A stretch of 64,000 bases of DNA, taken from IMG/VR virus record IMGVR_UViG_3300028577_000006; one strand, 5' to 3'. Origin of the DNA: a virus. Lineage: Duplodnaviria > Heunggongvirae > Uroviricota > Caudoviricetes. The position numbers and the translations under genes were made by a program. Below are positions 1 to 64,000 of the stretch, one piece after another (positions within the stretch are counted from its first letter, which is position 1; every line of letters starts with the position of its first letter). The notes under the pieces were generated by a model that was not told the origin of the DNA, made no database searches, and worked only from the letters and a program-made list of their open reading frames with translations.

Positions 1-155
1 CATGCACACGGCGCTGCACGCGGTGCAGCTGATGACCCTGGTTCCGTTCTCCAGCTTCTCGTACATCCACACGTCGTACCGTGCTCGCGCACGCGATGTC
101 AAGAGTGTGTCGCAAGCGCTTGACGAGCAGGCGCGCGCGAGCGTATTGCTGGGCA

Positions 156-503
156 ATGACGGCAGAAGCAGTCGAAGAGGCGGAGCGCGCGTTCGACCAG
201 GCCAGAGTCGCGCTCGAAGATGCACGCAAGCGGATGCGTGAGGCGCGGACGAAGTACGACGACGAGCAGGCGCGGAAGCTGATGGCCATCGAGCGCGAGA
301 TCGGTTCGATGCAGCAGTCGTCGCAAGACTTGGGCGAGCGCATCGCTGACGCTGCGCGCTCGCACGGGAATCTCTGCGTGGAGAACGGCGAGGCCTACAC
401 GTCGCCGCAGTGGAGACGCTTCCGAACGCTTCTCGCCGCACTCGTCAAGCGCGCGAGCGAAGCGGAAGCCCGTGTGTCGGAAGCCAGTGTCGGACAATCT
501 TGA
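156..503 (+). CDS. hypothetical coiled-coil protein (ORF extends to 81)
   Basis: ORF 81..503 with internal ATG at 156; Glu/Arg/Ala-rich helical sequence; first gene of + strand block. Confidence 0.35.
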   Translation: MTAEAVEEAERAFDQARVALEDARKRMREARTKYDDEQARKLMAIEREIGSMQQSSQDLGERIADAARSHGNLCVENGEAYTSPQWRRFRTLLAALVKRASEAEARVSEASVGQS

Positions 504-560
504 CGCACAGAAACGTGCGGCGTACTGTCGCGCTTCGCTGGGCACTCACGGAGGAATCGC

Positions 561-1373
561 ATGACGGAGTTCGGAGATCGGATCAAGGCGTATCGAGCAA
601 ACAAGCAGCTGACGCAGCCCGAGGCGTGTCTGCGGCTCTTTCCGATCAAGCACAAGGACTCGAACTACAACTCCCGCAACGTCTGGATCTCGCAGATCGA
701 GAACGGTCACAGCGTGATGTCCGAGAGCGCACCGGACTTCATCAACGTCATGCGTGAGCTTCGTCTCGAAGAGACCGAGCTGCTGAAGATGCTGCACGCT
801 GGTCAGAAGGAAATCCGGGCAGCCAAGGAAGCGACCAAGGAAGCCAGGAGCAAGTCGAGCAGCGCGAGCGCGACGCTCCAGGCGAACAAGGCCATCGACG
901 ATGCTCTCGCGGGGCTGGCGCCGCTCGCTCCGGCGGCCGACCTGGCCAGCAGGACCGGTGAGAAGAGGCCCGTCGGTCGACCACCCGGCCGAAAGACCAC
1001 GCGTCGGCCTTTCGTCGCTGTGGCGAAGAACGATGCCCCGCGGCTGCCGACGGTGGGCGAGAGCAGCGCGGCCAGCGCGGTCGAGGCGCTCGTCGGAGAC
1101 CTCAGCGTCGTGATGCAGAAGCGCTCGGCATCGACACAGGTGCGCGCGATTCATCACCAGACGCTTGGCGAGTTCGTGAAGCGCGTCGCTTCCGTCACGC
1201 TCATCGTGAGTCGCGGCGACACCAGCGATATCGGCGCGCTTGCGGAAGACCTCAGCCACGTCATGCAGAAGCGAGCCGCCTCGGAACACATCCGGAGGCT
1301 ACCGCACCAGGCGCTCGGCGACTTCGCCAAGCAGATGGTCACAGCCGCCGTGAAGCTCCAGGAGCGCGCGTGA
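561..1373 (+). CDS. XRE-family helix-turn-helix DNA-binding protein with internal ~35-aa tandem repeat
   Basis: N-terminal KAYRANKQLTQPEA HTH-like segment; GGAGGAA SD 6 nt upstream of ATG; C-terminal duplicated module DLSVVMQKRSAS.../DLSHVMQKRAAS... Confidence 0.65.
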   Translation: MTEFGDRIKAYRANKQLTQPEACLRLFPIKHKDSNYNSRNVWISQIENGHSVMSESAPDFINVMRELRLEETELLKMLHAGQKEIRAAKEATKEARSKSSSASATLQANKAIDDALAGLAPLAPAADLASRTGEKRPVGRPPGRKTTRRPFVAVAKNDAPRLPTVGESSAASAVEALVGDLSVVMQKRSASTQVRAIHHQTLGEFVKRVASVTLIVSRGDTSDIGALAEDLSHVMQKRAASEHIRRLPHQALGDFAKQMVTAAVKLQERA

Positions 1374-1810
1374 GCGAGACGCCAGCCCGGGGCAAGGTCT
1401 ACATCGCAGGATCGTCGAAGGAGATCTCACGTGTTCGGAAATGGATCGCAGCGCTGCGCGCCGCTGGATACGAGATCACCTGCGACTGGACGATCGACGT
1501 CGAAGCGGCCCAGAAGCTCGGGCGGCTGCCGACGGACGAAGAGGCCATCCCGCTCGCCATCATGGACATGAACGGCGTCCTCAACGCCACGATCCTATGG
1601 ATGCTGCGACCCGACACCGAGAGCACTGGCGTACACTCGGAGATCGGCATCGCCCTCGGGTGGAACGAGGCGATCAAGCGCTTCGGCGTGGGCGAAGAGC
1701 GTCTCGTCACGATCGCCAGCGGCGGCAACTCCAAGAACATCTTCTCGCTGCTCGCCGACCGCGTCTTCGCAACCGACGAAGAAGCCTTCGAACACCTCAC
1801 GAACTGGTGA
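1370..1810 (+). CDS. nucleoside 2-deoxyribosyltransferase-like protein (tentative)
   Basis: GTGA overlap with upstream stop; N-terminal KVYIAGS motif reminiscent of YxAGP of deoxyribosyltransferase-like folds. Confidence 0.45.
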   Translation: MSETPARGKVYIAGSSKEISRVRKWIAALRAAGYEITCDWTIDVEAAQKLGRLPTDEEAIPLAIMDMNGVLNATILWMLRPDTESTGVHSEIGIALGWNEAIKRFGVGEERLVTIASGGNSKNIFSLLADRVFATDEEAFEHLTNW

Positions 1811-1815
1811 CCAAG

Positions 1816-2313
1816 ATGGCCGTGCCTCCCAACAAGACCTCGCGACGACGACGCGTCCCGAAGTGCGGGCGCTTCTGGGTTTGGGTCGAGTACCGTCACT
1901 CGTCCGACGACCTGGACACATGGATCCACCACGTCGCCGGACACGGCTCCAGCGGCGGTGGACACGGACTCGATGACGACATGCGCGACCTGTCGTGGGA
2001 CATCTCGTCGAAGCCTTCCGCGATTGCGATGGGCCGCCGCATCGCGAAGGTCATGGCGCTCGCACGCTCGAAGGGCGACTGGCACGCGTACGTCACGGAC
2101 ACGCAGTCCTACGACGAGAAGAACGAGCGGAAGACGCGCGTCTGGTCTGCGGGAGGCATTCAGGACCCGGCCCGCTGGACCATGACGATCTCCGAAGGCT
2201 TCCTGAAGCCTTTCCTCAAACACAAGAACAAGCGCGTGCGAGCGCGTGCGAAGGCGATGATCGAGCAGCAGAGGACCGCGAAGGCGCTGCTCAAGAAGAA
2301 GAGGAAGAAGTGA
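1816..2313 (+). CDS. hypothetical protein with lysine-rich C-terminus
   Basis: in-frame ATG 5 nt after previous stop within ORF 1441..2313; upstream part of that ORF is antisense-like Arg-rich. Confidence 0.45.
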   Translation: MAVPPNKTSRRRRVPKCGRFWVWVEYRHSSDDLDTWIHHVAGHGSSGGGHGLDDDMRDLSWDISSKPSAIAMGRRIAKVMALARSKGDWHAYVTDTQSYDEKNERKTRVWSAGGIQDPARWTMTISEGFLKPFLKHKNKRVRARAKAMIEQQRTAKALLKKKRKK

Positions 2314-2603
2314 CGAACGCATACGCGATCGCCTGGCTCGGTGAGCTTGGCGGCGTCCAGTACATCCAGATCGCGAGCGAGTCGCCAGACTGCATCGAGC
2401 GCCACGGCGTCTACCCGTTCCCGGTGCTCATCCTGAGCACCCAGGGCAAGACGTTCGCGGACGCTTCGCGCGGCTGCAAGGAGATGCTCGCGCAGCGCGT
2501 GCCGTCGTGGCTCCGCTTCATGCGAAACCCATCGCACCTCCAACAGCTGAGCAAGAGTGCTGCCGTGATCAAGGCCTCGGGGCGTCTCCTCAAGACGCGT
2601 TGA
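2310..2603 (+). CDS. hypothetical protein
   Basis: GTG at 2310 overlapping previous TGA (GTGA); protein-like composition from VTNAYAIAWLGEL. Confidence 0.45.
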   Translation: MTNAYAIAWLGELGGVQYIQIASESPDCIERHGVYPFPVLILSTQGKTFADASRGCKEMLAQRVPSWLRFMRNPSHLQQLSKSAAVIKASGRLLKTR

Positions 2604-2622
2604 CTACGAAAGCGAGAACCAC

Positions 2623-2994
2623 ATGGGTGATCAAAACGAGACGATGAACTGTTCGGACGCGATGAAGCTCGTGCTGGAGCACGGCGCGCGCGTCACACGG
2701 CGTGGATGGCGTGAGGCCCACAGGGCCGGCTGGTCCTCATGGGTGTCATCCATGCACATGAGCCACTTTCCCGGCGTCCGTTCCGAGTTCGTGCGATTCC
2801 ACAATGGGAGCACATCCCTCGGCTTCGGCACGCCGTCCGTGTATCAAGCGTCTACCGGCCCGTCTGAATCAGACCCGACTTCTTTTCGTAGCAACGTCAC
2901 CTTCGAGTGGACGCCAAGCATGGACGACATCGTCGCTACGGACTGGTACGTCATCGAGGGCGACTCGGCAGCGTGGGAGACCAAGGCCGAATGA
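2623..2994 (+). CDS. DUF2829-family protein (paralog 1; alt. start 2644)
   Basis: SDAMKLVLEHGARVTRRGW ... DWYVIE pattern typical of phage DUF2829 proteins. Confidence 0.6.
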   Translation: MGDQNETMNCSDAMKLVLEHGARVTRRGWREAHRAGWSSWVSSMHMSHFPGVRSEFVRFHNGSTSLGFGTPSVYQASTGPSESDPTSFRSNVTFEWTPSMDDIVATDWYVIEGDSAAWETKAE

Positions 2995-3692
2995 CCGGAA
3001 ACTTCCGGGACAAGATCCAGCCGCTCGTCAACCAGCTGCTCGACGCCTGCGCTGAGGCCGACTTGGACTGCGTGACGGTGATTCGACCAGATCCATACGA
3101 AGGACACGACGGACAATCGCTCCACGCGATCAACCTGGACGTGACCATGAAGGGCAACGTCGACAATGGCCGGCCCAACCTACGACTGTCCCGCAGCTAC
3201 ATGAACGTCGGCGACAAACCTTTCACGCTAAACATGCCGCCTCGGGGCGGAGCGGAACGACTTTCTGTGGGCGGCGTCAACAAGAAGGACAGCGACATGA
3301 ATAGCATCGATGGGCCGATGGATGCGATGAGCTTTTCGCAGGCGCTGAGCCTCGCTGCGAACGAAAGCGCACGGATCACACGACCGTTCTGGTCCTCGAA
3401 TGGCGAGCTTGTGTGGGTCGGCATCCTACGCGCCGAGTGTATTGGCGCCGTCAGTCCCCACGTCACCAGTTACGCCGTGTGGCATGTCGCGGCGATGCCA
3501 GATACTCGACCAGACATCGGCGATTCAGGCATGCTGTTCTACATGGCGGAGCAGACCATGCACAAGACGACCGATCGCGACGCCGCTCCGATCGTCTACC
3601 ACAGAACCAACGTCACCTTGGGCTGGAAGCCTTCGGCTGACGACATGCTCGCGGTGGACTGGACGATCATCGACAACGGGATGGCCGAGTGA
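2991..3692 (+). CDS. protein with C-terminal DUF2829 domain (paralog 2)
   Basis: ATGA overlap; C-terminal MSFSQALSLAANESARITRPFW ... DWTIIDNG matches DUF2829 pattern. Confidence 0.55.
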   Translation: MTGNFRDKIQPLVNQLLDACAEADLDCVTVIRPDPYEGHDGQSLHAINLDVTMKGNVDNGRPNLRLSRSYMNVGDKPFTLNMPPRGGAERLSVGGVNKKDSDMNSIDGPMDAMSFSQALSLAANESARITRPFWSSNGELVWVGILRAECIGAVSPHVTSYAVWHVAAMPDTRPDIGDSGMLFYMAEQTMHKTTDRDAAPIVYHRTNVTLGWKPSADDMLAVDWTIIDNGMAE

Positions 3693-4054
3693 ACTTCTCC
3701 GAAGCGCTCCACCTCGTCGTGCACGAGAACGAGAAGGTCACGCGCGCCATCTGGCAAACCGAAGGGTGGGCACGTTCCGCTCAGGCGTCGTGCGACGTTG
3801 GCTCCAAGCTCTGGATCATGACGCTGCTCCCAGGCATGTTCGGCCTGTCGTCCAGTGACGATGACTATTTCTCTGCATTCGGTGGATACGGCCGGCGCCC
3901 GGTCGACAATCAGCCACGGCTTCTTCGCGTCACGTTCGGGCCACTGCGACAGCACAGCGACCCGCCGTCGCGGTTCAATCGCGTGGCGGAATGGATGCCC
4001 GACATGGAGGACATGCTCGCGACGGACTGGATGACCGCGGCAGCCATCCCATGA
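3689..4054 (+). CDS. DUF2829-family protein (paralog 3)
   Basis: ATGA overlap; MNFSEALHLVVHENEKVTRAIW ... DWMTA. Confidence 0.6.
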   Translation: MNFSEALHLVVHENEKVTRAIWQTEGWARSAQASCDVGSKLWIMTLLPGMFGLSSSDDDYFSAFGGYGRRPVDNQPRLLRVTFGPLRQHSDPPSRFNRVAEWMPDMEDMLATDWMTAAAIP

Positions 4055-4335
4055 CCCGCATGTCGATCGAGCCGCACGGGCCGGCCCAGCGTTACGACAC
4101 GATTCGGATCGAGAACGACCGAGAGCGCTCGGCTGCCGAAGCCAGGCAGTTCGCGGTCAGGCTGCACCCGGACGTCGACCGGATCGTCATCACCGGTCGC
4201 AACGGCTACTTCTTGTACGAAGAGTACGTTCTGCGCGGTGATGGCGTCTGGATCGACAAGCATCCGCCGCGCGAAGGAGAAGGCTCCTCCATGCACCGCG
4301 TGATCAGCTACATCGTCCGACGCCTGTTCCCGTGA
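4051..4335 (+). CDS. hypothetical protein
   Basis: ATGA-coupled ORF. Confidence 0.4.
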   Translation: MTRMSIEPHGPAQRYDTIRIENDRERSAAEARQFAVRLHPDVDRIVITGRNGYFLYEEYVLRGDGVWIDKHPPREGEGSSMHRVISYIVRRLFP

Positions 4336-4389
4336 CTGTCTGACGATGCTGCGTTTTGCGGTTGCACAGACGCGTTCTGGCGCGTAGAA

Positions 4390-4710
4390 GTGTGTCGTAT
4401 GCACCTGACCGCAACGAAGCCCAGCGATCTGCGCCCGGAGTTGCTGCGATTCGCGCTCGCCATGGAGAACCAGCTTCGGGAGAACGACTGGAAGCGCCAC
4501 TGGCGAGGCGACGGCGGGCGTGGTGGTGGATGGGGTGCGATGCGCTGGTCAGACATCGCGAACCGCATTCGAGGCGAGCTGACCGAGCTTCGTACGCTCA
4601 TGAAGAGCACGCGTCTGCGAAGCCGCGATGACTTCAAGGAACGCGTCACGAAAGAAGCGGCCGACGTCGCCAACTTCGCGATGATGATGTCCGACATCTA
4701 CGGAGAGTGA
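4390..4710 (+). CDS. MazG-like nucleotide pyrophosphohydrolase (all-alpha NTP-PPase)
   Basis: C-terminal EAADVANFAMMMSD motif typical of phage MazG-like proteins; ~105 aa. Confidence 0.55.
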   Translation: MCRMHLTATKPSDLRPELLRFALAMENQLRENDWKRHWRGDGGRGGGWGAMRWSDIANRIRGELTELRTLMKSTRLRSRDDFKERVTKEAADVANFAMMMSDIYGE

Positions 4711-5192
4711 TCGTGGCCTACCGAGATCACGATCCGGAGATGGCTTCTGTCCTGATTGCTCGGGCGGAGCGCGCAAGCCGCAGGTCGACGAGGATGATCC
4801 GCAACGCGTTGCTACGTGAACGGCGACTTGCTGTGATCGCAAGCGGCTGCGCAATCTTCTTCGCTGGCTGGGCAGGGATGCTCATCGCTTGGTCAAGCGA
4901 CCTGGCCTCCATGCGGAGCGCCGACCCGGCGCTGTGTGAAGCGGCGCGCGACGAACAACGAGCAAGCGACGAAGAAGAAGCGAACGCCGCTGCCTTCGCG
5001 GCTTCGTCACTGGCAGATCGGAACCTCTACGACACCGCCATCGACATGGCGGAAGACTGCGAGAGGATCCGCAACCGCGCCGTCGCCGCCGAGCACGAGC
5101 GCGCCATCCACATGGTCGACGAGTGCGCAGCGGAGCGAGAGACGCTGCGTCATGCGATGATCGGACGCGGACCGATCACGGTGGGCCAGTGA
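4707..5192 (+). CDS. hypothetical membrane protein
   Basis: GTGA overlap; predicted TM segment LAVIASGCAIFFAGWAGMLIAW. Confidence 0.4.
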   Translation: MIVAYRDHDPEMASVLIARAERASRRSTRMIRNALLRERRLAVIASGCAIFFAGWAGMLIAWSSDLASMRSADPALCEAARDEQRASDEEEANAAAFAASSLADRNLYDTAIDMAEDCERIRNRAVAAEHERAIHMVDECAAERETLRHAMIGRGPITVGQ

Positions 5193-5575
5193 GCACCGTG
5201 GAGACGCCGGCCGACCTGCTCTTGGTACTGAGCACGCTGGGCTTCAAGACCTGGGGCGTGTACGGCTGGCTGGAGCGCGCACGCACCGAACATCCGGTGA
5301 ACCGCTTCGTCGACCGCTACGACACTGCGCCGGCAGACATCTGCCGCACGCTCGCGATCCACGTTGCGCGCCTGCCGAAAACGCGCCCCTACATCCCGCG
5401 CGATGCCGACTCGGTGCGGTCCGCGTATCCCGCTGTGGAAGTCGAGCGCGCGATCTTCAACGCATACTGCCGCTCGCTCGCAACCGGAGTGCCGCTTCAG
5501 CAGGTTCGACAAGGCGCGTTCGCACACATCTACCTGCCGGGCAAGGCCCAGTACGCTGACGACAAGCAGCGCTGA
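5189..5575 (+). CDS. hypothetical protein
   Basis: GTGA overlap at 5189-5192. Confidence 0.4.
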   Translation: MSTVETPADLLLVLSTLGFKTWGVYGWLERARTEHPVNRFVDRYDTAPADICRTLAIHVARLPKTRPYIPRDADSVRSAYPAVEVERAIFNAYCRSLATGVPLQQVRQGAFAHIYLPGKAQYADDKQR

Positions 5576-5577
5576 CC

Positions 5578-6876
5578 ATGGCCTACGTGAAGAAACGGTG
5601 GACGGTCGAGCACAGCTGGTTCTGTTCGGCGTGCAAGACGCAGGTCCAAGGCCGGCACCTCACGTGCCCGAAGTGCGGCAAACCGAAGAGCGACGAGAAC
5701 TACGACGAGCGCAACGCTACGAGGCTGCCGGCGGTCACAGATCCAAAGCTCATCGCGATCGCCAGCGGAGGGCCCAACTGGGACTGCGCGTTCTGTCGCT
5801 TCGAGAACCGTAACCGCGCGGCGGTGTGCGCCCAGTGCGGCGCTGCGAGCCGTACCGTCAACGACATCCGCGCAGCCGTAGGATTCGCCCCCATAGCGAT
5901 GTCGAATGCCGTCTACCCAGCGATTCCGAAGATCGTGCCGGGGGCGCGCGAGTCGATCGAGACCCAACCCGGCGTGCACGCCGTATCTTCATCGACATCG
6001 ATCTTTGCGCCAGGGCCCGGAGACAAGCGTACCGCGACGCCGTCTGCCGGCGGCTACCGCGATGCTCCCGTGAAGCGGATCGACGAAGAGGCCGTCCCCT
6101 CTCCGCCGACAGAAACGCCGAAACCTCGCCGGAGTCGGTTCGATCCCGGAGCAAATCGCGCCGCGGTGCTGGTACTCGCTTGCGCCGGATCAATCGCCGC
6201 CTTCATCGCGCTGTTCGTGTGGCTCCTGACGCCATGGCACGAGCACGTGCACATCGTCGGCGCCACCTGGGCGCGATGGTGCGAACTTCAGCATCGAGAG
6301 ACGCGTCATGATCAGGACTGGGGATCGCCACCAGGAGCGTTCAACATCTCGTGCGTATCGCGGCAACATGGAACACACGAGTGCAACCCCTACGATTGCC
6401 GCCCGCACGACGTCGACTGCCGCTGTCATCAAGTCGCAGACGGCGAATCGTGCGACACACAGTGCAGCTCCGGTGGCAACGGCTTCAGTGATTGCGAAGA
6501 GGTCTGCGAGACCGAGTACACAACCGAGTGCGACACGTGTACGGAGTACGACACGTGCTACGAGCAGTGCCCGACATACGACGACTGGTGCGACTACGAC
6601 TACTACGCGTGGCCAGCGGTCGCGCACGCAGCAGCGGCAGGAACTGACCGCGACGAGGTCATCTGGCCCGCCGTGCCAGCGACCGACCTGAACTCGGGCA
6701 TGTACCGCGTCGTTCGCGACGAGGAGTACCACGTCACGTTCAGCAACCAGAACGGCACGTGGAACGCAGAACCAGGCTCCGAAAGCGATTTCCATCGCTT
6801 CCACACCGGCGCCGCGTGGGACATTCAGGTGACGCACGCAGGCGCCGTCACGCCCATCCACGAGGAACATCCATGA
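5578..6876 (+). CDS. RanBP2-type zinc-finger / zinc-ribbon protein with TM helix and cysteine-rich acidic C-terminal domain
   Basis: N-terminal CxxC..CxxC ribbon and WDCAFCRFENRNRAAVCAQCG (RanBP2 ZnF signature); hydrophobic segment; >25 Cys in C-terminal 100 aa. Confidence 0.55.
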   Translation: MAYVKKRWTVEHSWFCSACKTQVQGRHLTCPKCGKPKSDENYDERNATRLPAVTDPKLIAIASGGPNWDCAFCRFENRNRAAVCAQCGAASRTVNDIRAAVGFAPIAMSNAVYPAIPKIVPGARESIETQPGVHAVSSSTSIFAPGPGDKRTATPSAGGYRDAPVKRIDEEAVPSPPTETPKPRRSRFDPGANRAAVLVLACAGSIAAFIALFVWLLTPWHEHVHIVGATWARWCELQHRETRHDQDWGSPPGAFNISCVSRQHGTHECNPYDCRPHDVDCRCHQVADGESCDTQCSSGGNGFSDCEEVCETEYTTECDTCTEYDTCYEQCPTYDDWCDYDYYAWPAVAHAAAAGTDRDEVIWPAVPATDLNSGMYRVVRDEEYHVTFSNQNGTWNAEPGSESDFHRFHTGAAWDIQVTHAGAVTPIHEEHP

Positions 6877-7091
6877 GCTTCAGAGGCATCATCCGGCAGC
6901 TGCGCAAGCAGAGCGAGGACGAGAAGATCGCACAGGAGCTTCGCGACTCCGCGGATGCGATGTGGACCAACGTCATCCAGCGCTCTCCAGTCGCAAGTTA
7001 CGCCGTGCGTGAGCAAGCCGAACGCGAACTCGACAAGATTCTCGGGCGTGTGCACAAAGCCATCCGCGCGTACGACGAGAGGCAGAGGTAG
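6873..7091 (+). CDS. small hypothetical protein
   Basis: ATGA overlap. Confidence 0.4.
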   Translation: MSFRGIIRQLRKQSEDEKIAQELRDSADAMWTNVIQRSPVASYAVREQAERELDKILGRVHKAIRAYDERQR

Positions 7092-7094
7092 ATC

Positions 7095-7574
7095 ATGAAG
7101 AAGTGCCAGAGGTGTTCATCGGTCCGCGTCGCAAACATCGGCGGTAAGTGCAGCGACATGTGCGGCTACTCGGTCGGCGACGGAGACGCGCTCGACGGGT
7201 ACGTCCCTGGCGACATGGGCATCGGCGGCGGCGACTACATCGAGTTCGATTTCTGCCTGGACTGCGGCCAGATCCAGGGCCAGAAGAGGAAGACGGCGAT
7301 GACTGATGACAAGCAGCCGATCGGCTACACGCTCGGCGACGACTACTCGAAGGTCAATGACTTCTCCAGGTCACAGCCGGTGTACGAGATCACTCCGGAA
7401 CAGGAGGCGCTGAAGCTCCGGATCCAGGAGAACGCCGAGGCGCTCAAGGCAATCCAGGAAGAGGCGCGCGCGCTTGCGAACGCGTGCAAGCATCCAATCT
7501 GGAACGACACGGGCGGCTTCCTCTACTACGAGCGCCGCTGCTTCATCTGCGACCAGCACATCGACGACATCTGA
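7095..7574 (+). CDS. zinc-ribbon protein
   Basis: SD GAGG upstream; CQRC...CSDMC...CLDCG and C-terminal CFICDQH. Confidence 0.5.
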   Translation: MKKCQRCSSVRVANIGGKCSDMCGYSVGDGDALDGYVPGDMGIGGGDYIEFDFCLDCGQIQGQKRKTAMTDDKQPIGYTLGDDYSKVNDFSRSQPVYEITPEQEALKLRIQENAEALKAIQEEARALANACKHPIWNDTGGFLYYERRCFICDQHIDDI

Positions 7575-8548
7575 TGCTGATCCCGGAAGAAGATCGAGAT
7601 GCGCTCGCGCTCGGCCGAGGCATCCTGACCGTCACGAAGGCGCTCGGAGCGCTCGCTCGCGGCGTGCTATCCGCCAGCAGCGCGGCGGCCGATGACATGC
7701 AGCAGAGCGGCGTGCGCGGCGCGATCGCCAGCTCGCTTCGTCGCGCAGCAGAAAAGCTCGATCGCAACAGCTACGTAAACGATCCGCCCTTTCCGCCGCC
7801 GAGCTTCGCGACCCCCGCGCCGCGTTCGGCGTGGAGTGATCCGGCAGCAGCGCCGTGGAGTCCAACTGAAGAGGACATCGACCAGATCGACGCGGCGTTC
7901 TTCGGTGGAAGCGACGATCGGGTGATGCCCGATCTCCGAGCAGCGCCTCAAGCCATACAGACGGCTGCGGTTACGAACCCGCTGTTCGATCAGCCTGGCC
8001 ACGTCGGAGTGATTGCCCACGTTCTCGCCGACCATCTTCACGCATCACTAACCAACAACGAGAACGAGCGCGACTGCGCACGAGACATCGCCAAGTCGCT
8101 CGGCGGCGAAGACATGGCGACCGTGCTGGCGTGCACGGACAGGCAGGTATACATCGCGGTCCGCAAGGCCGCGCATATGAGCCTCGGTGCCGTGAACGAG
8201 AAATACGTCGTTGGCGTCATGCGCGCGCTGCGGTCGATGTACGTGAGCGGCGCCTCAAATACATACCGCGGGAATGGGAACGGATACGCGCCGTTCAGTT
8301 CCGCGATCGGTCCGACGCCCGCCGACGACGATATGATCGAGTCGATCGTCACGCCGAGACCGGACGCTCAGATGGCAGAAGCACGCATCGAGCCTTGGCC
8401 TGCGCGGAACATGGACGACGCTGATGACGATCACGACCGTCTGGGCGGCGGCGTCGAAATACGAGACGACGAGTCCGAAGAGCGTGAGCTGAGTGTCGAT
8501 GCCGAAGAGCAGGCGATGCGCGACCTCGACGAGTCTGTCGGCGTCTAG
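7574..8548 (+). CDS. hypothetical protein with acidic C-terminus
   Basis: ATG overlapping previous TGA; last gene of + block before convergent junction. Confidence 0.45.
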   Translation: MLIPEEDRDALALGRGILTVTKALGALARGVLSASSAAADDMQQSGVRGAIASSLRRAAEKLDRNSYVNDPPFPPPSFATPAPRSAWSDPAAAPWSPTEEDIDQIDAAFFGGSDDRVMPDLRAAPQAIQTAAVTNPLFDQPGHVGVIAHVLADHLHASLTNNENERDCARDIAKSLGGEDMATVLACTDRQVYIAVRKAAHMSLGAVNEKYVVGVMRALRSMYVSGASNTYRGNGNGYAPFSSAIGPTPADDDMIESIVTPRPDAQMAEARIEPWPARNMDDADDDHDRLGGGVEIRDDESEERELSVDAEEQAMRDLDESVGV

Positions 8549-8849
8549 CGCTCGTCCTCCGGATCTGTCTCTCCAGGCCGAGCCCCAACCGCGCCGCCAA
8601 GCGCATCCAGCGACTTCTGCGCGTGATCGCGCGCGGCGGCGGCGTGCTGAGCCGCCTCTCCCATCGCCGGCAACGTTGTCGACGAGATTCTGCGTCCGCG
8701 TCGTGCCGCCGCGCGAACAACACGCCATGCGTATCGTTCGGTCTCGGTCAGCATGACAGCGGTTGCATCGAGAAGTCCGATCGCCGCATCAAGGTCCATG
8801 CCGTATCGTAGCAGACAGACCAGTGGAGTCGCGGCGAGTCAGCAACGAG

Positions 8850-9644
8850 TCAGCGGCGCTTCACCCCTACGGGTGAACGCTTTGCTGCCGCCTTGCGCGC
8901 GGCGACGATCGGATCTTCGCTCGAAGCGGGTGACGCTCCCGCCACACCACCGAGCATCGAGACATCGCCAGTCGCCATCGCGTTGACCTCGGCCGCGTTG
9001 AAGAGCGAAGCGCCGGCAGCGCCACGCACGACGCTGCCATACTGCGTGTGCGACATCTGGCGGCTGCGCAGCACAGCCTGACTCGTGGCGCCGTAGAGAG
9101 CTTCGGTGCCCATCTTGCTGCCCTGATATCCCGCCGTTGCGCCCTTGCTGACGCCAAGCGAGTCCCCAGCAGCGAAGGCGTCGATGTTCGCGGCAGCGAA
9201 CACGAAGAGCCAGCCGCCCTCCTCTTGGTGCTCCTTCACCATGGCCCGAAGCTGGGCGGACGTGAACTCCTTCGAAGCGTTCTCGGCGCCATCCGTGTGC
9301 ACGACGACGATCACGCGCTCGGGACGTTCTGCCACGGCCATCGCGTCGATCTTCGTGCCGAGCGAAGTGACAGATCGCCCCAGAGCGTCGTTCAACGCCG
9401 TGTTGCCTCGCGGCACGTACGTCAGCGCCGTGAGGTCAGGCACATCCGCAAGCGGCATGTGCATGAAGTCTTCCTGGTACTCGTGGTCGAACTGAACGAG
9501 TGACACGAAGCATGGCGTCGGGAGCACGCGCTGCTCCGCGATCAGCTTGTTGAACCCGTCGATGACCTGCTGTCGCACGCCCGACATCGACATCGATCGA
9601 TCGAGCACGAACATGATCTCCGTGGAACCCGCAACATCCGTCAT
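8850..9644 (-). CDS. von Willebrand factor A (vWA) domain protein
   Basis: FVLDRSMSMSG DxSxS MIDAS motif; internal ATG at 9644 overlaps stop of upstream small ORF (ATGA). Confidence 0.7.
   Translation of the reverse strand: MTDVAGSTEIMFVLDRSMSMSGVRQQVIDGFNKLIAEQRVLPTPCFVSLVQFDHEYQEDFMHMPLADVPDLTALTYVPRGNTALNDALGRSVTSLGTKIDAMAVAERPERVIVVVHTDGAENASKEFTSAQLRAMVKEHQEEGGWLFVFAAANIDAFAAGDSLGVSKGATAGYQGSKMGTEALYGATSQAVLRSRQMSHTQYGSVVRGAAGASLFNAAEVNAMATGDVSMLGGVAGASPASSEDPIVAARKAAAKRSPVGVKRR
8862..8885. terminator. hairpin GTTCACCC-CTAC-GGGTGAAC at convergent gene junction
   Basis: 8-bp GC-rich stem overlapping the 3' end of the vWA gene at the + / - block boundary. Confidence 0.3.
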
Positions 9645-9772
9645 CGCTTCCTCGCCTTCTTCGTCTTCTTCGCCACCTTCGACACGTACTGAACCAGAGC
9701 TTCGACCGGAAGCCTGATCGACTCGCAGCGATCTTCCATTCGCTTGATCGAGTAACCGCCCTTGAAGTTCAC
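9641..9772 (-). CDS. small basic protein (43 aa, tentative)
   Basis: GTG at 9772 overlaps upstream TGA and its own stop overlaps vWA ATG. Confidence 0.3.
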   Translation of the reverse strand: MNFKGGYSIKRMEDRCESIRLPVEALVQYVSKVAKKTKKARKR

Positions 9773-10176
9773 GTTGGGTGCCTTCCGCTGCGGCGCTCGT
9801 CGAGCGCGGACTGGGCGCTCTTGCCGCACGTATCGCAGTAGCTTTCTGTCTCCGACGTGCCCGCCCCGCAGAAGCGGCACTGCTCATCTCGCATCGGAAC
9901 GATCCGCAACTGTGGCGGCTCCCCTCCGTACTCCATCTTGAACTGTTCACGCGCCTCCTGAAGGCTGAAGGCCTCGACGCCCGTGTGCAGACGCTCGCGC
10001 TCGGTTGGGAAAGCGCGCTGCATGCGATTCGCCATATACGAATCCCGCTCGTGCCAGCTGACGTCGTACCAGCGAGTACGCTCGGCGTTGCGATTGGCGG
10101 CGTCTCCGAGACGCGTCAACTGCCGCTCGATCAACAGAAGAACGGTGCTCGCGTTCGGACGCTTCGGACCTGCCAT
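9769..10176 (-). CDS. hypothetical protein with C-terminal zinc ribbon
   Basis: CRFCG...CDTCG pair. Confidence 0.45.
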   Translation of the reverse strand: MAGPKRPNASTVLLLIERQLTRLGDAANRNAERTRWYDVSWHERDSYMANRMQRAFPTERERLHTGVEAFSLQEAREQFKMEYGGEPPQLRIVPMRDEQCRFCGAGTSETESYCDTCGKSAQSALDERRSGRHPT

Positions 10177-10224
10177 GAGCTAGGACCCTACCGACTGTCA
10201 GACAGCACGTCAACGGCTTCCGAC

Positions 10225-10452
10225 TCACCTGCCGTCCCAGCCTTCGACGCGTGCCAGTTCGAGAAGGTCGACCGGCTCGGGGCCCGTGCCGGCCTGTCGC
10301 CACATCATCACGTGCGCCTCGGCAACGTCAACGAAGCGCACCGGCTCTGACACGTGACCCACGAGCGTCATCCAGCCGCCCGCTGGCTTCCACTCCCAGA
10401 TCGGCGCACAGAGCACGCGCCCGTCCTTCATGTTCACGGTCGCGTCACGCAT
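10225..10452 (-). CDS. hypothetical protein
   Basis: ORF only. Confidence 0.35.
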   Translation of the reverse strand: MRDATVNMKDGRVLCAPIWEWKPAGGWMTLVGHVSEPVRFVDVAEAHVMMWRQAGTGPEPVDLLELARVEGWDGR

Positions 10453-10497
10453 AGAGCGTTCCGTGGGGGATTCGTCGCCTGGTCCGATACTTCGATC

Positions 10498-11241
10498 TCA
10501 CAGGGCGCACAACGCGGCAACAAGATCTTGTTCCGCGGTCCCAGTGACCTCCAGCGTCCACGGCGTCGGCGGCCCGAGCCACGATGCTGGATCAATGCGC
10601 ACGAGCGGCGTGGCGCGCTGCGCTGCACGCGTCGGCAGATCGTTCGCTGGGTACACCGAGCCGGACGTGCCGCAGACGACCACGAGATCTGCTGCCTCCA
10701 CCGCCGCGTAAGCGCGCCGCATGTCGACTGGCTCGCCGAATAGGACCACGTCAGGCCGCGCAGGACGGCCGCACTTCGGACAATCCGGCGCCACGGTGCG
10801 CGGCTCGGCGTCCGGCCACGACGGGTGCTTGCGGCGCTCCTTGGCGCAACGCGTACGAAAGAGCGAGCCATGAAGCTCCACTACGTCTTCGGTGCCGGCC
10901 AAGCGGTCGAGACCGTCGATGTTCTGCGTCACGACCGTCAGTGCCTCGACGCGCCTCGACCAGGCAGCAACCGCACGGTGCGCGGCGTTCGGTCCGTTCG
11001 CGAGCACGGCGCCGCGGATTGGTCCCCATAGCTCCCAGAGGTCGTTCCACCATGCCCGACGCTCGGCCGGATCGCTCATCTTGGCCGGCGGCGGCTTCGA
11101 TCGCTTCTCCCGCTCGGGATGGTCGGTCCAGAGACCACCGGAGCCGCGGTACGTCGGCAGCCCCGACGCCACCGAGAAGCCGGCGCCGGTGACGAGCACG
11201 GGCCTGCGAGCGCGGCGCACGAGCGCTTCGAGATCACTCAT
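10498..11241 (-). CDS. Sir2-family NAD-dependent deacylase/ADP-ribosyltransferase
   Basis: GAGFSVASGLPTYRG, TQNIDGL, two CxxC pairs; internal ATG at 11241; upstream part of ORF overlaps a tRNA. Confidence 0.8.
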   Translation of the reverse strand: MSDLEALVRRARRPVLVTGAGFSVASGLPTYRGSGGLWTDHPEREKRSKPPPAKMSDPAERRAWWNDLWELWGPIRGAVLANGPNAAHRAVAAWSRRVEALTVVTQNIDGLDRLAGTEDVVELHGSLFRTRCAKERRKHPSWPDAEPRTVAPDCPKCGRPARPDVVLFGEPVDMRRAYAAVEAADLVVVCGTSGSVYPANDLPTRAAQRATPLVRIDPASWLGPPTPWTLEVTGTAEQDLVAALCAL

Positions 11242-11311
11242 TCGGGGGCCAGGAATCGAACCTGGATTCGCGGTGCCAAAAACCGATGTCCTGCCATTAG
11301 ACGAACCCCGA
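11241..11311 (-). tRNA. tRNA-Gln (anticodon UUG)
   Basis: cloverleaf with T-arm CCAGG-TTCGATT-CCTGG, anticodon loop TTTTGGC, U1:A72 as in bacterial tRNA-Gln; U7.C66 mismatch shared with the tRNA-Gln(CUG) at 25138. Confidence 0.55.
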
Positions 11312-11314
11312 GCA

Positions 11315-11692
11315 TCACGCCGCGGGGGCTCGTTGCTGCTCGGCCTGAGCCTTCGCGGCGAGCTTCTGCTGGCGGCGCTCAGCGGCACGCGCCTTCACGA
11401 GCGCGCGCTGCTTGGCGTTCTTCTTCGTGTTCGCACGACAGAGCTTGCAGTTGGTCGCGAGCATCGACAGCACCAAACGCGTGCCGTCTTCCGGCCACCC
11501 GCCGTCCGACTCCTGCTCCACCGACACCTTCGACGGCTTCATGCCGGCGGCCTCGGCCATCTGCACGAGATCGACCAAGCTGCCGCCGCAGTCATCGATG
11601 TTGATCGTACACGTGTCCTGAACGCGATTGCGCCAGTCGGCGGAAACGCCGTGGCTCACGTACGGAACGATCTTCTTCTTGGCCACACACAC
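11315..11692 (-). CDS. hypothetical protein
   Basis: ORF between two tRNAs; annotated ATG overlaps tRNA-Glu 3' end by 5 nt, GTG at 11686 is an alternative start. Confidence 0.4.
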   Translation of the reverse strand: MCVAKKKIVPYVSHGVSADWRNRVQDTCTINIDDCGGSLVDLVQMAEAAGMKPSKVSVEQESDGGWPEDGTRLVLSMLATNCKLCRANTKKNAKQRALVKARAAERRQQKLAAKAQAEQQRAPAA

Positions 11693-11758
11693 CGTGGGAG
11701 AATCGAACTCCCGTAGACTGATGGAAAGTCAGTCGTCCTACCACTGGACGAACGGTGC
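11688..11758 (-). tRNA. tRNA-Glu (anticodon UUC)
   Basis: complete cloverleaf: acceptor GCACCGT/ACGGTGT, D GTCC/GGAC, anticodon stem ACTGA/TCAGT loop CTTTCCA, T GGGAG-TTCGATT-CTCCC. Confidence 0.8.
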
Positions 11759-12048
11759 AAAATCTTCGAGCAAGGGTCGCGCACGGGTATGGGCCTCGCG
11801 GCCCGATCTTTTGCAAAAAGGGATAACCGTGTTGCATCGGCTCGAAGATCAGAAACAAAACAGAGCAAGGTTTTGAACGCGGGCGGTTGGGTCGGGTTAT
11901 TAGCCCGATGCATGATTGCGGTAACCCGTGATCGTCGGCTCTGTCGAAAATCCTTTCAGAGATAGTAGCGGACGGTGATAACACAGGCAAGGTGGTGCTG
12001 GACGGGTCAAATGATAGATAACCGTCCAGCTTCGGCCTGTGCGTTAGA
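11759..12048 (-). ncRNA. candidate Y RNA (YrlA-like) locus downstream of rsr
   Basis: 290-nt non-coding, lower-GC, hairpin-rich region immediately 3' of rsr and abutting a tRNA: long-range pairing 11763-11771/11840-11848, hairpins at 11791-11804, 11939-11962, 11997-12030; the only support is position next to rsr. Confidence 0.35.
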
Positions 12049-13803
12049 TCAACCTCGGATGAAGTCGGCGATGACCGCCGGAGCCGCAGCGTCCATGCCC
12101 ACGACGTCGAGCATGCCCGCGTCGGTCGGATCTGCGATGGTGAACGGCGAGGCTGCCGTGGCCACGACCACGAGCTTCGCCGGGATGTTCGTCTTCTGAC
12201 GATAGCGCTGGAGCGCGATGTGCGGGTGCACCTTGCCCGCGTACGTCTCGTTGTCGGTGTAAACGCAGAACGCTTCGAAGGTCTTGTCGCCTTCCAACGC
12301 GTAAAGCATCGGCTGCGAACAGTCGGTCGAGCCCATCGGCAGAGCGCGCATGATCTGCAACGCCTGTTCGAGCTTCGTGGACTTGGTGATGTTGATGGGA
12401 GTCGTGCCCGCGCCCGCGCCCGCGCCACGGCCGCCGCCGGACGTGAAGCCGATCATGTGCGTGCTCTCTTCCACCCGTGCGGTCACCATGGCCATGACGG
12501 CCACTGCCTCACGGTGGGTGATGCACGAGTTCATGATCGGCGAGTCCATCGAGCCGGAGATGTCCAACGCGAGCAGGTGCGACTTGCCCGTCGACTCCAC
12601 CGACTCGAACGCCGTGTAGAAGACGCTGTCGAGCGCATCGACGATCGGCTTCACCGCCGACCAGGTCAACGTACCCTTCTCGCCATGGCCCTGTGCATAC
12701 GTACGCAGCGCCAGAAGCACTGCGAACGGGTGCAGCCGCGACTTCTTGATCGCGTCGTAGTTGGTGAGCTTGTCGATCACGCGCTTCGACGCATCCGACT
12801 TCGGCGTGAGGAGACCGTTCGCCGTCATGCGGCCGAGGTTGCGCACGAGCGCATGCATCGGCATCGAGTCGAGCAGCGCATCCCAGGTCTCCGGCTTGCC
12901 GAGGAACTGCGACGGCACCATCTCGTGCGTCAGGCGATGCTCACGGATGAGCTTGAGCAGCGTCGTGTAGTCGACGTCCGGCTTCCGGATCGTCTCGAAT
13001 GCGCCGATGAGTCCCGGCATGCCGTCTCGCGACAACGCCGGCTGACGCTCGGTGAGCGAAGCTGCGAAGTCCTTCGCGGACAGCGAGTCCACGCCAGCAG
13101 CATGACGACGGTGCGCACGCGCTGCCTGATCCTTGCGCTGGATGGAGCGCTCGTCGAGTGAGCCTGCCACGACCCAGCGGAAGAGCGCCGACATGACCGT
13201 GTCGTCACTCTTCGGGTGAGCCTGACGCATCACGTCGCGGTGCGACCGTCCGTTGCGCTGCTGGTACTTCACCAGCTGGTATGCGAGCGAACCCGGATCA
13301 CGCGACGTGTACCACGCCGCGACCGCGCGCTTCAGCGCCGAGCCCCAGCCGCGAAGCTGCTCGACCTGGTCGATGAACTCGAACAGGTGCGCGCCGGTGC
13401 GGCAGACACGCGGCAACGCCGCGAGCGCAAGGCGACGCACGACCACATCCCCGTGGGACGCAGCGATTGCCAGCGCGAAGATCGCCGGGCTGTTCTTCGG
13501 CGCTCGGCCGGACTCGCTCACCGCAGCGATCTGCTCGATCGCCGCCGCCGCGTCATCCGCCAGACACTCCGTGAGCGCCTTCGCGTTCTCGCGCACGAGC
13601 TTCTTCTCCGTCGAGTGGTACGTGCCACCCTCGGCGCCGAGCACGAGGAATCGATCCAGCTGCTTCCAGCGATCGACCTCGAACGTGAAGCCGCCAGCGT
13701 TGTTCTTCACCTGGCGCGGATCGGCCTTCGCCATCTGCGTCGCGTTGGCGTTGACGCCGGACTTCTTGCCCGACTTGGTAACGTGCTGTGCGTAGTTGGA
13801 CAT
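12049..13803 (-). CDS. rsr: Ro60-like ribonucleoprotein Rsr (TROVE domain + C-terminal vWA)
   Basis: 584 aa; TROVE-like N-terminal two thirds and C-terminal LALDISGSMDSP MIDAS motif; classic 60-kDa SS-A/Ro architecture. Confidence 0.85.
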   Translation of the reverse strand: MSNYAQHVTKSGKKSGVNANATQMAKADPRQVKNNAGGFTFEVDRWKQLDRFLVLGAEGGTYHSTEKKLVRENAKALTECLADDAAAAIEQIAAVSESGRAPKNSPAIFALAIAASHGDVVVRRLALAALPRVCRTGAHLFEFIDQVEQLRGWGSALKRAVAAWYTSRDPGSLAYQLVKYQQRNGRSHRDVMRQAHPKSDDTVMSALFRWVVAGSLDERSIQRKDQAARAHRRHAAGVDSLSAKDFAASLTERQPALSRDGMPGLIGAFETIRKPDVDYTTLLKLIREHRLTHEMVPSQFLGKPETWDALLDSMPMHALVRNLGRMTANGLLTPKSDASKRVIDKLTNYDAIKKSRLHPFAVLLALRTYAQGHGEKGTLTWSAVKPIVDALDSVFYTAFESVESTGKSHLLALDISGSMDSPIMNSCITHREAVAVMAMVTARVEESTHMIGFTSGGGRGAGAGAGTTPINITKSTKLEQALQIMRALPMGSTDCSQPMLYALEGDKTFEAFCVYTDNETYAGKVHPHIALQRYRQKTNIPAKLVVVATAASPFTIADPTDAGMLDVVGMDAAAPAVIADFIRG

Positions 13804-13844
13804 GACGGAACCTCCCAGAACGAATACCCAGAAAACCAGAACAA

Positions 13845-13917
13845 CGTCTCGTGCGAGAATCGAACTCGCGTCATCTGTTCGAGAAACAGAGGGCCTGGGC
13901 CACTAGCCGAACGAGAC
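13845..13917 (-). tRNA. tRNA-Glu (anticodon CUC)
   Basis: acceptor GTCTCGT/ACGAGAC, anticodon stem TCTGT/ACAGA loop TTCTCGA, T GCGAG-TTCGATT-CTCGC. Confidence 0.85.
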
Positions 13918-13945
13918 ACAGACAGAATAGAAAACCGAAGAAGCG

Positions 13946-14599
13946 CTACTGCTTACGCCGACCGATTCGTTTTCGCGCAATACCATAAGCATCAAGCCAT
14001 TTTCTGATCGTTACGTCAGACACGCCATATTCGCGAGCCAGCGCCAGCGCAGGCTTGTCAGCAACGGCTTCCAACTGCGCTCGCGATGGCTTTGCCACGC
14101 GCTCGGCGCTGTGGGAGCGCTGCCGCGCGCGACCCAAGCGCTCGCTGCTGCAAGCAACACACCGCCGCTTCGCGCCTCCAGCCTTCGTAACTTCGATCCA
14201 CACGTTCGCCGGATCTTCCAAACTGTGTCCGGACTTGCACTCCGTTTTTCGAGAGTTGAGACCAACGAAGCCCTCTCCGCGCCGCAGATTTATTCCGTCG
14301 GTTACCGGCTCTAGGTGAGAGGGCTTCACGCACAGGTGCACGCGACACAGGTGGTCAAGCACTTGCCACTCTTCCAGCGGCAGGCCCGAAGCGATGTACG
14401 CGATCCGGTGCGCGTACCGCGTTTCGTGTGGAGCCAGAATAAACACACCGTACGGCTCCGGGTTCAACCGGTTTTCCTTGCTGCGTGAACTGCCACGCCA
14501 CAGCCAGCAGCCGTTGTCAGCTAACTTCTCGACGAGAGACCAAAAGGCCGCCTTCTGGCCTTCGTCCATGTCACGAATCAGCTGGTCTTTTGCTACCAT
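13946..14599 (-). CDS. HNH homing endonuclease with C-terminal HTH
   Basis: NGCWLWRG ... HRIAY ... HLC motifs of HNH_3; C-terminal DNA-binding helix; sits between tRNA genes. Confidence 0.75.
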   Translation of the reverse strand: MVAKDQLIRDMDEGQKAAFWSLVEKLADNGCWLWRGSSRSKENRLNPEPYGVFILAPHETRYAHRIAYIASGLPLEEWQVLDHLCRVHLCVKPSHLEPVTDGINLRRGEGFVGLNSRKTECKSGHSLEDPANVWIEVTKAGGAKRRCVACSSERLGRARQRSHSAERVAKPSRAQLEAVADKPALALAREYGVSDVTIRKWLDAYGIARKRIGRRKQ

Positions 14600-14606
14600 A
14601 TATGAA

Positions 14607-14691
14607 CGGAGAGCAGAGGACTCGAACCTCAGAGCCTAAGCTCGACGCGGTTTTCAAAACCGCCGCTGCACCTTGCAGACCGTTACTCTCC
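14607..14691 (-). tRNA. tRNA-Ser (anticodon UGA), class II with atypical D-arm
   Basis: acceptor GGAGAGT/GCTCTCC, anticodon stem GCGGT/ACCGC loop TTTGAAA, extra arm GAGC-TTAG-GCTC, T-loop TTCGAGT; D-arm does not fold canonically. Confidence 0.5.
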
Positions 14692-14732
14692 AGGAGCCTG
14701 CCACAGCATTTCGCAGCAGGCAAGAACTTCTG

Positions 14733-14984
14733 TCAGACACTCGTTCCGGCACGTTTTGCGGCGCGACGGATGCGCTTCCTGACGAACTCGGCGACCTCCT
14801 TGGTGTCCGCCAGATCGAGCATGCCGCCGCGGTTCACGCAGCTGTTGTATGGGTGCCAGAACTGGCCGTACTGCAAGAAGTCTTCGGCGTCTGACATCAC
14901 GCAACCACAGCGGCGGCAAACGGCTTTGCGATGCCAGTTCTCGCCGTTCATCTTTCGCATCTTCTCGCTGAGCATGGCGATCAC
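14733..14984 (-). CDS. small zinc-finger protein
   Basis: CRRCGC ... H..C Cys/His cluster. Confidence 0.4.
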   Translation of the reverse strand: MIAMLSEKMRKMNGENWHRKAVCRRCGCVMSDAEDFLQYGQFWHPYNSCVNRGGMLDLADTKEVAEFVRKRIRRAAKRAGTSV

Positions 14985-15092
14985 TCCTTCAGCAGGCCGT
15001 CCCAGTTCCCGCGAATGTAGTCCTTGTACCGGATCTGATTTCCGGAACGGTGGTCGGTGACCTGCCCGTCCTGAGCGCGGATCGTACGCACC

Positions 15093-15666
15093 TTATCGGC
15101 ACTCGCCACTGCCTACCTGCTGCCGGCGACTGTCGGACCGGGCCTGCAAGCTCGCAGCGTCTCGTTGCTCCTGGATGCGCGCTCGGAGGATCTTGTACGC
15201 GATGTCTCTGTTCGCGTGCTGCGAGCGCTCGTTCTCGACGCGCACCTTCAGCCCGGTTGGCTTGTGCGTCATCTGAACAGCAGAGTTCGTCACGTTGCGA
15301 TGCTGGCCACCAGCGCCAGAGCCACGACACGTGATCCACTCGATGTCGCGATCGTCGATGTGGATCTGCGGGCCCTTCGGCTCGTCGAGCACCGCGACCG
15401 TCACCGTCGAGGTCTGCACGCGCCCGCGCTTGTCGTTCGGCGGCACACGCTGCCACCGATGACCACCAGACTCTTGCGCGAAGGCCGCGCTCGCTCCCTT
15501 GCCGCTCGCCTGGAACGACAAGAAGCCGGAACGCTCTTCGACTAGAGCGTAGTCAAAGACCCCTCCGCTCCATCATCCGCGCGTACACGCCGAACTGCTC
15601 GACCACGAGGGCCTTCGCATCGTCGCCACCTTCGCCAGCACGAATCTCTACGATCACCGTTTCCAT
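15093..15666 (-). CDS. truncated class-I release factor homolog (RF2/PrfH-like, GGQ domain) requiring +1 frameshift
   Basis: ORF 15553..15831 (from internal ATG 15666, SD GAGGAGG) encodes ETVIVEIRAGEGGDDAKALVVEQFGVYARMMERRGL and stops at UGA; the +1 frame continues as DYALVEERSGF...HRWQRVPP...RGSGAGGQHRNVTNSAVQMTHKPTGL...ENERSQHANR (ORF 15093..15521), together matching RF2 domains 2-3 incl. GGQ; lacks domain 1 and has PPN in place of SPF. Confidence 0.7.
15550..15572 (-). promoter_or_regulatory. prfB-type programmed +1 ribosomal frameshift site (GGAGGGG-U-CUU UGA C)
   Basis: mRNA reads AUG AUG GAG CGG AGG GGU CUU UGA CUA C: SD-like GGAGGGG 1 nt upstream of slippery CUU U followed by in-frame UGA C, same heptamer as E. 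coli prfB. Confidence 0.7.
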
Positions 15667-15676
15667 CACGACCTCC

Positions 15677-16573
15677 TCAGAGAACCACACGGGCGCGAAG
15701 CCCGTCCAACATGTACTTGATGTCGCGCTCCACCAAGCGTCGAAGCCCCTCGCACTCGGTGCACACGGTACGCGTCCGAAGATCTTCGCCGTGTTCGCAG
15801 TACGGCGGCACACGTCTGATCGAGAAGTCATCGTCGAGACTGAGCCTCAGCGTCGCGCCGTCGAAGTCGTGTCCGATCAAACGATGTCGAAAGACAGCGC
15901 TTTGAACGTCTACATGCTCGACCACGTGACACTTCGGCGTGCTGGCACTGCCCTTCTGACGGATCTCCACGAACGCACCAGGCCGGAGCGACTGCCACGT
16001 CAGCCGCTTCTCCTCGGCCGCTTCCCGCTTTCGACGACTCTCCTCTTCTTCGTACTCCAGAGCTTCGCGCGCCCATTCAGCGCGCTCCTCCGGCGTGTTC
16101 TCGTCGGGGAACTCCTTCAGCATCTCCGGCGCGCAACGCTGCGCGACCTTCTCGTTCTCACTCTTCTCGTGCTGCGTGCGCTTGCCGCGCTTGTAGACCT
16201 CGCGGTAGCTGTAGACGCCCGTCTTCGAATCGCATGACCAGGAGTGGCCGACGATCTCGACCTTGATGTCGAGCCCGTCGAAGAGCGCGCGTCCCTTCCG
16301 GAAGTCGTCGGTGAACTTGCTCTTCTTCTCGAAGAACAACCCCGGAGTGCCGCTGAAGTTGCCGAGTAGCTCGACGTACTTGTCCGTCTCGCGCAGCGCG
16401 ACGTTGTACCAGATGCCACCCGATCCGTACGCGTGGTTGCCGAGCTTGCTCACCATCGGCCACGAGTAGTAGCCATCGCGTCGTCCGCCAAAGGCTGGCT
16501 TAGTGGCCTTCTTCTTCCACTTCGCGCGATCTGGTCCGCTGACCCGAACTCGGTACTGCCACGTGTCGCCCAT
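15677..16573 (-). CDS. hypothetical protein (298 aa)
   Basis: stop overlaps SD of release-factor homolog; protein-like composition. Confidence 0.5.
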   Translation of the reverse strand: MGDTWQYRVRVSGPDRAKWKKKATKPAFGGRRDGYYSWPMVSKLGNHAYGSGGIWYNVALRETDKYVELLGNFSGTPGLFFEKKSKFTDDFRKGRALFDGLDIKVEIVGHSWSCDSKTGVYSYREVYKRGKRTQHEKSENEKVAQRCAPEMLKEFPDENTPEERAEWAREALEYEEEESRRKREAAEEKRLTWQSLRPGAFVEIRQKGSASTPKCHVVEHVDVQSAVFRHRLIGHDFDGATLRLSLDDDFSIRRVPPYCEHGEDLRTRTVCTECEGLRRLVERDIKYMLDGLRARVVL

Positions 16574-16586
16574 TCACTACCTCACA

Positions 16587-16668
16587 TGGAAAGCGGAGGA
16601 GTCGAACCCCTGCGCCGAAGCGCCGCTGGTTTTCGAGGCCAGTCCTACACCGCGTAGGTTCACCTTCC
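16587..16668 (-). tRNA. tRNA-Ser (anticodon CGA), class II
   Basis: anticodon stem CTGGC/ACCAG loop CTCGAAA, long extra arm, T-loop TTCGACT. Confidence 0.65.
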
Positions 16669-16677
16669 AAAGACACA

Positions 16678-16759
16678 CGGAGAGAGCAGGAATCGAACCT
16701 AAACGCCGAAGCGTCAACCGGGTTCCAACCGGTCCTCAGACCATCCGAGATCACCCTCC
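16678..16759 (-). tRNA. tRNA-Ser (anticodon GGA), class II
   Basis: anticodon stem ACCGG/CCGGT loop TTGGAAC, extra arm GACGC-TTCG-GCGTT, T-loop TTCGATT. Confidence 0.7.
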
Positions 16760-16911
16760 ATCACGCCGGCACTGTTGCTCAATCAACCGTTTCTCTCGCT
16801 TCTTGAAGCGACGCTTGACTCGTCGCTTCTCCGCGGCGGGCGCGGTCTCCCACCACTCAGGATTCTCATGCTTTGGATTGTGCAGAAGATGCTTCTTCAT
16901 GACTGTGCCAG

Positions 16912-16995
16912 CGGAAATCGGAGGTCTCGAACCCCACGGCCGTAACCGCGACATCGTGTAGCACACGAGCCCAGCACCTCGCTGGTTCGACTTCC
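16912..16995 (-). tRNA. tRNA-Ser-like (anticodon GCU), class II, atypical
   Basis: acceptor GGAAGTC/GATTTCC, D CCAG/CTGG, T-loop TTCGAGA; anticodon arm ambiguous (loop GTGCTAC). Confidence 0.45.
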
Positions 16996-17002
16996 AAAGG
17001 AA

Positions 17003-17470
17003 CTACTTCTTGCCGGCGAGCTTCCGCAGCCGAGGCAGCAGAGGCTTCACCAGCACATCGAACGTGGTCCAGTACGCGACAAGCAGCTTGCGCCGCTTGA
17101 ACGACGGAAACCACAGCGCGATACCGATCGCCTCCACGTCGCGCAGCGTGGTCGCGGTGTCGTCGCTGGTATGCTCGAAAATATGGTTGAGACAGAGCGC
17201 GTGGCCACCGAGCACGGCCTGACGCGCGAAGCGCAGGTGCACGCTACTGCTGCACACGCCATGTCCCGCATCGACACCAGGCCCCTTGCGCACCGAGGCC
17301 CACAGCCTCCCGTCGCATCGAGGACCAGCGCCGTGCCCGTCGCACCAGGGGACATGACAGACTTCCCGTCGTAGGCGTCGCAGGACTTGCCGTCGCCTGA
17401 TGCGCCCGAGCGCCTCGTGGGCGACGCTTCGGATTGGACTCGCCGGCAAGCCGGCCCCACGCACCTTCAC
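17003..17470 (-). CDS. hypothetical protein (start uncertain)
   Basis: C-terminal half protein-like; N-terminal part Arg/Gly-rich and overlapped by other frames. Confidence 0.3.
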   Translation of the reverse strand: MKVRGAGLPASPIRSVAHEALGRIRRRQVLRRLRREVCHVPWCDGHGAGPRCDGRLWASVRKGPGVDAGHGVCSSSVHLRFARQAVLGGHALCLNHIFEHTSDDTATTLRDVEAIGIALWFPSFKRRKLLVAYWTTFDVLVKPLLPRLRKLAGKK

Positions 17471-17509
17471 GAGCAGCTGAAGCCCTCGCGTTCGAGCCCA
17501 ACGGAGGGC

Positions 17510-17686
17510 TCACCAGTACCAACCCGCGTCTCGTCGAGGCGGGCCGATCCGTTCGTACTTCTTCGTGCGCAGCAGATGCTTGGTGCGCGCGCGGTAGCGC
17601 TGGTTCAGCCAGCGGCGATACCAAGACGGCGAGCCGTCAGGGAAGCGGCTGTGATCGTAGCCGCGATGATGAAACGTTCGAGCCAT
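17510..17686 (-). CDS. small basic protein (58 aa), paralog of 18231..18404
   Basis: MARTFHHRGY...SWYRRW...GWYW; 5' leader with hairpin CCGGAG-UUUUUU-CUCCGG followed by SD GGAGGA. Confidence 0.45.
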   Translation of the reverse strand: MARTFHHRGYDHSRFPDGSPSWYRRWLNQRYRARTKHLLRTKKYERIGPPRRDAGWYW

Positions 17687-17753
17687 CGTGTCCTCCGGCC
17701 CGGAGAAAAAACTCCGGATACCTAGAACACGGCACCCTTTCTGTCGTGCTGCG

Positions 17754-18113
17754 TCATACGCTGCTTTCCCTTCGCTCCAGAAGCTCTGCGCTCGGAACGA
17801 TGAGCCCGGCCTTCTCCGCCTCTTCGCGGAGCACGCCCATCGCACAGTGACACGGGTTGCCGTCGCACCAGCCGCCGGAAGAGATCCCAGTGTCTTCACA
17901 GATCGTGCACTCGATGCCCTTCTCTTCGCGCTGCTTCGCGCGCCACTCGTCGGTGTGACCCGTGTCGATGTCGCGGATCCCAGCGCTTGCGGCTTCGAGC
18001 ATCTCGATGGCCTGGTCGAACGCGGCCGAAAACCGAGCGCGGGCACGCACGAGCCTCAGCGCCGTGTCGCTGAACGCGTTCGAGACCCGCTCCGCTGCTC
18101 TGCGCTGCGTCAT
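17754..18113 (-). CDS. hypothetical zinc-binding protein
   Basis: CTICEDTG...CDGNPCHC cluster. Confidence 0.45.
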   Translation of the reverse strand: MTQRRAAERVSNAFSDTALRLVRARARFSAAFDQAIEMLEAASAGIRDIDTGHTDEWRAKQREEKGIECTICEDTGISSGGWCDGNPCHCAMGVLREEAEKAGLIVPSAELLERRESSV

Positions 18114-18153
18114 GTTCCTCCGACGGTGTCAGACACTGTTGCGCACGTCAAGA

Positions 18154-18225
18154 TCGGGGTGACAGGAGTCGAACCTGCCGGATCCAGTCCCCCAGACTGG
18201 CGGTCTGCCTCTGACCAACACCCCG
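18154..18225 (-). tRNA. tRNA-Pro (anticodon GGG)
   Basis: acceptor CGGGGTG/CACCCCG (shared with the other two Pro tRNAs), anticodon stem CCAGT/ACTGG loop CTGGGGG. Confidence 0.85.
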
Positions 18226-18230
18226 ATGAG

Positions 18231-18404
18231 CTACCAGTAGTAGCCGTACCTCTTCTTCAGCAACGGCAGCACGTCGAAGCGGCCGGTGCGGATCATGTGC
18301 TTGCAGCGCGCTCGATGGAGCCGCGCCTTCATGCGACGATACGACGACGGTTCGAGACCGCGCTCCGCGCGCGCTCGGTTGTGGTGATGATGCGTGTGGG
18401 CCAT
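18231..18404 (-). CDS. small basic protein (57 aa), paralog of 17510..17686
   Basis: MAHTHHHHNRA...SYRRM...GYYW; same hairpin-plus-SD leader architecture. Confidence 0.45.
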   Translation of the reverse strand: MAHTHHHHNRARAERGLEPSSYRRMKARLHRARCKHMIRTGRFDVLPLLKKRYGYYW

Positions 18405-18495
18405 GGCTTTCTCCGGCCCGGAGGAGATCTCCGGGTCATAAGCGCATGACGCTGCTCTTCTTCTCCATGACGACCTCTCAGTGCTAGCATCGGAC

Positions 18496-18759
18496 ATGGC
18501 CGACGAAGATCTCTACGTGGACGAGACGCCGACCCGAGAAACGCATGCTTGCGCGTTCTGCGAGCAGCACATCGACGGCGATGAAGTGGTGCGACGGCAC
18601 GCGCGTCGCGGCTGGCTGCCGTACCATCCGGCCTGCGCGCCCGATGTCGAGGAAGGCTTCCAGTTCGGCTTCCGCATTCGCTGTGGCACGTTCTCCTACG
18701 ACAGTGGCAGCCGGAACCAGTTCCACCCGATGCGGTGGCGTCCGCCGAAGATCCTCTGA
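18496..18759 (+). CDS. small Cys/His-rich protein
   Basis: ATG at 18496 inside ORF 18481..18759; preceded by GTGCTAGCAT motif. Confidence 0.4.
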   Translation: MADEDLYVDETPTRETHACAFCEQHIDGDEVVRRHARRGWLPYHPACAPDVEEGFQFGFRIRCGTFSYDSGSRNQFHPMRWRPPKIL

Positions 18760-18760
18760 G

Positions 18761-18985
18761 TCACGTCGGCGGCACCGGCTTCCGCCGTGTCCGACCCATG
18801 CCGAAGTAGCCGCCGAACGACTCGCCGTCCGTACGACGCTCCGCGCGAGCGCCGATGCGCTTCCACTTCGAGCGCGAGCGCGCGATGTGCGGCGCGTCGT
18901 TGTCGCGACCGGGCATCCGCTTCCACTTGGGACCGTGTTCAGTCCGCTTCTCTTCGTCGCGCCGGTAGTTGTCGTGGTTGCTCAT
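18761..18985 (-). CDS. small basic protein
   Basis: SD GGAGAG 6 nt upstream of ATG. Confidence 0.35.
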   Translation of the reverse strand: MSNHDNYRRDEEKRTEHGPKWKRMPGRDNDAPHIARSRSKWKRIGARAERRTDGESFGGYFGMGRTRRKPVPPT

Positions 18986-19000
18986 GCTGCTCTCCGTAGT

Positions 19001-19516
19001 TCACGCCGCCGCCGCAAGATACGGACGCCACGTCTCGGGCACCGTGTTCAGGTCGAACTTCTTGCTGACGATCGGAAGCCAGTCGGGCTTCCTCGGAACA
19101 CGGAGAAGCGTCATGCCAGCTTCGGCCGGCGTGCGGTTCGCCTTCTTCGCGTTGCACACGTAGCAGGCCATCACGATGTTCTCCCACTCGGTCTTGCCAC
19201 CACGCGAACGCGGAAGCACGTGGTCGTAGTTCAGGCCGCGCGGCTCGAACGAGACGCGACAGTACTGGCACGTGTGACCGTCACGCAGCAGGACGTTCTG
19301 CCGCGAGAACTTGATCGAGACCTTGCGGACCCGACCCTTGCGCAGCTTCCGGATCACCGACGGCATCTGCATGATGACGCTCGGCGAGCGAAGCACTTCC
19401 GCAAGCTCCTCGACGACCTCGGCCTTGCTGTCGTAGAGCATGCACACGGCACGCTCCCAGCTGATGATCCGCTCCGGTCTGTAGAACATGTCCAGCACCA
19501 GTACTCTGTTTTCCAT
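19001..19516 (-). CDS. HNH endonuclease (McrA-like)
   Basis: CQYC ... NYDHVLPRSRGG ... WENIVMACYVCNAKK. Confidence 0.75.
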   Translation of the reverse strand: MENRVLVLDMFYRPERIISWERAVCMLYDSKAEVVEELAEVLRSPSVIMQMPSVIRKLRKGRVRKVSIKFSRQNVLLRDGHTCQYCRVSFEPRGLNYDHVLPRSRGGKTEWENIVMACYVCNAKKANRTPAEAGMTLLRVPRKPDWLPIVSKKFDLNTVPETWRPYLAAAA

Positions 19517-19533
19517 TGGACCCTGGCCTGTCT

Positions 19534-19616
19534 TGCGCGCAGCAGGAGTCGAACCTGCAAGTGCCGAAGCACGGCGGTGTTTGAAGCCGCTACGTTAGCC
19601 GTTCCGTCATGCGCGC
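19534..19616 (-). tRNA. tRNA-Leu (anticodon CAA), class II
   Basis: acceptor GCGCGCA/TGCGCGC, anticodon loop TTCAAAC, extra arm GTGC-TTCG-GCAC, T GCAGG-TTCGACT-CCTGC. Confidence 0.8.
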
Positions 19617-19699
19617 ATGTTGGTGTTTCGGTTCGAAGAGTATGTCGTAAGCGTCTGGGATGCAAGCCTTTCTGACCTCGTGCTAGCATCACGAGCATC

Positions 19700-20662
19700 A
19701 TGCCGATTCTCTACGCCACCGACCCTCGTCGCCTCGGCTACGTGTGCGACGACTACGACATGCCAGTCCGCGATCTGCTCACGGACAAGTGCTACCCGAA
19801 CTACTGCGTGGCCGAAGCGGCCGGCGTGAAGAACTGGGACTACGAATGCAACATCGACATTCGTTTCCCGGCCCCGATCGACGAAGCGCAGGCGGCCCCT
19901 GCGGGCACGTTCGTCTACGGCGGCGGCGATGATGGCAGTGGATGGGATGGCGGCAGCAGCTGGATCGGCGGTTCTCCGTGGCGCCGCCGTCGACCGGGCG
20001 CGCCGCCAAGCGGCGGGGGCCGCAGCGGTGGCGGCGGACCGGGCGGCACTGACCCGTCAGCATCCCCACCCAGCACGCCGCCTGGGCGCTCTGTCGACTG
20101 GAGACCCAGTCCCGGTCGCACGATCTTCCGGGGCGCCAGCACGCCAAGCAGTGGCAGCGGGATCCACACGAACCCCGCCGGCACCACCGGCGGCGGAGTC
20201 ACGCTGGTCGGGGACGGAACACAGAGCACCAACTCCACGCTCGCAACGACACCGGGCCGTGGCGGAGCAACGCTCATCGGCGACGGGACCCAGGCCGGCG
20301 GCAGCACGCTCGCGCGCGCGATGCAGCAGATGCAGCTCGTACCGCAGCTCCAGCGTGCGGCACCCATGCGGGAGACCACGCAGTACCAGGCCGCGCCTCA
20401 GCACTCCACCGCCGTCACCACGCGGCGCGACGACCGGCAATACCAGGCAAGCTCGCGCCCGTCGCAGACCGCGCTCACGACCTCGTCGGGCAAGGCCACC
20501 CTCACGACCGCACAACGCAGCGGGCTGACCAGCCGTGGAGGCGGAGGGCGAGTCTCGCGAGCAATGCACGGCCTCGGCGACTTCACGACGCAGACGCTTC
20601 CGGGCGCCGTGTTGCTGTTCGGCGGAGCGCTGATCGTCGGCAGCTACCTCGCGACGCGCTGA
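19700..20662 (+). CDS. low-complexity Gly/Ser/Thr/Pro-rich protein with C-terminal TM anchor
   Basis: preceded by GTGCTAGCAT motif and a 6-bp hairpin; several alternative-frame ORFs overlap (GC-rich low complexity), so moderate confidence. Confidence 0.4.
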   Translation: MPILYATDPRRLGYVCDDYDMPVRDLLTDKCYPNYCVAEAAGVKNWDYECNIDIRFPAPIDEAQAAPAGTFVYGGGDDGSGWDGGSSWIGGSPWRRRRPGAPPSGGGRSGGGGPGGTDPSASPPSTPPGRSVDWRPSPGRTIFRGASTPSSGSGIHTNPAGTTGGGVTLVGDGTQSTNSTLATTPGRGGATLIGDGTQAGGSTLARAMQQMQLVPQLQRAAPMRETTQYQAAPQHSTAVTTRRDDRQYQASSRPSQTALTTSSGKATLTTAQRSGLTSRGGGGRVSRAMHGLGDFTTQTLPGAVLLFGGALIVGSYLATR

Positions 20663-21189
20663 GCTTGGCTTCGCAGCGCGGCGTTCATCTGCGCGTGAGC
20701 AGCCGTACACTCGGCGCACCGACAGCCGCACGTGTACTTCGAATGCGTACCACACTTGGCTCGTCGATCGGGACTCGCTGCCCAGGCCTTTTTTGCTGAC
20801 GATGCTCCAGCGCACCGTTTTCCGCAGAACGCATCGGCAGTGGCGCCTCGCTTCTTGGCGGCAGCGCGTGCAGCGCGCCGTTCGCGCAGGAACACCACAC
20901 CACACTCTGCGCACGTAGTGGCGCAATACTTGTCCTCTTCCGGAAGACGTTTGTGATCTGCTGTGTGCTGAGCGGTAGACTTTATTTCCAGGTTGTCCGG
21001 CCTGTTATCACCTTTGTTCTCGTTTTGATGGTGCACTTCCTCGTCGCGGCGCAGCGCTCGGCCTAAGTGCGCTTCCATGACGAGACGATGTACGTACAGG
21101 GTGGCGCGCGATCCGTCCGACCTTTTCACCGAAAAGTATCGGTAACCGTTTGGCATGGTGTACGGTCCGTAACGCTTTTCTTCCGTCAT
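20644..21189 (-). CDS. HNH homing endonuclease
   Basis: YVHRLVMEAHLG ... EVHHQNENKGDNRPDNLE HNH_3 motif; annotated ORF start (21252) would overlap tRNA-Leu, so internal ATG 21189 used. Confidence 0.7.
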   Translation of the reverse strand: MTEEKRYGPYTMPNGYRYFSVKRSDGSRATLYVHRLVMEAHLGRALRRDEEVHHQNENKGDNRPDNLEIKSTAQHTADHKRLPEEDKYCATTCAECGVVFLRERRAARAAAKKRGATADAFCGKRCAGASSAKKAWAASPDRRAKCGTHSKYTCGCRCAECTAAHAQMNAALRSQAQRVAR

Positions 21190-21224
21190 TTTGCGCGTAT
21201 ACCATGTCACCACGTTTCTGTAAA

Positions 21225-21308
21225 CTGGGATCGACAGGAGTTGCACCTGCACGGGCTTTCGCCCACACGGCCCTCAACCGTGCGTGTCTGCTAGTTCCAC
21301 CACGATCC
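21225..21308 (-). tRNA. tRNA-Leu (anticodon GAG), class II; T-loop TGCAACT
   Basis: D region GTGGTGGAACTAGCAGACACG resembles bacterial tRNA-Leu; anticodon stem CACGG/CCGTG loop TTGAGGG; G at position 55. Confidence 0.65.
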
Positions 21309-21314
21309 CGCGAA

Positions 21315-21398
21315 CTGCCGAGAGGGGGAATCGAACCCCCACGGGATTTCTCCCACACGATTCTGAATCGTGCGCGTCTACCAGATCCGCCACCTCGG
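21315..21398 (-). tRNA. tRNA-Leu (anticodon CAG), class II
   Basis: acceptor GCCGAGG, anticodon stem CACGA/TCGTG loop TTCAGAA, T GGGGG-TTCGATT-CCCCC. Confidence 0.8.
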
Positions 21399-21408
21399 CC
21401 AAGGCACC

Positions 21409-21481
21409 ATGCACGACCAGAGGATCGAACTCTGCAAGGGCGGTATGTGACACCGCTGCCGTCTCCAGCTGGCTCGTCGTG
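21409..21481 (-). tRNA. tRNA-Val (anticodon CAC)
   Basis: acceptor GCACGAC/GTCGTGC, anticodon stem GCGGT/ACCGC loop GTCACAT. Confidence 0.75.
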
Positions 21482-21576
21482 CAGACAAAACGATCGTCAG
21501 CGACACGCTGAAGCAAACGAACGGCAGGCTCACAGCGCTCCGGCGTCCTCTCCACTGTCCTCATGCTGACGATCTA

Positions 21577-21648
21577 GTCGGGGTGGGGTGAATCGAACAC
21601 CCGGTTTCCTGTACCCGAAACAGGCGGAATACCACTTTCCTACACCCC
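21577..21648 (-). tRNA. tRNA-Pro (anticodon CGG)
   Basis: acceptor CGGGGTG/CACCCCG, anticodon stem CCTGT/ACAGG loop TTCGGGT. Confidence 0.85.
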
Positions 21649-21715
21649 GAAGAACACTGCGGTTCTGATCTCTCCTGAACGGATGCCTGAGCACGTAGCC
21701 TTCCAGGTCAGAACC

Positions 21716-21787
21716 ATCGCTACGGACGGAGTCGAACCGCCTTCTGCCACCCGTATGAGAGGTGTGCCTGACCGTCAGGTACGTAGC
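21716..21787 (-). tRNA. tRNA-Met or Ile2 (anticodon CAU), elongator type, short D-loop
   Basis: acceptor CGCTACG/CGTAGCG (C1-G72 paired), anticodon loop CTCATAC, T GGCGG-TTCGACT-CCGTC. Confidence 0.55.
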
Positions 21788-21826
21788 GTCATTGCGGCCC
21801 CGAGAGTCGCACTCGGTTGTCCTGGG

Positions 21827-22282
21827 TTATGAGCCCTGGCTGGCATCTCCACCTGCACCGCACAAGCTCTGCTCTTCAGACACGAAGATCGGTCCGTGAT
21901 GGCCTAGCCTCGCGCCACACGACCTTGAACACGCCACTGTCATCGTCTTGTTTCTACCGGCCCTAAGACGCAGTACGTACTCCTTTATTTCGAAGGGCTT
22001 CTTGCACCAGGCACAAAACCTGGTCACGGAAGGCTGTTCCTGGTGATGGCGCGAATGCTCGCCACGCATGACGACTTCCAGATTGCTTTCGTCGTTGTTC
22101 GTCTTGTCGTGATCAGCGTGGTGCACCACTTCACCCGGAAGCAGGAGCCGGCCAAGGCAGTTCTCGGCGATGACGCGGTGCAGCGGGTACAACCCCTTCG
22201 CGTTGCGTTTTGGATGCGGCGGATCGGTCCGCGCATACTTGTACCCGCCACCCTTGCACGTCGATGTGATCTCGAAGAGCAT
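21827..22282 (-). CDS. HNH endonuclease
   Basis: HHADHDKTNNDESNLEVVMRGEHSRHH HNH motif; C-terminal Cys pairs; embedded in tRNA array. Confidence 0.7.
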   Translation of the reverse strand: MLFEITSTCKGGGYKYARTDPPHPKRNAKGLYPLHRVIAENCLGRLLLPGEVVHHADHDKTNNDESNLEVVMRGEHSRHHQEQPSVTRFCAWCKKPFEIKEYVLRLRAGRNKTMTVACSRSCGARLGHHGPIFVSEEQSLCGAGGDASQGS

Positions 22283-22292
22283 TTTGCCACCA

Positions 22293-22364
22293 CGCTCTCG
22301 GAAGGAATCGAACCTTCGTTCCTGGCTTCGGAAACCAGTGCCCTATCCGCTGGACGACGAGAGC
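22293..22364 (-). tRNA. tRNA-Arg (anticodon CCG)
   Basis: acceptor GCTCTCG/CGAGAGC, anticodon stem CTGGT/GCCAG loop TTCCGAA. Confidence 0.85.
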
Positions 22365-22371
22365 AAGACAG

Positions 22372-22443
22372 CGTCCTCACAAGGATTCGAACCTTGAATG
22401 CAGCGTCCGTAGCGCTGAGTGATATCCGTTTCACCATGAGGAC
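22372..22443 (-). tRNA. tRNA-Arg (anticodon ACG)
   Basis: acceptor GTCCTCA/TGAGGAC, anticodon stem CAGCG/CGCTG loop CTACGGA. Confidence 0.85.
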
Positions 22444-22452
22444 AAAGGCACA

Positions 22453-22526
22453 CGCTCCGGGCGGGACTCGAACCCGCGACCAGCCGCTTAGAAGGCGGCT
22501 GCTCTGATCCACTGAGCTACCGGAAC
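22453..22526 (-). tRNA. tRNA-Arg (anticodon UCU)
   Basis: D GCTC-AGTGGATCA-GAGC, anticodon stem GCCGC/GCGGC loop CTTCTAA. Confidence 0.85.
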
Positions 22527-22653
22527 AAGGTTTCTAGCAAGGTTCGTAAGATGGCATGATGACGGCTGCTCTGCCACCTGAGCTACATCCGCACGGGCGG
22601 AAGGTTGGACTCGAACCAACGACATGCTGTTTGGGTAACCATCTGACTTCGGC
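22527..22653 (-). pseudogene. degenerate tRNA-like pair: 58-nt acceptor+T-arm element (22596..22653) and tRNA 5'-half-like segment (22527..22595)
   Basis: 22596..22653 has T-arm GTTGG-TTCGAGT-CCAAC and acceptor-like ends but no D/anticodon arms; 22527..22595 begins GCGGATGTAGCTCAGGTGGCAGAGC (canonical acceptor-5' + D-arm) then loses tRNA structure. Confidence 0.35.
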
Positions 22654-22659
22654 TAGAAG

Positions 22660-22728
22660 AGGGGCGACACAGAGTTGCACTGTGCTTCATCGGGTTGCAG
22701 CCGATGTCCTTCGCTGGAAGCTCGCCCC
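22660..22728 (-). tRNA. tRNA-Cys (anticodon GCA); T-loop TGCAACT
   Basis: acceptor GGGGCGA/TCGCCCC, anticodon stem ATCGG/CCGAT loop CTGCAAC. Confidence 0.7.
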
Positions 22729-22866
22729 AAGTTCTCTGGCAAGGGTCGTCGTTGGATATTACGGCGTTCTACTCTTGAACTACGCCCTCCATAGAAAGGG
22801 AAGGCGGCTGGAGTCGCACCAGCGTTACCGGCTCCATATGCGGTAACCAACAACATCGGCCAGAGA
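22729..22866 (-). other. structured 138-nt spacer with T-arm-like hairpin (GCTGG-TGCGACT-CCAGC) and 7-bp hairpin GTTACCG/CGGTAAC; no tRNA fold found
   Basis: hairpins seen in sequence; acceptor pairing absent. Confidence 0.3.
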
Positions 22867-22937
22867 AGCGATCGGCGAGAATCGAACTCGCGTCTCCTGG
22901 GTGGAAGCCAGGGGCCAAGCCACTTGACCACAATCGC
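22867..22937 (-). tRNA. tRNA-Gly (anticodon UCC)
   Basis: anticodon stem CCTGG/CCAGG loop CTTCCAC, T GCGAG-TTCGATT-CTCGC. Confidence 0.8.
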
Positions 22938-22948
22938 ATTGGAACCAG

Positions 22949-23022
22949 AGCCGACGATAGGACTTGCACCTACACCCTCCTCCTTACCAAGGAGGCGCAC
23001 CAGCTACTTGTGCTACGTCGGC
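22949..23022 (-). tRNA. tRNA-Thr (anticodon GGU); T-loop TGCAAGT
   Basis: acceptor GCCGACG/CGTCGGC, anticodon stem CCTCC/GGAGG loop TTGGTAA. Confidence 0.75.
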
Positions 23023-23027
23023 GAAAG

Positions 23028-23098
23028 AGCCGGCCACCAGAATCGAACTGGCCTCTAACGGCGTACAAAGCCGCTGCATCCCTTGATGCTAAACCGGC
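23028..23098 (-). tRNA. tRNA-Thr (anticodon UGU)
   Basis: anticodon loop TTTGTAC, T GCCAG-TTCGATT-CTGGT. Confidence 0.75.
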
Positions 23099-23102
23099 AC
23101 CA

Positions 23103-23173
23103 AGCCACCAGCGGGAGTCGAACCCGCACCTTCGGTTTACGAAACCGGTGCTCTGCCTCTGAGCTATGGTGGC
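23103..23173 (-). tRNA. tRNA-Thr (anticodon CGU)
   Basis: acceptor GCCACCA/TGGTGGC, D GCTC-AGAGGCA-GAGC, anticodon loop TTCGTAA. Confidence 0.75.
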
Positions 23174-23177
23174 GACA

Positions 23178-23248
23178 TGGACCTCCCGGGAATCGAACCC
23201 GGATCAGCAGCTTGCAAAGCTACTAGTCTCCCATTGACGTAGAGGCCC
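23178..23248 (-). tRNA. tRNA-Ala (anticodon UGC)
   Basis: G3:U70 pair, anticodon stem GTAGC/GCTGC loop TTTGCAA. Confidence 0.8.
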
Positions 23249-23253
23249 ATCAA

Positions 23254-23324
23254 AGCGGCTCGGGGGAATCGAACCCCAGTGGTCAGTGTGGCACACTGAC
23301 TGCGGACCACCCGCTACGAGCCGC
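23254..23324 (-). tRNA. tRNA-Gly (anticodon GCC)
   Basis: acceptor GCGGCTC/GAGCCGC, anticodon stem TCAGT/ACTGA loop GTGCCAC. Confidence 0.75.
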
Positions 23325-23475
23325 AAACAAAACTTGGGTGGATAGACCGGATTTTCACCGGCGCGCGCCGAGCTTACTGACTCGCCGCTCTGAACTGGGT
23401 CTCGTTTCCGGGCCGTTCCTCTCCCGTACTCCTCGTCCCAGCCGGATGCTGAACATCGCCTGAGCTACTATCCAC
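23325..23475 (-). ncRNA. ~151-nt tRNA-like structured RNA (8-bp acceptor-like stem GTGGATAG/CTATCCAC, D-arm-like TAGCTCAGG, T-arm-like CCGG-TGAAAAT-CCGG)
   Basis: occupies the slot between tRNA-Gly and tRNA-Ala; internal hairpins GGATG-TTCAG-CATCC etc.; no canonical anticodon arm. Confidence 0.35.
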
Positions 23476-23548
<73 letters not shown>

Positions 23549-23585
23549 GTTGCACTTCTGTCCGACACTCGCTACGCTCGCCGGC

Positions 23586-23987
23586 ATGGAACTTCCCGAC
23601 AAGATGCAGAAGGAACTCGCTGACGGCCTCCTGATCGCGTATCGCGTGAAGGAAAGCAAGCTCGACTACTCGCTGATGAACCGGCCCGAGCCGAACCTGA
23701 CCAGTCTCGACGACCACGCTCTGGCCACCGCCATCGTCCTCGCCGGGCGCGAGTTCAAGATCGTGGTCGACGACACCATCATGAAGAGCGAGCGGATCGC
23801 CCGAGACGACGGTCGGACCGTGACGTACAACGAGGCGATCGACATCAACTGGGAAGACCGCATCATCCGATCCACCCGTCGCAAGGACATGACGCTCGAC
23901 GTTCTCGCCGGCATCGTGACCCAGCTGGTGCGCGATGCCGCCGCGCCCACCGGCAGCCCCAGGCCGAGCCCGGGCAAAGCGAACTAG
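23586..23987 (+). CDS. hypothetical protein inside tRNA array
   Basis: ORF 23550..23987; internal ATG 23586; protein-like composition. Confidence 0.45.
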   Translation: MELPDKMQKELADGLLIAYRVKESKLDYSLMNRPEPNLTSLDDHALATAIVLAGREFKIVVDDTIMKSERIARDDGRTVTYNEAIDINWEDRIIRSTRRKDMTLDVLAGIVTQLVRDAAAPTGSPRPSPGKAN

Positions 23988-23988
23988 A

Positions 23989-24059
23989 TCGTCGAGCGGA
24001 GAATCGAACTCCGGTACGTCACGAGTCGGGTGACTGCCTTACCACTGGGCTACTCGACG
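23989..24059 (-). tRNA. tRNA-Val (anticodon GAC), C33 in anticodon loop
   Basis: acceptor CGTCGAG/CTCGACG, anticodon stem GTCAC/GTGAC loop CCGACTC. Confidence 0.6.
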
Positions 24060-24122
24060 TTGGTTCCGCTGGTTGAATGGCCATCCCGCGTCGGCCCATG
24101 GAACCAACGCGCGCGCAGCGGA

Positions 24123-24195
24123 TGGGCACGGTGAGACTCGAACTCACAGTCGCTCCCGTATCAGGGGAGTGCACTAACCATTGTGCTACGTGCCC
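24123..24195 (-). tRNA. tRNA-Ile (anticodon GAU)
   Basis: acceptor GGGCACG/CGTGCCC, anticodon stem CTCCC/GGGAG loop CTGATAC. Confidence 0.85.
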
Positions 24196-24198
24196 GAA

Positions 24199-24274
24199 GC
24201 GTCCTTGGCAAGAGTCGAACTTGCGACCGACCACTTAGGAAGTGGTTGCTCTGTCCAGCTGAGCTACAAGGACG
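24199..24274 (-). tRNA. tRNA-Arg (anticodon CCU)
   Basis: acceptor CGTCCTT/AAGGACG, anticodon stem ACCAC/GTGGT loop TTCCTAA. Confidence 0.8.
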
Positions 24275-24277
24275 TAG

Positions 24278-24350
24278 GGCGAGTGACGGGAATCGAACCC
24301 GCTAATAGTAGGACCACAACCTACCGCCTATCCATTTGGCTTCACCCGCC
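24278..24350 (-). tRNA. tRNA-His (anticodon GUG) with encoded G-1
   Basis: extra 5' G pairing with discriminator C73 (bacterial His identity), anticodon stem GTAGG/CCTAC loop TTGTGGT. Confidence 0.85.
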
Positions 24351-24367
24351 ATAAAAACCAAGACACT

Positions 24368-24440
24368 TGGAGCTAGCCGGAATCGAACCGGCGGCCTTCT
24401 GGCTGCGAGTCAGACGCTCTCCCAACTGAGCTATAGCCCC
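24368..24440 (-). tRNA. tRNA-Ala (anticodon CGC)
   Basis: G3:U70, D GCTC-AGTTGGGA-GAGC, anticodon loop CTCGCAG. Confidence 0.75.
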
Positions 24441-24447
24441 AGACACA

Positions 24448-24519
24448 TCGGGGTGACAGGACTCGAACCTGCGTTGACGTGCACCCAAAGCACGTGCCCG
24501 ACCACTGGGCGACACCCCG
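24448..24519 (-). tRNA. tRNA-Pro (anticodon UGG)
   Basis: acceptor CGGGGTG/CACCCCG, anticodon stem CGTGC/GCACG loop TTTGGGT. Confidence 0.85.
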
Positions 24520-24611
24520 TTACAAGTAGGCAAGGGTTGAAGGTCGGAAATGGGCCTTTCGGCCCAGTCTTTGGTATTGGTAAAGAGATAACCAACCTTC
24601 TTCGGCCTACA

Positions 24612-24685
24612 CGCCTCTGGCGGGAGTTGAACCCGCCTCGACCCTGCTTGACAAGCAGGCGTCCACGCCGGTGGACTTCAGAGGC
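24612..24685 (-). tRNA. tRNA-Asp (anticodon GUC); T-loop TTCAACT
   Basis: acceptor GCCTCTG/CAGAGGC, D GTCC/GGAC, anticodon stem CCTGC/GCAGG loop TTGTCAA. Confidence 0.8.
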
Positions 24686-24890
24686 AAAGACACATGCCCT
24701 TCCCTGGTATCGCTCCAGGCCCTTCTCCTTTTCAGAGAGACGCTTCCACTTGGTTAGCTTGAAGGGCGAATCACGGTACCGGTTGCCGACGCACGCGTGC
24801 TTAGTGCGTTTTCCGCGTCAGCCGCAAGCTTGATCACTGCCTGCCGCACCGACGTAGCGCGCCACCAACAACTTGGCCTGGTACCGTGAA

Positions 24891-24961
24891 CAGGTCGTGC
24901 AGGAGTCGAACCTGCTCGACACGAGATTTGGAATCTCGCCGGCTGCCTCAGCCTACGACCT
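24891..24961 (-). tRNA. tRNA-Trp (anticodon CCA), atypical D-arm
   Basis: acceptor AGGTCGT/ACGACCT, anticodon stem CGAGA/TCTCG loop TTCCAAA, T GCAGG-TTCGACT-CCTGC. Confidence 0.65.
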
Positions 24962-24964
24962 ATA

Positions 24965-25052
24965 CTGACCCTGAAGGAATCGAACCTCCGCATGCCTTAT
25001 GAGGGCCTCTCGGTTAACAGCCGAGCGCTCTGGCCAACTGAGCTAAGGGTCA
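24965..25052 (-). tRNA. atypical 88-nt tRNA with anticodon GUU (Asn) and a 19-nt extra arm
   Basis: acceptor TGACCCT/AGGGTCA, canonical D GCTC-AGTTGGCCA-GAGC, anticodon stem CTCGG/CCGAG loop CTGTTAA (U33, A37), then AGGCCCTCATAAGGCATGC inserted before T-arm GGAGG-TTCGATT-CCTTC. Confidence 0.55.
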
Positions 25053-25058
25053 ATACGT

Positions 25059-25110
25059 GGCTGGCGCCAAGATCGGCGCCAGCCTTCTTCTTCGGTTCTT
25101 ATTCAGTTTT
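25059..25110 (+). terminator. intrinsic-terminator-like hairpin (10-bp stem GGCTGGCGCC/GGCGCCAGCC) followed by T-rich tract, + strand orientation
   Basis: perfect 10-bp GC stem, 6-nt loop, then TTCTTCTTCGGTTCTTATTCAGTTTTC. Confidence 0.45.
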
Positions 25111-25137
25111 CAAGGCTGCACTAAGCAGCACGAACCA

Positions 25138-25208
25138 TTCCGGGGCGAGGAATCGAACCTCGATTAGCAGAGCCAGAACCTGCCGTCCTGCCATTAGACG
25201 AACCCGGA
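25138..25208 (-). tRNA. tRNA-Gln (anticodon CUG)
   Basis: U1:A72, D-arm TCGTCTAATGGCAGGAC identical to tRNA-Gln(UUG) at 11241, anticodon loop TTCTGGC, T CGAGG-TTCGATT-CCTCG. Confidence 0.75.
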
Positions 25209-25279
25209 TGGGTTGTGGGGGAATCGAACCCCCGTCGGCCGGGTAAGAACCGGCTGCTCGACCACTGAGCTAACAACCC
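25209..25279 (-). tRNA. tRNA-Lys (anticodon CUU)
   Basis: acceptor GGGTTGT/ACAACCC, D GCTC-AGTGGTC-GAGC, anticodon stem GCCGG/CCGGC loop TTCTTAC. Confidence 0.85.
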
Positions 25280-25302
25280 GCTTCACATCAACACGCTGCC
25301 AC

Positions 25303-25375
25303 TGGGAGCGACGGGACTTGAACCCGCATCGTGCGGATTAAAAGTCCGCTGTTCTGACCGTTGAACTACGCTCCC
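25303..25375 (-). tRNA. tRNA-Lys (anticodon UUU); T-loop TTCAAGT
   Basis: acceptor GGGAGCG/CGCTCCC, D GTTC-AACGGTCA-GAAC, anticodon stem GCGGA/TCCGC loop CTTTTAA. Confidence 0.85.
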
Positions 25376-25379
25376 GCTT

Positions 25380-25580
25380 CTACGCGGCAGCGCGTTTCTC
25401 CTCTCGCCCTTCGACGCCAAGGACCGTGCGACGGTCCACCGAGGACATGCCCGACCAGAGCGCGTCGAGTTCGTCCTGAAGCCGATCGGCTTCACTTTCC
25501 GCGCCCACATGCGTACGCGCGAGCTTCAGCTTCTCGCGGGTCCGTCGGTAACGCTCGATGATGTGGAAGCTCATGACCAT
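25380..25580 (-). CDS. small hypothetical protein (66 aa) between tRNA-Lys and tRNA-Tyr
   Basis: ORF fits exactly between two tRNAs; charged helical composition. Confidence 0.4.
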   Translation of the reverse strand: MVMSFHIIERYRRTREKLKLARTHVGAESEADRLQDELDALWSGMSSVDRRTVLGVEGREEKRAAA

Positions 25581-25591
25581 GTTCTCTCTGA

Positions 25592-25673
25592 TGCCGGCTA
25601 CTGGAATCGAACCAATGCACCCCGAAGGGAAGCGCGGTTACAGCGCGCAGAACGTCCATCGTTCACAACCGGC
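25592..25673 (-). tRNA. tRNA-Tyr (anticodon GUA), class II (bacterial type)
   Basis: D GAAC-GATGGAC-GTTC, anticodon stem GCGCG/CGCGC loop CTGTAAC, long extra arm TTCCC-TTCG-GGGTG. Confidence 0.85.
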
Positions 25674-25675
25674 AG

Positions 25676-25709
25676 AAACGAAAAAGGGCACTCGGTTTCC
25701 CGGGTGCCC
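25676..25709 (-). terminator. rho-independent terminator (GGGCAC-N12-GTGCCC then UUUUUCGUUUCU) immediately 5' of tRNA-Tyr
   Basis: 6-bp GC stem followed by U-tract on the - strand. Confidence 0.55.
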
Positions 25710-26085
25710 TCGTGGTTGCTGGACCTTTGTCCGTGCGTCCTACGAGGGCTTCCTGGGCTTCTCCTGATTCTGATGCGCGTAGAAGCCCGACCACGCGCAC
25801 ACGACTCCGCGATCGCTACCGAGTCGCGGCAGCGTCGTGGAAATCATGGTAGCGAAGGTCGTTGTCACGGAGGGTGGTTTCTCGTTCGGTGGAGCGTCGG
25901 CCCCGGTCTCATGTGTCTGACACATCGAAGGATGGCGGGTCAAGAAGAAAAAGCAGAGCAGGAAAAAATCGTGCGGAGACCTGCCTACATCGAAACCGAG
26001 GCCCGACGTGGTGAACGCCGGGCCTCGTGGGAACGCGGCGAACCTCGCCGCTGGAGATGATCATGCGCCGAAAACGACCGGCGCG

Positions 26086-26556
26086 CTACCGGCGCAGGTG
26101 ATTGCGGGACCACCACCGTTCTGACGGGAACTGCTCCTCGCAGATCTTCCACTGCTCCACGGCGTCGGTAATCCAGGCCTTCTTCTGCACGTCGTACAGA
26201 AAAAGTGGCTTCCGATTTCCGCGTGTGCACTTCGCCGCGAAGAGCACGTCCCGCCCTCGGCCGGCGTCTTCCGTGTCGAAGATGACGACGAGCTGATCGA
26301 CAGACTTCACGAAGGCGCGCGTCGGTTCACGACCTTCTTCCATCCACGTGTGCGCCTCTTCCCAAGGCGCGCGGAGAATCTCCGGCGGAGATTTGCAGAA
26401 GCGGCGCGCAGCATGCTCAACCAAGCGACCCGTCCCCCGCTGTCCGCGACTCACGATCGTGAGTGCCTCTCCGTGACGCTCTACCAGCCGCTGCACGCAG
26501 CGATCGAGCAGCGGCGCATCGTCGAACAGGCGCGATCCGATGACTCCGACGCGCAT
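26086..26556 (-). CDS. SLOG/DUF2493-like Rossmann-fold protein (YspA-related, tentative)
   Basis: MRVGVIGSRLF ... LTIVSRGQRGTG pattern. Confidence 0.45.
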   Translation of the reverse strand: MRVGVIGSRLFDDAPLLDRCVQRLVERHGEALTIVSRGQRGTGRLVEHAARRFCKSPPEILRAPWEEAHTWMEEGREPTRAFVKSVDQLVVIFDTEDAGRGRDVLFAAKCTRGNRKPLFLYDVQKKAWITDAVEQWKICEEQFPSERWWSRNHLRR

Positions 26557-26583
26557 CAGCCCCGACTTGCCGCGATCGGCTCG

Positions 26584-26808
26584 CTACACCTGACCACGGA
26601 ACACCACGCTGTACTTGGGCACGATGCGCTCGTCACCGATCTCCGCCGCGCTCGCGTGAGGCAGCCGAGTCGCCTCCAGAAACCGCACGCGGTAGTACTT
26701 GTTCGTCTCCCCAGTCACCTCGACTGAAACCGAACTTCGCCCCGACCATCCATCGAGACACATGCGAGCCGCCTTCGGCTCCATCTGCTTCACTTCCGAC
26801 TTCTTCAC
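26584..26808 (-). CDS. hypothetical protein
   Basis: ORF upstream of S24 peptidase. Confidence 0.4.
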   Translation of the reverse strand: MKKSEVKQMEPKAARMCLDGWSGRSSVSVEVTGETNKYYRVRFLEATRLPHASAAEIGDERIVPKYSVVFRGQV

Positions 26809-27135
26809 CTACGCCTCCACCTTCACCAAGCGTCCGTAGACCTGGGACCGATTCACCCAGCCGTTGAGCCTGCCATGATTGTTTCCAATCAGGAAGCCTC
26901 GGTTGAGGTCCACGGACTTCACGAGGTGGAGATAGTAGGACGAGCGGACGAAACAGAGAACGACGTCGTCGACCTCTGGATCGGCCACGAGAGGTTCGAC
27001 CGTACACAGCTGCCCAGACTTGATCCGGGGCGTCATCGAGTTGCCTCTGGGCCGGAACGAAACCGTCTCGCCGGCCACGAGCTTCTCGGCGTACGGCTTG
27101 GCCCAGCCATCCCTCACGCTCAGCCCTTCACGCAC
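26809..27135 (-). CDS. S24-family (LexA/UmuD-like) peptidase domain protein
   Basis: GNSMTPRIKSGQL matches the GDSMxP serine-nucleophile motif of S24 peptidases; no HTH domain. Confidence 0.6.
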   Translation of the reverse strand: MREGLSVRDGWAKPYAEKLVAGETVSFRPRGNSMTPRIKSGQLCTVEPLVADPEVDDVVLCFVRSSYYLHLVKSVDLNRGFLIGNNHGRLNGWVNRSQVYGRLVKVEA

Positions 27136-28283
27136 ATGATCTGCTTGAGCTTCTCGTGGATCGTCACGAGGTCAGCCTGGTTGGCCATGACCTGGTCGAT
27201 GTCCTTGTACGACATGGGGATCTCGTCGAGCACGCTGCTGTCCTTGCGGCACTCGACGCCCGCTGTCGCTGACGCAAGATCGTCGAGCGTGAACGTTCGC
27301 TTCGCTTCGCCGCGCGACATGCGGCGGCCGGCGCCGTGTGATGCCGAATGGAACGACTCCGGGTTGCCGAGGCCCTTCACGATGTACGAGCACGTTCCCA
27401 TCGAGCCCGGGATGATGCCCCACTCGCCTGCGCGCGCCGAGATCGCGCCCTTGCGTGTGACGATAACGTCCTCGCCGAAGTGGCACTCGTGGCTGACGTA
27501 GTTGTGGTGACAGGAGATCGGCTCGAAGAATGCCACTCCGGGTACCATCGAACGCAAAACATCCTGGTAGATGACAAGCATCACCTGACGATTCTCCTTC
27601 GCGTATCGCTGCGCCCATTCCAAATCGTGAACGTAGGCCGCCATCTCTGGCGTCTTCGAAAGAAACACGGCGAGATCACGGTCCGGAAGAAGGGCGTTGT
27701 GTGCGAGCTTCTTCGCTCGCTTGATGTGGATCTCGGCCAGGCACTTTCCGATGTTGCGTGAGCCCGAATGCAGCATCATCCACACGTGATCGTGTGAATC
27801 CAGGCACAGCTCGATGAAGTGGTTCCCGCCGCCGAGCGAGCCCATCTGCTTCATCGCCGTGCCGTACTTGTCCGCCACGCTCTCGTCAAGATCCTTGAAG
27901 CTCGCCCAGAGTGCCGACTTACGCGCGCTCTTGTGCATCGAGTCGTGTCCGTTCGGACCAAGCGGAATCACCTCTTCGATCTTCGACCGAAGATCTTTCA
28001 GCGAATCCGGAAGATGGTGCGACGTCATGTTGGTCTCGACCGCCAGCATGCCGCAGCCGATGTCAACTCCCACGGCAGCGGGCGAGAGCGCGTCCTTCAT
28101 CGCGATCACCGAGCCGACGGTCGCGCCCTTCCCGAGGTGCACGTCTGGCATGACCGCGACGTGCTTGAACGCCCACGGAAGCGCAGCGATGCCCTTCAGC
28201 TGATCGATCGCAGCCGACTCTACCTCGTGTCGGTTCGCCCACATCTTGATGGGAACCACCTTGCCCTGAAGCTCGTCGATCAT
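27120..28283 (-). CDS. rtcB: RNA-splicing ligase RtcB (3'-phosphate/5'-hydroxyl RNA ligase)
   Basis: 387 aa; metal-binding His/Cys-rich motifs (GGNHFIE, HSGSRN, AHNA) typical of RtcB. Confidence 0.9.
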   Translation of the reverse strand: MIDELQGKVVPIKMWANRHEVESAAIDQLKGIAALPWAFKHVAVMPDVHLGKGATVGSVIAMKDALSPAAVGVDIGCGMLAVETNMTSHHLPDSLKDLRSKIEEVIPLGPNGHDSMHKSARKSALWASFKDLDESVADKYGTAMKQMGSLGGGNHFIELCLDSHDHVWMMLHSGSRNIGKCLAEIHIKRAKKLAHNALLPDRDLAVFLSKTPEMAAYVHDLEWAQRYAKENRQVMLVIYQDVLRSMVPGVAFFEPISCHHNYVSHECHFGEDVIVTRKGAISARAGEWGIIPGSMGTCSYIVKGLGNPESFHSASHGAGRRMSRGEAKRTFTLDDLASATAGVECRKDSSVLDEIPMSYKDIDQVMANQADLVTIHEKLKQIMCVKG

Positions 28284-28306
28284 GACTCTCTCCCGCCTTC
28301 GTCGCC

Positions 28307-28549
28307 TCAGTTCGGATCGTTCGCTATCAACCAGTTCGCAAAACGCACGCCGTGCCCTTCCGTGCCACCGATTTCATCCACGATCTGCATGAAGCGCTGC
28401 GCTATTTCGTTGTGACGAACGACGTCTTCGATCGTCTGACCTTCCGCCATCAGCCAGCGCAGATACTGACCCAGCGAAACCTTGTCTGCCAAGTCCATCG
28501 TTACGTGCAGTGATTCCTTGTCTGCGCCTACGTCAATCTTAGCCCTCAT
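28307..28549 (-). CDS. small hypothetical protein (80 aa) upstream of rtcB
   Basis: internal ATG 28549 with SD AAGGTGG; upstream part of annotated ORF is Arg-rich. Confidence 0.45.
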   Translation of the reverse strand: MRAKIDVGADKESLHVTMDLADKVSLGQYLRWLMAEGQTIEDVVRHNEIAQRFMQIVDEIGGTEGHGVRFANWLIANDPN

Positions 28550-28560
28550 GCTGCCACCTT

Positions 28561-30543
28561 TCACGTCGACCTCCAAAAGATCTCCTGCGCCTCCACGCAA
28601 AGCTCGTTGAGCTTCGCCACGTCTGGCGCGTGCCGCAACGTTGACTCCTTGTACAGCGTCTGCATCTCTGCGTCCTGCTGTTCGGCCCACTCGACCAGCC
28701 TCTCGTACGGCCACTCGCCTGCGCGGATCGCGAGAAGCTCCTTCGCGTCCGGACGCCGCACGATGACACCTTGGCCCTCCAAGATCTCGCGACACATGCG
28801 CAAGAGTCTGACGAGGTGCATACCGTGTTTGGTGTTGCCGTGGATCGCGATCTTGCCTTCGCGCCGTGTCACCAGGATCTCGTTAGGCACCGTGAAGCAA
28901 ACGATTCTTGCGCCAGTCATCCGCAACAAGTCTAGTGACTGGCTGTCCGGAGCCAGACGCACGTGCGCCGCTATACGTCGGTCACCAACGTAGACCTGAT
29001 ACATGGGCCCTTTACCACCCTCGTAAACGTACGGCCCCCATACCTGCGACACGATGCCCGACGACACGCACATCACCTGGACATCATCAGCCAGTTGCTT
29101 CGACGAGGTGTAGTACACGCGGCTGTGTTCGCGTTCCGTGCCATCCCCGGCGACCATCACTTCCAGCAGCAAATCGACCTGTCGCCTGGAAAGCTCGCGC
29201 GTCCAGTCAGGCAACCGCAACGATGCAGATCCAACGCCACAGCACCGCTCGACCCAACCAGCCCGAGTGCGGTCAGCAATCGTCCACACGTGCTCATCGC
29301 ACGCAGCCGAACGGTGCTCGTCGGCTTGGTGCGTGTACGCGTACCTCCGGATGGCATCCGGAAACTTCACCATCAACCCGTCCATGTACGGCTGCTGACG
29401 GCCTCCGACCTTCTGCGAGATCCGCAGCACAGATGCGCTTCCGTCCGCCAGACGCTTACCCACGCACCCTTCGGTGACGTAACAGCCCAATAGAACAAGA
29501 TCGTCGTCTGACACCGGATACTCGACTTCGGTCGCATCAGCAGTCAGCCGCGTATGAAACCCGGACCGCCGATCGGCCAAGAGATCACGCAACGGCCGCA
29601 GCGTCCAATCGGCACGGTCCGCGGCGAACTCCCAAGAAAACCCGTTGGTTTTGCTGCGGTGTGCCGGCGACACCAACATTCGATGGTTCATGGTCACGGC
29701 ACAGTTGGAGTGCTGCGGATGCAAAACGGCGATCTCCCCGTCGAACGGCTTGGCCACGCGCTCGGTGAAGCCCTGGTACTCGATGCGACCCGTACGCGGA
29801 TTCAACGTTCCCACGCGCGCGTCGTCGGGGATGTCGTCATACCGCTTCCAGCCGCTTTCGGTCAGGAACTCGGTGTCGTCCAAGTAGCAGTCGTAGCCAT
29901 GCTGCGCTTCGAGCGCCGCGCGCTTCTGGTTCCGATCCGTCTTCCATCGCTCGTGCGAGTTCCACGCATCGAGCGCGGCCTTGTACTTCTTCTCCTTCGC
30001 CACGAGGTCCATGACGTTGGCGTCGCCGGCCATGCCTTCGGCGGCCATCTTGTCGAAGGCGCCCATCATGTCGGGCGTGATCTTCATCTCGGTGGAGAGG
30101 CCGTACTCCTTGCGCGTCGGCTTGTGGTCTGGCGGGTTGAGCAGGTAGCCACGATGCGTGCGGATCCGCTTCAGTTGGCTGACCGCATACCCGCTGAACG
30201 TGTGCCGCGCCTTCTTCGACAAGAAGAGGTCGCGGTTCTCACGGATCAGTCGTCCTGCCGGATGCTGGAAGAGCACGTCCGAGTCATCGACGAAGAGCAC
30301 CTCGATGATGTTCGGGTTGCAGTCGGCAGCCAGGTTGCAGAACTTCCGGATGTCGTAAACGACCTTGTCTTCCGGCTCCATCTGCTGGTGCTGCTCGAAG
30401 CTGTACGCGAAGCCCAGCACGAAGTTCTTCGGCGAGACCGCGAAACCCTTCGTGTCGATGTCCGACGTCGGCAAGCTGGTGCCGTACGCGTGGCTGCCGT
30501 GCCGCGCGAGGAAGACGGTGTGCTTGGCGATGTCGAAGTGCAT
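28561..30543 (-). CDS. Pol-beta-superfamily nucleotidyltransferase (RNA-repair-associated type) interrupted by an intein
   Basis: N-extein RHGSHAYGTSLPTSDIDTKG (GS..DxD NTase motif); intein CYLDDTEFLTESGW ... two LAGLIDADG blocks (LLGCYVTEG, LLLEVMVAGDG) ... VCFTVPNEILV...IAIHGN followed by Thr. Confidence 0.7.
   Translation of the reverse strand: MHFDIAKHTVFLARHGSHAYGTSLPTSDIDTKGFAVSPKNFVLGFAYSFEQHQQMEPEDKVVYDIRKFCNLAADCNPNIIEVLFVDDSDVLFQHPAGRLIRENRDLFLSKKARHTFSGYAVSQLKRIRTHRGYLLNPPDHKPTRKEYGLSTEMKITPDMMGAFDKMAAEGMAGDANVMDLVAKEKKYKAALDAWNSHERWKTDRNQKRAALEAQHGYDCYLDDTEFLTESGWKRYDDIPDDARVGTLNPRTGRIEYQGFTERVAKPFDGEIAVLHPQHSNCAVTMNHRMLVSPAHRSKTNGFSWEFAADRADWTLRPLRDLLADRRSGFHTRLTADATEVEYPVSDDDLVLLGCYVTEGCVGKRLADGSASVLRISQKVGGRQQPYMDGLMVKFPDAIRRYAYTHQADEHRSAACDEHVWTIADRTRAGWVERCCGVGSASLRLPDWTRELSRRQVDLLLEVMVAGDGTEREHSRVYYTSSKQLADDVQVMCVSSGIVSQVWGPYVYEGGKGPMYQVYVGDRRIAAHVRLAPDSQSLDLLRMTGARIVCFTVPNEILVTRREGKIAIHGNTKHGMHLVRLLRMCREILEGQGVIVRRPDAKELLAIRAGEWPYERLVEWAEQQDAEMQTLYKESTLRHAPDVAKLNELCVEAQEIFWRST
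28834..29889 (-). mobile_element. intein (~352 aa) with LAGLIDADG homing-endonuclease domain
   Basis: Cys1 block A, block F-like VCFTVPNEILV, C-terminal HGN then +1 Thr; two LAGLIDADG motifs. Confidence 0.65.
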
Positions 30544-30547
30544 GGCT

Positions 30548-31030
30548 CTAGCTCCAGTCGACTTGTAGGCCCCAGCAGGTCTTGACATCGTAGACCTTGC
30601 GAAGAGCAGAGAGTTCTTCGGGGAACTGCCCCTCGAACAACGCCATCTCCGCCTCACGGTCCACGCCGGCCAGATCTACGTGATGGCTCGCGCCTCTATC
30701 TCCGTTCAGCCTCAAGCCGACCGAGCCTCGGATGTTCGGTACGAAGTAGACGACGTCCTCGTCCTCGTCATCACGGATCGACGACAGGCGCTCGCTCTCG
30801 CCGAGCGCTTCGTGCGGCGACGGTCGACCCTTCACCAGCTTCGTCGTCTTGCCTGTCGCAGTGCCACACGTGGCGCAGAACGACGAGAGCGCAGCCTGCA
30901 TCCAGGTCTCGCGCTTCTTCCACTGCGCACACTTCGAGTTCGTGCACCCGTACACATCTACCTCGCGCTCGCTTGGCTCTGCGGTCGCCTCGGCATACGG
31001 CCCGACGTACATGCTCATGTAGAGACCCAT
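30548..31030 (-). CDS. hypothetical zinc-ribbon protein
   Basis: CTNSKC ... CATCG Cys pairs; start uncertain (GTG 31057 or ATG 31030). Confidence 0.4.
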   Translation of the reverse strand: MGLYMSMYVGPYAEATAEPSEREVDVYGCTNSKCAQWKKRETWMQAALSSFCATCGTATGKTTKLVKGRPSPHEALGESERLSSIRDDEDEDVVYFVPNIRGSVGLRLNGDRGASHHVDLAGVDREAEMALFEGQFPEELSALRKVYDVKTCWGLQVDWS

Positions 31031-31031
31031 G

Positions 31032-31499
31032 TCACTCCACCTCCGTGAGCTGGGCACGACGTCGTGCCTGCTTCACCCTCTCGACCGCCTGTGCCAACTG
31101 TCGCTGCGTCGCTGCGTCTTTCACCGGGAGCGGTCCCGCAGACAGCGCCTTCGCCTCCGATGGACCGTAGCCCTTGTAGCGCACGCCCCGGCCACGCACG
31201 CGATGACCCTTCTGCTCTGGAAGCTGCGTGAACCACGCCGGCTTCACCATGCCGAGCTTGTGGGCAACCGCGAGAGCGCGCTTCGGGCTGATGCCGTGTA
31301 GCTCCAAGAGCTTGCTCGAAGCCTCTTGATACGCCTCGGTCGCCGCTCGTTCCTCGGGCGTCTGACGCGTCAGCCACCAGTTCGCCGGAGGGCATGCCGC
31401 ATCGAGAGCGTCCGCGTGCGCATAGAGTCGCTCGACCTCCTGCTGGAGGCCGGCCACTCTCTGCGCGCCGCGTAGCTTCCGTACGAGCGGCTTCATCAC
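31032..31499 (-). CDS. hypothetical protein
   Basis: ORF; alternative frames in the same region are Arg-rich artifacts. Confidence 0.4.
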   Translation of the reverse strand: MMKPLVRKLRGAQRVAGLQQEVERLYAHADALDAACPPANWWLTRQTPEERAATEAYQEASSKLLELHGISPKRALAVAHKLGMVKPAWFTQLPEQKGHRVRGRGVRYKGYGPSEAKALSAGPLPVKDAATQRQLAQAVERVKQARRRAQLTEVE

Positions 31500-32467
31500 T
31501 ACTGGCTCGGACTGTCGGTGGGCAACACCACTCGGATCTGCTGTGCCGCAGAGGTCGGCACGAAGATCGTACGCGTCGTCGTGCTCGACACCACCGCTCT
31601 GAACGCATCGATGCGGCGCGCTTCGAGGACCGCCGGAGACAACGAAGCCGTCTGTAGACGTGCCGCATCAGCTTCGCCTTGTGCTCGAATGCGCAGAGCG
31701 TCGGCCTCGCCCTGCGCTCGGATGATCGCCTGCTGCGCGACGTCACGCGCTTCGGTCTGAGCGCGCTCTGACTCGGCCTGCGCCGTCAGCAGCTGCTGCT
31801 GGCGCTGCGCAGTCTCCTGTCGCTGCTGCTGCACGGCTGCGATGGACTGATCGAGAGACGCCGGAAGATCGATCGCCTGAAGCAAGATGTTCTCGACGAT
31901 GACAGCGCCAGGAGAGATGGAGCGGCTTCGCAACGCATCCTCCACGCGCGCGAGAACAAGGAACTCCATCCGATGCTGAAGATCTGCGCGCTGATCGATG
32001 AGGTTCACGGCGGTGAACTCGCTCGCGGCGTCGCGCACAGCGGTTCTCACGATCGGATGAATGATCGTGTCCGCATACGCTGAGCCGTAGGCCGAAAAGA
32101 CCTGCGGCGCGAAAGCCGGCGCCAGGTGGTACTGCACCGTGCAGCTGAGCGTCACCGCAAGCTGGTCGCGTGCGAGCACTTCGACTGCGGCGCCACGTTC
32201 GACCGTGCTCTCCACGCCGCCCTGCGCATCCGGCGTTCCGGAGTTGCCCATCTCGTAGGCCTGCGTGCGCGTGGACATGGTCTCCACGTGCATCCCGAAC
32301 ATGGGCGTCCAGTGGAAGCCGGGCGGATAGATCCAGTCGTGCACCTGCCCCCACTCGACCGCGACGCCCACTTCACCAGGATCGACCTGGCTCGTGCATC
32401 CGCATCCGACCGCCAAGCTGGACAGCACAACCACGAACAGAACCAGAACGGAAAATCTCATCTTCAT
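31499..32467 (-). CDS. SPFH/band-7 (prohibitin/HflK-like) domain lipoprotein
   Basis: signal peptide with lipobox LAVGC; SPFH-like core; C-terminal coiled-coil with AQGEADALRIRAQGEADAARL repeat. Confidence 0.65.
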   Translation of the reverse strand: MKMRFSVLVLFVVVLSSLAVGCGCTSQVDPGEVGVAVEWGQVHDWIYPPGFHWTPMFGMHVETMSTRTQAYEMGNSGTPDAQGGVESTVERGAAVEVLARDQLAVTLSCTVQYHLAPAFAPQVFSAYGSAYADTIIHPIVRTAVRDAASEFTAVNLIDQRADLQHRMEFLVLARVEDALRSRSISPGAVIVENILLQAIDLPASLDQSIAAVQQQRQETAQRQQQLLTAQAESERAQTEARDVAQQAIIRAQGEADALRIRAQGEADAARLQTASLSPAVLEARRIDAFRAVVSSTTTRTIFVPTSAAQQIRVVLPTDSPSQ

Positions 32468-32475
32468 GATCTCGA

Positions 32476-32700
32476 CTACCTCTTGGTGTTCACACGCAGG
32501 TCATCACGAGTGGAAAGCTCGTTCAGAAGTTCTTCCGTCGGCGCCTTTTCCAGCGCCTCGGCGACACGCGTGTTCACGAGCGCCTGCTTCACGCTGGCAT
32601 CACGCATGGCGAGGTACCTCCGCCAGAGCCAGCTCGCGACGAGTGCGACCAGGGCTCCGGCGAGCATGCCGGCGAAGAAGATCGATTCGATTCGAATCAT
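32476..32700 (-). CDS. small membrane protein
   Basis: N-terminal TM IFFAGMLAGALVALVASWLW. Confidence 0.4.
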   Translation of the reverse strand: MIRIESIFFAGMLAGALVALVASWLWRRYLAMRDASVKQALVNTRVAEALEKAPTEELLNELSTRDDLRVNTKR

Positions 32701-32918
32701 GGGGCCTTACCTTCTGATGCGAGAACCTCGCGCAGGCGCTCTACAGCGAGATCCCAGTTCATATCCGCGTAGTCCGGCACGCCGCCCGTGGGTGACCGGC
32801 TGCGGTTGATGATGTCGTCGGCTTCGACAACACCGCGACATGCGAGTACGAGAGCATCTGCCTGCTCTTGCGTCATGACGAGCCCGCCAGACGCAGGTCG
32901 GCCAGCTTCGTACGACAC
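32697..32918 (-). CDS. hypothetical protein
   Basis: ATGA-coupled ORF. Confidence 0.35.
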   Translation of the reverse strand: MSYEAGRPASGGLVMTQEQADALVLACRGVVEADDIINRSRSPTGGVPDYADMNWDLAVERLREVLASEGKAP

Positions 32919-33058
32919 TCCACTTCGTACTCGTGCAGACCGTCACGCTGCGCGCAGCGGATGTCGACTTCGAGATCTGCGATCTCCGCCGCCAACAGCT
33001 CCGCAGCCGTGTACCGATGCGGTCGCACGTACCGCTTCCTCGTCGCCATGACCACCAC
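32873..33058 (-). CDS. hypothetical protein
   Basis: short ORF. Confidence 0.3.
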   Translation of the reverse strand: MVVMATRKRYVRPHRYTAAELLAAEIADLEVDIRCAQRDGLHEYEVECRTKLADLRLAGSS

Positions 33059-33131
33059 TCCACTCTGCGCGCTTGATGGCGCGCTTCACCCAGCGGGCAG
33101 GAGTGTGTCGCAAGCGCCGCAGATCGTCAAG

Positions 33132-36032
33132 TCAGTCGTCGTTGACGCGCTGCTTGATGGCCCAGTCGACGACGTACTTCTGCGCTTCGGCAAGCGTCGG
33201 CATTTTCTTGCTCGGTGGACCGCCGCCTCGCGTCATCACGTAGAAACCGGGCTGGTCCTTCTCGATGCGCACGTCGAGCGCTCCGGAGCGTCCGGCGTTG
33301 TACTGCGAGTCGGACTCGTCCGACTGCTTCACGCGCCAGGACGATGGCTCCAAGATCAACTCGCTGCCGAACGGGAACCACACGAGGTTGTCGGAGTAGC
33401 GGCGGTGGATGTTGTTGGCGCGCTCGTACGCGCCGATCGCGCTCGGCGTTTTGTCGTCGAGCCTGCGTGACGTGTAGTACGCGCTGTTGTCGCCTTCTTC
33501 GTCGACAGCGAAGCGGAACACTTCAGCGCCGCGCTGGCCAGAGTAGCCCACGCGCAGAACGTACTCGACGCCTTCGTCCGTCTTGCCGCCCTTGACCCAC
33601 GTGTACACGCCGATGCTGCTCGGCGCCTCCACCTTCGCGCGCGGATCGAGCGGCAGCTGCTTCCATGCCAACCGCGCCGCCTCGCGCGCCTGCTCGTCAG
33701 TGATGTCTCTGAACACGTCCTTCTCGGCGAGCGCGTCGTGAAGCTTGATCGTGTTTTTCGGCGAGATGATGAACTCGGAGCGCAGGTGCGGATGGGCTCG
33801 CATGTCCGTGAGCGCCGACTCCGGGGAGACGTAGTGGTACGTCAGGTCTTTCGCGATCTGCTCGGCGGTCGCGTTGCCCTCTTCGGCCGAGCGCAGGCCG
33901 CTGTAGTAGAAGCCGTCCCACGCTTCCATCGCGTACGCGACGCGCCCCACGATCACGTCCCACGGAAGCCGTCCTGGCTTCGAACCTGCTGCCGCTTTCT
34001 TCGCGGCTCCTTCCTCACGCGCCTGCACGTTGACGGCCTTCAAGATCTTCTTCGCCGCCGACTTCATGCCGAACGCGATCTTGATGTTCTTCGTCAGCGC
34101 GTACGCGTACGCCTGATCGTGCACGCCGAAGCCCTGCATGTGCGTCACCTCGTGGATGACCGATGCGCAAAGCTCTTCGAGGTCGCTGTCGCTGCCGAGG
34201 TCGTAGCGATCGTCCTCTTCCTCGTACTTGAAGTCGCCGAGCGACTTGAGCGAGATCGGATTCAGCAGCAGCCAGTGCACGCCGCCGTGATTGAGCGCGG
34301 CGGCGGCCATGGCCATCTCGCGGCCTTCCGGATCGGTCTCCGTGTCGAAGACCCAGCCCACGCCGAACGGCTTGAACAGGCCCAGCTGGATGAGCGCGTA
34401 CTTGCAGAGTTCGGCCCACAGTCGGATCAGGCGCAGGTACTTCGGCTGCATCGACGCTGGTTCGAGCTTCTTCGGCACCTTGTAGCCTGGCAGCGTCTGC
34501 TCGATCAGGAAGTCGGGCTTCCATGCTGCCATGCGGATCGCGCCAGCGACCTGCTCGATCTTCAGCAGCTCCACGCCGCCGAGCACCGCGCGCACAGCCT
34601 CCGCGTGCGGCGCGAGATCGACTTCGTCCGCTTCCGATCCCTCCTCCGACTGGAACGAGATGCGCTGATCGATGATGACCTGCACGGCCGCTTCGAGAAC
34701 GTTGTCGCTGATGGAGAACGTCTTGCCCACCTTCTTGGGCTCCATCTCCTTCAGATCGAACTTCTCCAACGTACGCGCGGCGACTTCCGACGCGATGCCT
34801 TCACGCGTCGTCAGAGGTCCAGTGCCCTGGATCACCTTGCGGAAGCAAAGATCGTTCGCTCGCTGCGCCTTCAGCGCGCTCATCGGATCGACCGACAGCT
34901 TCCTCACGAACTGCTTAACCGTGTCGCGCGCCGACGACTCCCACGAGAGCGCGTCGCGCTTCTTCGTGAACACAGAGCGTGGCGGCGCCATGATGTCGAC
35001 GTAGACGATGCCCTTGAAGCCGCCGTCGCCCGAGTCGTTGCCCGACTCCTCGAACATGAAGACGCCGTTGCCGCGGATGTAGACGCCGTGCCGGCGCGCC
35101 CGCGGCTGGTGATAGATCTCGATCGTGCCGACCTCGTTTCCGGAGTCCAGCTTGATCGGACCCTTGTGCACGAGCGTGCCACCGCGCAGATCGGCATCCA
35201 CGCGCTTTCCATTCACCGTCGTGACGATGCCAGGCAGGTAGCTTCGTTCAAGAAGCGACATCGCGAAGTCGCCGCTAGTCGTGCGGTTCATCGGCATCCA
35301 CACCTTGACCTCGGTGCCCTGCATCGGCGGCTGACCCGCCTCGATGCCCGGCATGAAGAGATCTTCGTGTCGACCACGGGCGACGAGATCCCGCGTACGC
35401 ACTTCGTACCCGAGCCACGGCGTGAGGATCAGCTCCTTCGCATCGCCGAAGCCGCCCACCGAGCCGGCTTCCTTCACCGAACCGCCGCGCGTGAAGAAGG
35501 CCGCGCGTAGCGTCGTCTCATCCATGCCGGTACCGTTGTCGCGCGCGGACACGAGCATCGCCGGGGTCGACTCCTTCGTGTCCGGATCGACGAACGTGTC
35601 TTCGCGGCAGACCCAGTCGAAGCGCGTAGCGCGCGCATCGCGGCTGTTCTGCGCGACTTCGCGCCACCAAGCGAGTTCCCACTTGTCGTAGCTCTCGATG
35701 CGCCGAGCGTAGTAGTCGCCCGTCGTGCCCCAGCCGATCGTCGGCGGGTTTCGCTCCATCGCTGCGCGGACTTCGAAGTGCAGCACGCTGCCTTCGACGA
35801 AGAACGTCTCTTCGCCCATGCGCATGAGCGGATGCCACTCCAGCGCCTTCACAACGCCGTACGCCTGCTGTCCGGTCGTCGTGTAGTACTTGCCTGGCGT
35901 GGTCAGGAACTCGTCGATCGACGCGATCTTCTCGACCAGCTCCGGCTCGCCGTTGTTGACGAGCTTCGGATTGCGAGACGAACGCTTCGGCATCCGCGAG
36001 GTGCGCTTGGGCCTACGTGATGTTCGCTTCAT
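33132..36032 (-). CDS. large GHKL-type ATPase domain protein with HExxH motif and RTSRR-type N-terminal tail (966 aa)
   Basis: VSARDNGTGMDETTLRAAFF ... GGFGDAKELIL resembles N/G1/G2 boxes of GHKL ATPases; VIHEVTHMQGFGVHDQ HExxH; N-terminus MKRTSRRPKRTSRMPKRSSRNPK. Confidence 0.6.
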   Translation of the reverse strand: MKRTSRRPKRTSRMPKRSSRNPKLVNNGEPELVEKIASIDEFLTTPGKYYTTTGQQAYGVVKALEWHPLMRMGEETFFVEGSVLHFEVRAAMERNPPTIGWGTTGDYYARRIESYDKWELAWWREVAQNSRDARATRFDWVCREDTFVDPDTKESTPAMLVSARDNGTGMDETTLRAAFFTRGGSVKEAGSVGGFGDAKELILTPWLGYEVRTRDLVARGRHEDLFMPGIEAGQPPMQGTEVKVWMPMNRTTSGDFAMSLLERSYLPGIVTTVNGKRVDADLRGGTLVHKGPIKLDSGNEVGTIEIYHQPRARRHGVYIRGNGVFMFEESGNDSGDGGFKGIVYVDIMAPPRSVFTKKRDALSWESSARDTVKQFVRKLSVDPMSALKAQRANDLCFRKVIQGTGPLTTREGIASEVAARTLEKFDLKEMEPKKVGKTFSISDNVLEAAVQVIIDQRISFQSEEGSEADEVDLAPHAEAVRAVLGGVELLKIEQVAGAIRMAAWKPDFLIEQTLPGYKVPKKLEPASMQPKYLRLIRLWAELCKYALIQLGLFKPFGVGWVFDTETDPEGREMAMAAAALNHGGVHWLLLNPISLKSLGDFKYEEEDDRYDLGSDSDLEELCASVIHEVTHMQGFGVHDQAYAYALTKNIKIAFGMKSAAKKILKAVNVQAREEGAAKKAAAGSKPGRLPWDVIVGRVAYAMEAWDGFYYSGLRSAEEGNATAEQIAKDLTYHYVSPESALTDMRAHPHLRSEFIISPKNTIKLHDALAEKDVFRDITDEQAREAARLAWKQLPLDPRAKVEAPSSIGVYTWVKGGKTDEGVEYVLRVGYSGQRGAEVFRFAVDEEGDNSAYYTSRRLDDKTPSAIGAYERANNIHRRYSDNLVWFPFGSELILEPSSWRVKQSDESDSQYNAGRSGALDVRIEKDQPGFYVMTRGGGPPSKKMPTLAEAQKYVVDWAIKQRVNDD

Positions 36033-36433
36033 GACTCTCTCCTTCGCCCGACGAAGACGTCCAGCTCCTTCACGCCGGAATCGCGCGCAGCGTACAGTCG
36101 GTGCGCACCGTCAAACATCTCCATGCGTCCGCGGCGCAAGATCTCGCCCGTGATCGAGTCATACTCCGGCTTGCCTTCCGTCATCACCAGCGCGGGGATG
36201 TCGAGACCACCGCTGCGCATGATCGTCGTGTACTCGCCCGCCTTGCGCTTCGACATGGGCGAGACCGACGGCAGGTCGGACACGCTCCAACGTTCCAGCG
36301 TCCAGTCGTACCTGTCGCCCTTCGGGATGTGCAGCGACCGGCCGCCAATGGCGTCCGGATCTGTCCAATCCAAATGGCTCTGCACCTGCCTAAGCGTCGC
36401 AGGCAGGAGCGCCGTCGGATTGCGACGGCTCAT
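36029..36433 (-). CDS. ParB-like nuclease (ParB/Srx) domain protein
   Basis: GKPEYDSITGEILRRGRMEMFDGAHRLYAA resembles the ParB N-terminal DGHHR box. Confidence 0.5.
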   Translation of the reverse strand: MSRRNPTALLPATLRQVQSHLDWTDPDAIGGRSLHIPKGDRYDWTLERWSVSDLPSVSPMSKRKAGEYTTIMRSGGLDIPALVMTEGKPEYDSITGEILRRGRMEMFDGAHRLYAARDSGVKELDVFVGRRRES

Positions 36434-36624
36434 TTGCCGTATCCGTCTCGGTACCAGCCTGTCCCCTTGAGCACGAAGCCTCCGGCGTGGATGAGACGCT
36501 TCACGTCGCCGCCACAGCTTTCACGCACGCACTTCTTCAGCGGCGCATCGGTGATCTTCTGCTCGGCCTCGAAGCCGTACCCACACGTCTTACATTCGTA
36601 GTCGTACGTCACATGCGGCTCCAC
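36430..36624 (-). CDS. FmdB-family zinc-ribbon protein
   Basis: YDYECKTCGYGFEAEQKITDAPLKKC..CGGDVKRLI..GFVLKGTGWY matches FmdB/CxxC-x19-CxxC zinc ribbon. Confidence 0.65.
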   Translation of the reverse strand: MEPHVTYDYECKTCGYGFEAEQKITDAPLKKCVRESCGGDVKRLIHAGGFVLKGTGWYRDGYGK

Positions 36625-36761
36625 GATGCGTCCAGCGGACGCGGAAAAACATGACGCATCGTACCATCCGGATGAGCGGCCGGCGAGTGTCAGACAGTGC
36701 CGCCGTGCTGCCGATGTCTGACGGTTGCTCCGATGCCTGCGTCCTGGTACCGTCGGGAGGT

Positions 36762-37016
36762 ATGCGTCGAACGAGTCGGAGACGGGCGACGGCGCCGAAA
36801 ACCATCACGCTGGTCGTTCAGCGTGCGCCGGAAGGCGGATGGTGGGGGTTCGTTCCGTCTCTTCGCGGCGTGTACGGGCAGGGTGAGACGCGGGCGAGTG
36901 CTCGTCGTGAACTCGTGACCGCGCTCGACGAGGCGCTCGCGACGTACCGAAGTCTCCGGCAGAAGCCGCCGTTCGAGAGCGTGCTGATCGAAGACGTAAC
37001 TCGCGCGGCTTCGTGA
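36762..37016 (+). CDS. hicB: HicB-family antitoxin-like protein
   Basis: SD GGGAGG upstream; VVQRAPEGGWWGFVPSLRGVYGQGETRASARRELVTALDEALATY resembles HicB/UPF0150; begins MRRTSRRR. Confidence 0.6.
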   Translation: MRRTSRRRATAPKTITLVVQRAPEGGWWGFVPSLRGVYGQGETRASARRELVTALDEALATYRSLRQKPPFESVLIEDVTRAAS

Positions 37017-37020
37017 CGCC

Positions 37021-37203
37021 GTGAACAGACGAGAGCTTCTTCAGGCTATGCAGGCGTACGGCGCGGTCTTTGTGCGCGAAGGCGGCAAGCACAGCGTCTA
37101 CAGAAACCCGCGTACCGGGACGCTTATGTACGTGCCGCGTCACAAGCAGATCAAAAAGCCGCTGGCGGAGTCATTGGTTCGCGACGCGCAGGCGTCTGTC
37201 TGA
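37021..37203 (+). CDS. hicA: HicA-family mRNA interferase toxin-like protein
   Basis: LLQAMQAYGAVFVREGGKHSVYRNPRTGTLMYVPRHKQ typical HicA (GxH..hxhP.H); 4 nt after hicB. Confidence 0.65.
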   Translation: MNRRELLQAMQAYGAVFVREGGKHSVYRNPRTGTLMYVPRHKQIKKPLAESLVRDAQASV

Positions 37204-37313
37204 CCGCGCTTGCGCGCCACAGGGCCGCGCGCTACACGCCAATAGATGTCCGACGACGAGACTCCGCGCCTTCGCCGTGAAAACACCGTCCTCCGCGAGG
37301 AGCCAGGGCACTC

Positions 37314-37703
37314 ATGAGGGCGGCGATGGTCGGTACGTCTGGGGGCGCAATCGTGCATTGCGATCTCGCCGAAACGCCGGAGCAGCAGCAGATTGGGCTG
37401 TCGCGCGCACGCTTCGCGCCGAAGGCGATGCTCTTCGACTTCCGTGTGCCACGGATCGCGAGCATGACGATGCACGAGACAGCCGTTCCGCTCGGTATGA
37501 TGTTCATCGACGAGAACGGCACCGTGCGGCAGATCGTGCGGCGTGCAGGGCCTGGCAATCCCGTGCCGTACACGTGTCCGATCCCAGTCCGGTGGGTGCT
37601 CGAAGCGACACCCGCAGAAATCGAGCGACTCGAACGCGCTGGCGCACGCGCTGGGATGGATGTCACGATGTACTTGCCCCACAGCCGGACGATCGCCGCG
37701 TGA
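37314..37703 (+). CDS. DUF192-family protein
   Basis: DLAETPEQQQIGLSRARFAPKAMLFDF ... MHETAVPLGMMFIDENG pattern. Confidence 0.55.
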   Translation: MRAAMVGTSGGAIVHCDLAETPEQQQIGLSRARFAPKAMLFDFRVPRIASMTMHETAVPLGMMFIDENGTVRQIVRRAGPGNPVPYTCPIPVRWVLEATPAEIERLERAGARAGMDVTMYLPHSRTIAA

Positions 37704-37885
37704 TGGACGTCCGCGTCGATGCGCTGCGAAGAATCGTCGGCAAGGCGAAACGCGCTGCTCGCGTCTGCGAACTAGACCCACACGCGTGGGCTCGTGGTGT
37801 GCGCGCCGAGTGTCCGGCAGACGTGGCGGTGATTGGTCATCGCGATTTCCAACACCTCGTGCGATGGGCCTGGCGCTTGCCATGA
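37703..37885 (+). CDS. small hypothetical protein (tentative)
   Basis: ATG overlapping DUF192 stop (TGATG). Confidence 0.25.
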   Translation: MDVRVDALRRIVGKAKRAARVCELDPHAWARGVRAECPADVAVIGHRDFQHLVRWAWRLP

Positions 37886-38151
37886 CCGACGACCGACGCG
37901 TTCTCCCCGATGGTGTGCACGTCTACCGATCGAAGTGGGATCGGCCCGGAATCGGCTTCTATTCGGGCTCGAACGTCGCGGACGAGGGGCCGGACCCGAT
38001 CCCGGGAGTGGTCGAGCGCGACTTCGTTCGACGCGTCCACGAAATGACTGTGATGTCTGAACGTGTACGCCAGCACATCCGTGAGGCGACGGAGCGACGA
38101 CGAGCGCTCAACGATCGGCTTCGCGCGCTGCTGAAGCGCCTAGATCCCTGA
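37864..38151 (+). CDS. small hypothetical protein (tentative)
   Basis: C-terminal part of ORF 37543..38151. Confidence 0.25.
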   Translation: MGLALAMTDDRRVLPDGVHVYRSKWDRPGIGFYSGSNVADEGPDPIPGVVERDFVRRVHEMTVMSERVRQHIREATERRRALNDRLRALLKRLDP

Positions 38152-38529
38152 CCACGCGAAGCCGAGCATGCGCAACGCGAAGGTCACGACCTCGCGCGCT
38201 TGCTGGTCGCCATCGTTTGCACGGCGAGCCAGTAGGCGCAGGAACGTATGCAGCACTTCGAGATCGCGGAAGGTCACTCGAATCTGACCGCGCTCCCTCA
38301 CCGCGATGATGCGGTCGTCGTCGTACGCGAACTCGCGAATGCAGCGAGTCGCCTCTTGCCCCACGATCGCGGCGTCATCGTCATCGTCGAGCGGCAGCGT
38401 GAACATGTCCGGCGGCGGACACAGCGCGCTGTCGCCGTGCTCCATGAATCGCCACACGTGTCTGACGAATCGGTCGTAGGAGGGGACTTCTCCCGGCCGA
38501 AGCGGGAAGAAGACGAGGGCACGAGACAT
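38140..38529 (-). CDS. hypothetical protein
   Basis: ORF with acidic DDDDD stretch. Confidence 0.4.
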   Translation of the reverse strand: MSRALVFFPLRPGEVPSYDRFVRHVWRFMEHGDSALCPPPDMFTLPLDDDDDAAIVGQEATRCIREFAYDDDRIIAVRERGQIRVTFRDLEVLHTFLRLLARRANDGDQQAREVVTFALRMLGFAWSGI

Positions 38530-39170
38530 CAGCCAGCGGCTTTCCGGACGCTCAGCATCGCATCACGGGCACGCCCGATCTCCTCGAACTGTGCGCGAGC
38601 CGCTTCCTTCACGCCCGACGGGGCATCGGCGGGAACCATGTCCGGATGGCACTTGAAGGCCATCGTCTTGTAGGCCTTCTTGATCTCGGCCTCGGTCGCG
38701 TCGATCGAGACACCCAGGATTTCGTACGGCGTACGGCTGCTCGTGAAGCCTGACGTCGCCTGACTCGCCGCTTGCTGCGCCTTGCGAGCCGCCGCCTGTG
38801 CTGCTGCCTGCGCGGCAGCACGCGCCTGCGCGGCGGCACGCTCACGGAGCTTCGCGGCTCCGGCGTCCCAGAGAAACTTGTAGCAAGTCTTGCAGGTGCC
38901 GTAGCCGTTGTTCGGATGAACCTGCTCCATGCCGCCCACCTGAAACGACTTCGTACACGCCGCGCACGTGAAGATCTTGGCCGTGTAGTCGGCAGGCAAC
39001 GCAGCCGTTGCGGCCTGATTCACCCGCTGAGCAGCGCGGAAGCCGCCCTGCTGAGCCACCTCGAACCCCCGCTCGACTGCACGCACGGCGGCGTCGCTGA
39101 GGGCCTCTCCGAAGACGTCCTGCACGTCTCCCAGAATGTCTTCGATCCCGAGCTTGCGCGGTCGCGGCAT
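38529..39170 (-). CDS. J-domain (DnaJ-like) protein with N-terminal Cys cluster
   Basis: C-terminal TPYEILGVSIDATEAEIKKAYKTMAFKCHPDM with HPD tripeptide; CAAC...CKTC upstream. Confidence 0.7.
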   Translation of the reverse strand: MPRPRKLGIEDILGDVQDVFGEALSDAAVRAVERGFEVAQQGGFRAAQRVNQAATAALPADYTAKIFTCAACTKSFQVGGMEQVHPNNGYGTCKTCYKFLWDAGAAKLRERAAAQARAAAQAAAQAAARKAQQAASQATSGFTSSRTPYEILGVSIDATEAEIKKAYKTMAFKCHPDMVPADAPSGVKEAARAQFEEIGRARDAMLSVRKAAG

Positions 39171-39211
39171 CCGTTGAATGTCGCTGATTTAGCGTCCCAA
39201 ATCAAGCCGAA

Positions 39212-39454
39212 CTAGATGCCGGTGAGGAGGCCCAGGCCGAGGCTGGCCATCTCGCCCTTCTCGTCGCCGAGGCTCTCCCTGAGCTTCCTGCGCTTCCACG
39301 ATGAGAGCCAGAAGAGGCCGCCCAAGACAGCGATGCCGCCGCCAACGAGGACCACCATCTCCGTCGTGATGCCGCTTCCGCCGATGCCGCCCGACGGATA
39401 CGATTGACCAAGCGGTCGCGTCTGACGTGGCTCGCGAGGGTATCGGTAGCTCAT
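39212..39454 (-). CDS. small membrane protein (MSYR family N-terminus)
   Basis: starts MSYRYP; TM VVLVGGGIAVLGGLFWL. Confidence 0.45.
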   Translation of the reverse strand: MSYRYPREPRQTRPLGQSYPSGGIGGSGITTEMVVLVGGGIAVLGGLFWLSSWKRRKLRESLGDEKGEMASLGLGLLTGI

Positions 39455-39464
39455 CTCGGCGTCC

Positions 39465-39950
39465 TCAAATCACAGGCGCTGCATTCGGAACGCAGACAAA
39501 GCGGCTGTCGGTCGGACGAAATGCCGAACGCAGTCCCGCAGGACACGAGTAGCAACCCACGCCGGTGGTTCCTGCCGCGATGCCCTGCTGGCACGCAGCG
39601 TCAGTACGTGGCGTCGCAGGCGTGCCGGCTGCCAGCGCCGCTGTCACGGCCTGCTGGTGAGACGCGAGCGCAGCGATTCCAGCTCGTGACTGTTGCTCGT
39701 TCCGGTACTGATGGTACTCGTAGTACGCGCCAGCCAGGACGATCTCGCCGACTGCGACACCAAGCGCGACTCGCTTCCCCGTCTGCTTCGAACCGGTCGC
39801 CCCGCGCGCGAGCGCACCAGCTACCGTAGCCACGCCAAGACCGCCAAGCGCCAAGGCGCCGAAGTAGATCACCAGTTCCGCGCCCAAGCCTTCGCCAGCG
39901 CCAAGGGCGCGCGGCGATCTGCGACGGTCGAGTCGACGGCGGTAGCTCAT
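39465..39950 (-). CDS. membrane protein (MSYR family N-terminus)
   Basis: starts MSYRRR; TM segments. Confidence 0.45.
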   Translation of the reverse strand: MSYRRRLDRRRSPRALGAGEGLGAELVIYFGALALGGLGVATVAGALARGATGSKQTGKRVALGVAVGEIVLAGAYYEYHQYRNEQQSRAGIAALASHQQAVTAALAAGTPATPRTDAACQQGIAAGTTGVGCYSCPAGLRSAFRPTDSRFVCVPNAAPVI

Positions 39951-40021
39951 CTATTTCTCCAAAGACGAACGGCGCCATCACGCATGAAGCGCGTGGCGAC
40001 GCTCATCTGCTCTGGTGCGCC

Positions 40022-40282
40022 TCAGACAACCACGAGCGTGCCGAGACCCGAGACCGCCGGTGGCGGCGTCGGCTGCACGACGGTCGGCATCGGAGCAGGC
40101 AGCGCGACGGCGGTCGGGGCTGCTGCTGCATGGTGGTTCATCCACCAGCGGTACGCGAGGTAGCCGCCGCCAGCGAGCAAGATCCAACCGATCGTGTCCG
40201 GGTTGCGACGCATGCGACGATGACCGCGGTTGCGACGGACGCGGCGACGAACGTTCTTCTTCGAGTGTCTCTTCTTTGCCAT
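40022..40282 (-). CDS. small basic membrane protein
   Basis: MAKKRHSKKNVRRRVRRNRGHRR then TM IGWILLAGGGYLAYRWW. Confidence 0.35.
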   Translation of the reverse strand: MAKKRHSKKNVRRRVRRNRGHRRMRRNPDTIGWILLAGGGYLAYRWWMNHHAAAAPTAVALPAPMPTVVQPTPPPAVSGLGTLVVV

Positions 40283-40299
40283 GACGATTCTCCTTCTAG

Positions 40300-40845
40300 C
40301 TAGAGACCACCCAGGCCGTCGCCAGAGTCGCCCATTCCATCACGCCGCCGCTGAGGGAGAACGCCATTCGACGCGTTCGCCGGATCTACTTCGTAGCTAC
40401 CAAGCGACTGCGAGTCGCCCTCGTACGGTCCCGACTCGTAGCAACCCATGCCGAGCGTGTCGCGCATCGGTCCGATCGGACGAGCGCCTGGCACCGCACG
40501 ATTCGCGTTCGCACGATCGGCACGCTGCGCCTCTGCCATCTGCTGCTTCCAGATCGCGCACGACTCGTTCGCATGCCTGAACAGGCCGGGCGAGTGACAC
40601 GGGGACTCGGTCCATTGCTGCGCAACCTGCTGCTCATGCGTGCCGCTGAAGCCAGGCTCCGTCACGTAGTCGATGTGGTGCGTGTAGTTGAGCGGCATGC
40701 CGATCATGAAGTCGGGCCCCCATCCATACGGCGCGTACACCGCACCAGCAGGACCAGAGCGCGCAGCGTACGGCGCGATCCCGCCCGCGAAGTACGTCGT
40801 AGGAGCGACGCCCGGTATCCCCAGGCCTGAACGACGGTAGCTCAT
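40300..40845 (-). CDS. hypothetical protein (MSYR family N-terminus)
   Basis: internal ATG 40845 (MSYRRSGLGIPG) overlapping upstream stop (ATGA). Confidence 0.45.
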   Translation of the reverse strand: MSYRRSGLGIPGVAPTTYFAGGIAPYAARSGPAGAVYAPYGWGPDFMIGMPLNYTHHIDYVTEPGFSGTHEQQVAQQWTESPCHSPGLFRHANESCAIWKQQMAEAQRADRANANRAVPGARPIGPMRDTLGMGCYESGPYEGDSQSLGSYEVDPANASNGVLPQRRRDGMGDSGDGLGGL

Positions 40846-41135
40846 CGGACCCCCTGCGCTCGAAGCTGATCGCCGATCTCGTCCATCACCATGGCCATCT
40901 CCTTGGAGATCGCCGCCCATTCGCGTGCCAGCACCGGGCTGAACTCCGTACCGGTGAGCGTGCACGCCAGATCGCGCGCCATCATGTACGCGGCCAGGGC
41001 CGGCAACACACGCGAGTTCTCCAGCTCGTCTTCGGCCTTCGTCAGAAGATGGTCGATGTCGCGCAGCGTTGCTGTCGCGGAGAAGTTTCGGCGGGAACGA
41101 CGCTTCGGTCGCCGCGATGTGCGGCGGCGTTTCAT
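40842..41135 (-). CDS. hypothetical protein with RTSRR N-terminal tail
   Basis: MKRRRTSRRPKRRSRRNF. Confidence 0.45.
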   Translation of the reverse strand: MKRRRTSRRPKRRSRRNFSATATLRDIDHLLTKAEDELENSRVLPALAAYMMARDLACTLTGTEFSPVLAREWAAISKEMAMVMDEIGDQLRAQGVR

Positions 41136-41887
41136 TCCTCGCTCTCGTCCATCTCTTGGTCGACCAGCTCATCTTCTTGCGTGGTAGTCCAGTCGTCCGC
41201 GTTGCTGACGCCGTCGAAGGTGCCCTTCCTGATCGTTTCGCCGAGATTCTCGATCTCGACGCGCACGTTCCGGCCGTGACCTCCGCTTTCGGCAAACACT
41301 GCCGCCTGGTCGTACAAGACTGCATCGCACGGTTTCTCGGTGCCGAGCGGCTTCGTCCAGACCCCGGGCTTCGCCTTGAGCCTTCCCCAGCCGAGTCGTT
41401 CGAGTTCCGGAGCCTCCTCGACCGCCAGCGTCTCGGCTCGCATGCGCTGCTTGGCCTCACCATGGATCTCGGTGCCGCCCCACTCCCACGACGGAATGCA
41501 GACGATACCGGGCTCCTTCACGCAGCGGATCGTCGTGTGACCGATGATGGTCATGTCGACCGTGGCAGCGTCGTACACCTTGTTCTGCTTGGCCTCCGAC
41601 AGCTCGTCCCAGCCGCCAGCCGGCCACTCGATGCCTTCGTCCTTGGCGGCGGCCTTCATGTCGGCGTCGCTGATGACCGAGAAGATTCCACAGGTCTTCG
41701 GGTCGTCGAGATGGTCAACCGCGTACTCGAACGCGTCTTCGAAGTGATCGGCCCACACGAGCAGCTTCGTGTCCCCGTACGCGCCGAAGTGCATGAGGAA
41801 CAAGCCGCCACGATCGGCATCGCTCGTGTTCACCACGTCTAGGCCCTTGAACTCGTCGCCTGGATTTTTGCGCGATCGCTTCGTCAT
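41132..41887 (-). CDS. hypothetical protein with acidic C-terminus
   Basis: 251-aa ORF, ATGA-coupled. Confidence 0.5.
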   Translation of the reverse strand: MTKRSRKNPGDEFKGLDVVNTSDADRGGLFLMHFGAYGDTKLLVWADHFEDAFEYAVDHLDDPKTCGIFSVISDADMKAAAKDEGIEWPAGGWDELSEAKQNKVYDAATVDMTIIGHTTIRCVKEPGIVCIPSWEWGGTEIHGEAKQRMRAETLAVEEAPELERLGWGRLKAKPGVWTKPLGTEKPCDAVLYDQAAVFAESGGHGRNVRVEIENLGETIRKGTFDGVSNADDWTTTQEDELVDQEMDESEE

Positions 41888-41896
41888 AACGACCCC

Positions 41897-42676
41897 TCAA
41901 TAGTTGAACACGACCTGATGGAGCGTGTTCGTGCCGCCGCCTGCGCGGTTCAACGACTGACCAGTGCCGCCGTTTGGCAACACGCCAGGTGCCGCCGGCT
42001 CGACCGCCGTAGCGCTCCACAGGTCTGTCATGCCCGGCGCCGCGACCACCTGCTGCTGCTGCTTCACATTCGCGAACCAGTCCTGGATGTCGCTCTGGGT
42101 GAGATGCCCGGTGCCGCCCACCAAGCCGTTGAAGATGCCCTGGATCGTCAACGGCCTCGTCGCAGCCACGTAGGTCGGACCGCTGAGCGATGAGTACGGA
42201 TTATTCTGAAGTGGCAGTCCATCGATCCACACCTGGAACACGGAGCCAGGGGCGCTCGGATTTGGGTACACGGACACGAGGCCCACGGTCACCGTGACGC
42301 CCGGAAGATACGGCTGGAGCACGCCAACAGAGCGAGCGCTCGGATTCGCCGGGTCGGTGAGCAAGAGCCCATCGATTGCATTCGTCGGGTTGACGTTGAC
42401 GATCGTAAACTCGTTGTCGATGTCAATCGACTGGTCTTCGTACTCGATGAAGATGCCGCTCGTGTTCACGACCTGAGCGTCGACTGACGAAGGCCCGCTG
42501 CCGAGGGCAACGAAGCCGAACCAGAACGGTGGCGGACCGTGCGTGAACGACGGAGATGCCGCAGTGGCGTTGTACGTCGCGTTCAAGAACCACATGCCGA
42601 CAGGAGGCTGCTGGGCGAATCCGCCGGAACGGCGTTTCCATCCAGATTTCCAGAGCATTCCTTTCGATGCGGTCAT
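41897..42676 (-). CDS. structural-like protein (beta-rich, Asn/Thr/Gly-rich)
   Basis: composition typical of tail/fiber-like proteins. Confidence 0.5.
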   Translation of the reverse strand: MTASKGMLWKSGWKRRSGGFAQQPPVGMWFLNATYNATAASPSFTHGPPPFWFGFVALGSGPSSVDAQVVNTSGIFIEYEDQSIDIDNEFTIVNVNPTNAIDGLLLTDPANPSARSVGVLQPYLPGVTVTVGLVSVYPNPSAPGSVFQVWIDGLPLQNNPYSSLSGPTYVAATRPLTIQGIFNGLVGGTGHLTQSDIQDWFANVKQQQQVVAAPGMTDLWSATAVEPAAPGVLPNGGTGQSLNRAGGGTNTLHQVVFNY

Positions 42677-42693
42677 GTTGTTTGGTCTATGCT

Positions 42694-42801
42694 GGCAACT
42701 AGAAGGTGAGGCTGGGGTCGCTACGGGGCTGGGCGCCTCGACGTACGGAGATCCTCTGGGTTGGATTCGTCGTCAGACCCCAGCCCCACCTTCTAGTTGC
42801 C
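42694..42801. repeat. 27-bp near-perfect inverted repeat (GGCAACTAGAAGGTGAGGCTGGGGTC / GACCCCAGCCCCACCTTCTAGTTGCC) flanking a 54-nt loop
   Basis: intergenic between two structural-like genes. Confidence 0.7.
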
Positions 42802-42803
42802 AA

Positions 42804-43490
42804 TCACGTACCACCCTTGCTCAAACGGTTGAGGATCCTGTCCATCTGCAACTCGGGAATCAAGAACCCGTTGATCTCGACCGACAGCAGCTTGGTCTCG
42901 AACGGGGGGGCGCGCAGCGCCGTAACCGTCGCCTCGATCGTCTGGCCTGGCCGCACGTACGATGCGAACGACTGTAGGCCAAGCTGCGACGGGCCTGCGA
43001 ACGGGTAGAAGCTGCCCTGTCCTGGCGTCGGAGGATAGACCGTCTGCGCGCCCTTGCCAGCGTTGACGACAACAGGGTCGCCGTTCGACGTGAGATTCGT
43101 AGAGAAGTCCGTTGTGCCGCGGCCACCGACCTTGAGCGAGAAGCCGAATACGGTGGTCAGGCGCGAAAGAGGAACTTCCTCGACGTCTTTTGGATCGATG
43201 CCCGTGTTCTGGTAGACGCGAAACGTCGAGTTCTGAAGAACGATGACGGCCTCTTGTGGAGCCTGGATCTTGAGCACGGGGATCGCGCGCGGATACGGCG
43301 GCGCACCCTGGATCGCCACCGGGATCGGATAGTTGGCGAAGAACGCGCGCTGGAAGAACGTCAGCTGCTGCGACGGCAGGAACTGGAAGTACGCGTCCTG
43401 CACCTGGACGGGCGTCACCGCGATCGCGATTTCTTCCTGCGGAAGCGGCGAGCTTCCCTGACTGTTCAAGAGCGCTGGACGGCCACGCAT
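42804..43490 (-). CDS. structural-like protein
   Basis: 228-aa ORF, Pro/Gln/Phe-rich. Confidence 0.5.
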   Translation of the reverse strand: MRGRPALLNSQGSSPLPQEEIAIAVTPVQVQDAYFQFLPSQQLTFFQRAFFANYPIPVAIQGAPPYPRAIPVLKIQAPQEAVIVLQNSTFRVYQNTGIDPKDVEEVPLSRLTTVFGFSLKVGGRGTTDFSTNLTSNGDPVVVNAGKGAQTVYPPTPGQGSFYPFAGPSQLGLQSFASYVRPGQTIEATVTALRAPPFETKLLSVEINGFLIPELQMDRILNRLSKGGT

Positions 43491-43852
43491 CAGCCACCTC
43501 CGCTCAGAACAGGCACGCCACGCGTGTACGCATCGACCGCCGCCAAGACCTCACCCGTCACAAACGGATGCAGAAGATCGCCATTGGCACCGATCGGAAT
43601 GTGGCCTCGCGATGCCGCCCAAAGCGTGCCTGCGACCGTACCGGTGGCTGCCAACGTCTTCGCGAGGGCTGGATGCGTCGGCATGGCCAACGTCAGTGTG
43701 TTGCCGATGATGCGCGTGGCATAGAAGCCGAGCGCGCTGTTGACGCAGAACAGCGCGTACCACTGGGCATCGCGGAAGGCTCCGCGCATGGTCACTGGCT
43801 TGCGTCCGTTGCGGCGTGCCTTCGGACGTCGCGATGTGCGACGACGCGTCAT
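43490..43852 (-). CDS. hypothetical protein with RTSRR N-terminal tail
   Basis: internal ATG 43852: MTRRRTSRRPKARRNGRK. Confidence 0.45.
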   Translation of the reverse strand: MTRRRTSRRPKARRNGRKPVTMRGAFRDAQWYALFCVNSALGFYATRIIGNTLTLAMPTHPALAKTLAATGTVAGTLWAASRGHIPIGANGDLLHPFVTGEVLAAVDAYTRGVPVLSGGG

Positions 43853-43856
43853 GACG

Positions 43857-44786
43857 TCAGACCGCCGGGCTCTCGGCCTGGAGGATCTTGTAGCCACACA
43901 TGGTGAAGTAGATCGTACCACCGATGGCGACGGGCACGCGACCCACGTCTCCGGTTGCTGCCGGATCTGGCGCTGGCGTCTGATCGCCCTCGGCGAAGCC
44001 GTTCGGCAGCGTTGCGTAGTTGACCTCGGCGAACCCGAGGTCATGCATCAGCGTCATCTTCCACGTCACCGTGGAGCCGCGCTCGAAGAAGTCGCCCACC
44101 GGAAGGTAGAGCGGCCGATCGAACTCGGAGAAGATGTAGCGCGAAGGCATCGGGATCTGGTTCTGACGGTTTCGGTTCGAACCGTTGTCCTGGATCTCGA
44201 AGAGATAGTCGATCTCACCAGGCCGGAACGTCTGCACCGCCTGTGCGCCAGCGATCGAGATCGGACCGACCTGCGCGCCGATGTACGCGCCCGAGAATGG
44301 ATCTGCCGTCGAAGCGACTGGACGAAAGCGTCCCGACAGCGGCGTGATGACCTCGGTACCGGCCGGCGGATCGTTCGGGCGACCGCCGGTGTCTCCGATC
44401 GTGTACGGGCCGATCGAGTACGTGCGCATGAGGAACGCGCTCATGTAGCTCGTGCAGACGAACGGGCCATCCATCGAGATCTGCTTGTTGTCGACGAGCA
44501 CGGACCCGGCGAGGGTGAAGTTCGGGTCCGTGGGCCCCGGGATATCGATGCTGAAGTTGAGGAAGTACGGGACACGCTTGCCCGGGATGTCCTCGATGTA
44601 TCTGATGCGCTTGGCCGCCTTCGAGACGGAACCGCGCAGCGACTCCAACTCAGCCTTCTGAGACTCGTAGTCTCCAGTCAGCTTGTTGTAGCGCTCGTTC
44701 AGGAGCTTCTGTCGCGCGAACAGACGCTGATGCGTCTCTTCCATGGCGCGAAGTGTCTTCGTCAGCTCGGGATCGTAGTTCGGCAC
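43857..44786 (-). CDS. structural-like protein with N-terminal coiled coil
   Basis: 309 aa; coiled coil then Gly/Pro-rich beta-like domain. Confidence 0.55.
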   Translation of the reverse strand: MPNYDPELTKTLRAMEETHQRLFARQKLLNERYNKLTGDYESQKAELESLRGSVSKAAKRIRYIEDIPGKRVPYFLNFSIDIPGPTDPNFTLAGSVLVDNKQISMDGPFVCTSYMSAFLMRTYSIGPYTIGDTGGRPNDPPAGTEVITPLSGRFRPVASTADPFSGAYIGAQVGPISIAGAQAVQTFRPGEIDYLFEIQDNGSNRNRQNQIPMPSRYIFSEFDRPLYLPVGDFFERGSTVTWKMTLMHDLGFAEVNYATLPNGFAEGDQTPAPDPAATGDVGRVPVAIGGTIYFTMCGYKILQAESPAV

Positions 44787-45007
44787 TGTGAACCTTCCTT
44801 TGGCCGGCGGATTTCTCCCTGTGGCCTCGGCTGGTTATGCGCCCGCACCATGCGGGACTTCATCAGGCTCCGAATGAGCCATCGGGTCGATCGCAGATCG
44901 CCCTACATCAAACAGGAAGAAGCGCCGGCCGCGTCACCACGACCGGCGCCTTCCTCATCCATCAGCAGCACTCTCGGATCCGAATCACGCTTGCGCGTGA
45001 AGCAAGA

Positions 45008-45790
45008 TCAGAGAACGTCGCGCGAGTGGATGCCGTCGAGGACATACTTGATGTCCTTCTCGATGTCGTCCTCACCAGCGACCGAGAGGCCGGTGCCCGT
45101 CGCGGTGCCGGTCGTGAGACCGGAGCCGCTGATGATCGCGTTCGGGCTGTTGTCCGGCACGAGGCCGTTCAGCTGCTCGATTGCCGACGCGCCGGTCGTC
45201 TGACCGATCGGCGAGGCGATCGCGATCACCTGGAAGCCCTGACGGGGCGGGATGAGGATCGGACGCGCCAGGCGCATGAGCGCGCTCGACGTCGGCACGC
45301 CGTTGTTCGCGCGCGGGAGGCGCGAGTCGGCGAAGAAGCCGTCGAGACCACCGGCCATCGGGGTGTACGCGGTGAACGTCGTGAGCTGCGGCTTGTCACC
45401 AGCGACCATCTGCCAGAAGAACTGGTTCTGGGTCTGGTGGTAGAGCTTGTGCACGCGCATGACGCGGTCCGGATACACGCCGTTCACGTTGCCGATCGGC
45501 TGGGGCGCGCCCTGCGTCACGACGACCGGCGCTTCCGGGTTGAACCGGAAGTACGTCCAGACGCGCACCGCGAGGGTGATGTACGTCTGATCCGACGGGA
45601 AGAAGCCGCCCGTGGTCAGGTTCGACACCGAGATGTCGGCGCCCTGACGGACGAACAGCTGCGCGCGGTTCGGGACTGCTCCGAACACGCCCTGGTTGGT
45701 GGATCGAAGATCCACCGAACCATCGACGCGGATGAGGCTGTCGTAGAACGGCTGATGAACACGCTCGCGGGTACCAACGATCTTCGGCAT
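45008..45790 (-). CDS. putative major structural protein, paralog A (260 aa)
   Basis: SD GGAGAC-N6-ATG; 196-nt structured lower-GC upstream region; first ~100 and last ~110 aa nearly identical to paralog B. Confidence 0.6.
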   Translation of the reverse strand: MPKIVGTRERVHQPFYDSLIRVDGSVDLRSTNQGVFGAVPNRAQLFVRQGADISVSNLTTGGFFPSDQTYITLAVRVWTYFRFNPEAPVVVTQGAPQPIGNVNGVYPDRVMRVHKLYHQTQNQFFWQMVAGDKPQLTTFTAYTPMAGGLDGFFADSRLPRANNGVPTSSALMRLARPILIPPRQGFQVIAIASPIGQTTGASAIEQLNGLVPDNSPNAIISGSGLTTGTATGTGLSVAGEDDIEKDIKYVLDGIHSRDVL

Positions 45791-45986
45791 TGTCTTGTCT
45801 CCGAGTTTCCGGGGCCACCCTAGGGTTTATTCCCCCGGAAACGACAGCACTCCACTCGGTGCCTATCCACTGGTTTGTTGCGACGACCCTCCCTTGCGGG
45901 TTTAGATCGTCTCTGCGTTCCGAAACCTCTCAGCGGTAAGAGGCTTTCACCCGTCAGCTACCGGAACGCAGAGAATCTTGTTGCGA

Positions 45987-47483
45987 CTACAGGACATCCC
46001 TCGAATGGATGCCGTCCAGGATGTACTTGACGTCCTTCTCGATGTCGTCTTCACCGGGGACCGAGAGACCGGTGCCGGTGCCGAACCCGGTCGTGAGACC
46101 GGAGCCGCTGATGATCGCGTTCGGGCTGTTGTTCGGCACAAGGCCGTTCAGCTGCTCGATGACCGACGAGCCAGTCGTCTGGCCGGTGGGCGAGGCGATG
46201 GCGACAACTTGGAAGCCCTGACGGGGCGGGATGAGGATCGGACGCGCCAAGCGCATGAGCGCGCTCGACGTCGGCACGCCGTTGTTCGCGCGCGGGAGGC
46301 TGTTGCCATTCGCGCCGCCGAACCCGGAATCCGTCGCCGCGCCAGGCGCAGCCGGATCGAACGGATCGAGCTGAAGCTGGTTGTCGTCGAACGTCACCGA
46401 CGCGGACTGAGCGAACGCGCGACCAGTCAGCGTTGCTGCATGGGCGAAAGTGACAGTCGTAGCGGCGATGAGGTTGCCCTGCATCGACGCAGTCGTGTTG
46501 ACCGTGATGGCACCGGTCGACGTGAAGTAGACGTTGTGTGCGCGTGCTCCGTTGACCAGAACGATTTGTGCAGCGGGGCCGACCGTGAATGCACCGAGCT
46601 GGAAGACGAACGTGGCATTCGGATTGCCACCGCCATTCAGCGTGAGAACACCTGCGCCAGCAGTCAAAGAGCTGGCGCCGTGGAAGTATACGCCTGGTGC
46701 GAACGTGAGTCCACCAAGTTCCGCAGCGCCAGTGTTGGTTCCAGACAGGGCGTTGAGCGCTGGCACCGCGACCGCGGACAGGTAGGTCTGTGCCGCCGTG
46801 GCAAGGCCATCGGCATCAACGAAGCCAGTCACGACACCGGGCGGGAATCCGGTGATCGTCGGGCTGGTTGGTCCGACACCAATGTTGCCACCAATCGTGG
46901 TTCCAGCAGCAACGACGTTTGTGACGCCGGCCGATCCTAGCACGATGAACTGTGCTGCGGGGCCCAAAAATGGATCGTTCTGAATCGCTCCGGCCGCACC
47001 TGGCCTCGCAACACCGTTGCCGGCGAAGTAGCCATCGAGACCACCAGCCATCGGGGTGTACGCGGTGAACGTCGTGAGCTGCGGCTTGTCACCAGCGACC
47101 ATCTGCCAGAAGAACTGGTTCTGGGTCTGGTGGTAGAGCTTGTGAACGCGCATGACACGATCACGCGGCGCGCCCGGGATCGTGCCAATCGGCTCTGGCA
47201 ATCCCCGCTGCACCGTGACCGGCGCTTCCGGGTTGAACCGGAAGTACGTCCAGACGCGCACCGCGAGGGTGATGTACGTCTGATCCGACGGGAAGAAGCC
47301 GCCCGTGGTCAGGTTCGACACCGAGATGTCGGCGCCCTGACGGACGAACAGCTGCGCGCGGTTCGGGACTGCTCCGAACATGCCCTGATTGGTGGATCGA
47401 AGATCCACCGAACCATCGGTGCGGATGAGGCTGTCGTAGAACGGCTGATGAACACGCTCGCGGGTACCAACGATCTTCGGCAT
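45987..47483 (-). CDS. structural protein paralog B (498 aa) with inserted ice-binding-like (DUF3494) beta-helix domain
   Basis: shares MPKIVGTRERVHQPFYDSLIR...NPEAPV N-term and LPRANNGVPTSSALMRLARPILIPPRQGF...DGIHSRDVL C-term with paralog A; central ~240 aa with LGSAGVTNVVAAG...NVYFTSTGAITVNTTASMQGNLIAATTVTFAHAATLTGRAFAQSASVTFD. Confidence 0.65.
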   Translation of the reverse strand: MPKIVGTRERVHQPFYDSLIRTDGSVDLRSTNQGMFGAVPNRAQLFVRQGADISVSNLTTGGFFPSDQTYITLAVRVWTYFRFNPEAPVTVQRGLPEPIGTIPGAPRDRVMRVHKLYHQTQNQFFWQMVAGDKPQLTTFTAYTPMAGGLDGYFAGNGVARPGAAGAIQNDPFLGPAAQFIVLGSAGVTNVVAAGTTIGGNIGVGPTSPTITGFPPGVVTGFVDADGLATAAQTYLSAVAVPALNALSGTNTGAAELGGLTFAPGVYFHGASSLTAGAGVLTLNGGGNPNATFVFQLGAFTVGPAAQIVLVNGARAHNVYFTSTGAITVNTTASMQGNLIAATTVTFAHAATLTGRAFAQSASVTFDDNQLQLDPFDPAAPGAATDSGFGGANGNSLPRANNGVPTSSALMRLARPILIPPRQGFQVVAIASPTGQTTGSSVIEQLNGLVPNNSPNAIISGSGLTTGFGTGTGLSVPGEDDIEKDVKYILDGIHSRDVL

Positions 47484-48112
47484 CAGCCACCACCCATCTG
47501 GCCTGAGAACAGCTGACGCGCGAACACGCCACCCGCGTAGCCGTGATCGGCCGCCGCGAACGGCGTCGTCACCTGCTTGATCTGAGCTTCGTTCTTCGCG
47601 CGGAACGCCAGGTCCCTCGGGATGATCGTCGAGACGCCTGGCGGCTGGGGAAGGTATCCCAATCCGAGCATACCCTGATACGGAGCACCGTAGTGAGCGA
47701 CATCGACCAGCGGGTCAGAAAGCCCAGACACGTTGCTGGGAGTGAGCGTGGGCGACGAGGTCATCGTCGCAGACGACGGAGCCGTCTGAACGACATTCGG
47801 CAAGAACGGCGTGATCGCCGCGATGCCCATGCCGGTCGCGAGTGCCTGGCTGATCTCGTCGGACATGCCGACGCCACCGCCCATGGTCACGGCAACCGCA
47901 CCACCAGCCGCGCCGGTGATGAGCAGAAGCATCTTCGGGTCCAGAGTCGGAAGTAGACGCTGGGTGACGTTGGAGGTCAGCCACGAGGTAAGCAGAATGC
48001 CGCCTGCGCCAACGAGTGCAGGCACGACGAGACGCTCGATGACGCCGAATCCGGCACCTTCTGCGTTCCGACGAAGCCTGTTGCGGCGTGAGCGACGGTT
48101 CTGCTTCCTCAT
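47483..48112 (-). CDS. hypothetical structural-like protein with RSRRNR N-terminal tail
   Basis: MRKQNRRSRRNRLRRN; C-terminal GGVFARQLFSGQMGGG shared with next gene. Confidence 0.5.
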   Translation of the reverse strand: MRKQNRRSRRNRLRRNAEGAGFGVIERLVVPALVGAGGILLTSWLTSNVTQRLLPTLDPKMLLLITGAAGGAVAVTMGGGVGMSDEISQALATGMGIAAITPFLPNVVQTAPSSATMTSSPTLTPSNVSGLSDPLVDVAHYGAPYQGMLGLGYLPQPPGVSTIIPRDLAFRAKNEAQIKQVTTPFAAADHGYAGGVFARQLFSGQMGGG

Positions 48113-48140
48113 GACCTACTCCAGTGTTCGGACGGGTCGC

Positions 48141-49151
48141 TCAGAACATGCCGGCGAAGAGGTTGCGGGCGAAGAGGCCGCCTGCGAATCCCTTGCCTTC
48201 CGGCGTGACGAGCGAGGTCGGGATCGCGACGTCGCGGGGCATGATCTTCGAAACCGGGACGGCTCCGTCGGTCGGCGTCTGGGTCGAAACCCATGGCGGC
48301 TGGTTCTTCGCGTAGAACTTCGAGAGGGTGGAGTCGGCTTCCTGGCCGAGACCCGCCGCTGCGTAGTACGACGCGTCGCCGAGACCCGACATCGGCTGAT
48401 CGACGTACTCGCCGACGCCAGCGGCTGCTTCCATCGGAGTGCCGGCCGCGGCCTCCATCACGTCCATGAGGCCATCGACGCCCTCCTGGTTGGCAGGGTC
48501 GATGCCCTCCTGGTAGCCGGCCGCCGCGTAGAACGTCTGGCCCATGCCAGCCGCCGCGTAGTACGTGTCAGATCCCATGCCGTGCGTGGGATCGTTGACG
48601 TACGCGCCGAGGCCGCTCATCGGCTGGTCGACGTACTCGCCGAAGCCGCTCATCGGCTGATCGACGTACTCGCCGAGGTACGGCAAGAGCGCCGTACCGC
48701 GAAGCAGACGTGCGAAGAGCGCGAGGCCCATGCCCGTCAGGATCGGCGCGACGTTGTCCGTGACGATGTTCTTGTGACCCGCGCGGCTCGCCCACGTGGC
48801 GACTCCGAGGGCACCCGCGACAAGCGCGGCGTTCACGACGCTCTTCGTGGCGAGCGCCTGGTCCGCCGTCTGGCCGGTGTTCAGGACGCCACGAACCTGA
48901 TCGTTCATCGCGGCTGCGTTCGAGAGACCGTTCGCCGCGAGGAAGCCCGCCGTCGCCCAGCCTGCCGGCATGGCGATGTCCGTGAGCAAGTCCTTGCCGT
49001 AGAGCTTGAAGAAGTTCCGGCGGAGCCGGCCCTTCCGCGCGCCCTTGCGGTTCGGCTTGAGGATCACGTAGTTCGGGTTCTTCTTGCTGTGACGGCTCTT
49101 CTTGCTGTGACGACGCTTGTGCTTGCGGCCCATCGACTGCCTCCTGTTCAT
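48141..49151 (-). CDS. hypothetical structural-like protein with basic N-terminus and GEYVDQPMSG repeats
   Basis: N-terminal KKNPNYVILKPNRK; three GEYVDQPMSG repeats; C-terminal GGLFARNLFAGMF. Confidence 0.5.
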   Translation of the reverse strand: MNRRQSMGRKHKRRHSKKSRHSKKNPNYVILKPNRKGARKGRLRRNFFKLYGKDLLTDIAMPAGWATAGFLAANGLSNAAAMNDQVRGVLNTGQTADQALATKSVVNAALVAGALGVATWASRAGHKNIVTDNVAPILTGMGLALFARLLRGTALLPYLGEYVDQPMSGFGEYVDQPMSGLGAYVNDPTHGMGSDTYYAAAGMGQTFYAAAGYQEGIDPANQEGVDGLMDVMEAAAGTPMEAAAGVGEYVDQPMSGLGDASYYAAAGLGQEADSTLSKFYAKNQPPWVSTQTPTDGAVPVSKIMPRDVAIPTSLVTPEGKGFAGGLFARNLFAGMF

Positions 49152-49183
49152 TTTTCCTGGCGGACTTGTTCGCGAACCGCCGA

Positions 49184-50614
49184 CTACTTCGCCTTGCGCG
49201 ACGTGCGCTTGTGCTTTGCCTGGAGCGACCGAGCGAGTTCAGGACCCCACTTGCCTCGCTTGGAGTGAGCGCGACGAGCAACCCCACCGAAGGTGAAGTG
49301 ACGCGTGTAGCCCGGGAGACGCTTGCCACCGACGAGAACCGTCGACTTCCTGGACGTGCCCGGCCTGTAGAGGACGGTCTGCGTGGATCCGGTCAGGAAG
49401 TTCGGGCGCGAGCGACGACGACGCGAGCTGCGACGCGAAGCGCGCTTGCGGCGGCTGTTGCGGCGCGACCGGCGCTTGCGGCTGTTGCGACGTGCGCGGC
49501 GCGACGTGCGACGACGGCTGTTCCGGCGCGAAGCACGCTTCGAGCCACGGCGACGCGAGTTGCGACGTGCGCGGCGCGACGTGCGCTTGCGGTTCGGGAT
49601 GATGAAGTAGTTCGGGTTCCGGCGCGACGTGCGACGACGGCTGTTCCGGCGCGAGTGACGACGAGCATTCGCGGCCATCTCACCAGCGAGCGGTGAGCCG
49701 TACATGTGGAACGCAGACCGGAAGGTCGGCGATCCAGACACGTGCTTCTTGGAAGCGCGCTTCTTGGAGCGGCGCTTCTTGGAAGCCTTCTTGGAGGCGC
49801 CCTTCTTCGAAGCCCGGGCTCGGGCCTTGCTACCCTTCTTGGAGGCGTTGCGGCGCGAGGTGCGCTTGCGGCTGTTGCGGCGGGCGCGGCGCGACGTGCG
49901 ACGACGGCTGTTGCGACGAACGCGGCGGCGCGGGTTGCGCGACGCACGCTTGCGGCGGCTGTTCCGGCGAACGCGACGGCGCGGACGATTGCGGCGCGAG
50001 GTGCGCTTGCTGCGGCGGCTGTTCCGACGCGACGCTCGGCGACGCGATGCTCGGCGACTGTTCCGGCGCGACGTGCGACGACGGCTGTTGCGGCGCGAAG
50101 CGCCCTTGCTGCGGTGGCTGTTGCGACGGGCGCGGCGCGACGTGCGACGACGGCTGTTGCGACGAACGCGGCGGGCGCGGCGGCTGTTGCGACGGGCGCG
50201 GCGCGACGTGCGACGACGGCTGTTGCGACGAACGCGGCGGGCGCGGCGACGCGGGTTGCGGCGCGAGGCGCGCCTCGAACCACGACGACGACGCGAGTTG
50301 CGACGAGCCCGGCGACTTCCGCGGCGGCGACTGTTCCGACGCGACGTACGACGACTCCGGCGGCTGTTCCGACGAACGCGGCGATGCGCGTTGCGGCGCG
50401 AGACCCGGCGACGCGATGCTGGACGCGAGTTCTTGCGCGAGCGACGGCGACGGCGACCACCGATGCCGTTCGCGACGATCGCCATCAGACCGCCGCGCTT
50501 GCGACGAATCTTCGCAGTACCGGGAGCCGGGCGCGACGTACGCTTGTGCTTCCGGCGACGACGACCAGCGTTGCTGCGCATCGCAGCACGCATACCGGGG
50601 AGATTGTATGCCAT
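49184..50614 (-). CDS. protamine-like arginine-repeat protein (476 aa; ~25 copies of RRNSRRRTSRRA-type units)
   Basis: internal ATG 50614 with SD GGAGGAAGAG; frame chosen because its motifs (RTSRR, NPNYFIIPNRK) match tails of neighbouring proteins; region is open in 4 frames. Confidence 0.5.
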   Translation of the reverse strand: MAYNLPGMRAAMRSNAGRRRRKHKRTSRPAPGTAKIRRKRGGLMAIVANGIGGRRRRRSRKNSRPASRRRVSRRNAHRRVRRNSRRSRRTSRRNSRRRGSRRARRNSRRRRGSRRASRRNPRRRARRVRRNSRRRTSRRARRNSRRARRVRRNSRRRTSRRARRNSHRSKGASRRNSRRRTSRRNSRRASRRRASRRNSRRSKRTSRRNRPRRRVRRNSRRKRASRNPRRRVRRNSRRRTSRRARRNSRKRTSRRNASKKGSKARARASKKGASKKASKKRRSKKRASKKHVSGSPTFRSAFHMYGSPLAGEMAANARRHSRRNSRRRTSRRNPNYFIIPNRKRTSRRARRNSRRRGSKRASRRNSRRRTSRRARRNSRKRRSRRNSRRKRASRRSSRRRRSRPNFLTGSTQTVLYRPGTSRKSTVLVGGKRLPGYTRHFTFGGVARRAHSKRGKWGPELARSLQAKHKRTSRKAK

Positions 50615-50898
50615 CGAACTCTTCCTCCGCCTTGGGTTCTGACCAGGGTGTTGCTGCGATCGGGAACGTGCCCTGACCGCGGACGTGAACAGGCCCGCTC
50701 GTCGAGAAGGACGACCCGGATTGAGAACCGCCAGAGTCGTCACGCCACCGGGATTCGGTGCCATGCCAGGCGTACGGTCGTATGACCGCGCTGCCTTCTC
50801 TGTCGATCTCCGATATACAAGGGTCATTTCAGACGCACGTCTCCCGTGCGACCGACCCCGTAGCGGAGAGAGAGCAAGCGCCCTCGGTCTTCGAGAGA

Positions 50899-50939
50899 GA
50901 AGTTACTGGTGGTCATAGAGCGGGTCAAGACTTTTTTTC
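50899..50939 (-). promoter_or_regulatory. sigma70-like promoter TTGACC-N17-TAACTT with upstream A-tract
   Basis: on - strand: AAAAAAAGTCTTGACCCGCTCTATGACCACCAGTAACTT; ~280 nt upstream of the Arg-repeat gene start. Confidence 0.4.
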
Positions 50940-50986
50940 GGATCCGATGTCGATTTCTGATGCTGCCTGTCAGCAGACTCCGAATC

Positions 50987-51187
50987 TCACGCCGGGATGA
51001 GTGTCTTCTTGGTTGTGTCGTCCGTATGCGCTTCCTCTGCGTCGGGGGCGACTCGATTGAGGCGCGTGCTGATGCGCGGAAAACCAGGATGAGACTTCTT
51101 CACGCCCCGCGCAGCCTTGCGGAAGGCGATCAGCGCTTCCCTCATCTCGACGACTTCCTTCGGATCACGACTGTCGGACATAGCCAC
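50987..51187 (-). CDS. small hypothetical protein
   Basis: ORF. Confidence 0.35.
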   Translation of the reverse strand: MAMSDSRDPKEVVEMREALIAFRKAARGVKKSHPGFPRISTRLNRVAPDAEEAHTDDTTKKTLIPA

Positions 51188-51538
51188 TCACCTCCGTCCA
51201 ACCGGGCGCTCGCCGCGCTGGTTGTTGATCTCGTGCAATCGATGATCCATGTTTTCGAGCATGTGAACCACACGCTCAAGCGTCTTGATGATGTTTTCCG
51301 ACGCGCCCTCTGTCTCCGTAGCGAGGCGCACCTGCTCTTGCAGCGTGGCAGAGAAATCACGCGTGGCAGTGAGCAGCACGTCGCGGACGTCCTTCGCATC
51401 TTGGACGCGCGCCGCCTGCACCTCGTTCAGCTTCTGCGTCTGAAGCCAAGCGTAGCGAGCCATCGGCACCAGGACGAGCAGGAATACGGCGCCAAACGCC
51501 CCCCACTGCTGCACGATCGTATCGGTTCCGGGAGGCAT
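51188..51538 (-). CDS. membrane/coiled-coil protein
   Basis: TM FGAVFLLVLVPMARYAWL then coiled coil. Confidence 0.4.
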   Translation of the reverse strand: MPPGTDTIVQQWGAFGAVFLLVLVPMARYAWLQTQKLNEVQAARVQDAKDVRDVLLTATRDFSATLQEQVRLATETEGASENIIKTLERVVHMLENMDHRLHEINNQRGERPVGRR

Positions 51539-51541
51539 GGC

Positions 51542-53866
51542 TCAGCCGTCGATCCCGTCCTTGAGGACGCGCAAGTCGCCACCGCACATGATCGCGAGGA
51601 AGCCTTCGCTCCCGTCGTCCTGCGGCTTCGGCGAGTAGATGGCGAGCATCTTCCCGTCCGGAGCGCACAGCAACCAGCAGTCGCGCGCGGACTGCTTGGC
51701 ATCAACCTCTTCCCATTCGCCGTTGTTGCGACGAAGGTCTGCACCCTGGAACTTGCCGAGGCGTGTCCACGCCTTCGGATACGCGCGCGGCGAGCGCATG
51801 GTTCCGTTCTCTCGAATCGTAGCCGGATCTGCGAAGGCTGCGTTCTCGTAGAACATCGTGCCCTTGCCGTGCTCGTACTGCACCTTCTCGCTCTTGCCGT
51901 GAAGATGCTTGTAGTCGATGTCGTTGCCGTCCTTGTACCACTTGTCTGTCTTGTAGCTGACGGCGGACGCGTCGCCGATGCAGACCAGACGCGCTGGCGG
52001 CTCGTGATCAACGTCAACCACGTCGAGTGGGGCCTTCGCGTGGAACAGCTCGTACTTGTCCATCGCGGCGTCGACATCGCCGCCGCGTCGACCGCTGAAT
52101 CGATCTGGATCGACTGGGCGGCCGAAGAACCGGCCCATCACGCCAGGGCCTTGACGATGCTCTGGCATTGACTCGGTACCGTTGCGGCGCGCTGACCGGC
52201 TCGTACGCTTGGCACCCGGATGACCAGAAGTACGCTTCTGGCGGCTGTTGCGCTTCGGATTCCGCACCTGGAGACGGTCGCCATCCGATGCATCTCGACC
52301 TTCAACGCGACGCATCGCCTCGGCCTGCTGAGGACTCGCATCCTCGCCCACCGTGATATTCGCTCGCATCGATGCGCGCAGATCGGAAAGCGGATCGCCC
52401 ACATTCTCCTCCATCTTCTTCTTCGAACGACTCGTTCGCTTGGGCCTTGACTCTTCGGGGCCCACTGGCGCGACGCGGCTCAACTCGGTCTCTTGCTGAC
52501 CTCGGAACTCGCCGTGCTTCTTGATTGTAGCCTTGACCCTGACCTTCTTGCCAGCTGCTTCGTGCACGGTGAAGTCGAATGGCCACGAAGAGCCGAACCA
52601 CTTGAAGGCGTACCCCTTCTCCGGGCCGTCAACGCCACGGAACGTGCACAGGTACGAAGTCCCGTACGTCGTCTGAAGAGGGCGCGCGTCGATGAAGTCC
52701 AGATTCAGCGTGATGCGCTCGTTCAACGCGCCGTAGTGGCCCGCGACGCGGCTACCATCTTCGGCTCCAGCAAGGCGCGCCATCGAACGCTGGTACGCTC
52801 CCGGGATCGATGCGACTACGCCTGCGCTACGCGCCGTGACCACGCCGGAGATGAGAGCGGTACGGCAGTTGTAGCCGTAGTCGGTCAGCTTCGACGGATC
52901 GGAATCGGCAAACTCCTTCATCGCCCAGTCGACGATTTTTTTCGCGGTAGCCCTATCTTCCGACGTCGGCTGGTTCTGCTTGGCAATCTCGTGAGCAGTC
53001 GTGCCGCGCGGGAAGCAGAGATCCCAGATCTGATCTGCTGTCGCCGTACCCACGCGCCCCTGCTCGTACGCCTGCGTGCGCGAGATCCATCCGTGCTTCG
53101 CCACGACGTGGACAGTGAGTGCGATGAACTCTTCGATGTCGACCGCAAGCGCCATGCGAGCGCCGCCGCCCTCGCCCCACTCTTCCATGCCGCGCGCAAC
53201 GTCGAAGATTGCGAAGAGCGTCTCGGCCTGGTTTGCCATCGAGAGCGGATCACCATGGCCGCCGAGGAAGTCGAGCAAACACGTACGACCGACGACCGAG
53301 TGCCGGCCGTCGTCATGCACGAGCACGAAGACGGTCGATCGATCCCGCTTCGTCATGCAGTGATCGCAGCGCGTGGGGTCAACGGTGCGATACTCGGTCG
53401 GCAACGTCTCGCCCGGCACAACGCGCAGCCACGGGCCGCCACCACTGTCGGACTCTTCGCCGTAGTCGATGCATGCGATCAGGCGCCAACCACGAAGACG
53501 TGGCTCGGCACCGGCCACCAGTACCGGCGTCACTTCGCCACGCAGTGTCTTCGTGCGCTCGACATACTCTCTGCCGCCGTGCGCGCTCTCGACCGCGCTC
53601 ACCGTCGTGGACGGGATCGTCGTGTAGTACGACGTGCCCTTCTCCAAGATCAGCGGCCTCATATTGAGGCGACGTGTGCGCTTCTGGAGACGATCGATCT
53701 CTCGCTCCAACAGCGGGAGCTTCTGCTGCGGGATCCAGAACAAACCGACTCTGTAGCCGTCCGCTTCGAGCGTAGCTTTGCGCGCGGTCAGACCGGAGTC
53801 AGCGCGCTTCTCCATGCCGGAACCACTCTCCGAGTTCGGACGGAGCTTCGAGGACACGTACGTCAC
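51542..53866 (-). CDS. large two-domain hypothetical protein (774 aa) with internal KRTSR-rich basic linker
   Basis: central RPKRTSRSKKK...RNPKRNSRQKRTSGHPGAKRTSRSARRNG between two globular-looking halves. Confidence 0.55.
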   Translation of the reverse strand: MTYVSSKLRPNSESGSGMEKRADSGLTARKATLEADGYRVGLFWIPQQKLPLLEREIDRLQKRTRRLNMRPLILEKGTSYYTTIPSTTVSAVESAHGGREYVERTKTLRGEVTPVLVAGAEPRLRGWRLIACIDYGEESDSGGGPWLRVVPGETLPTEYRTVDPTRCDHCMTKRDRSTVFVLVHDDGRHSVVGRTCLLDFLGGHGDPLSMANQAETLFAIFDVARGMEEWGEGGGARMALAVDIEEFIALTVHVVAKHGWISRTQAYEQGRVGTATADQIWDLCFPRGTTAHEIAKQNQPTSEDRATAKKIVDWAMKEFADSDPSKLTDYGYNCRTALISGVVTARSAGVVASIPGAYQRSMARLAGAEDGSRVAGHYGALNERITLNLDFIDARPLQTTYGTSYLCTFRGVDGPEKGYAFKWFGSSWPFDFTVHEAAGKKVRVKATIKKHGEFRGQQETELSRVAPVGPEESRPKRTSRSKKKMEENVGDPLSDLRASMRANITVGEDASPQQAEAMRRVEGRDASDGDRLQVRNPKRNSRQKRTSGHPGAKRTSRSARRNGTESMPEHRQGPGVMGRFFGRPVDPDRFSGRRGGDVDAAMDKYELFHAKAPLDVVDVDHEPPARLVCIGDASAVSYKTDKWYKDGNDIDYKHLHGKSEKVQYEHGKGTMFYENAAFADPATIRENGTMRSPRAYPKAWTRLGKFQGADLRRNNGEWEEVDAKQSARDCWLLCAPDGKMLAIYSPKPQDDGSEGFLAIMCGGDLRVLKDGIDG

Positions 53867-54195
53867 TCGTGGTCCTGCGTCAGGAAAAAGACGACCGCGC
53901 CGCCTGCAAGCGCCGCAAGCACGTACTTGAATGTGTTGCTGTCCGTAGCGTCGTCGAGGCCGAGCGGAAGACCGCCGACGCGGCGGATCTCGCCATGGGC
54001 CATTTGGTCGTAGCCCATGAACTTCGTACCGCCGGGCAGAGTCTTGATCTGCGTGTCGGGGTCAGCGCCGATCGGACCGACGCCCGTGGGCTTCGGCGGC
54101 TTCGGATCATCGCCGACGGACACGGGGGTGCTGTCCGCGTAGATCTTGTACGCGTTCTTGTCCCAGTCCCATACGCTGTAGAGAGCCACCTTCAA
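53863..54195 (-). CDS. small membrane protein
   Basis: C-terminal TM LAALAGGAVVFFL. Confidence 0.4.
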   Translation of the reverse strand: MKVALYSVWDWDKNAYKIYADSTPVSVGDDPKPPKPTGVGPIGADPDTQIKTLPGGTKFMGYDQMAHGEIRRVGGLPLGLDDATDSNTFKYVLAALAGGAVVFFLTQDHE

Positions 54196-54218
54196 TCTCC
54201 GTCCGTGCCTTCTGTGGT

Positions 54219-54506
54219 TTACCAGATACGACTCAGATAATCATGGACTTCGTCGCGCTCTGGCACAGAAAGATGATGACCCAAGTATGCACCTTCCAGG
54301 TGCGCTATCGCTCGGCGATAGAAGGTGGAGCTATCGTCGAACTGGCCAACTTCGCGTAGGTACGAACGGCGGTCAGCAACATCCGGAAGCAGTCGAACGA
54401 GCACAGAACCTGGCTTCTTTGTATTGCGGCGGCTTCTGCGTTTACGGCGACTCGTACGCTTTGGGCGACGGCTATTCCTCTTCGACTTCCTGCTCGTACG
54501 CTTCAT
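54219..54506 (-). CDS. hypothetical protein with RTSRR N-terminal tail
   Basis: MKRTSRKSKRNSRRPKRTSRRKRRSRRN. Confidence 0.45.
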   Translation of the reverse strand: MKRTSRKSKRNSRRPKRTSRRKRRSRRNTKKPGSVLVRLLPDVADRRSYLREVGQFDDSSTFYRRAIAHLEGAYLGHHLSVPERDEVHDYLSRIW

Positions 54507-55366
54507 CGCGCTCTCCTGCTCGTTCGGTTCTTGCGGCGACTGGTGCGCTTGCGCCCGTTCGCGTGCGTGTACTTCCCGGGGACCTCAGCTGCGACCTTCG
54601 AGATGAAGTCGGCGACGTACTTCGCCATCGCCTCTGGCGACCCGCTCTTGCCGCGCAGCTTCGAGAGCGCAGGCGGAGCACCATACAGAGAGATCCTCGT
54701 CTCGACCTTCACCTTGCCGCCCGGCGGAGGCTCGCCAAGCGCATCGGCGAAACCGTATACCGTGATGAGCATGCGGTTGTTCGAGCCTTCGGCGCCGCCG
54801 CCGCGCTTCTCGCGCACGCGCTCGACCGGCAGGTTGATGAAGTCGACGAAGACCTGCGAGTGACTGCCCATCATGCCGGAATGGCACGAGAGCGCCTTAC
54901 CGTGCGTGTCGACCATGGACTTCACCGCTTCGCAGAACTGCGCGGCGTCCATGCTGCCGACGTTCGCCATCAGGCGCGCGCGGTCTTTCGGCTCCAGCGT
55001 CAGGTACGAGTTGCCCTTCGCGTCGAGCACGTAGGCGCTCTTCAGGCTGCGGTCGCCCATCCACTGCGCCATCGTAGACGAGCGCATGTCAGACAGCGGG
55101 CCAGTGCCGAGCGGGACCTTGCGGCCCGAGCCATCGATGCCGACGCCGCGGTACAACGGCGGTGGGTTGCGTCTCGACCGGCCGCGATTGCGCGCCATCG
55201 TCTTGCCGAACACGCGGCTCCACGAGACTGGGTTTTTTCCATGTGCCCAGGCCGCGTGTGCGCCAGGTGTCGAGCGAGCCCCGAGGCCCGCGTCAGCGGC
55301 CCACTGATCGAACGTCAGGCCTTCACGGTTGCGCGAAGCGAAGTTCTTGCGACTGCGACGACGCAT
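54503..55366 (-). CDS. hypothetical protein with basic N- and C-terminal RTSRR tails
   Basis: MRRRSRKNFASRNR ... GRKRTSRRKNRTSRRAR. Confidence 0.5.
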   Translation of the reverse strand: MRRRSRKNFASRNREGLTFDQWAADAGLGARSTPGAHAAWAHGKNPVSWSRVFGKTMARNRGRSRRNPPPLYRGVGIDGSGRKVPLGTGPLSDMRSSTMAQWMGDRSLKSAYVLDAKGNSYLTLEPKDRARLMANVGSMDAAQFCEAVKSMVDTHGKALSCHSGMMGSHSQVFVDFINLPVERVREKRGGGAEGSNNRMLITVYGFADALGEPPPGGKVKVETRISLYGAPPALSKLRGKSGSPEAMAKYVADFISKVAAEVPGKYTHANGRKRTSRRKNRTSRRAR

Positions 55367-55369
55367 GGC

Positions 55370-56596
55370 TCAGTTCGCCGCCTTTCGATGGGCGCGGTGA
55401 TGAGCGATGCCCCTGCGCTTCGACGACTGCGTCGCGAGCCAGGTGGACTGCATCCCGTACTTCTTCCACACCGCTGGGTAGTGCCTCAGGATGAACGTTC
55501 GGATCGCCATGTAGTCGCTCGCGTTGCGCACGCGGCCCATCTTCATGTACGAGATCGCATCGCGAGCGCCCTTCGCGCTCTCGATCGGCCAAGCGCGGTC
55601 CTTCGGGAAGACGAACTTCGAGTTGGGAAGCTTCGATCGACGCTTGCCGGAGAGACGCGGATTGCGTGCGATGCCGTTATGACGGGCAAGGCCGCGACGC
55701 GCACGGCTCCGGACCGGACCGCCCTTCGAGACCCAGACTCGATTTGACGACTTGAACCATCGCTCCAAACCATGGTCGACCATGACCGAGTCGCCGTTGC
55801 CGTTCTTCTTCTTGAACTCCTGCCAACCGAACACGCCATCGCGCTGCCAAAAGCGACTTCCAACCCCAACCGATCCAAAGCCGGTCTCTTTCCACGGCGC
55901 ACCGCGCTGCCAATCCGGCGGCGGGTTTCTCCGACTGGCGCGCTTGCGCGAACTGCGTCGAGCACGGCGCGCACGACGTGACGTGCGCTTGCGCGACGAG
56001 CGCTTGCTCTTCCGGCTCGTGCGCTTGGCGCGGCTGCGACCGTTGCGCGCCGGGCCCGGCGACTTGATGTAGAACGTCTGGTTCGGGCGGCTCGACCGAC
56101 GACGACGGTTCTTCGAGATGGGCGGGATCGGGATGTAGAACGTCTGGTTCGCGCGCGAGCGGCGGCGCGCGCGATTCGCCACGACCTTCACGACCTTCTC
56201 CTTCAGGTCGCGATCGACCTCGGTCACCTTCACTGGGCTACGGCCCTTGTGGAGATCTTGATGATGCTTCGCCACACGCATCGCCACAGCCTTGCCGAAC
56301 GGCCCGCGCACGACGCCACCCGCATGCACGTAGAAGCGCTGAGCGCTGCCCGCGCGAATCTGCTGCGTCCAGTAGTCCTCCGGGTTGCGGCGACTGCTCC
56401 GACGCGGCCGGCCGCGCGAGTCGTACGACCCAGGGTGCGACATGCCGTAGTCGTAGTTCGTGTTCCGGCGTGACGTGCGCTTCGAACGCGACCGGCGCTT
56501 GCCCTTCAAGCCTCGCGATGCGCGACGGCTGTAGCCGTTCTTCCTCGACGTCCTCTTGCGTGAGTGACGCTTCTTCCTGCTGGTTCGCTTCGCCAT
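55370..56596 (-). CDS. hypothetical protein with long RTSRK-rich N-terminal region
   Basis: MAKRTSRKKRHSRKRTSRKNGYSRRASRGLKGKRRSRSKRTSRRN. Confidence 0.5.
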   Translation of the reverse strand: MAKRTSRKKRHSRKRTSRKNGYSRRASRGLKGKRRSRSKRTSRRNTNYDYGMSHPGSYDSRGRPRRSSRRNPEDYWTQQIRAGSAQRFYVHAGGVVRGPFGKAVAMRVAKHHQDLHKGRSPVKVTEVDRDLKEKVVKVVANRARRRSRANQTFYIPIPPISKNRRRRSSRPNQTFYIKSPGPARNGRSRAKRTSRKSKRSSRKRTSRRARRARRSSRKRASRRNPPPDWQRGAPWKETGFGSVGVGSRFWQRDGVFGWQEFKKKNGNGDSVMVDHGLERWFKSSNRVWVSKGGPVRSRARRGLARHNGIARNPRLSGKRRSKLPNSKFVFPKDRAWPIESAKGARDAISYMKMGRVRNASDYMAIRTFILRHYPAVWKKYGMQSTWLATQSSKRRGIAHHRAHRKAAN

Positions 56597-56607
56597 GATG
56601 ATCTCCT

Positions 56608-58240
56608 TCAGCGCTTGGAGCGCGAACGACGCTTGCCCTTGAGACCGCGCGACGCCTTGCGACGCCAGCCGTTCTTGCGTGACCGGCGATTCGCCGTCGA
56701 CTTTGCTGCGGACTTCGAGGCCGCCGTCTTCGGCTTCCTCGTCACCATGTAGATGATGCCGCCGACGGTGACGACGCCAACCGCCGCCATCACCGGCCAG
56801 TACCAGCTGGTGGTCGTGTCGGTGTACGCCGTGGCGGGCACGGCCGCGGTCGTTGCTGCCGGGGTCGTCGCTGCCGACTGGCCCTGCGTGCCCGCGATGA
56901 TGCTTCCGGCAACACTGCCCGCGGTCGTGAGCGCGGTACCCCAGTCCTGCGCCGTGTGATCAGGCTGCGATACCGTCTTGGTCACCTGACCAAGCCCGAT
57001 GCGAGCGTCGCGCCTGCCAGCGAAGTAGCTTCCTGGATTCGACGCGATCAGAGCCCGCAGCGCCGCAGGGCTCATTCCCGGATCTGCGCCCATGCCGACC
57101 ATCCGGCCAGCGAAGTAGCTGCTCGGGTGCTTCGCGATGATCGAGCGGAGACGTGAGGCGTCGATGCTTGGTGCTGCGCCGAGGCCTGCCATCGTTCCCC
57201 TGCCGGCGAAGTAGCTGCCCGGGTGCTTCGCGATGTGCGCACGCAGCGCTTCAGCGCTCATGCCGCTCAGGCCTGCCATCGTTCCCCTGCCGGCGAAGTA
57301 GCTGCCCGGGTGCTTCGCGATGTGAGCGCGGAGCGCTTCAGCGCTCATGCCAGAACCTGTCGGTGCCCTGTAACTCATAGCGTTCTCCCTGCCGAGACCC
57401 GTGTACCCACCGAGACCAACAACGGCGGCCTTCGGAATCGTGACGCTCTGCGCCGCCGCGCGGATTGCCGCCGCTTGACGCTGCGCCGCCAAGGCCACGT
57501 TGTCCGTTGCTGCGCCGGTTGCATCAACGAAACTGCCAGCGTTCCGAAGCGCCGTGCCCCATGGCGTGATCCCCAACGACGTGAGACCGTAGTTCCGCAC
57601 CGTGTCACGCTGAAGCGGAATCGGGACGCCCTCTGGACGGGGCGCCGTGAGACCGTAGTTCCGCACCGTGTCACGCTGAAGCGGGATCGGAAGGCCCTCG
57701 GGACGGGGCGCCATGAGGCCGACGAGCGTGTCGCGCACAATGCGCTCCTGCGTCCTGCCGGCGGCTCGGCCCCTGCGCTCCGGCTCGTCATCCGGTCGGC
57801 ACTGATAGACACTGACGGTCGTGTAGGCGCCCGCGCCTGCGCCGCCGGTCACGGTGACGTTGCCACGCGTGTACGCGTCCGTGGAAGTGCTCGTTGGTGA
57901 GCGAACTTCGGTGCTGGTCGACGTCGATGTCGGGCTTCGGACCTCGGTGCTGGTCGACGTCGATGTCGGGCTTCGGACCTCGGTGCGCGTCGGGCTGCTG
58001 TCGTTCGAGTTGCCGCGCGTCGGGCTGCTGTCGTTCGAGTTGCCGCGCGTTGGGACGAGCGGCAGCACGGCTGGCACTGCACGCACGGTCGGCACCGCCG
58101 GAACTGCTGGCACGGCCGGTACCGCCGGAACCTGGCCGAGCCCCAGCATTCCGAAGAACCGACGGACGGCATCGCCGCGCTGCGGTTGACGCACGATGAC
58201 AGTTCGCGCTGGACGCTGGATCGGTGCCCTGTAGCTCATG
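56608..58240 (-). CDS. repeat-rich protein (544 aa; MSYRAP N-terminus, four ~27-aa MSAEALRAHIAKHPGSYFAGRG repeats, C-terminal TM + basic tail)
   Basis: internal ATG 58240 overlapping upstream stop (ATGA); upstream part of annotated 780-aa ORF is antisense-like Arg/Ala-rich. Confidence 0.5.
56990..57360. repeat. tandem DNA repeats (~66-81 nt units, about four copies) encoding the HIAKHPGSYFAGR repeats
   Basis: two perfect adjacent copies around 57180-57310 plus degenerate flanking copies. Confidence 0.6.
57900..58050. repeat. short tandem repeats (36-nt x2 and 33-nt x2) encoding TEVRSPTSTSTS and TRGNSNDSSP repeats
   Basis: direct repeats seen in sequence. Confidence 0.5.
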
Positions 58241-58922
58241 ACCTTCTCCCTGCCCGGCGGCGCCGGCCATTCTTCTTGCTTCGATTGCTGGTCACCGCTC
58301 GGCGACGATAGAAGTAAAACGCGACGCCACCCAGAAGCAGCGCGCCTGCGGCAACGCCGCTCGCGACCAGTACCGTCTGCATCGTCGCGGCGGCGGCGGC
58401 CGTCTGCTCTGACGGCTGCGCGCCGGTACTCGACTGCACTGCGACGCCTGCCGGCGGCGCGGGCGGCGGCGGAACCGAGCCGGTCGGGTACACGTACAGA
58501 TCTGTGCGACCCATCGGCATGTTCACGCGGAACCGTCGCATGATGATCTGCGACTGCGGACTGATGCGCAGCGCACCCTGAAGCAGCGCATCGCGCAGCT
58601 GCGTCGCGTACGAGATCGCAGGCGCATTCGCATTCGGACGCCACTTCGCGTAGACGTAGCCGCCGGTAACCCAGCGCACGTCGTCGACCGAGTTGCCGAG
58701 CGCCGTGAGCGTGTTGCGCACGTTGTCGAGCACGCTCAACGCGGCCTGTTCCGCGGTGATGTTGACCACCGAAAGCGTCGCATCGAGCCACGGCACCGTC
58801 GCCGCGAGCGGAGGCATGTACACGTACGAGCCAACGACGAATGCGTTCACGTCGCTGTTGTTGACAGACGGCACCGGGCTCGGCGTCGTGCCGGCCAGCG
58901 CGAGTGGAGCGCGGTAGCTCAT
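58236..58922 (-). CDS. hypothetical protein (MSYRAP N-terminus; C-terminal TM + RRRR tail)
   Basis: internal ATG 58922, ATGA overlap with upstream stop. Confidence 0.45.
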   Translation of the reverse strand: MSYRAPLALAGTTPSPVPSVNNSDVNAFVVGSYVYMPPLAATVPWLDATLSVVNITAEQAALSVLDNVRNTLTALGNSVDDVRWVTGGYVYAKWRPNANAPAISYATQLRDALLQGALRISPQSQIIMRRFRVNMPMGRTDLYVYPTGSVPPPPAPPAGVAVQSSTGAQPSEQTAAAAATMQTVLVASGVAAGALLLGGVAFYFYRRRAVTSNRSKKNGRRRRAGRRS

Positions 58923-59587
58923 CGTGTCCTCTGACGGCGGCGACGCGCACGGCGACGGCGTGAGCGTGGGTTGTTGAGCAACGCTGCCGGACTGAAGGCG
59001 CGCGCGGTGCGTCCTACCGACGAGATCATCCAGGCTCCGAGTCCGAGCACAACGATGCCGCCAGCTCCGACCACGCCCCATACCCACATCGGCTGGCCGA
59101 AAAGCAGCCGATCTGGATGCGTCTGATCGACGGGGGCGATTCCAGAAGCGCGCGGCTGCTGTCCGGTGATCGCCGTGTAGCGCTGTTCGAAGGCGTTGTA
59201 TCGACCGGCATCTTCGCGAGCGGTCGTGACCGGCGTGGCGCTCGACCCCGACGGCCACGCGTCGTGGTACGTCTGCCAGTGCGCGAGGAACGACGTCTTG
59301 AACGGGGCGTATTCCTGCCGCAGCTGTGCGCCAGCGCCGGAGTTCGGCACATTCGCGTTGATGTCCTGATCCAGCTGCGAGACCGCGTTCAAGATCGAGT
59401 TGTAGAACGTCGAGATGTCACCACTCGACCAGATCGTGTAGTCGGGAATCGTGAGCGCACCCATGCCCGACGTTGGCGTCTGATCGACTCCAACGGTGTC
59501 CCAACGGCGTGGACCCGACACAGGCAAGATCCGAGTCCTGCTGGTCAAGAACCCGCTGCCGTTGATCTGCGGCGCGCGGTAGCTCAT
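58919..59587 (-). CDS. hypothetical protein (MSYRAP N-terminus; C-terminal TM + RRRARRRR tail)
   Basis: ORF; ATGA overlap with upstream gene. Confidence 0.45.
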   Translation of the reverse strand: MSYRAPQINGSGFLTSRTRILPVSGPRRWDTVGVDQTPTSGMGALTIPDYTIWSSGDISTFYNSILNAVSQLDQDINANVPNSGAGAQLRQEYAPFKTSFLAHWQTYHDAWPSGSSATPVTTAREDAGRYNAFEQRYTAITGQQPRASGIAPVDQTHPDRLLFGQPMWVWGVVGAGGIVVLGLGAWMISSVGRTARAFSPAALLNNPRSRRRRARRRRQRTR

Positions 59588-60042
59588 GCCCGTCTCGCGA
59601 TCTTAGACCGTCGGTGGCGCCGAGTCGACTTCTTGCCGTTCATTCGAATCGTCTTGGCAGCGAGTCGCGACTTCACAGGCTGAGACGGAGCCATGTCGCC
59701 TGGAAGGAAGTCTGACCAGACCATCATGCCGTCGATGCCGTCGTGAACCGCAGCCTCTTGCCAGTCACGGCTCCACACGGTCGGAGCCGGCTTCCAACGC
59801 TTGTGATCGTAAGCGATGGCCACGAGCACTCCTGGAACGTGCTCGTAGCCGAAGTACGCGACGGCTTTCGCCTCTTCGCGTGTGTGATCTGCGGTCGTGC
59901 CGCGCAGCATCTGGCGGCCGGCCTTGTCGTAGAACGCGTAGCCCCAATCATCGCGCCCGAACATCGACTCGAAAAAGCCGCCGTTGCGACGCACCTTGCG
60001 GTGGCCGCGACTGGTCCTCTTCCTGCTCGTTCGCTTCGTCAT
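59584..60042 (-). CDS. hypothetical protein with RTSRK tails
   Basis: internal ATG 60042 (MTKRTSRKRTSRG). Confidence 0.4.
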   Translation of the reverse strand: MTKRTSRKRTSRGHRKVRRNGGFFESMFGRDDWGYAFYDKAGRQMLRGTTADHTREEAKAVAYFGYEHVPGVLVAIAYDHKRWKPAPTVWSRDWQEAAVHDGIDGMMVWSDFLPGDMAPSQPVKSRLAAKTIRMNGKKSTRRHRRSKIARRA

Positions 60043-60044
60043 GA

Positions 60045-60680
60045 TCAGCGCTTTCGCTTTCCGGCGAGCGTCCGTCCCCACGGACGCTTCTTCACGCCCT
60101 TCTTCCAGACGGTCTCTTCGAGCATAGACATGAAGTTCTTGCCGACGTACCCGCTGCCGGCATAACGCGCGATCTCCAGGTGATCGACCGTCATCTCCGG
60201 ATCATCCAGGTACGACTTCGCGACCTTGCGTGCCTCTGCGAGTGTCATGTGCTCGCTGACCTTCATGTCGCGCGGCGCATGCATCACGAACTCGCCGCCG
60301 TTGGTCGGGACGCCGTAGAGATTCCAAGCGTCTTCCGGATCGAGCCGCACGTAGTACGTCTGTTCGTACGAGGCGCGATGGTTCGCGCGAGAGCGACGCG
60401 GGTTCGATGCGTACGGCGTCCCCCCGTCATCGCCCTTCTCCGAGAGGAAGCGGCGCCATGCGGCGTCAGCCTTCTCGCCACTCTGCACGCGACGAAGGCT
60501 CGGCCAGTAGAGCACGCGGTCGCCCTTGCGGACCTTGCGTCCCTCGTCGTCGTGGCTGTCGTACTTCGCGGTGATCCACATCGGATCGCCGCCGTACGTC
60601 TGCCGACGAGGGCGCGGGTTCGCGCGACTCGTACGCCTGCGCGTGACGAGCGCCGACTTCTTGCTGGTCCGCTTGCTCAT
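60045..60680 (-). CDS. hypothetical protein with RTSRA N-terminal tail
   Basis: internal ATG 60680 (MSKRTSKKSALVTRRRTSRANP). Confidence 0.4.
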   Translation of the reverse strand: MSKRTSKKSALVTRRRTSRANPRPRRQTYGGDPMWITAKYDSHDDEGRKVRKGDRVLYWPSLRRVQSGEKADAAWRRFLSEKGDDGGTPYASNPRRSRANHRASYEQTYYVRLDPEDAWNLYGVPTNGGEFVMHAPRDMKVSEHMTLAEARKVAKSYLDDPEMTVDHLEIARYAGSGYVGKNFMSMLEETVWKKGVKKRPWGRTLAGKRKR

Positions 60681-60682
60681 GT

Positions 60683-61600
60683 TCAGCGCTTGTTGCGACG
60701 CTTGCCGCGATTTCTGGCCATGCGACGCGTCATGCGAGTCGACGGGCGTGCCATGGTGCGCGATGCGCGAGAGGGCGACGTGCTCACGGTGGTGGTGCGC
60801 GGAGCAGGCGTACGACGCTTCCAGATCATGTAGCCAACACCGCCGGCAATCACCACGCCTCCCGCGATGAGCGCAGGGATCAGCCACGCTGGCTGCGTCG
60901 AAGATCCTTCGTCCACGAGCACGGCCTGGCCATTCGGGTCGACACCGACCACAGCGGACGTGTCCGTAGATGCAGCGCCAGGCTTGCTACCGGTCGATGG
61001 CGACGTGCTCGTTGACCGAGCAAGCGTCGTAGACGTAGTGGTCGAGCTGGACGGGCGCGACGGGTCCGACACCGCCGGAAGCGCGGCGAGCTGCTGAGCC
61101 AGTGTCTTCGAGACAGCAACCCAGCCTGACACGCGTGCAGTCGGAGGAACGTTTGCCGCAGCCGGCAAGCCCGGACTGATGGCGTTGAGGGCCGCGAGCG
61201 TGATCGGACCAGACTGGCCGTCCACCAAGATCAACGCGCCACGACTCGCGTTCTGTGCGCGCCAGGCGTTGATCGCGCGCTGTACCCAGTGCGCATCGAT
61301 CTGCCAGTACCTGGCGTCGGAATCGGTGCGAAACGAAGCCGCGGGCATACCCAGCGGTGCTCCGCCGGTTTGACCAAGGCCAGCCATCTGGAACGTCACG
61401 GGCACGTGGCGTGCGACGCGAGCGAGACACGCGCCCTCGTCCGCCATCTGCGTGCAAGCGCGCGCCATGCCATCCCAGTACTTCTTCATCTGTGCGGGCG
61501 TCGACAGCTGGCCAAGACCAGCCGTCGCGGACGCGCGCGCGCCATCGCCGTAGCTGGGGCCCACCGTCCTGAAAGGAGTTCCTCCTGCTCGGTAGCTCAT
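60683..61600 (-). CDS. hypothetical protein (MSYRAG N-terminus; Ser/Thr-rich linker; C-terminal TM + basic tail)
   Basis: ORF; ATGA overlap. Confidence 0.45.
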   Translation of the reverse strand: MSYRAGGTPFRTVGPSYGDGARASATAGLGQLSTPAQMKKYWDGMARACTQMADEGACLARVARHVPVTFQMAGLGQTGGAPLGMPAASFRTDSDARYWQIDAHWVQRAINAWRAQNASRGALILVDGQSGPITLAALNAISPGLPAAANVPPTARVSGWVAVSKTLAQQLAALPAVSDPSRPSSSTTTSTTLARSTSTSPSTGSKPGAASTDTSAVVGVDPNGQAVLVDEGSSTQPAWLIPALIAGGVVIAGGVGYMIWKRRTPAPRTTTVSTSPSRASRTMARPSTRMTRRMARNRGKRRNKR

Positions 61601-61869
61601 CGCGAACTCCTCTTCCTGCGTGATGTGCGCTTGTTTCGCCGGCTCGTGCGCTTGCGGCCACGGTTCGCTGCGATCGCCCGCTGCTCGGCGTACAGACCAT
61701 TCGTGATGATCTTGTACGCTTCGCTCGCGGGCCGACCCGCCCGGATCAGGTTCAGCATCGTGTCGGCCACGTCGTCGCCGAAGTGCGCGAAGGCAAGCGG
61801 CGGAACGCCGTATTTGGTGGCGTACTCACTGCGCCAACGCGTGATCTTGGATGTAGCGTCCCCACTCAT
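61597..61869 (-). CDS. hypothetical protein with C-terminal RTSRR tail
   Basis: GRKRTSRRNKRTSRRKRSSR. Confidence 0.45.
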   Translation of the reverse strand: MSGDATSKITRWRSEYATKYGVPPLAFAHFGDDVADTMLNLIRAGRPASEAYKIITNGLYAEQRAIAANRGRKRTSRRNKRTSRRKRSSR

Positions 61870-62297
61870 CGGCTCTTCCTCCTGCTGCGACGGCGGCTGC
61901 GGTTCGGAACCGGTGCTTCCACGCCGAGGCGCGTGGCGATGACTGCCTTCTCCGCGGTGAACCCATGGTCGCGCACCAGCAGATAGAACTGGTGCGCGAC
62001 GTCGTCGCCGAAGTTGGCGACGGGTTCAGGATCCTTGGAGAAGATGGCGACCGTCTCCTCGTACGCCTTCTTCAGCGGCACACCCTCATCGAGCAGCGTG
62101 TGCATGCGAGCGATCGCGTCTTCGCCAGCGTGCTTCAGGTCAGACGCCTTCACGCCGTACTTCTCGGCGTAGCTACGCTTCCACATGGCGATCAGATTGC
62201 CCGCGCGCACGCCGGGCGTGCCGCCGTTGCGGCGCGAGGTCCGCTTGCGACTATTGCGCTTGGACTTCCTGCTGGTTCGACGCTTCGCCATCTTCAT
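61866..62297 (-). CDS. hypothetical protein with N- and C-terminal RTSRR tails; paralog of 61597..61869
   Basis: internal ATG 62297 (MKMAKRRTSRKSKRNSRKRTSRRN); shares AEKYGV / helical core with previous gene. Confidence 0.45.
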   Translation of the reverse strand: MKMAKRRTSRKSKRNSRKRTSRRNGGTPGVRAGNLIAMWKRSYAEKYGVKASDLKHAGEDAIARMHTLLDEGVPLKKAYEETVAIFSKDPEPVANFGDDVAHQFYLLVRDHGFTAEKAVIATRLGVEAPVPNRSRRRSRRKSR

Positions 62298-62301
62298 CTC
62301 C

Positions 62302-63063
62302 TCAGATCGACTGGCCCTCGTCACGGAGGGCATCGACGTACTCTTCCCATTCCTTGCCGCGCTTGCCGTTGGGGCGCGGATAGAAACCAACGACGCCGCT
62401 GCCGTGATCGGTAGCCGTGAGACCTTCCTTCGAAGCGAACTTCTCCAGATCGGCCATCGGCAGCGTGACGCCTGTCGAGCACTTCACGGTGACGAGCGGC
62501 GAGCACGGCTTGCAGTACTTCTTCGCCTCGTCGGCGTCCGTGTAGATCTTGATGTCCTTCATCGGCAGGCCACGGCGACTGACGAACTTCGTCAGCTGCT
62601 CGCCGAAGGCGCTGCGACTCGGACTCCACCCGCTCGACTCGGTCGAAGCCGGCAGCGCACGCGATGCACGGTCATCATCGCCGTCGTCATCTTCGCCGCC
62701 GTCGTTCTTCTTCGACTTGCTGCCGTTCTTGAAGAGTAGGTAGCCGCCGCCGAGCACGCCGATGCCGATGAGACCCCAGCCCCACACGGGCACGCCAGCG
62801 TACCGGTTGGTCAGCATGTTGCCCGCCGTCTCTGGCGTTGCGACTGCCGCCGGTGTCGCACCCGGGATCACGCCCTGCGCGAGCGACAGCGGGTAGAACT
62901 GCTGCGGCTGAGCCATCGCAGGCTCCGCGTCGGAGTAGTAGTCCTGCGGCATCCCATCGTGTCCTTCGACCTGCATGGGGTGTCCTTCGGCACGAAGCTG
63001 CTGCTCCTGTGCCGCCTGCCGCTCGAAGTACTGCTGTTCCATCTCGTCGAACTCGTCGTCCAT
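62302..63063 (-). CDS. acidic membrane-associated hypothetical protein
   Basis: 253-aa ORF with TM GWGLIGIGVLGGGYLLF and DDDGDDD stretch. Confidence 0.5.
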   Translation of the reverse strand: MDDEFDEMEQQYFERQAAQEQQLRAEGHPMQVEGHDGMPQDYYSDAEPAMAQPQQFYPLSLAQGVIPGATPAAVATPETAGNMLTNRYAGVPVWGWGLIGIGVLGGGYLLFKNGSKSKKNDGGEDDDGDDDRASRALPASTESSGWSPSRSAFGEQLTKFVSRRGLPMKDIKIYTDADEAKKYCKPCSPLVTVKCSTGVTLPMADLEKFASKEGLTATDHGSGVVGFYPRPNGKRGKEWEEYVDALRDEGQSI

Positions 63064-63105
63064 GTGCCCAGCTTTCTGTGAGGTGCCCAGAGAAACAGAA
63101 GATGA

Positions 63106-63576
63106 TCAGCGACGGCTACGGCGCGAGCGCCGCTTGCCATTGCGGCGTGCGCGCCGACGATTCGCGGTTGCCTTCGCTGGCGCCCGCTTGCTCGACATGA
63201 CGACGAACCCGACCGTGAGCAGAACGGCGCCACCGATGAGCGCGATCGGCACCCACGGGATGTCGCTGCTCGTCGAAGCGCCGTAGTCCACCGGCATCGT
63301 TGCCGTCGCGTACGGTGAATACGCCGACTGGCTCGGATCGACCTGCGGCGATGTGCCGCTCTTGTCGATCGGAGACGCGGTCGCGGTCTTGCCGCCGGAC
63401 GTTGCCAACTGCGAGATCAACGTGTCCGAAGCTGGCGAGACATCGGGCGTCGTCTGGCCGAGCGGCTCACCGTCGAACAAGTTCTTGCGGAAGATGCCGC
63501 GACTGCCCTCGGGGCCGCCGCTCAGGGCCTCTCCGTTGAACAGGTCATTGACGAACAATCCGTTGCTGTGACTCAT
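63106..63576 (-). CDS. hypothetical membrane protein with C-terminal RRRARR tail
   Basis: TM IALIGGAVLLTVGFVVM then ANRRRARRNGKRRSRRSRR. Confidence 0.45.
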   Translation of the reverse strand: MSHSNGLFVNDLFNGEALSGGPEGSRGIFRKNLFDGEPLGQTTPDVSPASDTLISQLATSGGKTATASPIDKSGTSPQVDPSQSAYSPYATATMPVDYGASTSSDIPWVPIALIGGAVLLTVGFVVMSSKRAPAKATANRRRARRNGKRRSRRSRR

Positions 63577-63586
63577 GACTTTTCCT

Positions 63587-63880
63587 TCACCGAGCCCTAC
63601 GGCTCGTCCTCTTGTTGCGACGACTCGTGCGCTTCGCTCGGCGTGAGCCGCGCTTGTTCTTCCTGACCTTCATCCACGAGCGATACTCACCAGGCGTCAC
63701 GTTGATGCGCGTGTACGTCCTGGCGATCGTCGGGAATCCGCCCTGTGCCAGTGCAGCCTTGCCGAGATACCCTTCATCGACGAACGTCGAAGAGTGGCCC
63801 GTGTCGTCAAAGATGATCCAGCCGCGGCGAGGGTTGCCGCTCGTGTCGTTCGTCGTCGAGATGTAGACGGCGAGCATCAA
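63587..63880 (-). CDS. hypothetical protein with C-terminal RTSRR tail
   Basis: RKNKRGSRRAKRTSRRNKRTSRRAR. Confidence 0.45.
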   Translation of the reverse strand: MMLAVYISTTNDTSGNPRRGWIIFDDTGHSSTFVDEGYLGKAALAQGGFPTIARTYTRINVTPGEYRSWMKVRKNKRGSRRAKRTSRRNKRTSRRAR

Positions 63881-64000
63881 CGGCTCCGACGGCTGTGACG
63901 GCGGCGCGAGTTGCGGCGCGTCTTCTTGCGATTCTTGCGAGCGCGACGTCGGTTCGGAGTCGAAGGCTCGCTCGACTCTTCCTCGTAGCTGCTGCTGCCG
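63877..64000 (-). CDS. 3' end of a further - strand gene (partial, runs off window)
   Basis: ATGA-type junction at 63877-63880; Arg-rich C-terminus. Confidence 0.25.
   Translation of the reverse strand, partial: GSSSYEEESSEPSTPNRRRARKNRKKTRRNSRRRHSRRSR

Follow-up and report, generated by a model that had tools for sequence, protein, structure and literature searches.

The locus raises the question of whether a dense group of RNA-repair, tRNA and release-factor genes forms a phage-borne counter-defence module, as the original prediction proposed. Within the window, the whole 64,000-nt stretch of DNA analyzed, positions 8850–30657 of the minus strand carry genes for a vWA protein, Sir2, Rsr/Ro60, a release factor (RF) homolog with a GGQ motif, RtcB, RlaP with an intein, an S24-type peptidase, four HNH endonucleases and tRNAs (Table 1). 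All genes that had been named were found on this strand, at the place given, with Pfam, NCBIfam, PHROG and ARAGORN. Profile searches bore out the TROVE, RtcB, Sir2 and RF-1 assignments, and the NTP_transf-type gene proved to be RlaP. Absent from the original list were the four HNH genes, the six Y RNAs, both frame breaks of the RF gene, and a Band-7 gene that lies immediately beyond the interval. We conclude that the ∼22 kb island is a new member of an already known type, holding an apparently undescribed family of recoded RFs, and that it is probably the translation-maintenance region of a large mobile genome. The most likely carrier is a jumbo phage whose host has a high GC content and may belong to the Myxococcota. 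Rather than a single operon-level machine, the island is probably a loose cluster, on one strand, of modules that recur separately.

Table 1. Features of the island and its flank, in window coordinates.
Feature	Position	Strand	Evidence and remarks
vWA-domain protein	8850..9950	-	Pfam VWA 28 bits (cut-off 23.8); phrog_7371 183 bits
Sir2 family (CobB-like sirtuin), 247 aa	10498..11241	-	Pfam SIR2 128 bits; gene call in L013
tRNA array	11241..25674	-	37 firm tRNAs (ARAGORN), 19 amino acids; Rfam
Y3	11761..11850	-	motif GCCGAUG...GGUUAUC...CCUUGC; 11-bp lower stem; abuts tRNA-Glu(UUC)
Y2	11859..11945	-	motif match; L223 ortholog with compensatory lower-stem change
Y1	11981..12042	-	62-nt stem-bulge hairpin; begins 6 nt past rsr stop codon
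Rsr/Ro60 ortholog, 584 aa	12049..13803	-	Pfam TROVE 152 bits, vWA_Ro60 200 bits
HNH homing-type endonuclease	13946..14599	-	Pfam HNH_3, HNH_5, HNH (matches across the four HNH genes)
Short RF1-like RF gene	14989..15666	-	three frame segments: 15666-15556, 15554-15096, 15094-14989
Second frame break, CGA UAA G	15092..15098	-	inside near-invariant G-x-RGDK-x-RT motif
+1 frameshift cassette GGAGGGGUCUUUGAC	15552..15566	-	SD-like GGAGG, 3-nt spacer, CUU UGA C; direct sequence reading
298-aa ORF	15677..16573	-	stop 8 nt upstream of RF start, within RF ribosome-binding site
Weak tRNA candidate, Ser-GCT	16911-16995	-	relaxed ARAGORN run; firm tRNA at syntenic L223 position
HNH homing-type endonucleases, other three	19001-19516, 20644-21252, 21827-22282	-	Pfam
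Weak tRNA candidate, Met-CAT, second of its kind	21792-21862	-	relaxed ARAGORN run; firm tRNA at syntenic L223 position
Y4, YrlA type, tRNA-like domain	22532..22658	-	between tRNA-Arg(UCU) and tRNA-Cys; motif match
Y5, YrlA type, tRNA-like domain	22732..22867	-	between tRNA-Cys and tRNA-Gly(UCC)
Y6	24526..24610	-	between tRNA-Asp and tRNA-Pro(UGG); motif match; fold z-score -4.3
Weak tRNA candidate, Phe-GAA	24695-24767	-	relaxed ARAGORN run; firm tRNA at syntenic L223 position
156-aa protein, possible YAcAr/SLOG fold	26086..26556	-	weak: YAcAr 17 bits (cut-off 28)
S24/S26-type Ser-Lys peptidase domain, stand-alone, 108 aa	26809..27135	-	GNSMxP and YLHLVK motifs kept
RtcB, RNA 3'-phosphate/5'-OH ligase, 387 aa	27120..28283	-	Pfam RtcB 398 bits, full length
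RlaP nucleotidyltransferase with LAGLIDADG intein	28561..30543	-	Pfam RlaP 65.6 bits, LAGLIDADG_3 23 bits
Band-7/SPFH protein	31499..32467	-	Pfam Band_7 100 bits, phrog_200; just upstream of island

The near-complete set of ∼42 tRNAs that had been expected is accounted for by the 37 firm tRNAs, the three weak candidates and two tRNA-like Y RNAs. The intein-bearing nucleotidyltransferase was likewise found and lies directly upstream of RtcB; in the translation, the intein junctions read HGYD/CYLDDTEF and IAIHGN/TKHGMH, and intein-bearing RlaP homologs occur in Pectobacterium phages and cluster C1 mycobacteriophages. The biochemistry of RlaP has been described (PMC12776372), and RlaP with an RNA ligase is a recurring sub-module (PMC7824862). 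RtcB has all its motifs intact (MPDVHLGKG, GVDIGCG, GGGNHF, HSGSRNIG and SHGAGR) and is 65% identical to a Stenotrophomonas phage RtcB. The gene of the proposed S24 peptidase overlaps the RtcB stop codon. Its Pfam score of 17.6 was below the cut-off of 23.3, but the family, with ∼1000 homologs, keeps the GNSMxP serine and the YLHLVK lysine, and one homolog is named S24/S26 peptidase by NCBI. In nine viral loci a homolog and the short RF lie no more than 6 kb apart, and the family is present in Myxococcota chromosomes too. The SLOG-like assignment is tentative: in addition to the sub-threshold YAcAr match, PF10686 was detected in one of five homologs, and the AF2 model (pLDDT 70) matched SLOG-fold proteins at E ∼0.01 only. 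The vWA protein probably starts inside its ORF, because the ORF overlaps orf135 at 9769–10176. Sir2 scored 193 bits on the NCBIfam NAD-dependent deacylase subfamily model, under its cut-off. The 298-aa ORF is syntenic in the related contig L223 and had no Pfam, NCBIfam or PHROG match.

Rsr is 41–44% identical to annotated phage Ro-like proteins and is accompanied by six Y-RNA-like genes with a Ro-binding motif, three in tandem directly 3' of rsr and three within the tRNA array, where two (Y4 and Y5) have a tRNA-like domain. The motif GCCGANG-N5-12-GGTTAYC occurs six times, always on the minus strand, against 0.06 occurrences expected, and it fits the published Ro-binding element GNCGAAN0-1G (PMC4201824); phage YrlA RNAs are already known (PMC4201824). 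Rfam matches remained below the gathering scores: Y1 reached 37.0 bits on the nematode Y-RNA homolog sbRNA (RF01656, gathering score 38), and on YrlA (RF02553, gathering score 69) Y4 reached 36.8 bits (E 7e-5) and Y5 30.4 bits. Fold z-scores were -6.1 for Y1, -3.4 for Y3 and -4.7 for Y5. All 48 cells of the lower stems pair, four pairs show double changes, and the covariation score was reached by none of 500 shuffles. Orthologs with compensatory changes lie at the same positions of L223 for five of the six (Y1, with a fully compensated lower stem, to Y5), while Y6 has no conserved counterpart there. Elsewhere, of 120 IMG/VR loci that a motif scan fetched, 17 have the motif adjoining an Rsr homolog, some of them with three copies in tandem.

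The GGQ release-factor homolog is present with its GGQ intact and is RF1-like. When its three segments were joined, a protein of 227 aa was obtained that lacks RF domain 1 and has RF-1 and PCRF domains; its score on the prfA model rose from 154 to 197.6 bits, over model positions 113–342 of 361. The RF1 decoding elements are kept (Q72, a PxT-type loop and HTS/QTS), the loop reading PPN in the window copy and PxT otherwise in the family. At codon 38 the ORF is broken by a GGAGG-NNN-CUU-UGA-C cassette; to make the RF, the ribosome would have to slip by one base at an internal stop codon. Of 154 non-redundant homologous loci, 139 have the cassette conserved at the same codon (37/38; 65/74 viral and 73/80 genomic), with the consensus CGGAGG-NGT-CTT-TGA-C; the cassette of the window is identical in LR745208.1. 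The shift-site stop is usually UGA, and UAG in 36 of the cassette-bearing loci. Members of the family come from Myxococcota genomes and from contigs of huge phages, where a tRNA array is often the neighbour; tRNAs, up to 37 of them, lie within 6 kb in 47 of 80 viral RF loci. No description of a short RF1-like family needing +1 slippage was found, and it is apparently undescribed.

What the analysis shows is which genes are present, with their motifs, the RNA structures, and the statistics of conservation and linkage; that the island as a whole serves translation maintenance is likely. The ∼40 tRNAs would replace depleted or cleaved host tRNAs, RlaP would restore the last nucleotide or two at 3' ends, and RNAs would be resealed by RtcB if they end in 2',3'-cyclic phosphate and 5'-OH. 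The six Y RNA paralogs, two of them mimicking tRNA, would be transcribed and processed along with the tRNA array, as units of it, and would load onto Rsr, giving an RNP that may handle misfolded or damaged structured RNA. The short RF would be made only if a ribosome paused at the internal UGA slips +1 on CUU_U, aided by the GGAGG 3 nt upstream; its supply would therefore be coupled to the slowness of stop-codon clearance. In this phage the RF is probably cut short or disabled by the second frame break. A counter-defence and RNA-repair purpose is plausible, but the idea is not new, having been put forward earlier for jumbo phages (PMC7824862, section 3.4.9).

The pairing of the RF with RtcB in the manner of PrfH, which had also been suggested, fared worse. 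The PrfH-RtcB2 mechanism is established (PMC9304027, PMC12829566); transferred to this island, the RF homolog would free ribosomes with nuclease-damaged rRNA, which RtcB would religate. Loss of domain 1 with GGQ kept, as in PrfH, and an RtcB in the same island would fit, yet the membership tests largely refute this reading, which is very improbable. The RF scored 81.8 on the PrfH model (TIGR03072, cut-off 166.65), far from its prfA score, its closest solved relatives are RF1 structures (E 1e-41, against 1e-13 for RF-H), and it retains the RF1 decoding elements. RtcB lies 11.6 kb away, and with 149.8 on TIGR03073 (cut-off 271.8) the PrfH-associated type was ruled out. Within 6 kb of viral RF loci, RtcB and RlaP each occur in 1/80 and Rsr in 0/80, and a search within 3 kb of the RF at 80 genome loci found no RtcB. 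For the window copy, the case that the gene is a decaying pseudogene with no part in the island is evenly balanced. The second break, a 2-nt deletion with two substitutions in the near-invariant RGDK motif, is absent from L223 and all other homologs compared, has no recognizable SD-like stimulator, and CGA-to-GAU re-pairing is impossible as the sequence reads; it is probably a lineage-specific lesion, and the RF may be non-functional. Against decay, the gene has kept its first cassette, start codon, ribosome-binding site, GGQ and decoding loop intact, the 37 codons past the break differ almost only synonymously from L223 and L006, and the allele is fixed, identical in eight independent assemblies.

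Co-location could also reflect an accretion hot-spot, where accessory genes and homing endonucleases gather at a tRNA region through insertion tolerance and co-transfer, not cooperation. Four HNH genes and one intein in 22 kb, an HNH content unlike that of L223, a 151-nt tRNA-like insertion that L223 does not have, many interspersed ORFans, the rarity of RtcB or Rsr near the RF family elsewhere, and the Rsr of phage Phosso, which is not linked to tRNAs, point this way. We nevertheless consider it rather unlikely, given that parts of the island recur on their own (Rsr is found with Y RNAs, RlaP with an RNA ligase (PMC7824862), the RF with tRNA arrays and, in Forza, Rsr with a tRNA array) and that every gene lies on one strand and belongs to a common theme, RNA and translation. 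Distances of 1–13 kb, and HNH genes, separate Rsr, RtcB and the RF. The layout is syntenic in L223, and the genes lie within a nearly complete tRNA set on one strand; they are therefore not the unlinked host insertions that the original prediction had named as its possible refutation. It is possible, though we lean against it, that the tRNAs and the RF1-like factor fit host translation, late in infection, to the codon and stop-codon usage of the phage, with Rsr and RtcB in routine RNA quality control. TAG is read only by RF1, and 24% of the window's predicted ORFs end in TAG and 75% in TGA. The RF family also occurs in Myxococcota chromosomes without a defence context, and RFs, tmRNA and further translation factors are common in huge phages, where their role has been interpreted as sustaining translation (PMC7162821). 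However, the RNA ends on which RtcB and RlaP act are of the nuclease type, mainly from ribotoxins and anticodon nucleases (PMC7824862, PMC12776372), and translation supply and counter-defence are not mutually exclusive. A phage origin is likely, but the window by itself does not demonstrate it: among the ∼40 ORFs tested there, no structural or packaging gene was recognized. This lack, the presence of both the RF and S24-like families in Myxococcota chromosomes, and the possibility of similar translation gene suites on large plasmids (PMC7162821) would suit a megaplasmid or chromosomal island of a high-GC bacterium, which is improbable. RtcB, the RlaP intein gene, the vWA protein (phrog_7371) and a RecT-like protein (phrog_2319) best match phage proteins, RF-locus relatives (54–75% identity) lie on IMG/VR viral contigs of 94–392 kb, and the source contig spans at least 259 kb. 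A dense tRNA array interspersed with HNH genes is, moreover, a phage hallmark.

The proposed translation-maintenance island resembles known systems in part. In Gordonia phage Forza, Rsr is directly followed by ∼30 tRNAs and a tmRNA; the Rsr of Phosso lies among tail genes. A band-7 gene is near the Rsr-tRNA block of Forza too; membership of the Band-7 gene in the present island is uncertain. The same genes are often unlinked in other phages. Regarding the proposed Rsr-YRNA-RtcB link, Rsr, RtcB and RlaP are intact and the Y RNAs, only implied earlier, number six, but neither RtcA nor RtcR is encoded in the island, so it differs from the rsr-yrlBA-rtcBA operon and is not one. The logic of the RF cassette is identical to that of prfB, with an SD-like element and a CUU_U slip at UGA, while simple prfB-style autoregulation does not fit, because an RF1-like loop (PxT; PPN here) stands against a gating stop that is usually UGA.

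The part of the island worth following up is a recoded short release factor (RF); the island itself is a new member of a published class. The RF-1-domain open reading frame (ORF) of the gene (15093-15521) begins in the middle of the PCRF domain. Upstream of it, and preceded by a good ribosome-binding site, is a 37-codon ORF that encodes METVIVEIRAGEGGDDAK..., the start of RF domain 2. This ORF ends in ...GGAGGGGUCUUUGAC, in which GGAGG and a 3-base spacer are followed by CUU UGA C (GGAGG-GGU-CUU-UGA-C). When the segments were joined by a +1 shift at this cassette and another +1 shift at CGA UAA G near the 3' end, the product was 227 aa long, covered prfA positions 113-342 and scored 197.6 bits, versus 154 bits for the middle piece alone.

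An identical cassette was found in the uncultured huge phage LR745208.1, and the cassette was also present in the closest IMG/VR relatives and in L223, a related contig from Logan run SRR10761721 that is syntenic with the window across the region and whose RF protein is ~85% identical. A profile-based scan yielded 80 viral short-RF loci on contigs of up to 482 kb, and in 72 of them a +1 shift at codon 37/38 was needed. A frameshift was likewise needed in 75 of the 80 loci from genomes. CTT_T(GA/AG/AA) occupied the same codon in 139 of 154 non-redundant loci, with the consensus CGGAGG-NGT-CTT-TGA-C. The stop at these 139 sites was TGA (98), TAG (36) or TAA (4); GGAGG was placed exactly at -8 to -4 in 76 of them, and some Shine-Dalgarno (SD)-like element was present in 106. 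From the conservation of the site, the first shift is predicted to be programmed. In the genome set, the tripeptide PPT was associated with TAG sites, and PPN or PPG with TGA sites (Fisher p = 0.0006, phylogeny ignored). The viral set showed no association of the shift-site stop with the tripeptide, and we treat this relation as a lead only.

The structure matches of the short RF were RF1 (E 1e-41), RF2 (1e-25) and RF-H (1e-12 to 1e-13). The GGQ motif is kept and domain 1 is missing from the whole family, so that the protein does not correspond to a canonical class-I RF1 with domains 1-4, PxT and GGQ. The RF1 decoding residues are kept as well, and at the tripeptide that reads PxT in RF1 the window has PPN and most family members have PPT. 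Its identification as ArfB was rejected because the match extends only over the GGQ motif (33 bits), and RF2 was rejected because its scores lie under those of RF1 throughout. PrfH was rejected on the basis of TIGR03072, which gave 81.8 bits against a cut-off of 166.65, while the prfA model reached 197.6. The original prediction had likened the gene to those of PrfH-RtcB pairs. As the TIGR03073 cut-off was also missed (149.8 versus 271.8 bits) and the two genes are 11.6 kb apart, they do not form a PrfH-RtcB2 pair.

In the protein database the short RF belongs to a large family of 190-230 aa proteins, about half of which are N-terminally truncated ORF calls. The leaders of the truncated calls read ..GG(V/D/R)F(D/E), a trace of NNC UUU GAN read in the +1 frame. 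A scan of one genome per GTDB species returned at least 80 loci, overwhelmingly from Myxococcota. These loci (L224-L303) are located on chromosomes and metagenome-assembled genomes and include the complete chromosomes of Archangium gephyra (NZ_CP102578.1, locus at 3.54 Mb) and Minicystis rosea (CP016211.1, locus at 5.21 Mb). No conserved neighbor genes of the short RF were found in the 80 bacterial genome loci. The occurrence in Myxococcota chromosomes hints at a Myxococcota host for the phage of the window and at transfer of the gene between host and phage, and this phylum is a host lead for a clade of uncultivated huge phages. Huge phages were reported to encode 'release factor 1 and 2' (PMC7162821). 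In the literature searched, no account of a frameshifted short RF family, phage or myxobacterial, was found, an absence that is no proof of novelty.

The second frame break is of a different kind. All homologs read the near-invariant motif G-x-RGDK-x-RT in one frame; in the window, a net loss of 2 nt and two C-to-T changes at this motif create a TAA. This is the sole TAA among the 67 predicted ORF ends in the window (TGA 50, TAG 16). An assembly error was rejected, since eight assemblies agree. The 37 codons past the break differ from those of relatives almost only synonymously. No SD-like element precedes CGA UAA G, and re-pairing by the P-site tRNA would not be possible. Low-level recoding of the site is about as probable as a recent lesion truncating the protein. 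Given a deletion in a near-invariant motif, with neither a stimulator nor re-pairing, we regard the break as a recent lesion. If instead a second shift takes place at CGA_UAA_G, the window copy could even be a double-gated variant.

Coordinates of the protein and Y RNA-like genes of the island and of the ORFs of a small + strand cassette.
Feature	Coordinates	Strand	Evidence or position
vWA protein	8850-9950	-	Pfam 28 bits; phrog_7371
Sir2	10498-11241	-	Pfam 128.2 bits, model positions 1-180 of 180; catalytic domain present
Y3	11761-11850	-	tandem; abuts tRNA-Glu
Y2	11859-11945	-	tandem; downstream of rsr
Y1	11981-12042	-	tandem; downstream of rsr
Rsr	12049-13803	-	Pfam TROVE 151.9 bits and C-terminal vWA_Ro60 (MIDAS) 199.7 bits, both over cut-off
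GGQ release-factor homolog (short RF)	14989-15666	-	RF profile matches
Y4	22532-22658	-	flanks tRNA-Cys; T- and D-arm-like hairpins
Y5	22732-22867	-	flanks tRNA-Cys; T- and D-arm-like hairpins
Y6	24526-24610	-	between tRNA-Asp and tRNA-Pro
RtcB	27120-28283	-	Pfam 397.6 bits, model positions 1-426
RlaP, interrupted by LAGLIDADG intein	28561-30543	-	PF10127, 65.6 bits (cut-off 23)
HicB-like UPF0150 ORF (weak)	within ~36750-37703	+	gene calls on L002/L003
HicA-like toxin ORF (weak)	37021-37203	+	gene calls on L002/L003
DUF192 protein	37314-37703	+	gene calls on L002/L003

Genes were called by third-position G+C and then checked against gene calls on metagenomic copies. HMM annotation recovered on the - strand every protein gene that had been named in the original prediction, with the SLOG and S24 calls below the Pfam cut-off, and the scores in the table support both the TROVE and the RtcB fold. 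For Rsr, the NCBIfam equivalog model gave 452 bits, under its strict cut-off of 900. An alignment of RtcB to the solved structure 2EPG showed that the His and Cys motifs for metal and GMP binding are kept (MPDVHLGKG, GVDIGCG, GGGNHF, HSGSRNIG and SHGAGR). The intein-bearing Pol-beta nucleotidyltransferase expected beside RtcB proved to be the RNA-ligase-associated nucleotidyltransferase RlaP, both by its domain and by its adjacency to the RNA ligase gene, which is the defining context of this family. It is located directly upstream of RtcB, from which a single 89-aa ORF separates it. Its intein junctions read ...HGYD|CYLDDTEF and ...IAIHGN|TKHGMH, and translation showed that the C-terminal half of RlaP continues downstream of the intein. 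Farther upstream, with two ORFans between it and RlaP, is the gene for a Band-7/SPFH protein (phrog_200; 31499-32467, -).

The stand-alone S24-type ORF (26809-27135, -; 108 aa) overlaps the RtcB stop codon and scored 17.6 against a Pfam cut-off of 23.3. It belongs to a highly conserved family of ~1000 members of ~100 aa at ≥60% identity, in which the motifs GNSMxP and (L/I)VK, corresponding to the Ser-Lys dyad of S24/S26 peptidases, are invariant. Several homologs at ≥60% identity carry PF00717, and one is named S24/S26 peptidase. Homologs at 40-57% identity were observed at most 6 kb from the short RF in nine huge-phage loci (among them L151, L154, L163, L182, L184, L188, L189 and L206), often immediately upstream, and the family is also present in bacterial chromosomes, e.g., that of Nannocystis. 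The assignment of the SLOG-like ORF is tentative: the YAcAr Pfam model gave only 17.1 against 28.2, PF10686 was detected in one of five homologs, and a structure model of medium confidence (pLDDT 69.6) had DprA, TT1465/LOG, ShosA and Moco carrier as best Foldseek matches with E-values of only 0.009-0.09. Four HNH endonuclease genes are scattered through the island. At the position of Sir2, downstream of Rsr and the Y RNAs, L223 has a 508-aa ORF (14238-15764 of that contig) with a weak Cas12f1-like/TnpB domain, which suggests that this end of the island has undergone transposon-associated turnover.

ARAGORN identified 37 tRNAs, which cover 19 amino acids. A further three candidates are weaker (Phe-GAA, Ser-GCT and a second Met-CAT); at their positions L223 has firm tRNAs of the same identities, and the earlier count of ~42 tRNAs is reasonable if two tRNA-like Y RNAs are included (37 + 3 + 2). 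The tRNA-Asn(GUU) at 24964-25053 (-) is 90 nt long, which is unusual for a class I tRNA, and scored 61 bits on the Rfam tRNA model. Between tRNA-Gly(GCC) and tRNA-Ala(GGC) a tRNA-like element of 151 nt was observed (23325-23475, -), with an 8-bp acceptor stem, a D-loop-like GUAGCUCAGG, a T arm, an encoded CCA and ~70 extra internal nt. ARAGORN fits this element only by force, as a tRNA-Trp with a 41-nt intron, and it is missing from L223. A 145-aa, high-GC3 ORF without a family match runs antisense to the array between tRNA-Val(GAC) and tRNA-Ala(GGC) (23550-23987, +); L223 has a 133-aa ORF in the same place and orientation. Four spacers of 60-90 nt in the array (21484-21576, 21650-21716, 24060-24122 and 25054-25137, all -) could form long terminal stems, e.g., GAUCGUCAGC...GCUGACGAUC followed by UUUU. 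They had no match to known families and may be processing or termination signals.

The Y RNA-like genes came to notice through three unexpected matches in a permissive Rfam scan. The Y1 hairpin begins 6 nt past the rsr stop and scored 37.0 bits on the nematode stem-bulge RNA (sbRNA) model, against a gathering score of 38. Stem-bulge RNAs are homologs of Y RNAs. Y4 and Y5 aligned over their full length, including the T arm and the D arm, to the Rfam YrlA model, with 36.8 and 30.4 bits against a gathering score of 69. The signature shared by the Y elements consists of a lower stem, 5'-GCCGANG, an 8-9-bp upper stem that ends in GG, then UUAYC, and, on the 3' side, (A/C)CCUUGC and the lower stem. 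The motif GCCGANG-N5-12-GGTTAYC is present in six copies in the window, all on the - strand, where 0.06 would be expected. Five of the six elements fold better than shuffled controls (z -2.8 to -6.1). In an alignment of the six lower stems that was anchored on the motif, and that leans towards structure because it was built around it, 48 of 48 cells pair, four positions are changed on both sides, and the covariation score was reached by none of 500 shuffles. Independent support came from L223, which has orthologs of Y1-Y5 at matching places, with compensatory lower-stem changes relative to Y1, Y2, Y4 and Y5.

A motif scan of IMG/VR was used to fetch 120 further loci. Most of these hits are chance occurrences, and only the 17 in which the motif directly adjoins an Rsr homolog, sometimes in three tandem copies, are informative. 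Because the motif corresponds to the Ro-binding GNCGAAN0-1G element of bacterial YrlA RNAs, and phage Y RNAs beside Ro60 were described previously (PMC4201824), we consider the Rsr-Y RNA module real and of a known kind, with binding by Rsr predicted. The module is unusual in how many Y paralogs it has and in that they are placed as units of the tRNA array. As Y genes sit within this array with their ends abutting tRNA genes, maturation via the tRNA-processing pathway is suggested. Six natural sequence variants of one Ro-binding scaffold are now available for study.

The window has a G+C content of 59-67% throughout. Several JGI and ENA assemblies contain metagenomic contigs with exact copies of its proteins, and the longest such contig is 258,975 bp. 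A near-DNA search of 50,697 phage records returned no close DNA or cultured relative of the island, only short tRNA and RtcB fragments, and when IMG/VR was searched with Rsr, no close relatives were obtained. No virion or structural gene was recognized in the 64 kb by PHROG and Pfam searches of ~40 further ORFs or by tblastn of the 966-aa and 432-aa proteins, so that the phage call depends on the IMG/VR relatives, the phage-type best matches and the gene content, in which a tRNA array is mixed with HNH genes. Outside the island, a small + strand cassette (about 36750-37703) within the - strand block was apparent from the gene calls of two identical contigs, L002 and L003. The gene at 45987-47483 (-) encodes a protein of 498 aa that carries an ice-binding-like domain (PF11999, 125 bits). 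The 774-aa protein encoded at 51542-53866 (-) matched phrog_2319; its sole annotated relative, in jumbo phage Tunturi_5 (26% identity), is labeled as a RecT-like ssDNA-annealing protein, and the remaining matches are in Vibrio, Aeromonas, Ralstonia and Salicola jumbo phages.

The genes of the island recur separately. In 47 of the 80 viral loci, tRNAs (up to 37) are located at most 6 kb from the short RF; within this distance the S24-like protein was found nine times, RtcB and RlaP once each and Rsr in none of the loci. In the 80 genome loci, RtcB was never found at most 3 kb from the short RF. A tmRNA directly adjoins the short RF in two huge-phage contigs (L155, 5218-5576, and L169, 6669-7020). 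From this linkage pattern, the island is best seen as a compact assembly of separately recurring modules, namely tRNA array and RF, Rsr and Y RNAs, and RlaP and RtcB, and not as one operon. No RtcA or RtcR domain was detected in any ORF scanned and RtcB is located 13.3 kb upstream of rsr, so that the island does not correspond to the Salmonella rsr-yrlBA-rtcBA operon. The earlier interpretation is partly supported. The counter-defense role that had been suggested for the island agrees with the published proposal that jumbo-phage systems counter host RNases attacking tRNA (PMC7824862); its likeness to a PrfH-RtcB pair and to an rsr-yrlBA-rtcBA operon was not borne out.

The analysis establishes the identities, conservation and linkage of the genes and RNAs, and from these we infer their activities. 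The host may cleave or deplete tRNAs after infection, and those encoded in the phage array would replace them. RlaP adds one or two nt to damaged RNA 3' ends (PMC12776372); here it would restore trimmed 3' nt, and RtcB would seal breaks with a cyclic phosphate and a 5'-OH. Y-RNA-loaded Rsr would handle misfolded or damaged structured RNAs, with a possible decoy or adaptor role for the tRNA-like Y RNAs. Output of the short RF would scale with ribosome pausing at the internal stop of its gene and would provide RF1-type termination capacity when this is limiting. The gating stop is mostly UGA and in about a quarter of the sites UAG, so that the cassette would sense a shortage of RF2 or RF1. Taken together, the sequences may describe a previously undescribed family of RF1-like release factors without domain 1, shared by Myxococcota and huge phages with tRNA arrays and expressed via a +1 frameshift of prfB architecture, in which the cassette would sense host termination capacity (RF2 or RF1 shortage) and switch on a phage terminator when ribosomes queue at stops. 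We hold this reading tentatively, as possible but slightly less probable than its negation. If true, termination capacity is something that phages monitor.

Among the known systems that come closest to the island are the RNA-repair and tRNA systems of jumbo phages (Iyer, Anantharaman, Krishnan, Burroughs and Aravind, 2021; PMC7824862, section 3.4.9), which likewise combine tRNA arrays, RtcB, RlaP and TROVE with a tRNA-like partner RNA, in genomes that also encode Sir2 and YAcAr-SLOG proteins. That survey names Pth2 as their peptidyl-tRNA hydrolase and mentions no bacterial-type release factor, frameshift or Y paralogs within a tRNA array. The island is another, unusually compact case of jumbo phages that would sustain translation under RNA-targeting defense with tRNAs, RtcB, RlaP and Ro/Y RNPs. 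The Salmonella rsr-yrlB-yrlA-rtcB-rtcA operon with YrlA (Chen et al., 2014, PMC4201824; Hughes et al., 2020, PMC7790460) is alike in that rsr directly precedes Y RNAs with GNCGAAN0-1G, at least one Y RNA has a tRNA-like domain (putatively so in the window, where the YrlA matches are under the Rfam gathering score) and RtcB is on the same strand. Where this operon has two Y RNAs, the window has six, three of them embedded in the tRNA array at 9-12.5 kb from rsr; the array also separates rsr from RtcB. Two sets of cultured actinophages, the cluster C1 mycobacteriophages (Bxz1, ET08 and HyRo) and Gordonia phage Forza, have in common with the island Rsr, RtcB, a RlaP with an intein (gp3) and ~30 tRNAs; their proteins are only 35-45% identical to those of the window, the C1 genes are dispersed over >100 kb, and a short-RF homolog was found in no cultured actinophage. 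The comparison of gene order with Rsr- and RtcB-encoding phages was divided. Neither Sinorhizobium phage Phosso, in which Rsr is located among tail genes, nor the RtcB-encoding Stenotrophomonas phage ANB28 shares a neighborhood with the island, whereas in Forza Rsr is followed at once by the ~30 tRNAs and a tmRNA, with a band-7 gene nearby as near the island.

For the short RF, PrfH (RF-H) with RtcB2 and prfB are the systems to compare. PrfH is also an RF paralog with GGQ and without domain 1, and the region of the short RF also has an RtcB; however, the short RF keeps the codon-recognition loop and misses the PrfH HMM cut-off, and its RtcB is neither adjacent nor of the RtcB2 type. With prfB the short RF shares an SD-like element 3 nt upstream of CUU_UGA_C, an in-frame stop, the +1 continuation and a highly conserved cassette. 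The prfB site is at codon ~26 in domain 1, whereas that of the short RF is at codon 38 in domain 2 (~RF1 residue 150), and as the protein has no domain 1 the two sites are not positionally homologous. A survey of prfB in 8,164 genes/genomes found TGA in 98.6%, few TAA and no TAG (PMC12421855), compared to 36 UAG and 4 UAA among the 139 sites of the RF1-like, domain-1-less gene. With decoding of the RF1 type, host RF2 and not the gene's own product would read a UGA gate, so that the autoregulation of prfB, with a homologous site and a factor-specific stop, does not apply in the same form. The use of UAG, which is without precedent in prfB, makes the long-assumed link of shift stop and autoregulation directly testable in a new system. 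The short RF appears to put the textbook prfB cassette to a second, widespread use, in another gene family and at another position.

What the first reader, a model, noticed from the sequence alone, without database searches (positions are those of the whole stretch)
11241..13917. Rsr (Ro60) gene flanked by tRNAs with a 290-nt structured non-coding region where Y RNAs are expected
Bacterial and phage rsr genes are characteristically next to one or two Y RNA genes (YrlA-like, tRNA-mimicking). The only sizeable non-coding stretch at the locus is 11759-12048, immediately 3' of rsr. It is lower in GC than the surroundings and contains a long-range 9-bp pairing (11763-71 / 11840-48), an 11-bp stem hairpin (11997-12030), shorter hairpins, and a GC hairpin with a U tract (11791-11814). 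It directly abuts tRNA-Glu(UUC), and tRNA-Gln and tRNA-Glu(CUC) flank the locus.
Basis: partly seen in the sequence, partly recalled or inferred. Interest (0 to 1): 0.65.

Follow-up and report, generated by a model that had tools for sequence, protein, structure and literature searches.

The report
Phage Ro60 gene with Y RNAs
The gap after this phage's Ro60 (rsr) gene holds three back-to-back genes for Y RNAs, the small RNAs that Ro60 proteins bind, and three more lie among the phage's tRNA genes; this is a rich but expected example of a known protein-RNA partnership.

Summary
All genes lie on the minus strand. The 289-nt gap between rsr (12049-13803) and tRNA-Glu(UUC) holds three tandem Y-RNA-like genes: Y1 11979-12044, Y2 11857-11947 and Y3 11762-11849. 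Each has the Ro60-binding module: a 7-10 bp terminal helix, a bulged C, G·U and A-U pairs, an asymmetric loop, a 9-bp upper stem and UUAYC.

Three more copies sit in the tRNA array: Y4 22529-22661 and Y5 22731-22868 (YrlA-type, with a permuted tRNA-like domain) and Y6 24522-24614.

Seven related phage loci (51-65% Rsr identity) carry two to four such elements just after rsr, with strong compensatory change. A model built from one class finds such elements beside rsr in 49 of 80 viral and 46 of 80 bacterial loci, always on rsr's strand. No element reaches an Rfam gathering score.

RtcB, RlaP, Sir2 and 37 tRNAs surround the locus, which points to a phage RNA-repair and surveillance island. Phage Y RNAs next to rsr are already known (Chen 2014; Thermus phage phiLo 2025), so this is a new member of a known kind. 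Expression and Rsr binding remain untested.

The parts
12049..13803 (-). rsr (Ro60 orthologue), 584 aa
   Evidence: Pfam TROVE 4e-44 and vWA_Ro60 4e-59. PHROG 850 RNA-binding protein. PDB sequence matches: human RO60 1.3e-115, Xenopus Ro60 1.1e-113, D. radiodurans Rsr 1.7e-98, Thermus phage phiRo60 1.2e-10.
11979..12044 (-). Y1: short hairpin Y RNA (class A). The terminal helix starts 7 nt after the rsr stop codon. It pairs 12042-12035 with 11988-11981. C12034 is bulged. G12033·U11989 and A12032-U11990 follow. The upper stem pairs 12030-12022 with 12005-11997. UUAUC is at 12021-12017.
   Evidence: Rfam RF01656 (nematode stem-bulge RNA, a Y RNA homologue) scores 37.0 bits against a gathering score of 38. 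Class A alignment A1 is 98% paired, with 10 of 19 pairs compensatory. Model R1 scores 74 bits, but Y1 is a seed member. Model R2, built without any window sequence, scores 35.9 bits, E = 1e-7.
11857..11947 (-). Y2: Y RNA of class B. The terminal helix pairs 11945-11938 with 11866-11859. C11937 is bulged. The motif after the upper stem is UUACC. The apical part has two small hairpins.
   Evidence: R1 scores 31.6 bits, E = 1.4e-5; Y2 is not in the seed. Orthologues occur in L003, L005, L006 and L007, with 8 of 23 predicted pairs compensatory.
11762..11849 (-). Y3: Y RNA of class C. The terminal helix pairs 11849-11840 with 11771-11762. C11839 is bulged. UUAUC is present. The apical GC hairpin GGGCCGCGAGGCCC is capped by a GCGA tetraloop. 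Y3 ends 2 nt before tRNA-Glu(UUC).
   Evidence: R1 scores 37.1 bits, E = 6e-7; Y3 is not in the seed. R2 scores 36.8 bits. In alignment A4, 11 of 20 pairs are compensatory.
11687..11759 (-). tRNA-Glu(UUC), directly 3' of Y3
   Evidence: ARAGORN and Rfam tRNA at 58.5 bits. A tRNA follows the last Y RNA in relatives L003, L005, L009 and L010 as well.
13844..13918 (-). tRNA-Glu(CUC), 40 nt 5' of the rsr start codon
   Evidence: ARAGORN and Rfam tRNA at 54.5 bits.
   Evidence: ARAGORN and Rfam tRNA at 48.2 bits.
22529..22661 (-). Y4: YrlA-type Y RNA. It has the same Ro60-binding stem plus a T-arm, an 8-bp acceptor-like stem and a D-arm. It fills the gap between tRNA-Cys and tRNA-Arg(UCU).
   Evidence: Rfam YrlA scores 36.8 bits against a gathering score of 69. 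R2, built from relatives only, scores 71.7 bits, E = 3e-17. In alignment A5, 23 of 33 pairs are compensatory.
22731..22868 (-). Y5: second YrlA-type Y RNA. It fills the gap between tRNA-Gly(UCC) and tRNA-Cys.
   Evidence: Rfam YrlA scores 30.4 bits. R2 scores 103.3 bits, E = 9e-26. It is included in alignment A5.
24522..24614 (-). Y6: Y RNA resembling class C, with an apical GGGCC-GAAA-GGCCC hairpin. It fills the gap between tRNA-Asp and tRNA-Pro(UGG).
   Evidence: R1 scores 37.2 bits, E = 6e-7; Y6 is not in the seed. R2 scores 33.4 bits. It is included in alignment A4.
27120..28283 (-). RtcB RNA ligase (context: RNA-repair island)
   Evidence: Pfam RtcB, 397.6 bits, 1.1e-118.
28561..30657 (-). 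RlaP nucleotidyltransferase with a LAGLIDADG-like insert (context)
   Evidence: Pfam RlaP 7.3e-18 and LAGLIDADG_3 9.9e-5.
10501..11241 (-). Sir2-family protein (context). Its start codon overlaps the 3' end of tRNA-Gln by 1 nt.
   Evidence: Pfam SIR2 4.3e-37. PHROG 2162.

Best explanation
The 289-nt gap after rsr is a tandem array of three Y RNA genes, Y1, Y2 and Y3. Three further Y RNA genes, Y4, Y5 and Y6, are embedded in the phage's tRNA array.

Shown from sequence and comparison. Every copy pairs its 5' and 3' ends into the Ro60-binding module. The parts, in order, are:
- a 7-10 bp terminal helix ending in a C-G pair;
- a bulged C;
- a G·U pair and an A-U pair;
- an internal loop of 1 nt on the 5' side and 5-7 nt on the 3' side;
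- an upper stem of 8-9 bp ending in GG/CC;
- the motif UUAYC.
The apical domain differs by class. Class A (Y1) has a small loop. Class B (Y2) has two small hairpins. Class C (Y3, Y6) has a GC hairpin capped by a tetraloop, mostly GNRA. Class D (Y4, Y5) has a permuted tRNA-like domain, as in YrlA.

Inferred. The RNAs are made as part of long minus-strand transcripts that also carry rsr and tRNAs. They are released by tRNA-processing enzymes: RNase P at the 5' end of the following tRNA, and RNase Z or exonucleases after the preceding tRNA. This would explain why Y3, Y4, Y5 and Y6 abut tRNAs within 1-6 nt. Each RNA then binds the outer surface of the phage Rsr ring through the bulged helix. Its apical module acts as a gate and as a tether to a partner.

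The locus lies in an island with RtcB ligase, RlaP nucleotidyltransferase, Sir2 and 37 tRNAs. The most likely role is therefore a phage-encoded Rsr/Y-RNA particle that supports surveillance, repair or decay of damaged or misfolded tRNA and other structured RNA during infection. It would work with RtcB/RlaP and/or with a host 3'-5' exoribonuclease such as PNPase.
For: Identity as Y RNAs.
- The Ro60-binding motif occurs six times at intergenic minus-strand sites; 10 strict matches against 1.9 expected.
- Y1 aligns end to end with the stem-bulge RNA model RF01656 at 37 bits, against a gathering score of 38.
- Y4 and Y5 match the YrlA model with the T-arm, stem, D-arm order.
- Orthologous elements in relative L010 match the vertebrate Y_RNA model RF00019 at 23.5-30.8 bits.

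Conservation.
- Loci with 51-65% Rsr identity (L003, L005, L006, L007, L009, L010, L011) all have two to four such elements starting within about 20 nt of the rsr stop codon.
- Class A: 98% of cells paired, 10 of 19 pairs compensatory, about 35% paired when partners are slid.
- Family alignment of 87 elements: 95.4% paired against about 40% slid. The pair next to the bulge switches cleanly between C-G (64) and U-A (22). The bulged C is present in 85 of 87 and the following G in 87 of 87.

Specificity.
- R1 with filters off finds only Y1, Y6, Y3 and Y2 in 64 kb; the next hit has E = 0.1.
- R2, built without any window sequence, finds Y5 (E = 9e-26) and Y4 (E = 3e-17).

Linkage to rsr.
- R1 hits lie in 49 of 80 IMG/VR rsr loci (80 of 80 hits on rsr's strand) and in 46 of 80 bacterial rsr loci (62 of 62 hits on rsr's strand).

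Biology from the literature.
- Y RNAs lie on the same strand as rsr, within 4 kb, in 254 bacteria and 22 phages. M. smegmatis YrlA and YrlB are cut from one precursor (PMC4201824).
- Thermus phage phiLo Ro60 binds two phage-encoded Y-like RNAs and, with them, host PNPase (PMC12135203).
- TROVE proteins with a tRNA-like partner are listed among jumbo-phage RNA-repair systems, together with RtcB, RlaP and tRNAs (PMC7824862).

Context in the window: RtcB, RlaP, Sir2 and 37 tRNAs.
Against: - There are no expression, end-mapping or binding data; the host is unknown.
- No element reaches an Rfam gathering score: YrlA 36.8 and 30.4 against 69; RF01656 37.0 against 38; RF00019 gives no hit in the window.
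- No promoter was found with the sigma-70-type scan, the only promoter type the tool covers. Separate transcription units are therefore not shown.
- Y1 starts 7 nt after the rsr stop codon, so it could remain part of the mRNA.
- Alignments A2 and A7 were fitted to the model and so lean towards its structure. The hits near rsr were searched only within 2.5-3 kb flanks, so proximity is partly built in. The strand bias is not.
- The functional link to RtcB and RlaP rests on neighbourhood (13-17 kb away) and on analogy.
Confidence: 0.88

Rival explanations
1. The elements next to rsr are cis-acting Rsr-binding or stabilising structures in the rsr mRNA 3' UTR. They would serve autoregulation or protection from 3' exonucleases and would not be released as free Y RNAs.
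For: - Y1 begins 7 nt after the stop codon here and within about 20 nt in every relative.
- No promoter-like site and no convincing minus-strand terminator lies between rsr and tRNA-Glu.
Against: - The same module occurs 8.7-10.7 kb away between tRNAs (Y4-Y6), and mostly upstream of rsr in bacteria. The 3' UTR position is therefore not a requirement.
- M. smegmatis Y RNAs are co-transcribed and then processed (PMC4201824).
- Y3 abuts a tRNA whose 5' processing must cut the transcript there.
- A dual role for Y1 is not excluded.
Confidence: 0.08
2. The structures are generic transcript-processing or termination hairpins, or decayed tRNA genes, of the kind that fill spacers in phage tRNA clusters, with no relation to Rsr.
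For: - On the plus strand, 11790-11805 followed by a T tract scores as a terminator-like site.
- Y4 and Y5 contain tRNA-like T and D arms.
- The region sits in a tRNA cluster.
Against: - All genes are on the minus strand, where that hairpin has no U tract.
- The invariant positions are exactly those of the Ro60 binding site: bulged C, GA/UU, UUAYC.
- The module is found beside rsr in bacterial genomes, always on rsr's strand.
- The T-arm precedes the D-arm, as in YrlA and unlike a decayed tRNA.
- ARAGORN calls no tRNA at these sites.
Confidence: 0.03
3. This rival concerns function only. The Rsr/Y RNPs do not take part in tRNA or RNA repair. Instead they capture host PNPase in a RYPER-like complex, to redirect or damp host RNA decay or CRISPR RNA maturation, as proposed for Thermus phage phiLo.
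For: - PMC12135203 shows ternary complexes of phiRo60, Yrl RNA and host PNPase, with attenuated PNPase activity.
- D. radiodurans and Salmonella Y RNAs tether Rsr to PNPase (PMC4201824, PMC4726728).
- No PNPase was seen among the window ORFs tested.
Against: - The window's Rsr is only distantly related to phiRo60 (1.2e-10) and much closer to Ro60 and Rsr of animals and D. radiodurans.
- The surrounding genes (RtcB, RlaP, 37 tRNAs) are those of RNA repair, and Salmonella rsr-yrlBA is co-operonic with rtcBA (PMC7790460).
- The two roles are not mutually exclusive.
Confidence: 0.35

Closest known systems
YrlA (Rfam RF02553; Chen et al. 2014, PMC4201824)
   Same: Y4 and Y5 share the following with YrlA:
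- a terminal helix carrying the GNCGAAN0-1G motif (GCCGAAG in Y4, GCCGAUG in Y5);
- then a T-arm, an acceptor-like stem and a D-arm, in the permuted YrlA order;
- the same strand as rsr.
Cultured actinophages carry close counterparts beside their rsr genes: Gordonia phage Cashline and Microbacterium phage SM23.
   Different: - Scores of 36.8 and 30.4 bits are far below the gathering score of 69.
- Both strands of the Ro60-binding helix and a UUAYC motif are conserved, whereas Chen 2014 found only the 5' strand recognisable in Salmonella and M. smegmatis.
- The genes lie 8.7-9.1 kb from rsr, inside a tRNA array, rather than within 4 kb.
- Y1-Y3 and Y6 have no tRNA-like domain and so are not YrlA.
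Second-type bacterial Y RNAs: S. Typhimurium YrlB, M. smegmatis YrlB, D. radiodurans Yrn2
   Same: [quoted passage not shown] Y1 fits this description: it is a 62-nt hairpin with a 16-nt loop in which 11 of 16 bases are pyrimidines.
   Different: - No sequence comparison with those RNAs could be made here, because no Rfam family exists for them.
- Classes B and C have larger, class-specific apical domains.
Metazoan Y RNA (RF00019) and nematode stem-bulge RNA (RF01656)
   Same: The order and spacing of elements are the same: a helix ending in C-G; a bulged C; a GA/UU pair step; one unpaired purine opposite a 4-6 nt bulge; a 9-bp upper stem ending in GG(G); then UUAU(C) at the 5' edge of the loop (model consensus lines; PMC4726728; PMC4450293). 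Relative L010 even uses GGUCCGA...CUUGAUC. The window's Rsr is closer in sequence to human and Xenopus Ro60 than to D. radiodurans Rsr.
   Different: - The elements are bacterial or phage genes without Pol III signals or a 3' oligo-U/La site.
- Scores stay just under the gathering thresholds.
- The internal loops are unrelated.
- Homology as opposed to convergence on the same Ro60 surface is not established.
Thermus phage phiLo Ro60 with Yrl1 and Yrl2 (PMC12135203)
   Same: A phage-encoded Ro60 with several phage-encoded Y-like RNAs next to the gene. Those RNAs were recognised by a CGAA motif in a stem-bulge-stem, and binding was shown experimentally.
   Different: - phiLo has two RNAs upstream of the gene; this window has three downstream plus three elsewhere.
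- The proteins are only remotely related (1.2e-10).
- No tRNA array or RtcB context is reported for phiLo.
Salmonella rsr-yrlBA-rtcBA RNA-repair operon (PMC7790460) and jumbo-phage RNA-repair islands (PMC7824862)
   Same: Rsr, Y RNAs and the RtcB ligase occur together in one genomic neighbourhood. In jumbo phages they are accompanied by RlaP, SIR2 and many tRNAs.
   Different: - Here the genes are spread over about 19 kb and interleaved with tRNAs and HNH endonuclease genes, rather than forming a compact operon.
- No RtcA or RtcR was seen among the ORFs tested.

Membership tests
Y RNA (Ro60/Rsr-binding non-coding RNA, broad sense) | The 5' and 3' ends pair into a helix that carries the Ro60 binding site: a helix of about 7 bp, a single bulged C, and a bulge on the opposite strand. 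| tested here: met
   All six elements have a 7-10 bp helix, a bulged C, G·U and A-U pairs, and a 1 x 5-7 nt asymmetric loop. The pairs are supported by covariation. The bulged C is present in 85 of 87 family members.
Y RNA (Ro60/Rsr-binding non-coding RNA, broad sense) | In bacteria and phages, the gene lies near the Ro60 orthologue and on the same strand. | tested here: met
   Y1-Y3 lie 7-290 nt after rsr on the same strand. Y4-Y6 are on the same strand but 8.7-10.7 kb away. In 160 other rsr loci, all 142 model hits are on rsr's strand.
Y RNA (Ro60/Rsr-binding non-coding RNA, broad sense) | The RNA is physically bound by Ro60/Rsr and depends on it for stable accumulation. | not testable with these tools
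   This needs RIP or EMSA and a deletion of rsr.
Rfam Y_RNA (RF00019) / ceN72-3_ceN74-2 stem-bulge RNA (RF01656) | The score reaches the curated gathering threshold of 38 bits. | tested here: not met
   Y1 scores 37.0 bits on RF01656. RF00019 gives no hit in the window. Among relatives, L011 scores 38.8 bits on RF01656 and L010 up to 30.8 bits on RF00019.
YrlA (RF02553) | The GNCGAAN0-1G motif is present on the 5' strand of the terminal helix. | tested here: met
   GCCGAAG in Y1, Y4 and Y6. The variants GCCGACG (Y2) and GCCGAUG (Y3, Y5) differ at the sixth position.
YrlA (RF02553) | A tRNA-like domain is present: T-arm, acceptor-like stem and D-arm, in that order. | tested here: met
Met for Y4 and Y5 only. 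Not met for Y1, Y2, Y3 and Y6, which have no T or D arm.
YrlA (RF02553) | The score reaches the gathering threshold of 69 bits. | tested here: not met
   36.8 bits (Y4) and 30.4 bits (Y5).
YrlA (RF02553) | The RNA carries tRNA-type modifications and is a substrate of RNase P or the CCA-adding enzyme. | not testable with these tools
   Experimental properties reported for Salmonella and M. smegmatis YrlA (PMC4201824).
Ro60/Rsr protein | A TROVE (HEAT-repeat ring) domain followed by a vWA domain. | tested here: met
   Pfam TROVE at residues 32-366 and vWA_Ro60 at residues 410-582. The protein aligns with human RO60 in two stretches covering most of both proteins (residues 21-220 and 266-581).

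The most novel reading that the evidence does not exclude
The Y RNAs of this phage clade, and of many bacteria, would be true homologues of animal Y RNAs and nematode stem-bulge RNAs, not merely analogues.

They keep both strands of the Ro60-binding helix, the same 9-bp upper stem and the UUAYC motif at the same position. They also travel with an Rsr that is closer to vertebrate Ro60 than to D. radiodurans Rsr.

This would mean that Ro60 and its Y RNA moved between domains of life as one unit, possibly carried by phages. It would also mean that UUAUC, so far discussed only for DNA-replication activity in animals, is an ancient feature of the Ro60 particle.

In addition, six Y RNAs with four apical designs may assemble distinct Rsr particles in one phage.
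Probability: 0.3. Interest if true: 0.6.

Novelty: new member of a known kind. Interest (0 to 1): 0.42.

Why it matters
The work turns an unannotated 289-nt gap into three defined RNA genes and adds three more elsewhere in the window. None would be annotated by Rfam at curated thresholds.

It shows that an uncultured jumbo-phage clade carries a full Rsr/Y-RNA set (six RNAs of four designs) inside an island that also holds RtcB, RlaP, Sir2 and 37 tRNAs. This gives a concrete system for asking what Ro60 particles do during infection.

Y4-Y6 fit exactly between tRNAs, and Y3 abuts the tRNA that follows it. This suggests a simple, testable route for making their ends.

The family-wide result has wider use for annotation and for the question of how bacterial and animal Y RNAs are related. 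The bulged-C helix followed by UUAYC occurs beside rsr in 49 of 80 viral and 46 of 80 bacterial loci, always on rsr's strand. The covariance models R1 and R2 could seed Rfam families for non-YrlA bacterial and phage Y RNAs.

Tried and rejected
- A search of viral contigs with the single Rsr protein found nothing. Relatives were reached through the protein database and through an alignment-based scan instead.
- A loose motif scan (6-bp stem with G·U allowed, any stem sequence) gave chance-level counts: 51 against 26 in shuffles. It was replaced by a stricter one.
- A motif-like stem inside the rsr coding sequence (13423-13505) and three others inside ORFs (7127-7182, 43699-43816, 46926-47024) are not seen by the covariance model. 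They are taken as the roughly two chance matches expected.
- R1 does not detect Y4 and Y5 even with filters off, because their apical insert is about 100 nt. They were confirmed with a separate class D model built without window sequences.
- A weak R1 hit at 31279-31323(+) (E = 0.1) lacks the bulged C, the upper stem and UUAYC, and was rejected.
- The ORFs overlapping the gap (11656-11913 minus strand; 11789-11965 and 11628-11876 plus strand) were rejected as genes. They overlap tRNA-Glu or the conserved helices, and the orthologous alignments contain indels that are not multiples of three.
- Two reviews on bacterial Y RNAs (PMC10870794, PMC6047535) are not held in the library. I therefore could not check whether UUAYC in bacterial Y RNAs has already been noted.
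- Pfam and PHROG searches of most small neighbouring ORFs gave nothing.

Full report
1. THE OBSERVATION

Everything in the region is encoded on the minus strand. The rsr ORF is 12049-13803 (584 aa) and carries Pfam TROVE and vWA_Ro60 domains. ARAGORN places tRNA-Gln(UUG) at 11241-11311, tRNA-Glu(UUC) at 11687-11759 and tRNA-Glu(CUC) at 13844-13918. It finds 37 tRNA genes between 11.2 and 25.7 kb.

The only sizeable gap at the locus is 11760-12048 (289 nt). Its GC content is 53.3%, against 63.6% for the window. As minus-strand RNA it folds better than shuffles (z = -3.9).

2. WHAT THE GAP CONTAINS

Read on the coding strand, the gap holds three units about 97 nt apart. Each begins with ...GC-C-GA and ends with CC-UU-GC..., flanked by complementary arms. 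They are Y1 (11979-12044), Y2 (11857-11947) and Y3 (11762-11849).

All three share one module: a 7-10 bp terminal helix, a bulged C, a G·U and an A-U pair, one unpaired base opposite 5-7 bases, a 9-bp upper stem ending in GG/CC, and then UUAUC or UUACC.

- The 9-bp long-range pairing is the terminal helix of Y3.
- The 11997-12030 hairpin is the upper stem of Y1.
- The 'GC hairpin with U tract' is the apical hairpin of Y3. It resembles a terminator only on the non-coding strand.

The same strict motif picks out three more intergenic minus-strand sites in the tRNA array: Y4 (22529-22661), Y5 (22731-22868) and Y6 (24522-24614). In total there are 10 matches in the window against 1.9 in shuffles. 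The four matches inside ORFs fit chance.

3. LIBRARY MODELS

Rfam gives only sub-threshold matches, but they are consistent with one another.
- Y1 aligns end to end with RF01656, a nematode stem-bulge RNA and Y RNA homologue, at 37.0 bits against a gathering score of 38.
- Y4 and Y5 match YrlA (RF02553) at 36.8 and 30.4 bits against a gathering score of 69. Both show a T-arm, an acceptor-like stem and a D-arm in the permuted YrlA order.
- In relative L010, three tandem elements match the vertebrate Y_RNA model RF00019 at 23.5-30.8 bits. They use GGUCCGA...CUUGAUC.

4. RELATIVES AND COVARIATION

No cultured phage is close at the DNA level. The protein database gave Rsr homologues at 51-65% identity on uncultured phage contigs of up to 298 kb. 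In every one, two to four elements with the same module start within about 20 nt of the rsr stop codon. In L003, L005, L009 and L010 a tRNA follows the last element directly, as in the window.

The elements fall into conserved classes.
- Class A: short hairpin (Y1).
- Class B: Y2.
- Class C: apical hairpin capped by a tetraloop, mostly GNRA (Y3, Y6).
- Class D: YrlA-type (Y4, Y5).

Covariation by class:
- Class A: 98% of cells paired, 10 of 19 pairs with changes on both sides, about 35% paired when partners are slid.
- Class B: 8 of 23 RNAalifold pairs compensatory.
- Class C: 11 of 20.
- Class D: 23 of 33.

5. COVARIANCE MODELS

R1 was built from class A only.
- It finds Y3, Y6 and Y2, which are not in its seed, at E = 6e-7 to 1.4e-5.
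- With filters off, it finds nothing else in 64 kb better than E = 0.1.

R2 was built from class D elements of relatives only.
- It finds Y5 (103 bits, E = 9e-26) and Y4 (72 bits, E = 3e-17).
- It also finds YrlA-type RNAs beside rsr in Gordonia phage Cashline and Microbacterium phage SM23.

R1 was then run over other rsr loci.
- In 80 IMG/VR rsr loci it gives 80 hits in 49 loci.
- In 80 bacterial rsr loci from many phyla it gives 62 hits in 46 loci.
- All 142 hits are on rsr's strand.

In the 87-element alignment, 95.4% of cells pair, against about 40% in slid controls. The pair next to the bulge alternates cleanly between C-G (64) and U-A (22). The bulged C (85 of 87), the following G (87 of 87) and UUAYC (82-87 of 87) are nearly invariant.

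The model was trained on UUAYC, so I repeated the test with a scan that ignores it. UUAYC occurs 9-11 nt after the GA in 88 sense-strand candidates (43 of 170 bacterial, 44 of 132 viral) and in none on the antisense strand. The one antisense candidate that carries the motif has it at a different offset.

6. WHAT IT IS AND HOW IT LIKELY WORKS

These are Y RNA genes. What is shown is the sequence and structure signature of the Ro60-binding site, its conservation and covariation, and its strict linkage in position and strand to rsr.

The following steps are inferred.
- The RNAs are probably cut from long transcripts that also carry rsr and tRNAs. No sigma-70-type promoter-like site and no minus-strand terminator was found in 11.0-14.8 kb.
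- Y4, Y5 and Y6 fill their tRNA-tRNA gaps to within 1-6 nt, and Y3 ends 2 nt before tRNA-Glu. RNase P and RNase Z cleavage of the neighbouring tRNAs would therefore produce their ends. M. smegmatis YrlA and YrlB are likewise processed from one precursor (PMC4201824).
- By analogy with Xenopus, D. radiodurans, Salmonella and Thermus phage phiLo, the bulged helix binds the outer face of the Rsr ring, and the apical domain gates the ring and tethers a partner such as PNPase (PMC4726728, PMC4201824, PMC12135203).

The neighbourhood refines the guess. It holds RtcB (27120-28283), RlaP (28561-30657), a Sir2 protein (10501-11241) and 37 tRNAs. These are the components listed for jumbo-phage RNA-repair systems, which include TROVE proteins 'with a tRNA-like partner' (PMC7824862). 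In Salmonella, rsr-yrlBA is co-operonic with rtcBA (PMC7790460).

I therefore favour a phage Rsr/Y-RNA particle that serves surveillance, repair or decay of damaged tRNA and other structured RNA during infection. Capture of host PNPase is an overlapping alternative.

7. COMPARISON WITH WHAT IS KNOWN, AND NOVELTY

Y RNAs beside rsr are established for 254 bacteria and 22 phages (PMC4201824). Binding of phage-encoded Y-like RNAs by a phage Ro60 has been shown (PMC12135203). The finding is thus a new member of a known kind.

It is notable in four respects.
- There are six Y RNA genes of four designs in one phage.
- The three RNAs next to rsr lack the tRNA-like domain, while the YrlA-type copies sit in the tRNA array, well beyond the usual 4 kb.
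- Both strands of the binding helix and UUAYC are kept, as in animal Y RNAs and nematode stem-bulge RNAs (PMC4450293). Chen 2014 found only the 5' strand recognisable in Salmonella and M. smegmatis.
- The Rsr is closer in sequence to human and Xenopus Ro60 (about 1e-115) than to D. radiodurans Rsr (1.7e-98) or phiLo Ro60 (1.2e-10).

Whether this reflects common descent or convergence on one protein surface is open.

8. LIMITS

- There are no expression or binding data, and the host is unknown.
- The E-values of my models are rough because calibration was short.
- Alignment A7 is fitted to the model.
- Proximity to rsr in the 160 comparison loci is partly built in by the 2.5-3 kb flanks, although the strand bias is not.
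- I could not read two reviews that might already mention UUAYC in bacterial Y RNAs.

Noticed in passing
window 26086-30657 (-), with 10501-11241 (-): The tRNA cluster is flanked by RNA-repair and NAD-related genes. These are RtcB ligase (27120-28283), an RlaP nucleotidyltransferase that carries a LAGLIDADG-like insert (28561-30657, 698 aa), a weak YAcAr/SLOG match (26086-26556) and a Sir2 protein (10501-11241). The whole 10-31 kb stretch looks like a jumbo-phage island for protecting the translation apparatus.
   Followed up: partly
window 22528-22658, 22729-22866, 24520-24610: Y4, Y5 and Y6 each fill a tRNA-to-tRNA spacer almost exactly, with 1-6 nt to spare, and Y3 ends 2 nt before tRNA-Glu(UUC). 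tRNA-processing enzymes alone could therefore define the ends of these Y RNAs.
   Followed up: partly
L002 (Microbacterium phage SM23, PQ655446) 4033-4329: The record's annotated tRNA-Asn (locus 4260-4326) lies inside an 83-bit YrlA-type match (4196-4329). Its 'hypothetical protein' CDS (4037-4186) overlaps a Y-RNA stem (4033-4101). Both annotations are probably wrong. Gordonia phage Cashline (L001) has two unannotated YrlA-type RNAs at 4074-4202 and 4217-4350, just upstream of its rsr.
   Followed up: partly
window 11318-11692 (-): A 125-aa ORF lies between tRNA-Glu(UUC) and tRNA-Gln. It is conserved at 32-66% identity at the same position, after the Y array, in L003, L005, L006 and L007. It has invariant Cys...CxxC residues and a basic C-terminal tail. 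It has no Pfam or PHROG family and may be a partner of the Rsr/Y module.
   Followed up: partly
160 rsr loci, L012-L171: The motif UUAYC sits 9-11 nt after the bulged-C GA step in Y-like stems beside rsr, across phages and many bacterial phyla. It occurs in 88 sense-strand candidates at that offset and in none on the antisense strand. This is the position of the UUAUC motif of nematode stem-bulge RNAs and vertebrate Y RNAs.
   Followed up: yes
L003 1253-1849, L005 1395-2054, L006 8871-9555; L003 5945-7447, L005 7160-8490, L007 7835-9040 and 14195-15712: Related phages carry genes resembling peptide-chain release factors (PCRF/RF-1) just upstream of rsr, and TnpB/OrfB_IS605-like genes nearby. 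I did not check whether the window has the same genes.
   Followed up: no
window 13946-14599 and 19001-19516 (-): HNH endonuclease genes are interspersed among the tRNA genes, here and in the relatives. They are probably homing endonucleases.
   Followed up: no
window 13423-13505 (-), inside rsr: A stem with GCGC-C-GA...UU-GCGC resembles the Ro60-binding motif on the rsr mRNA itself. It lacks the upper stem and UUAYC and is not detected by the covariance model, so it is probably chance.
   Followed up: yes
window 8850-9950 (-): A 366-aa vWA-domain protein lies downstream of the locus. Weak vWA proteins also occur a few kb downstream of rsr in L006 and L007.
   Followed up: no
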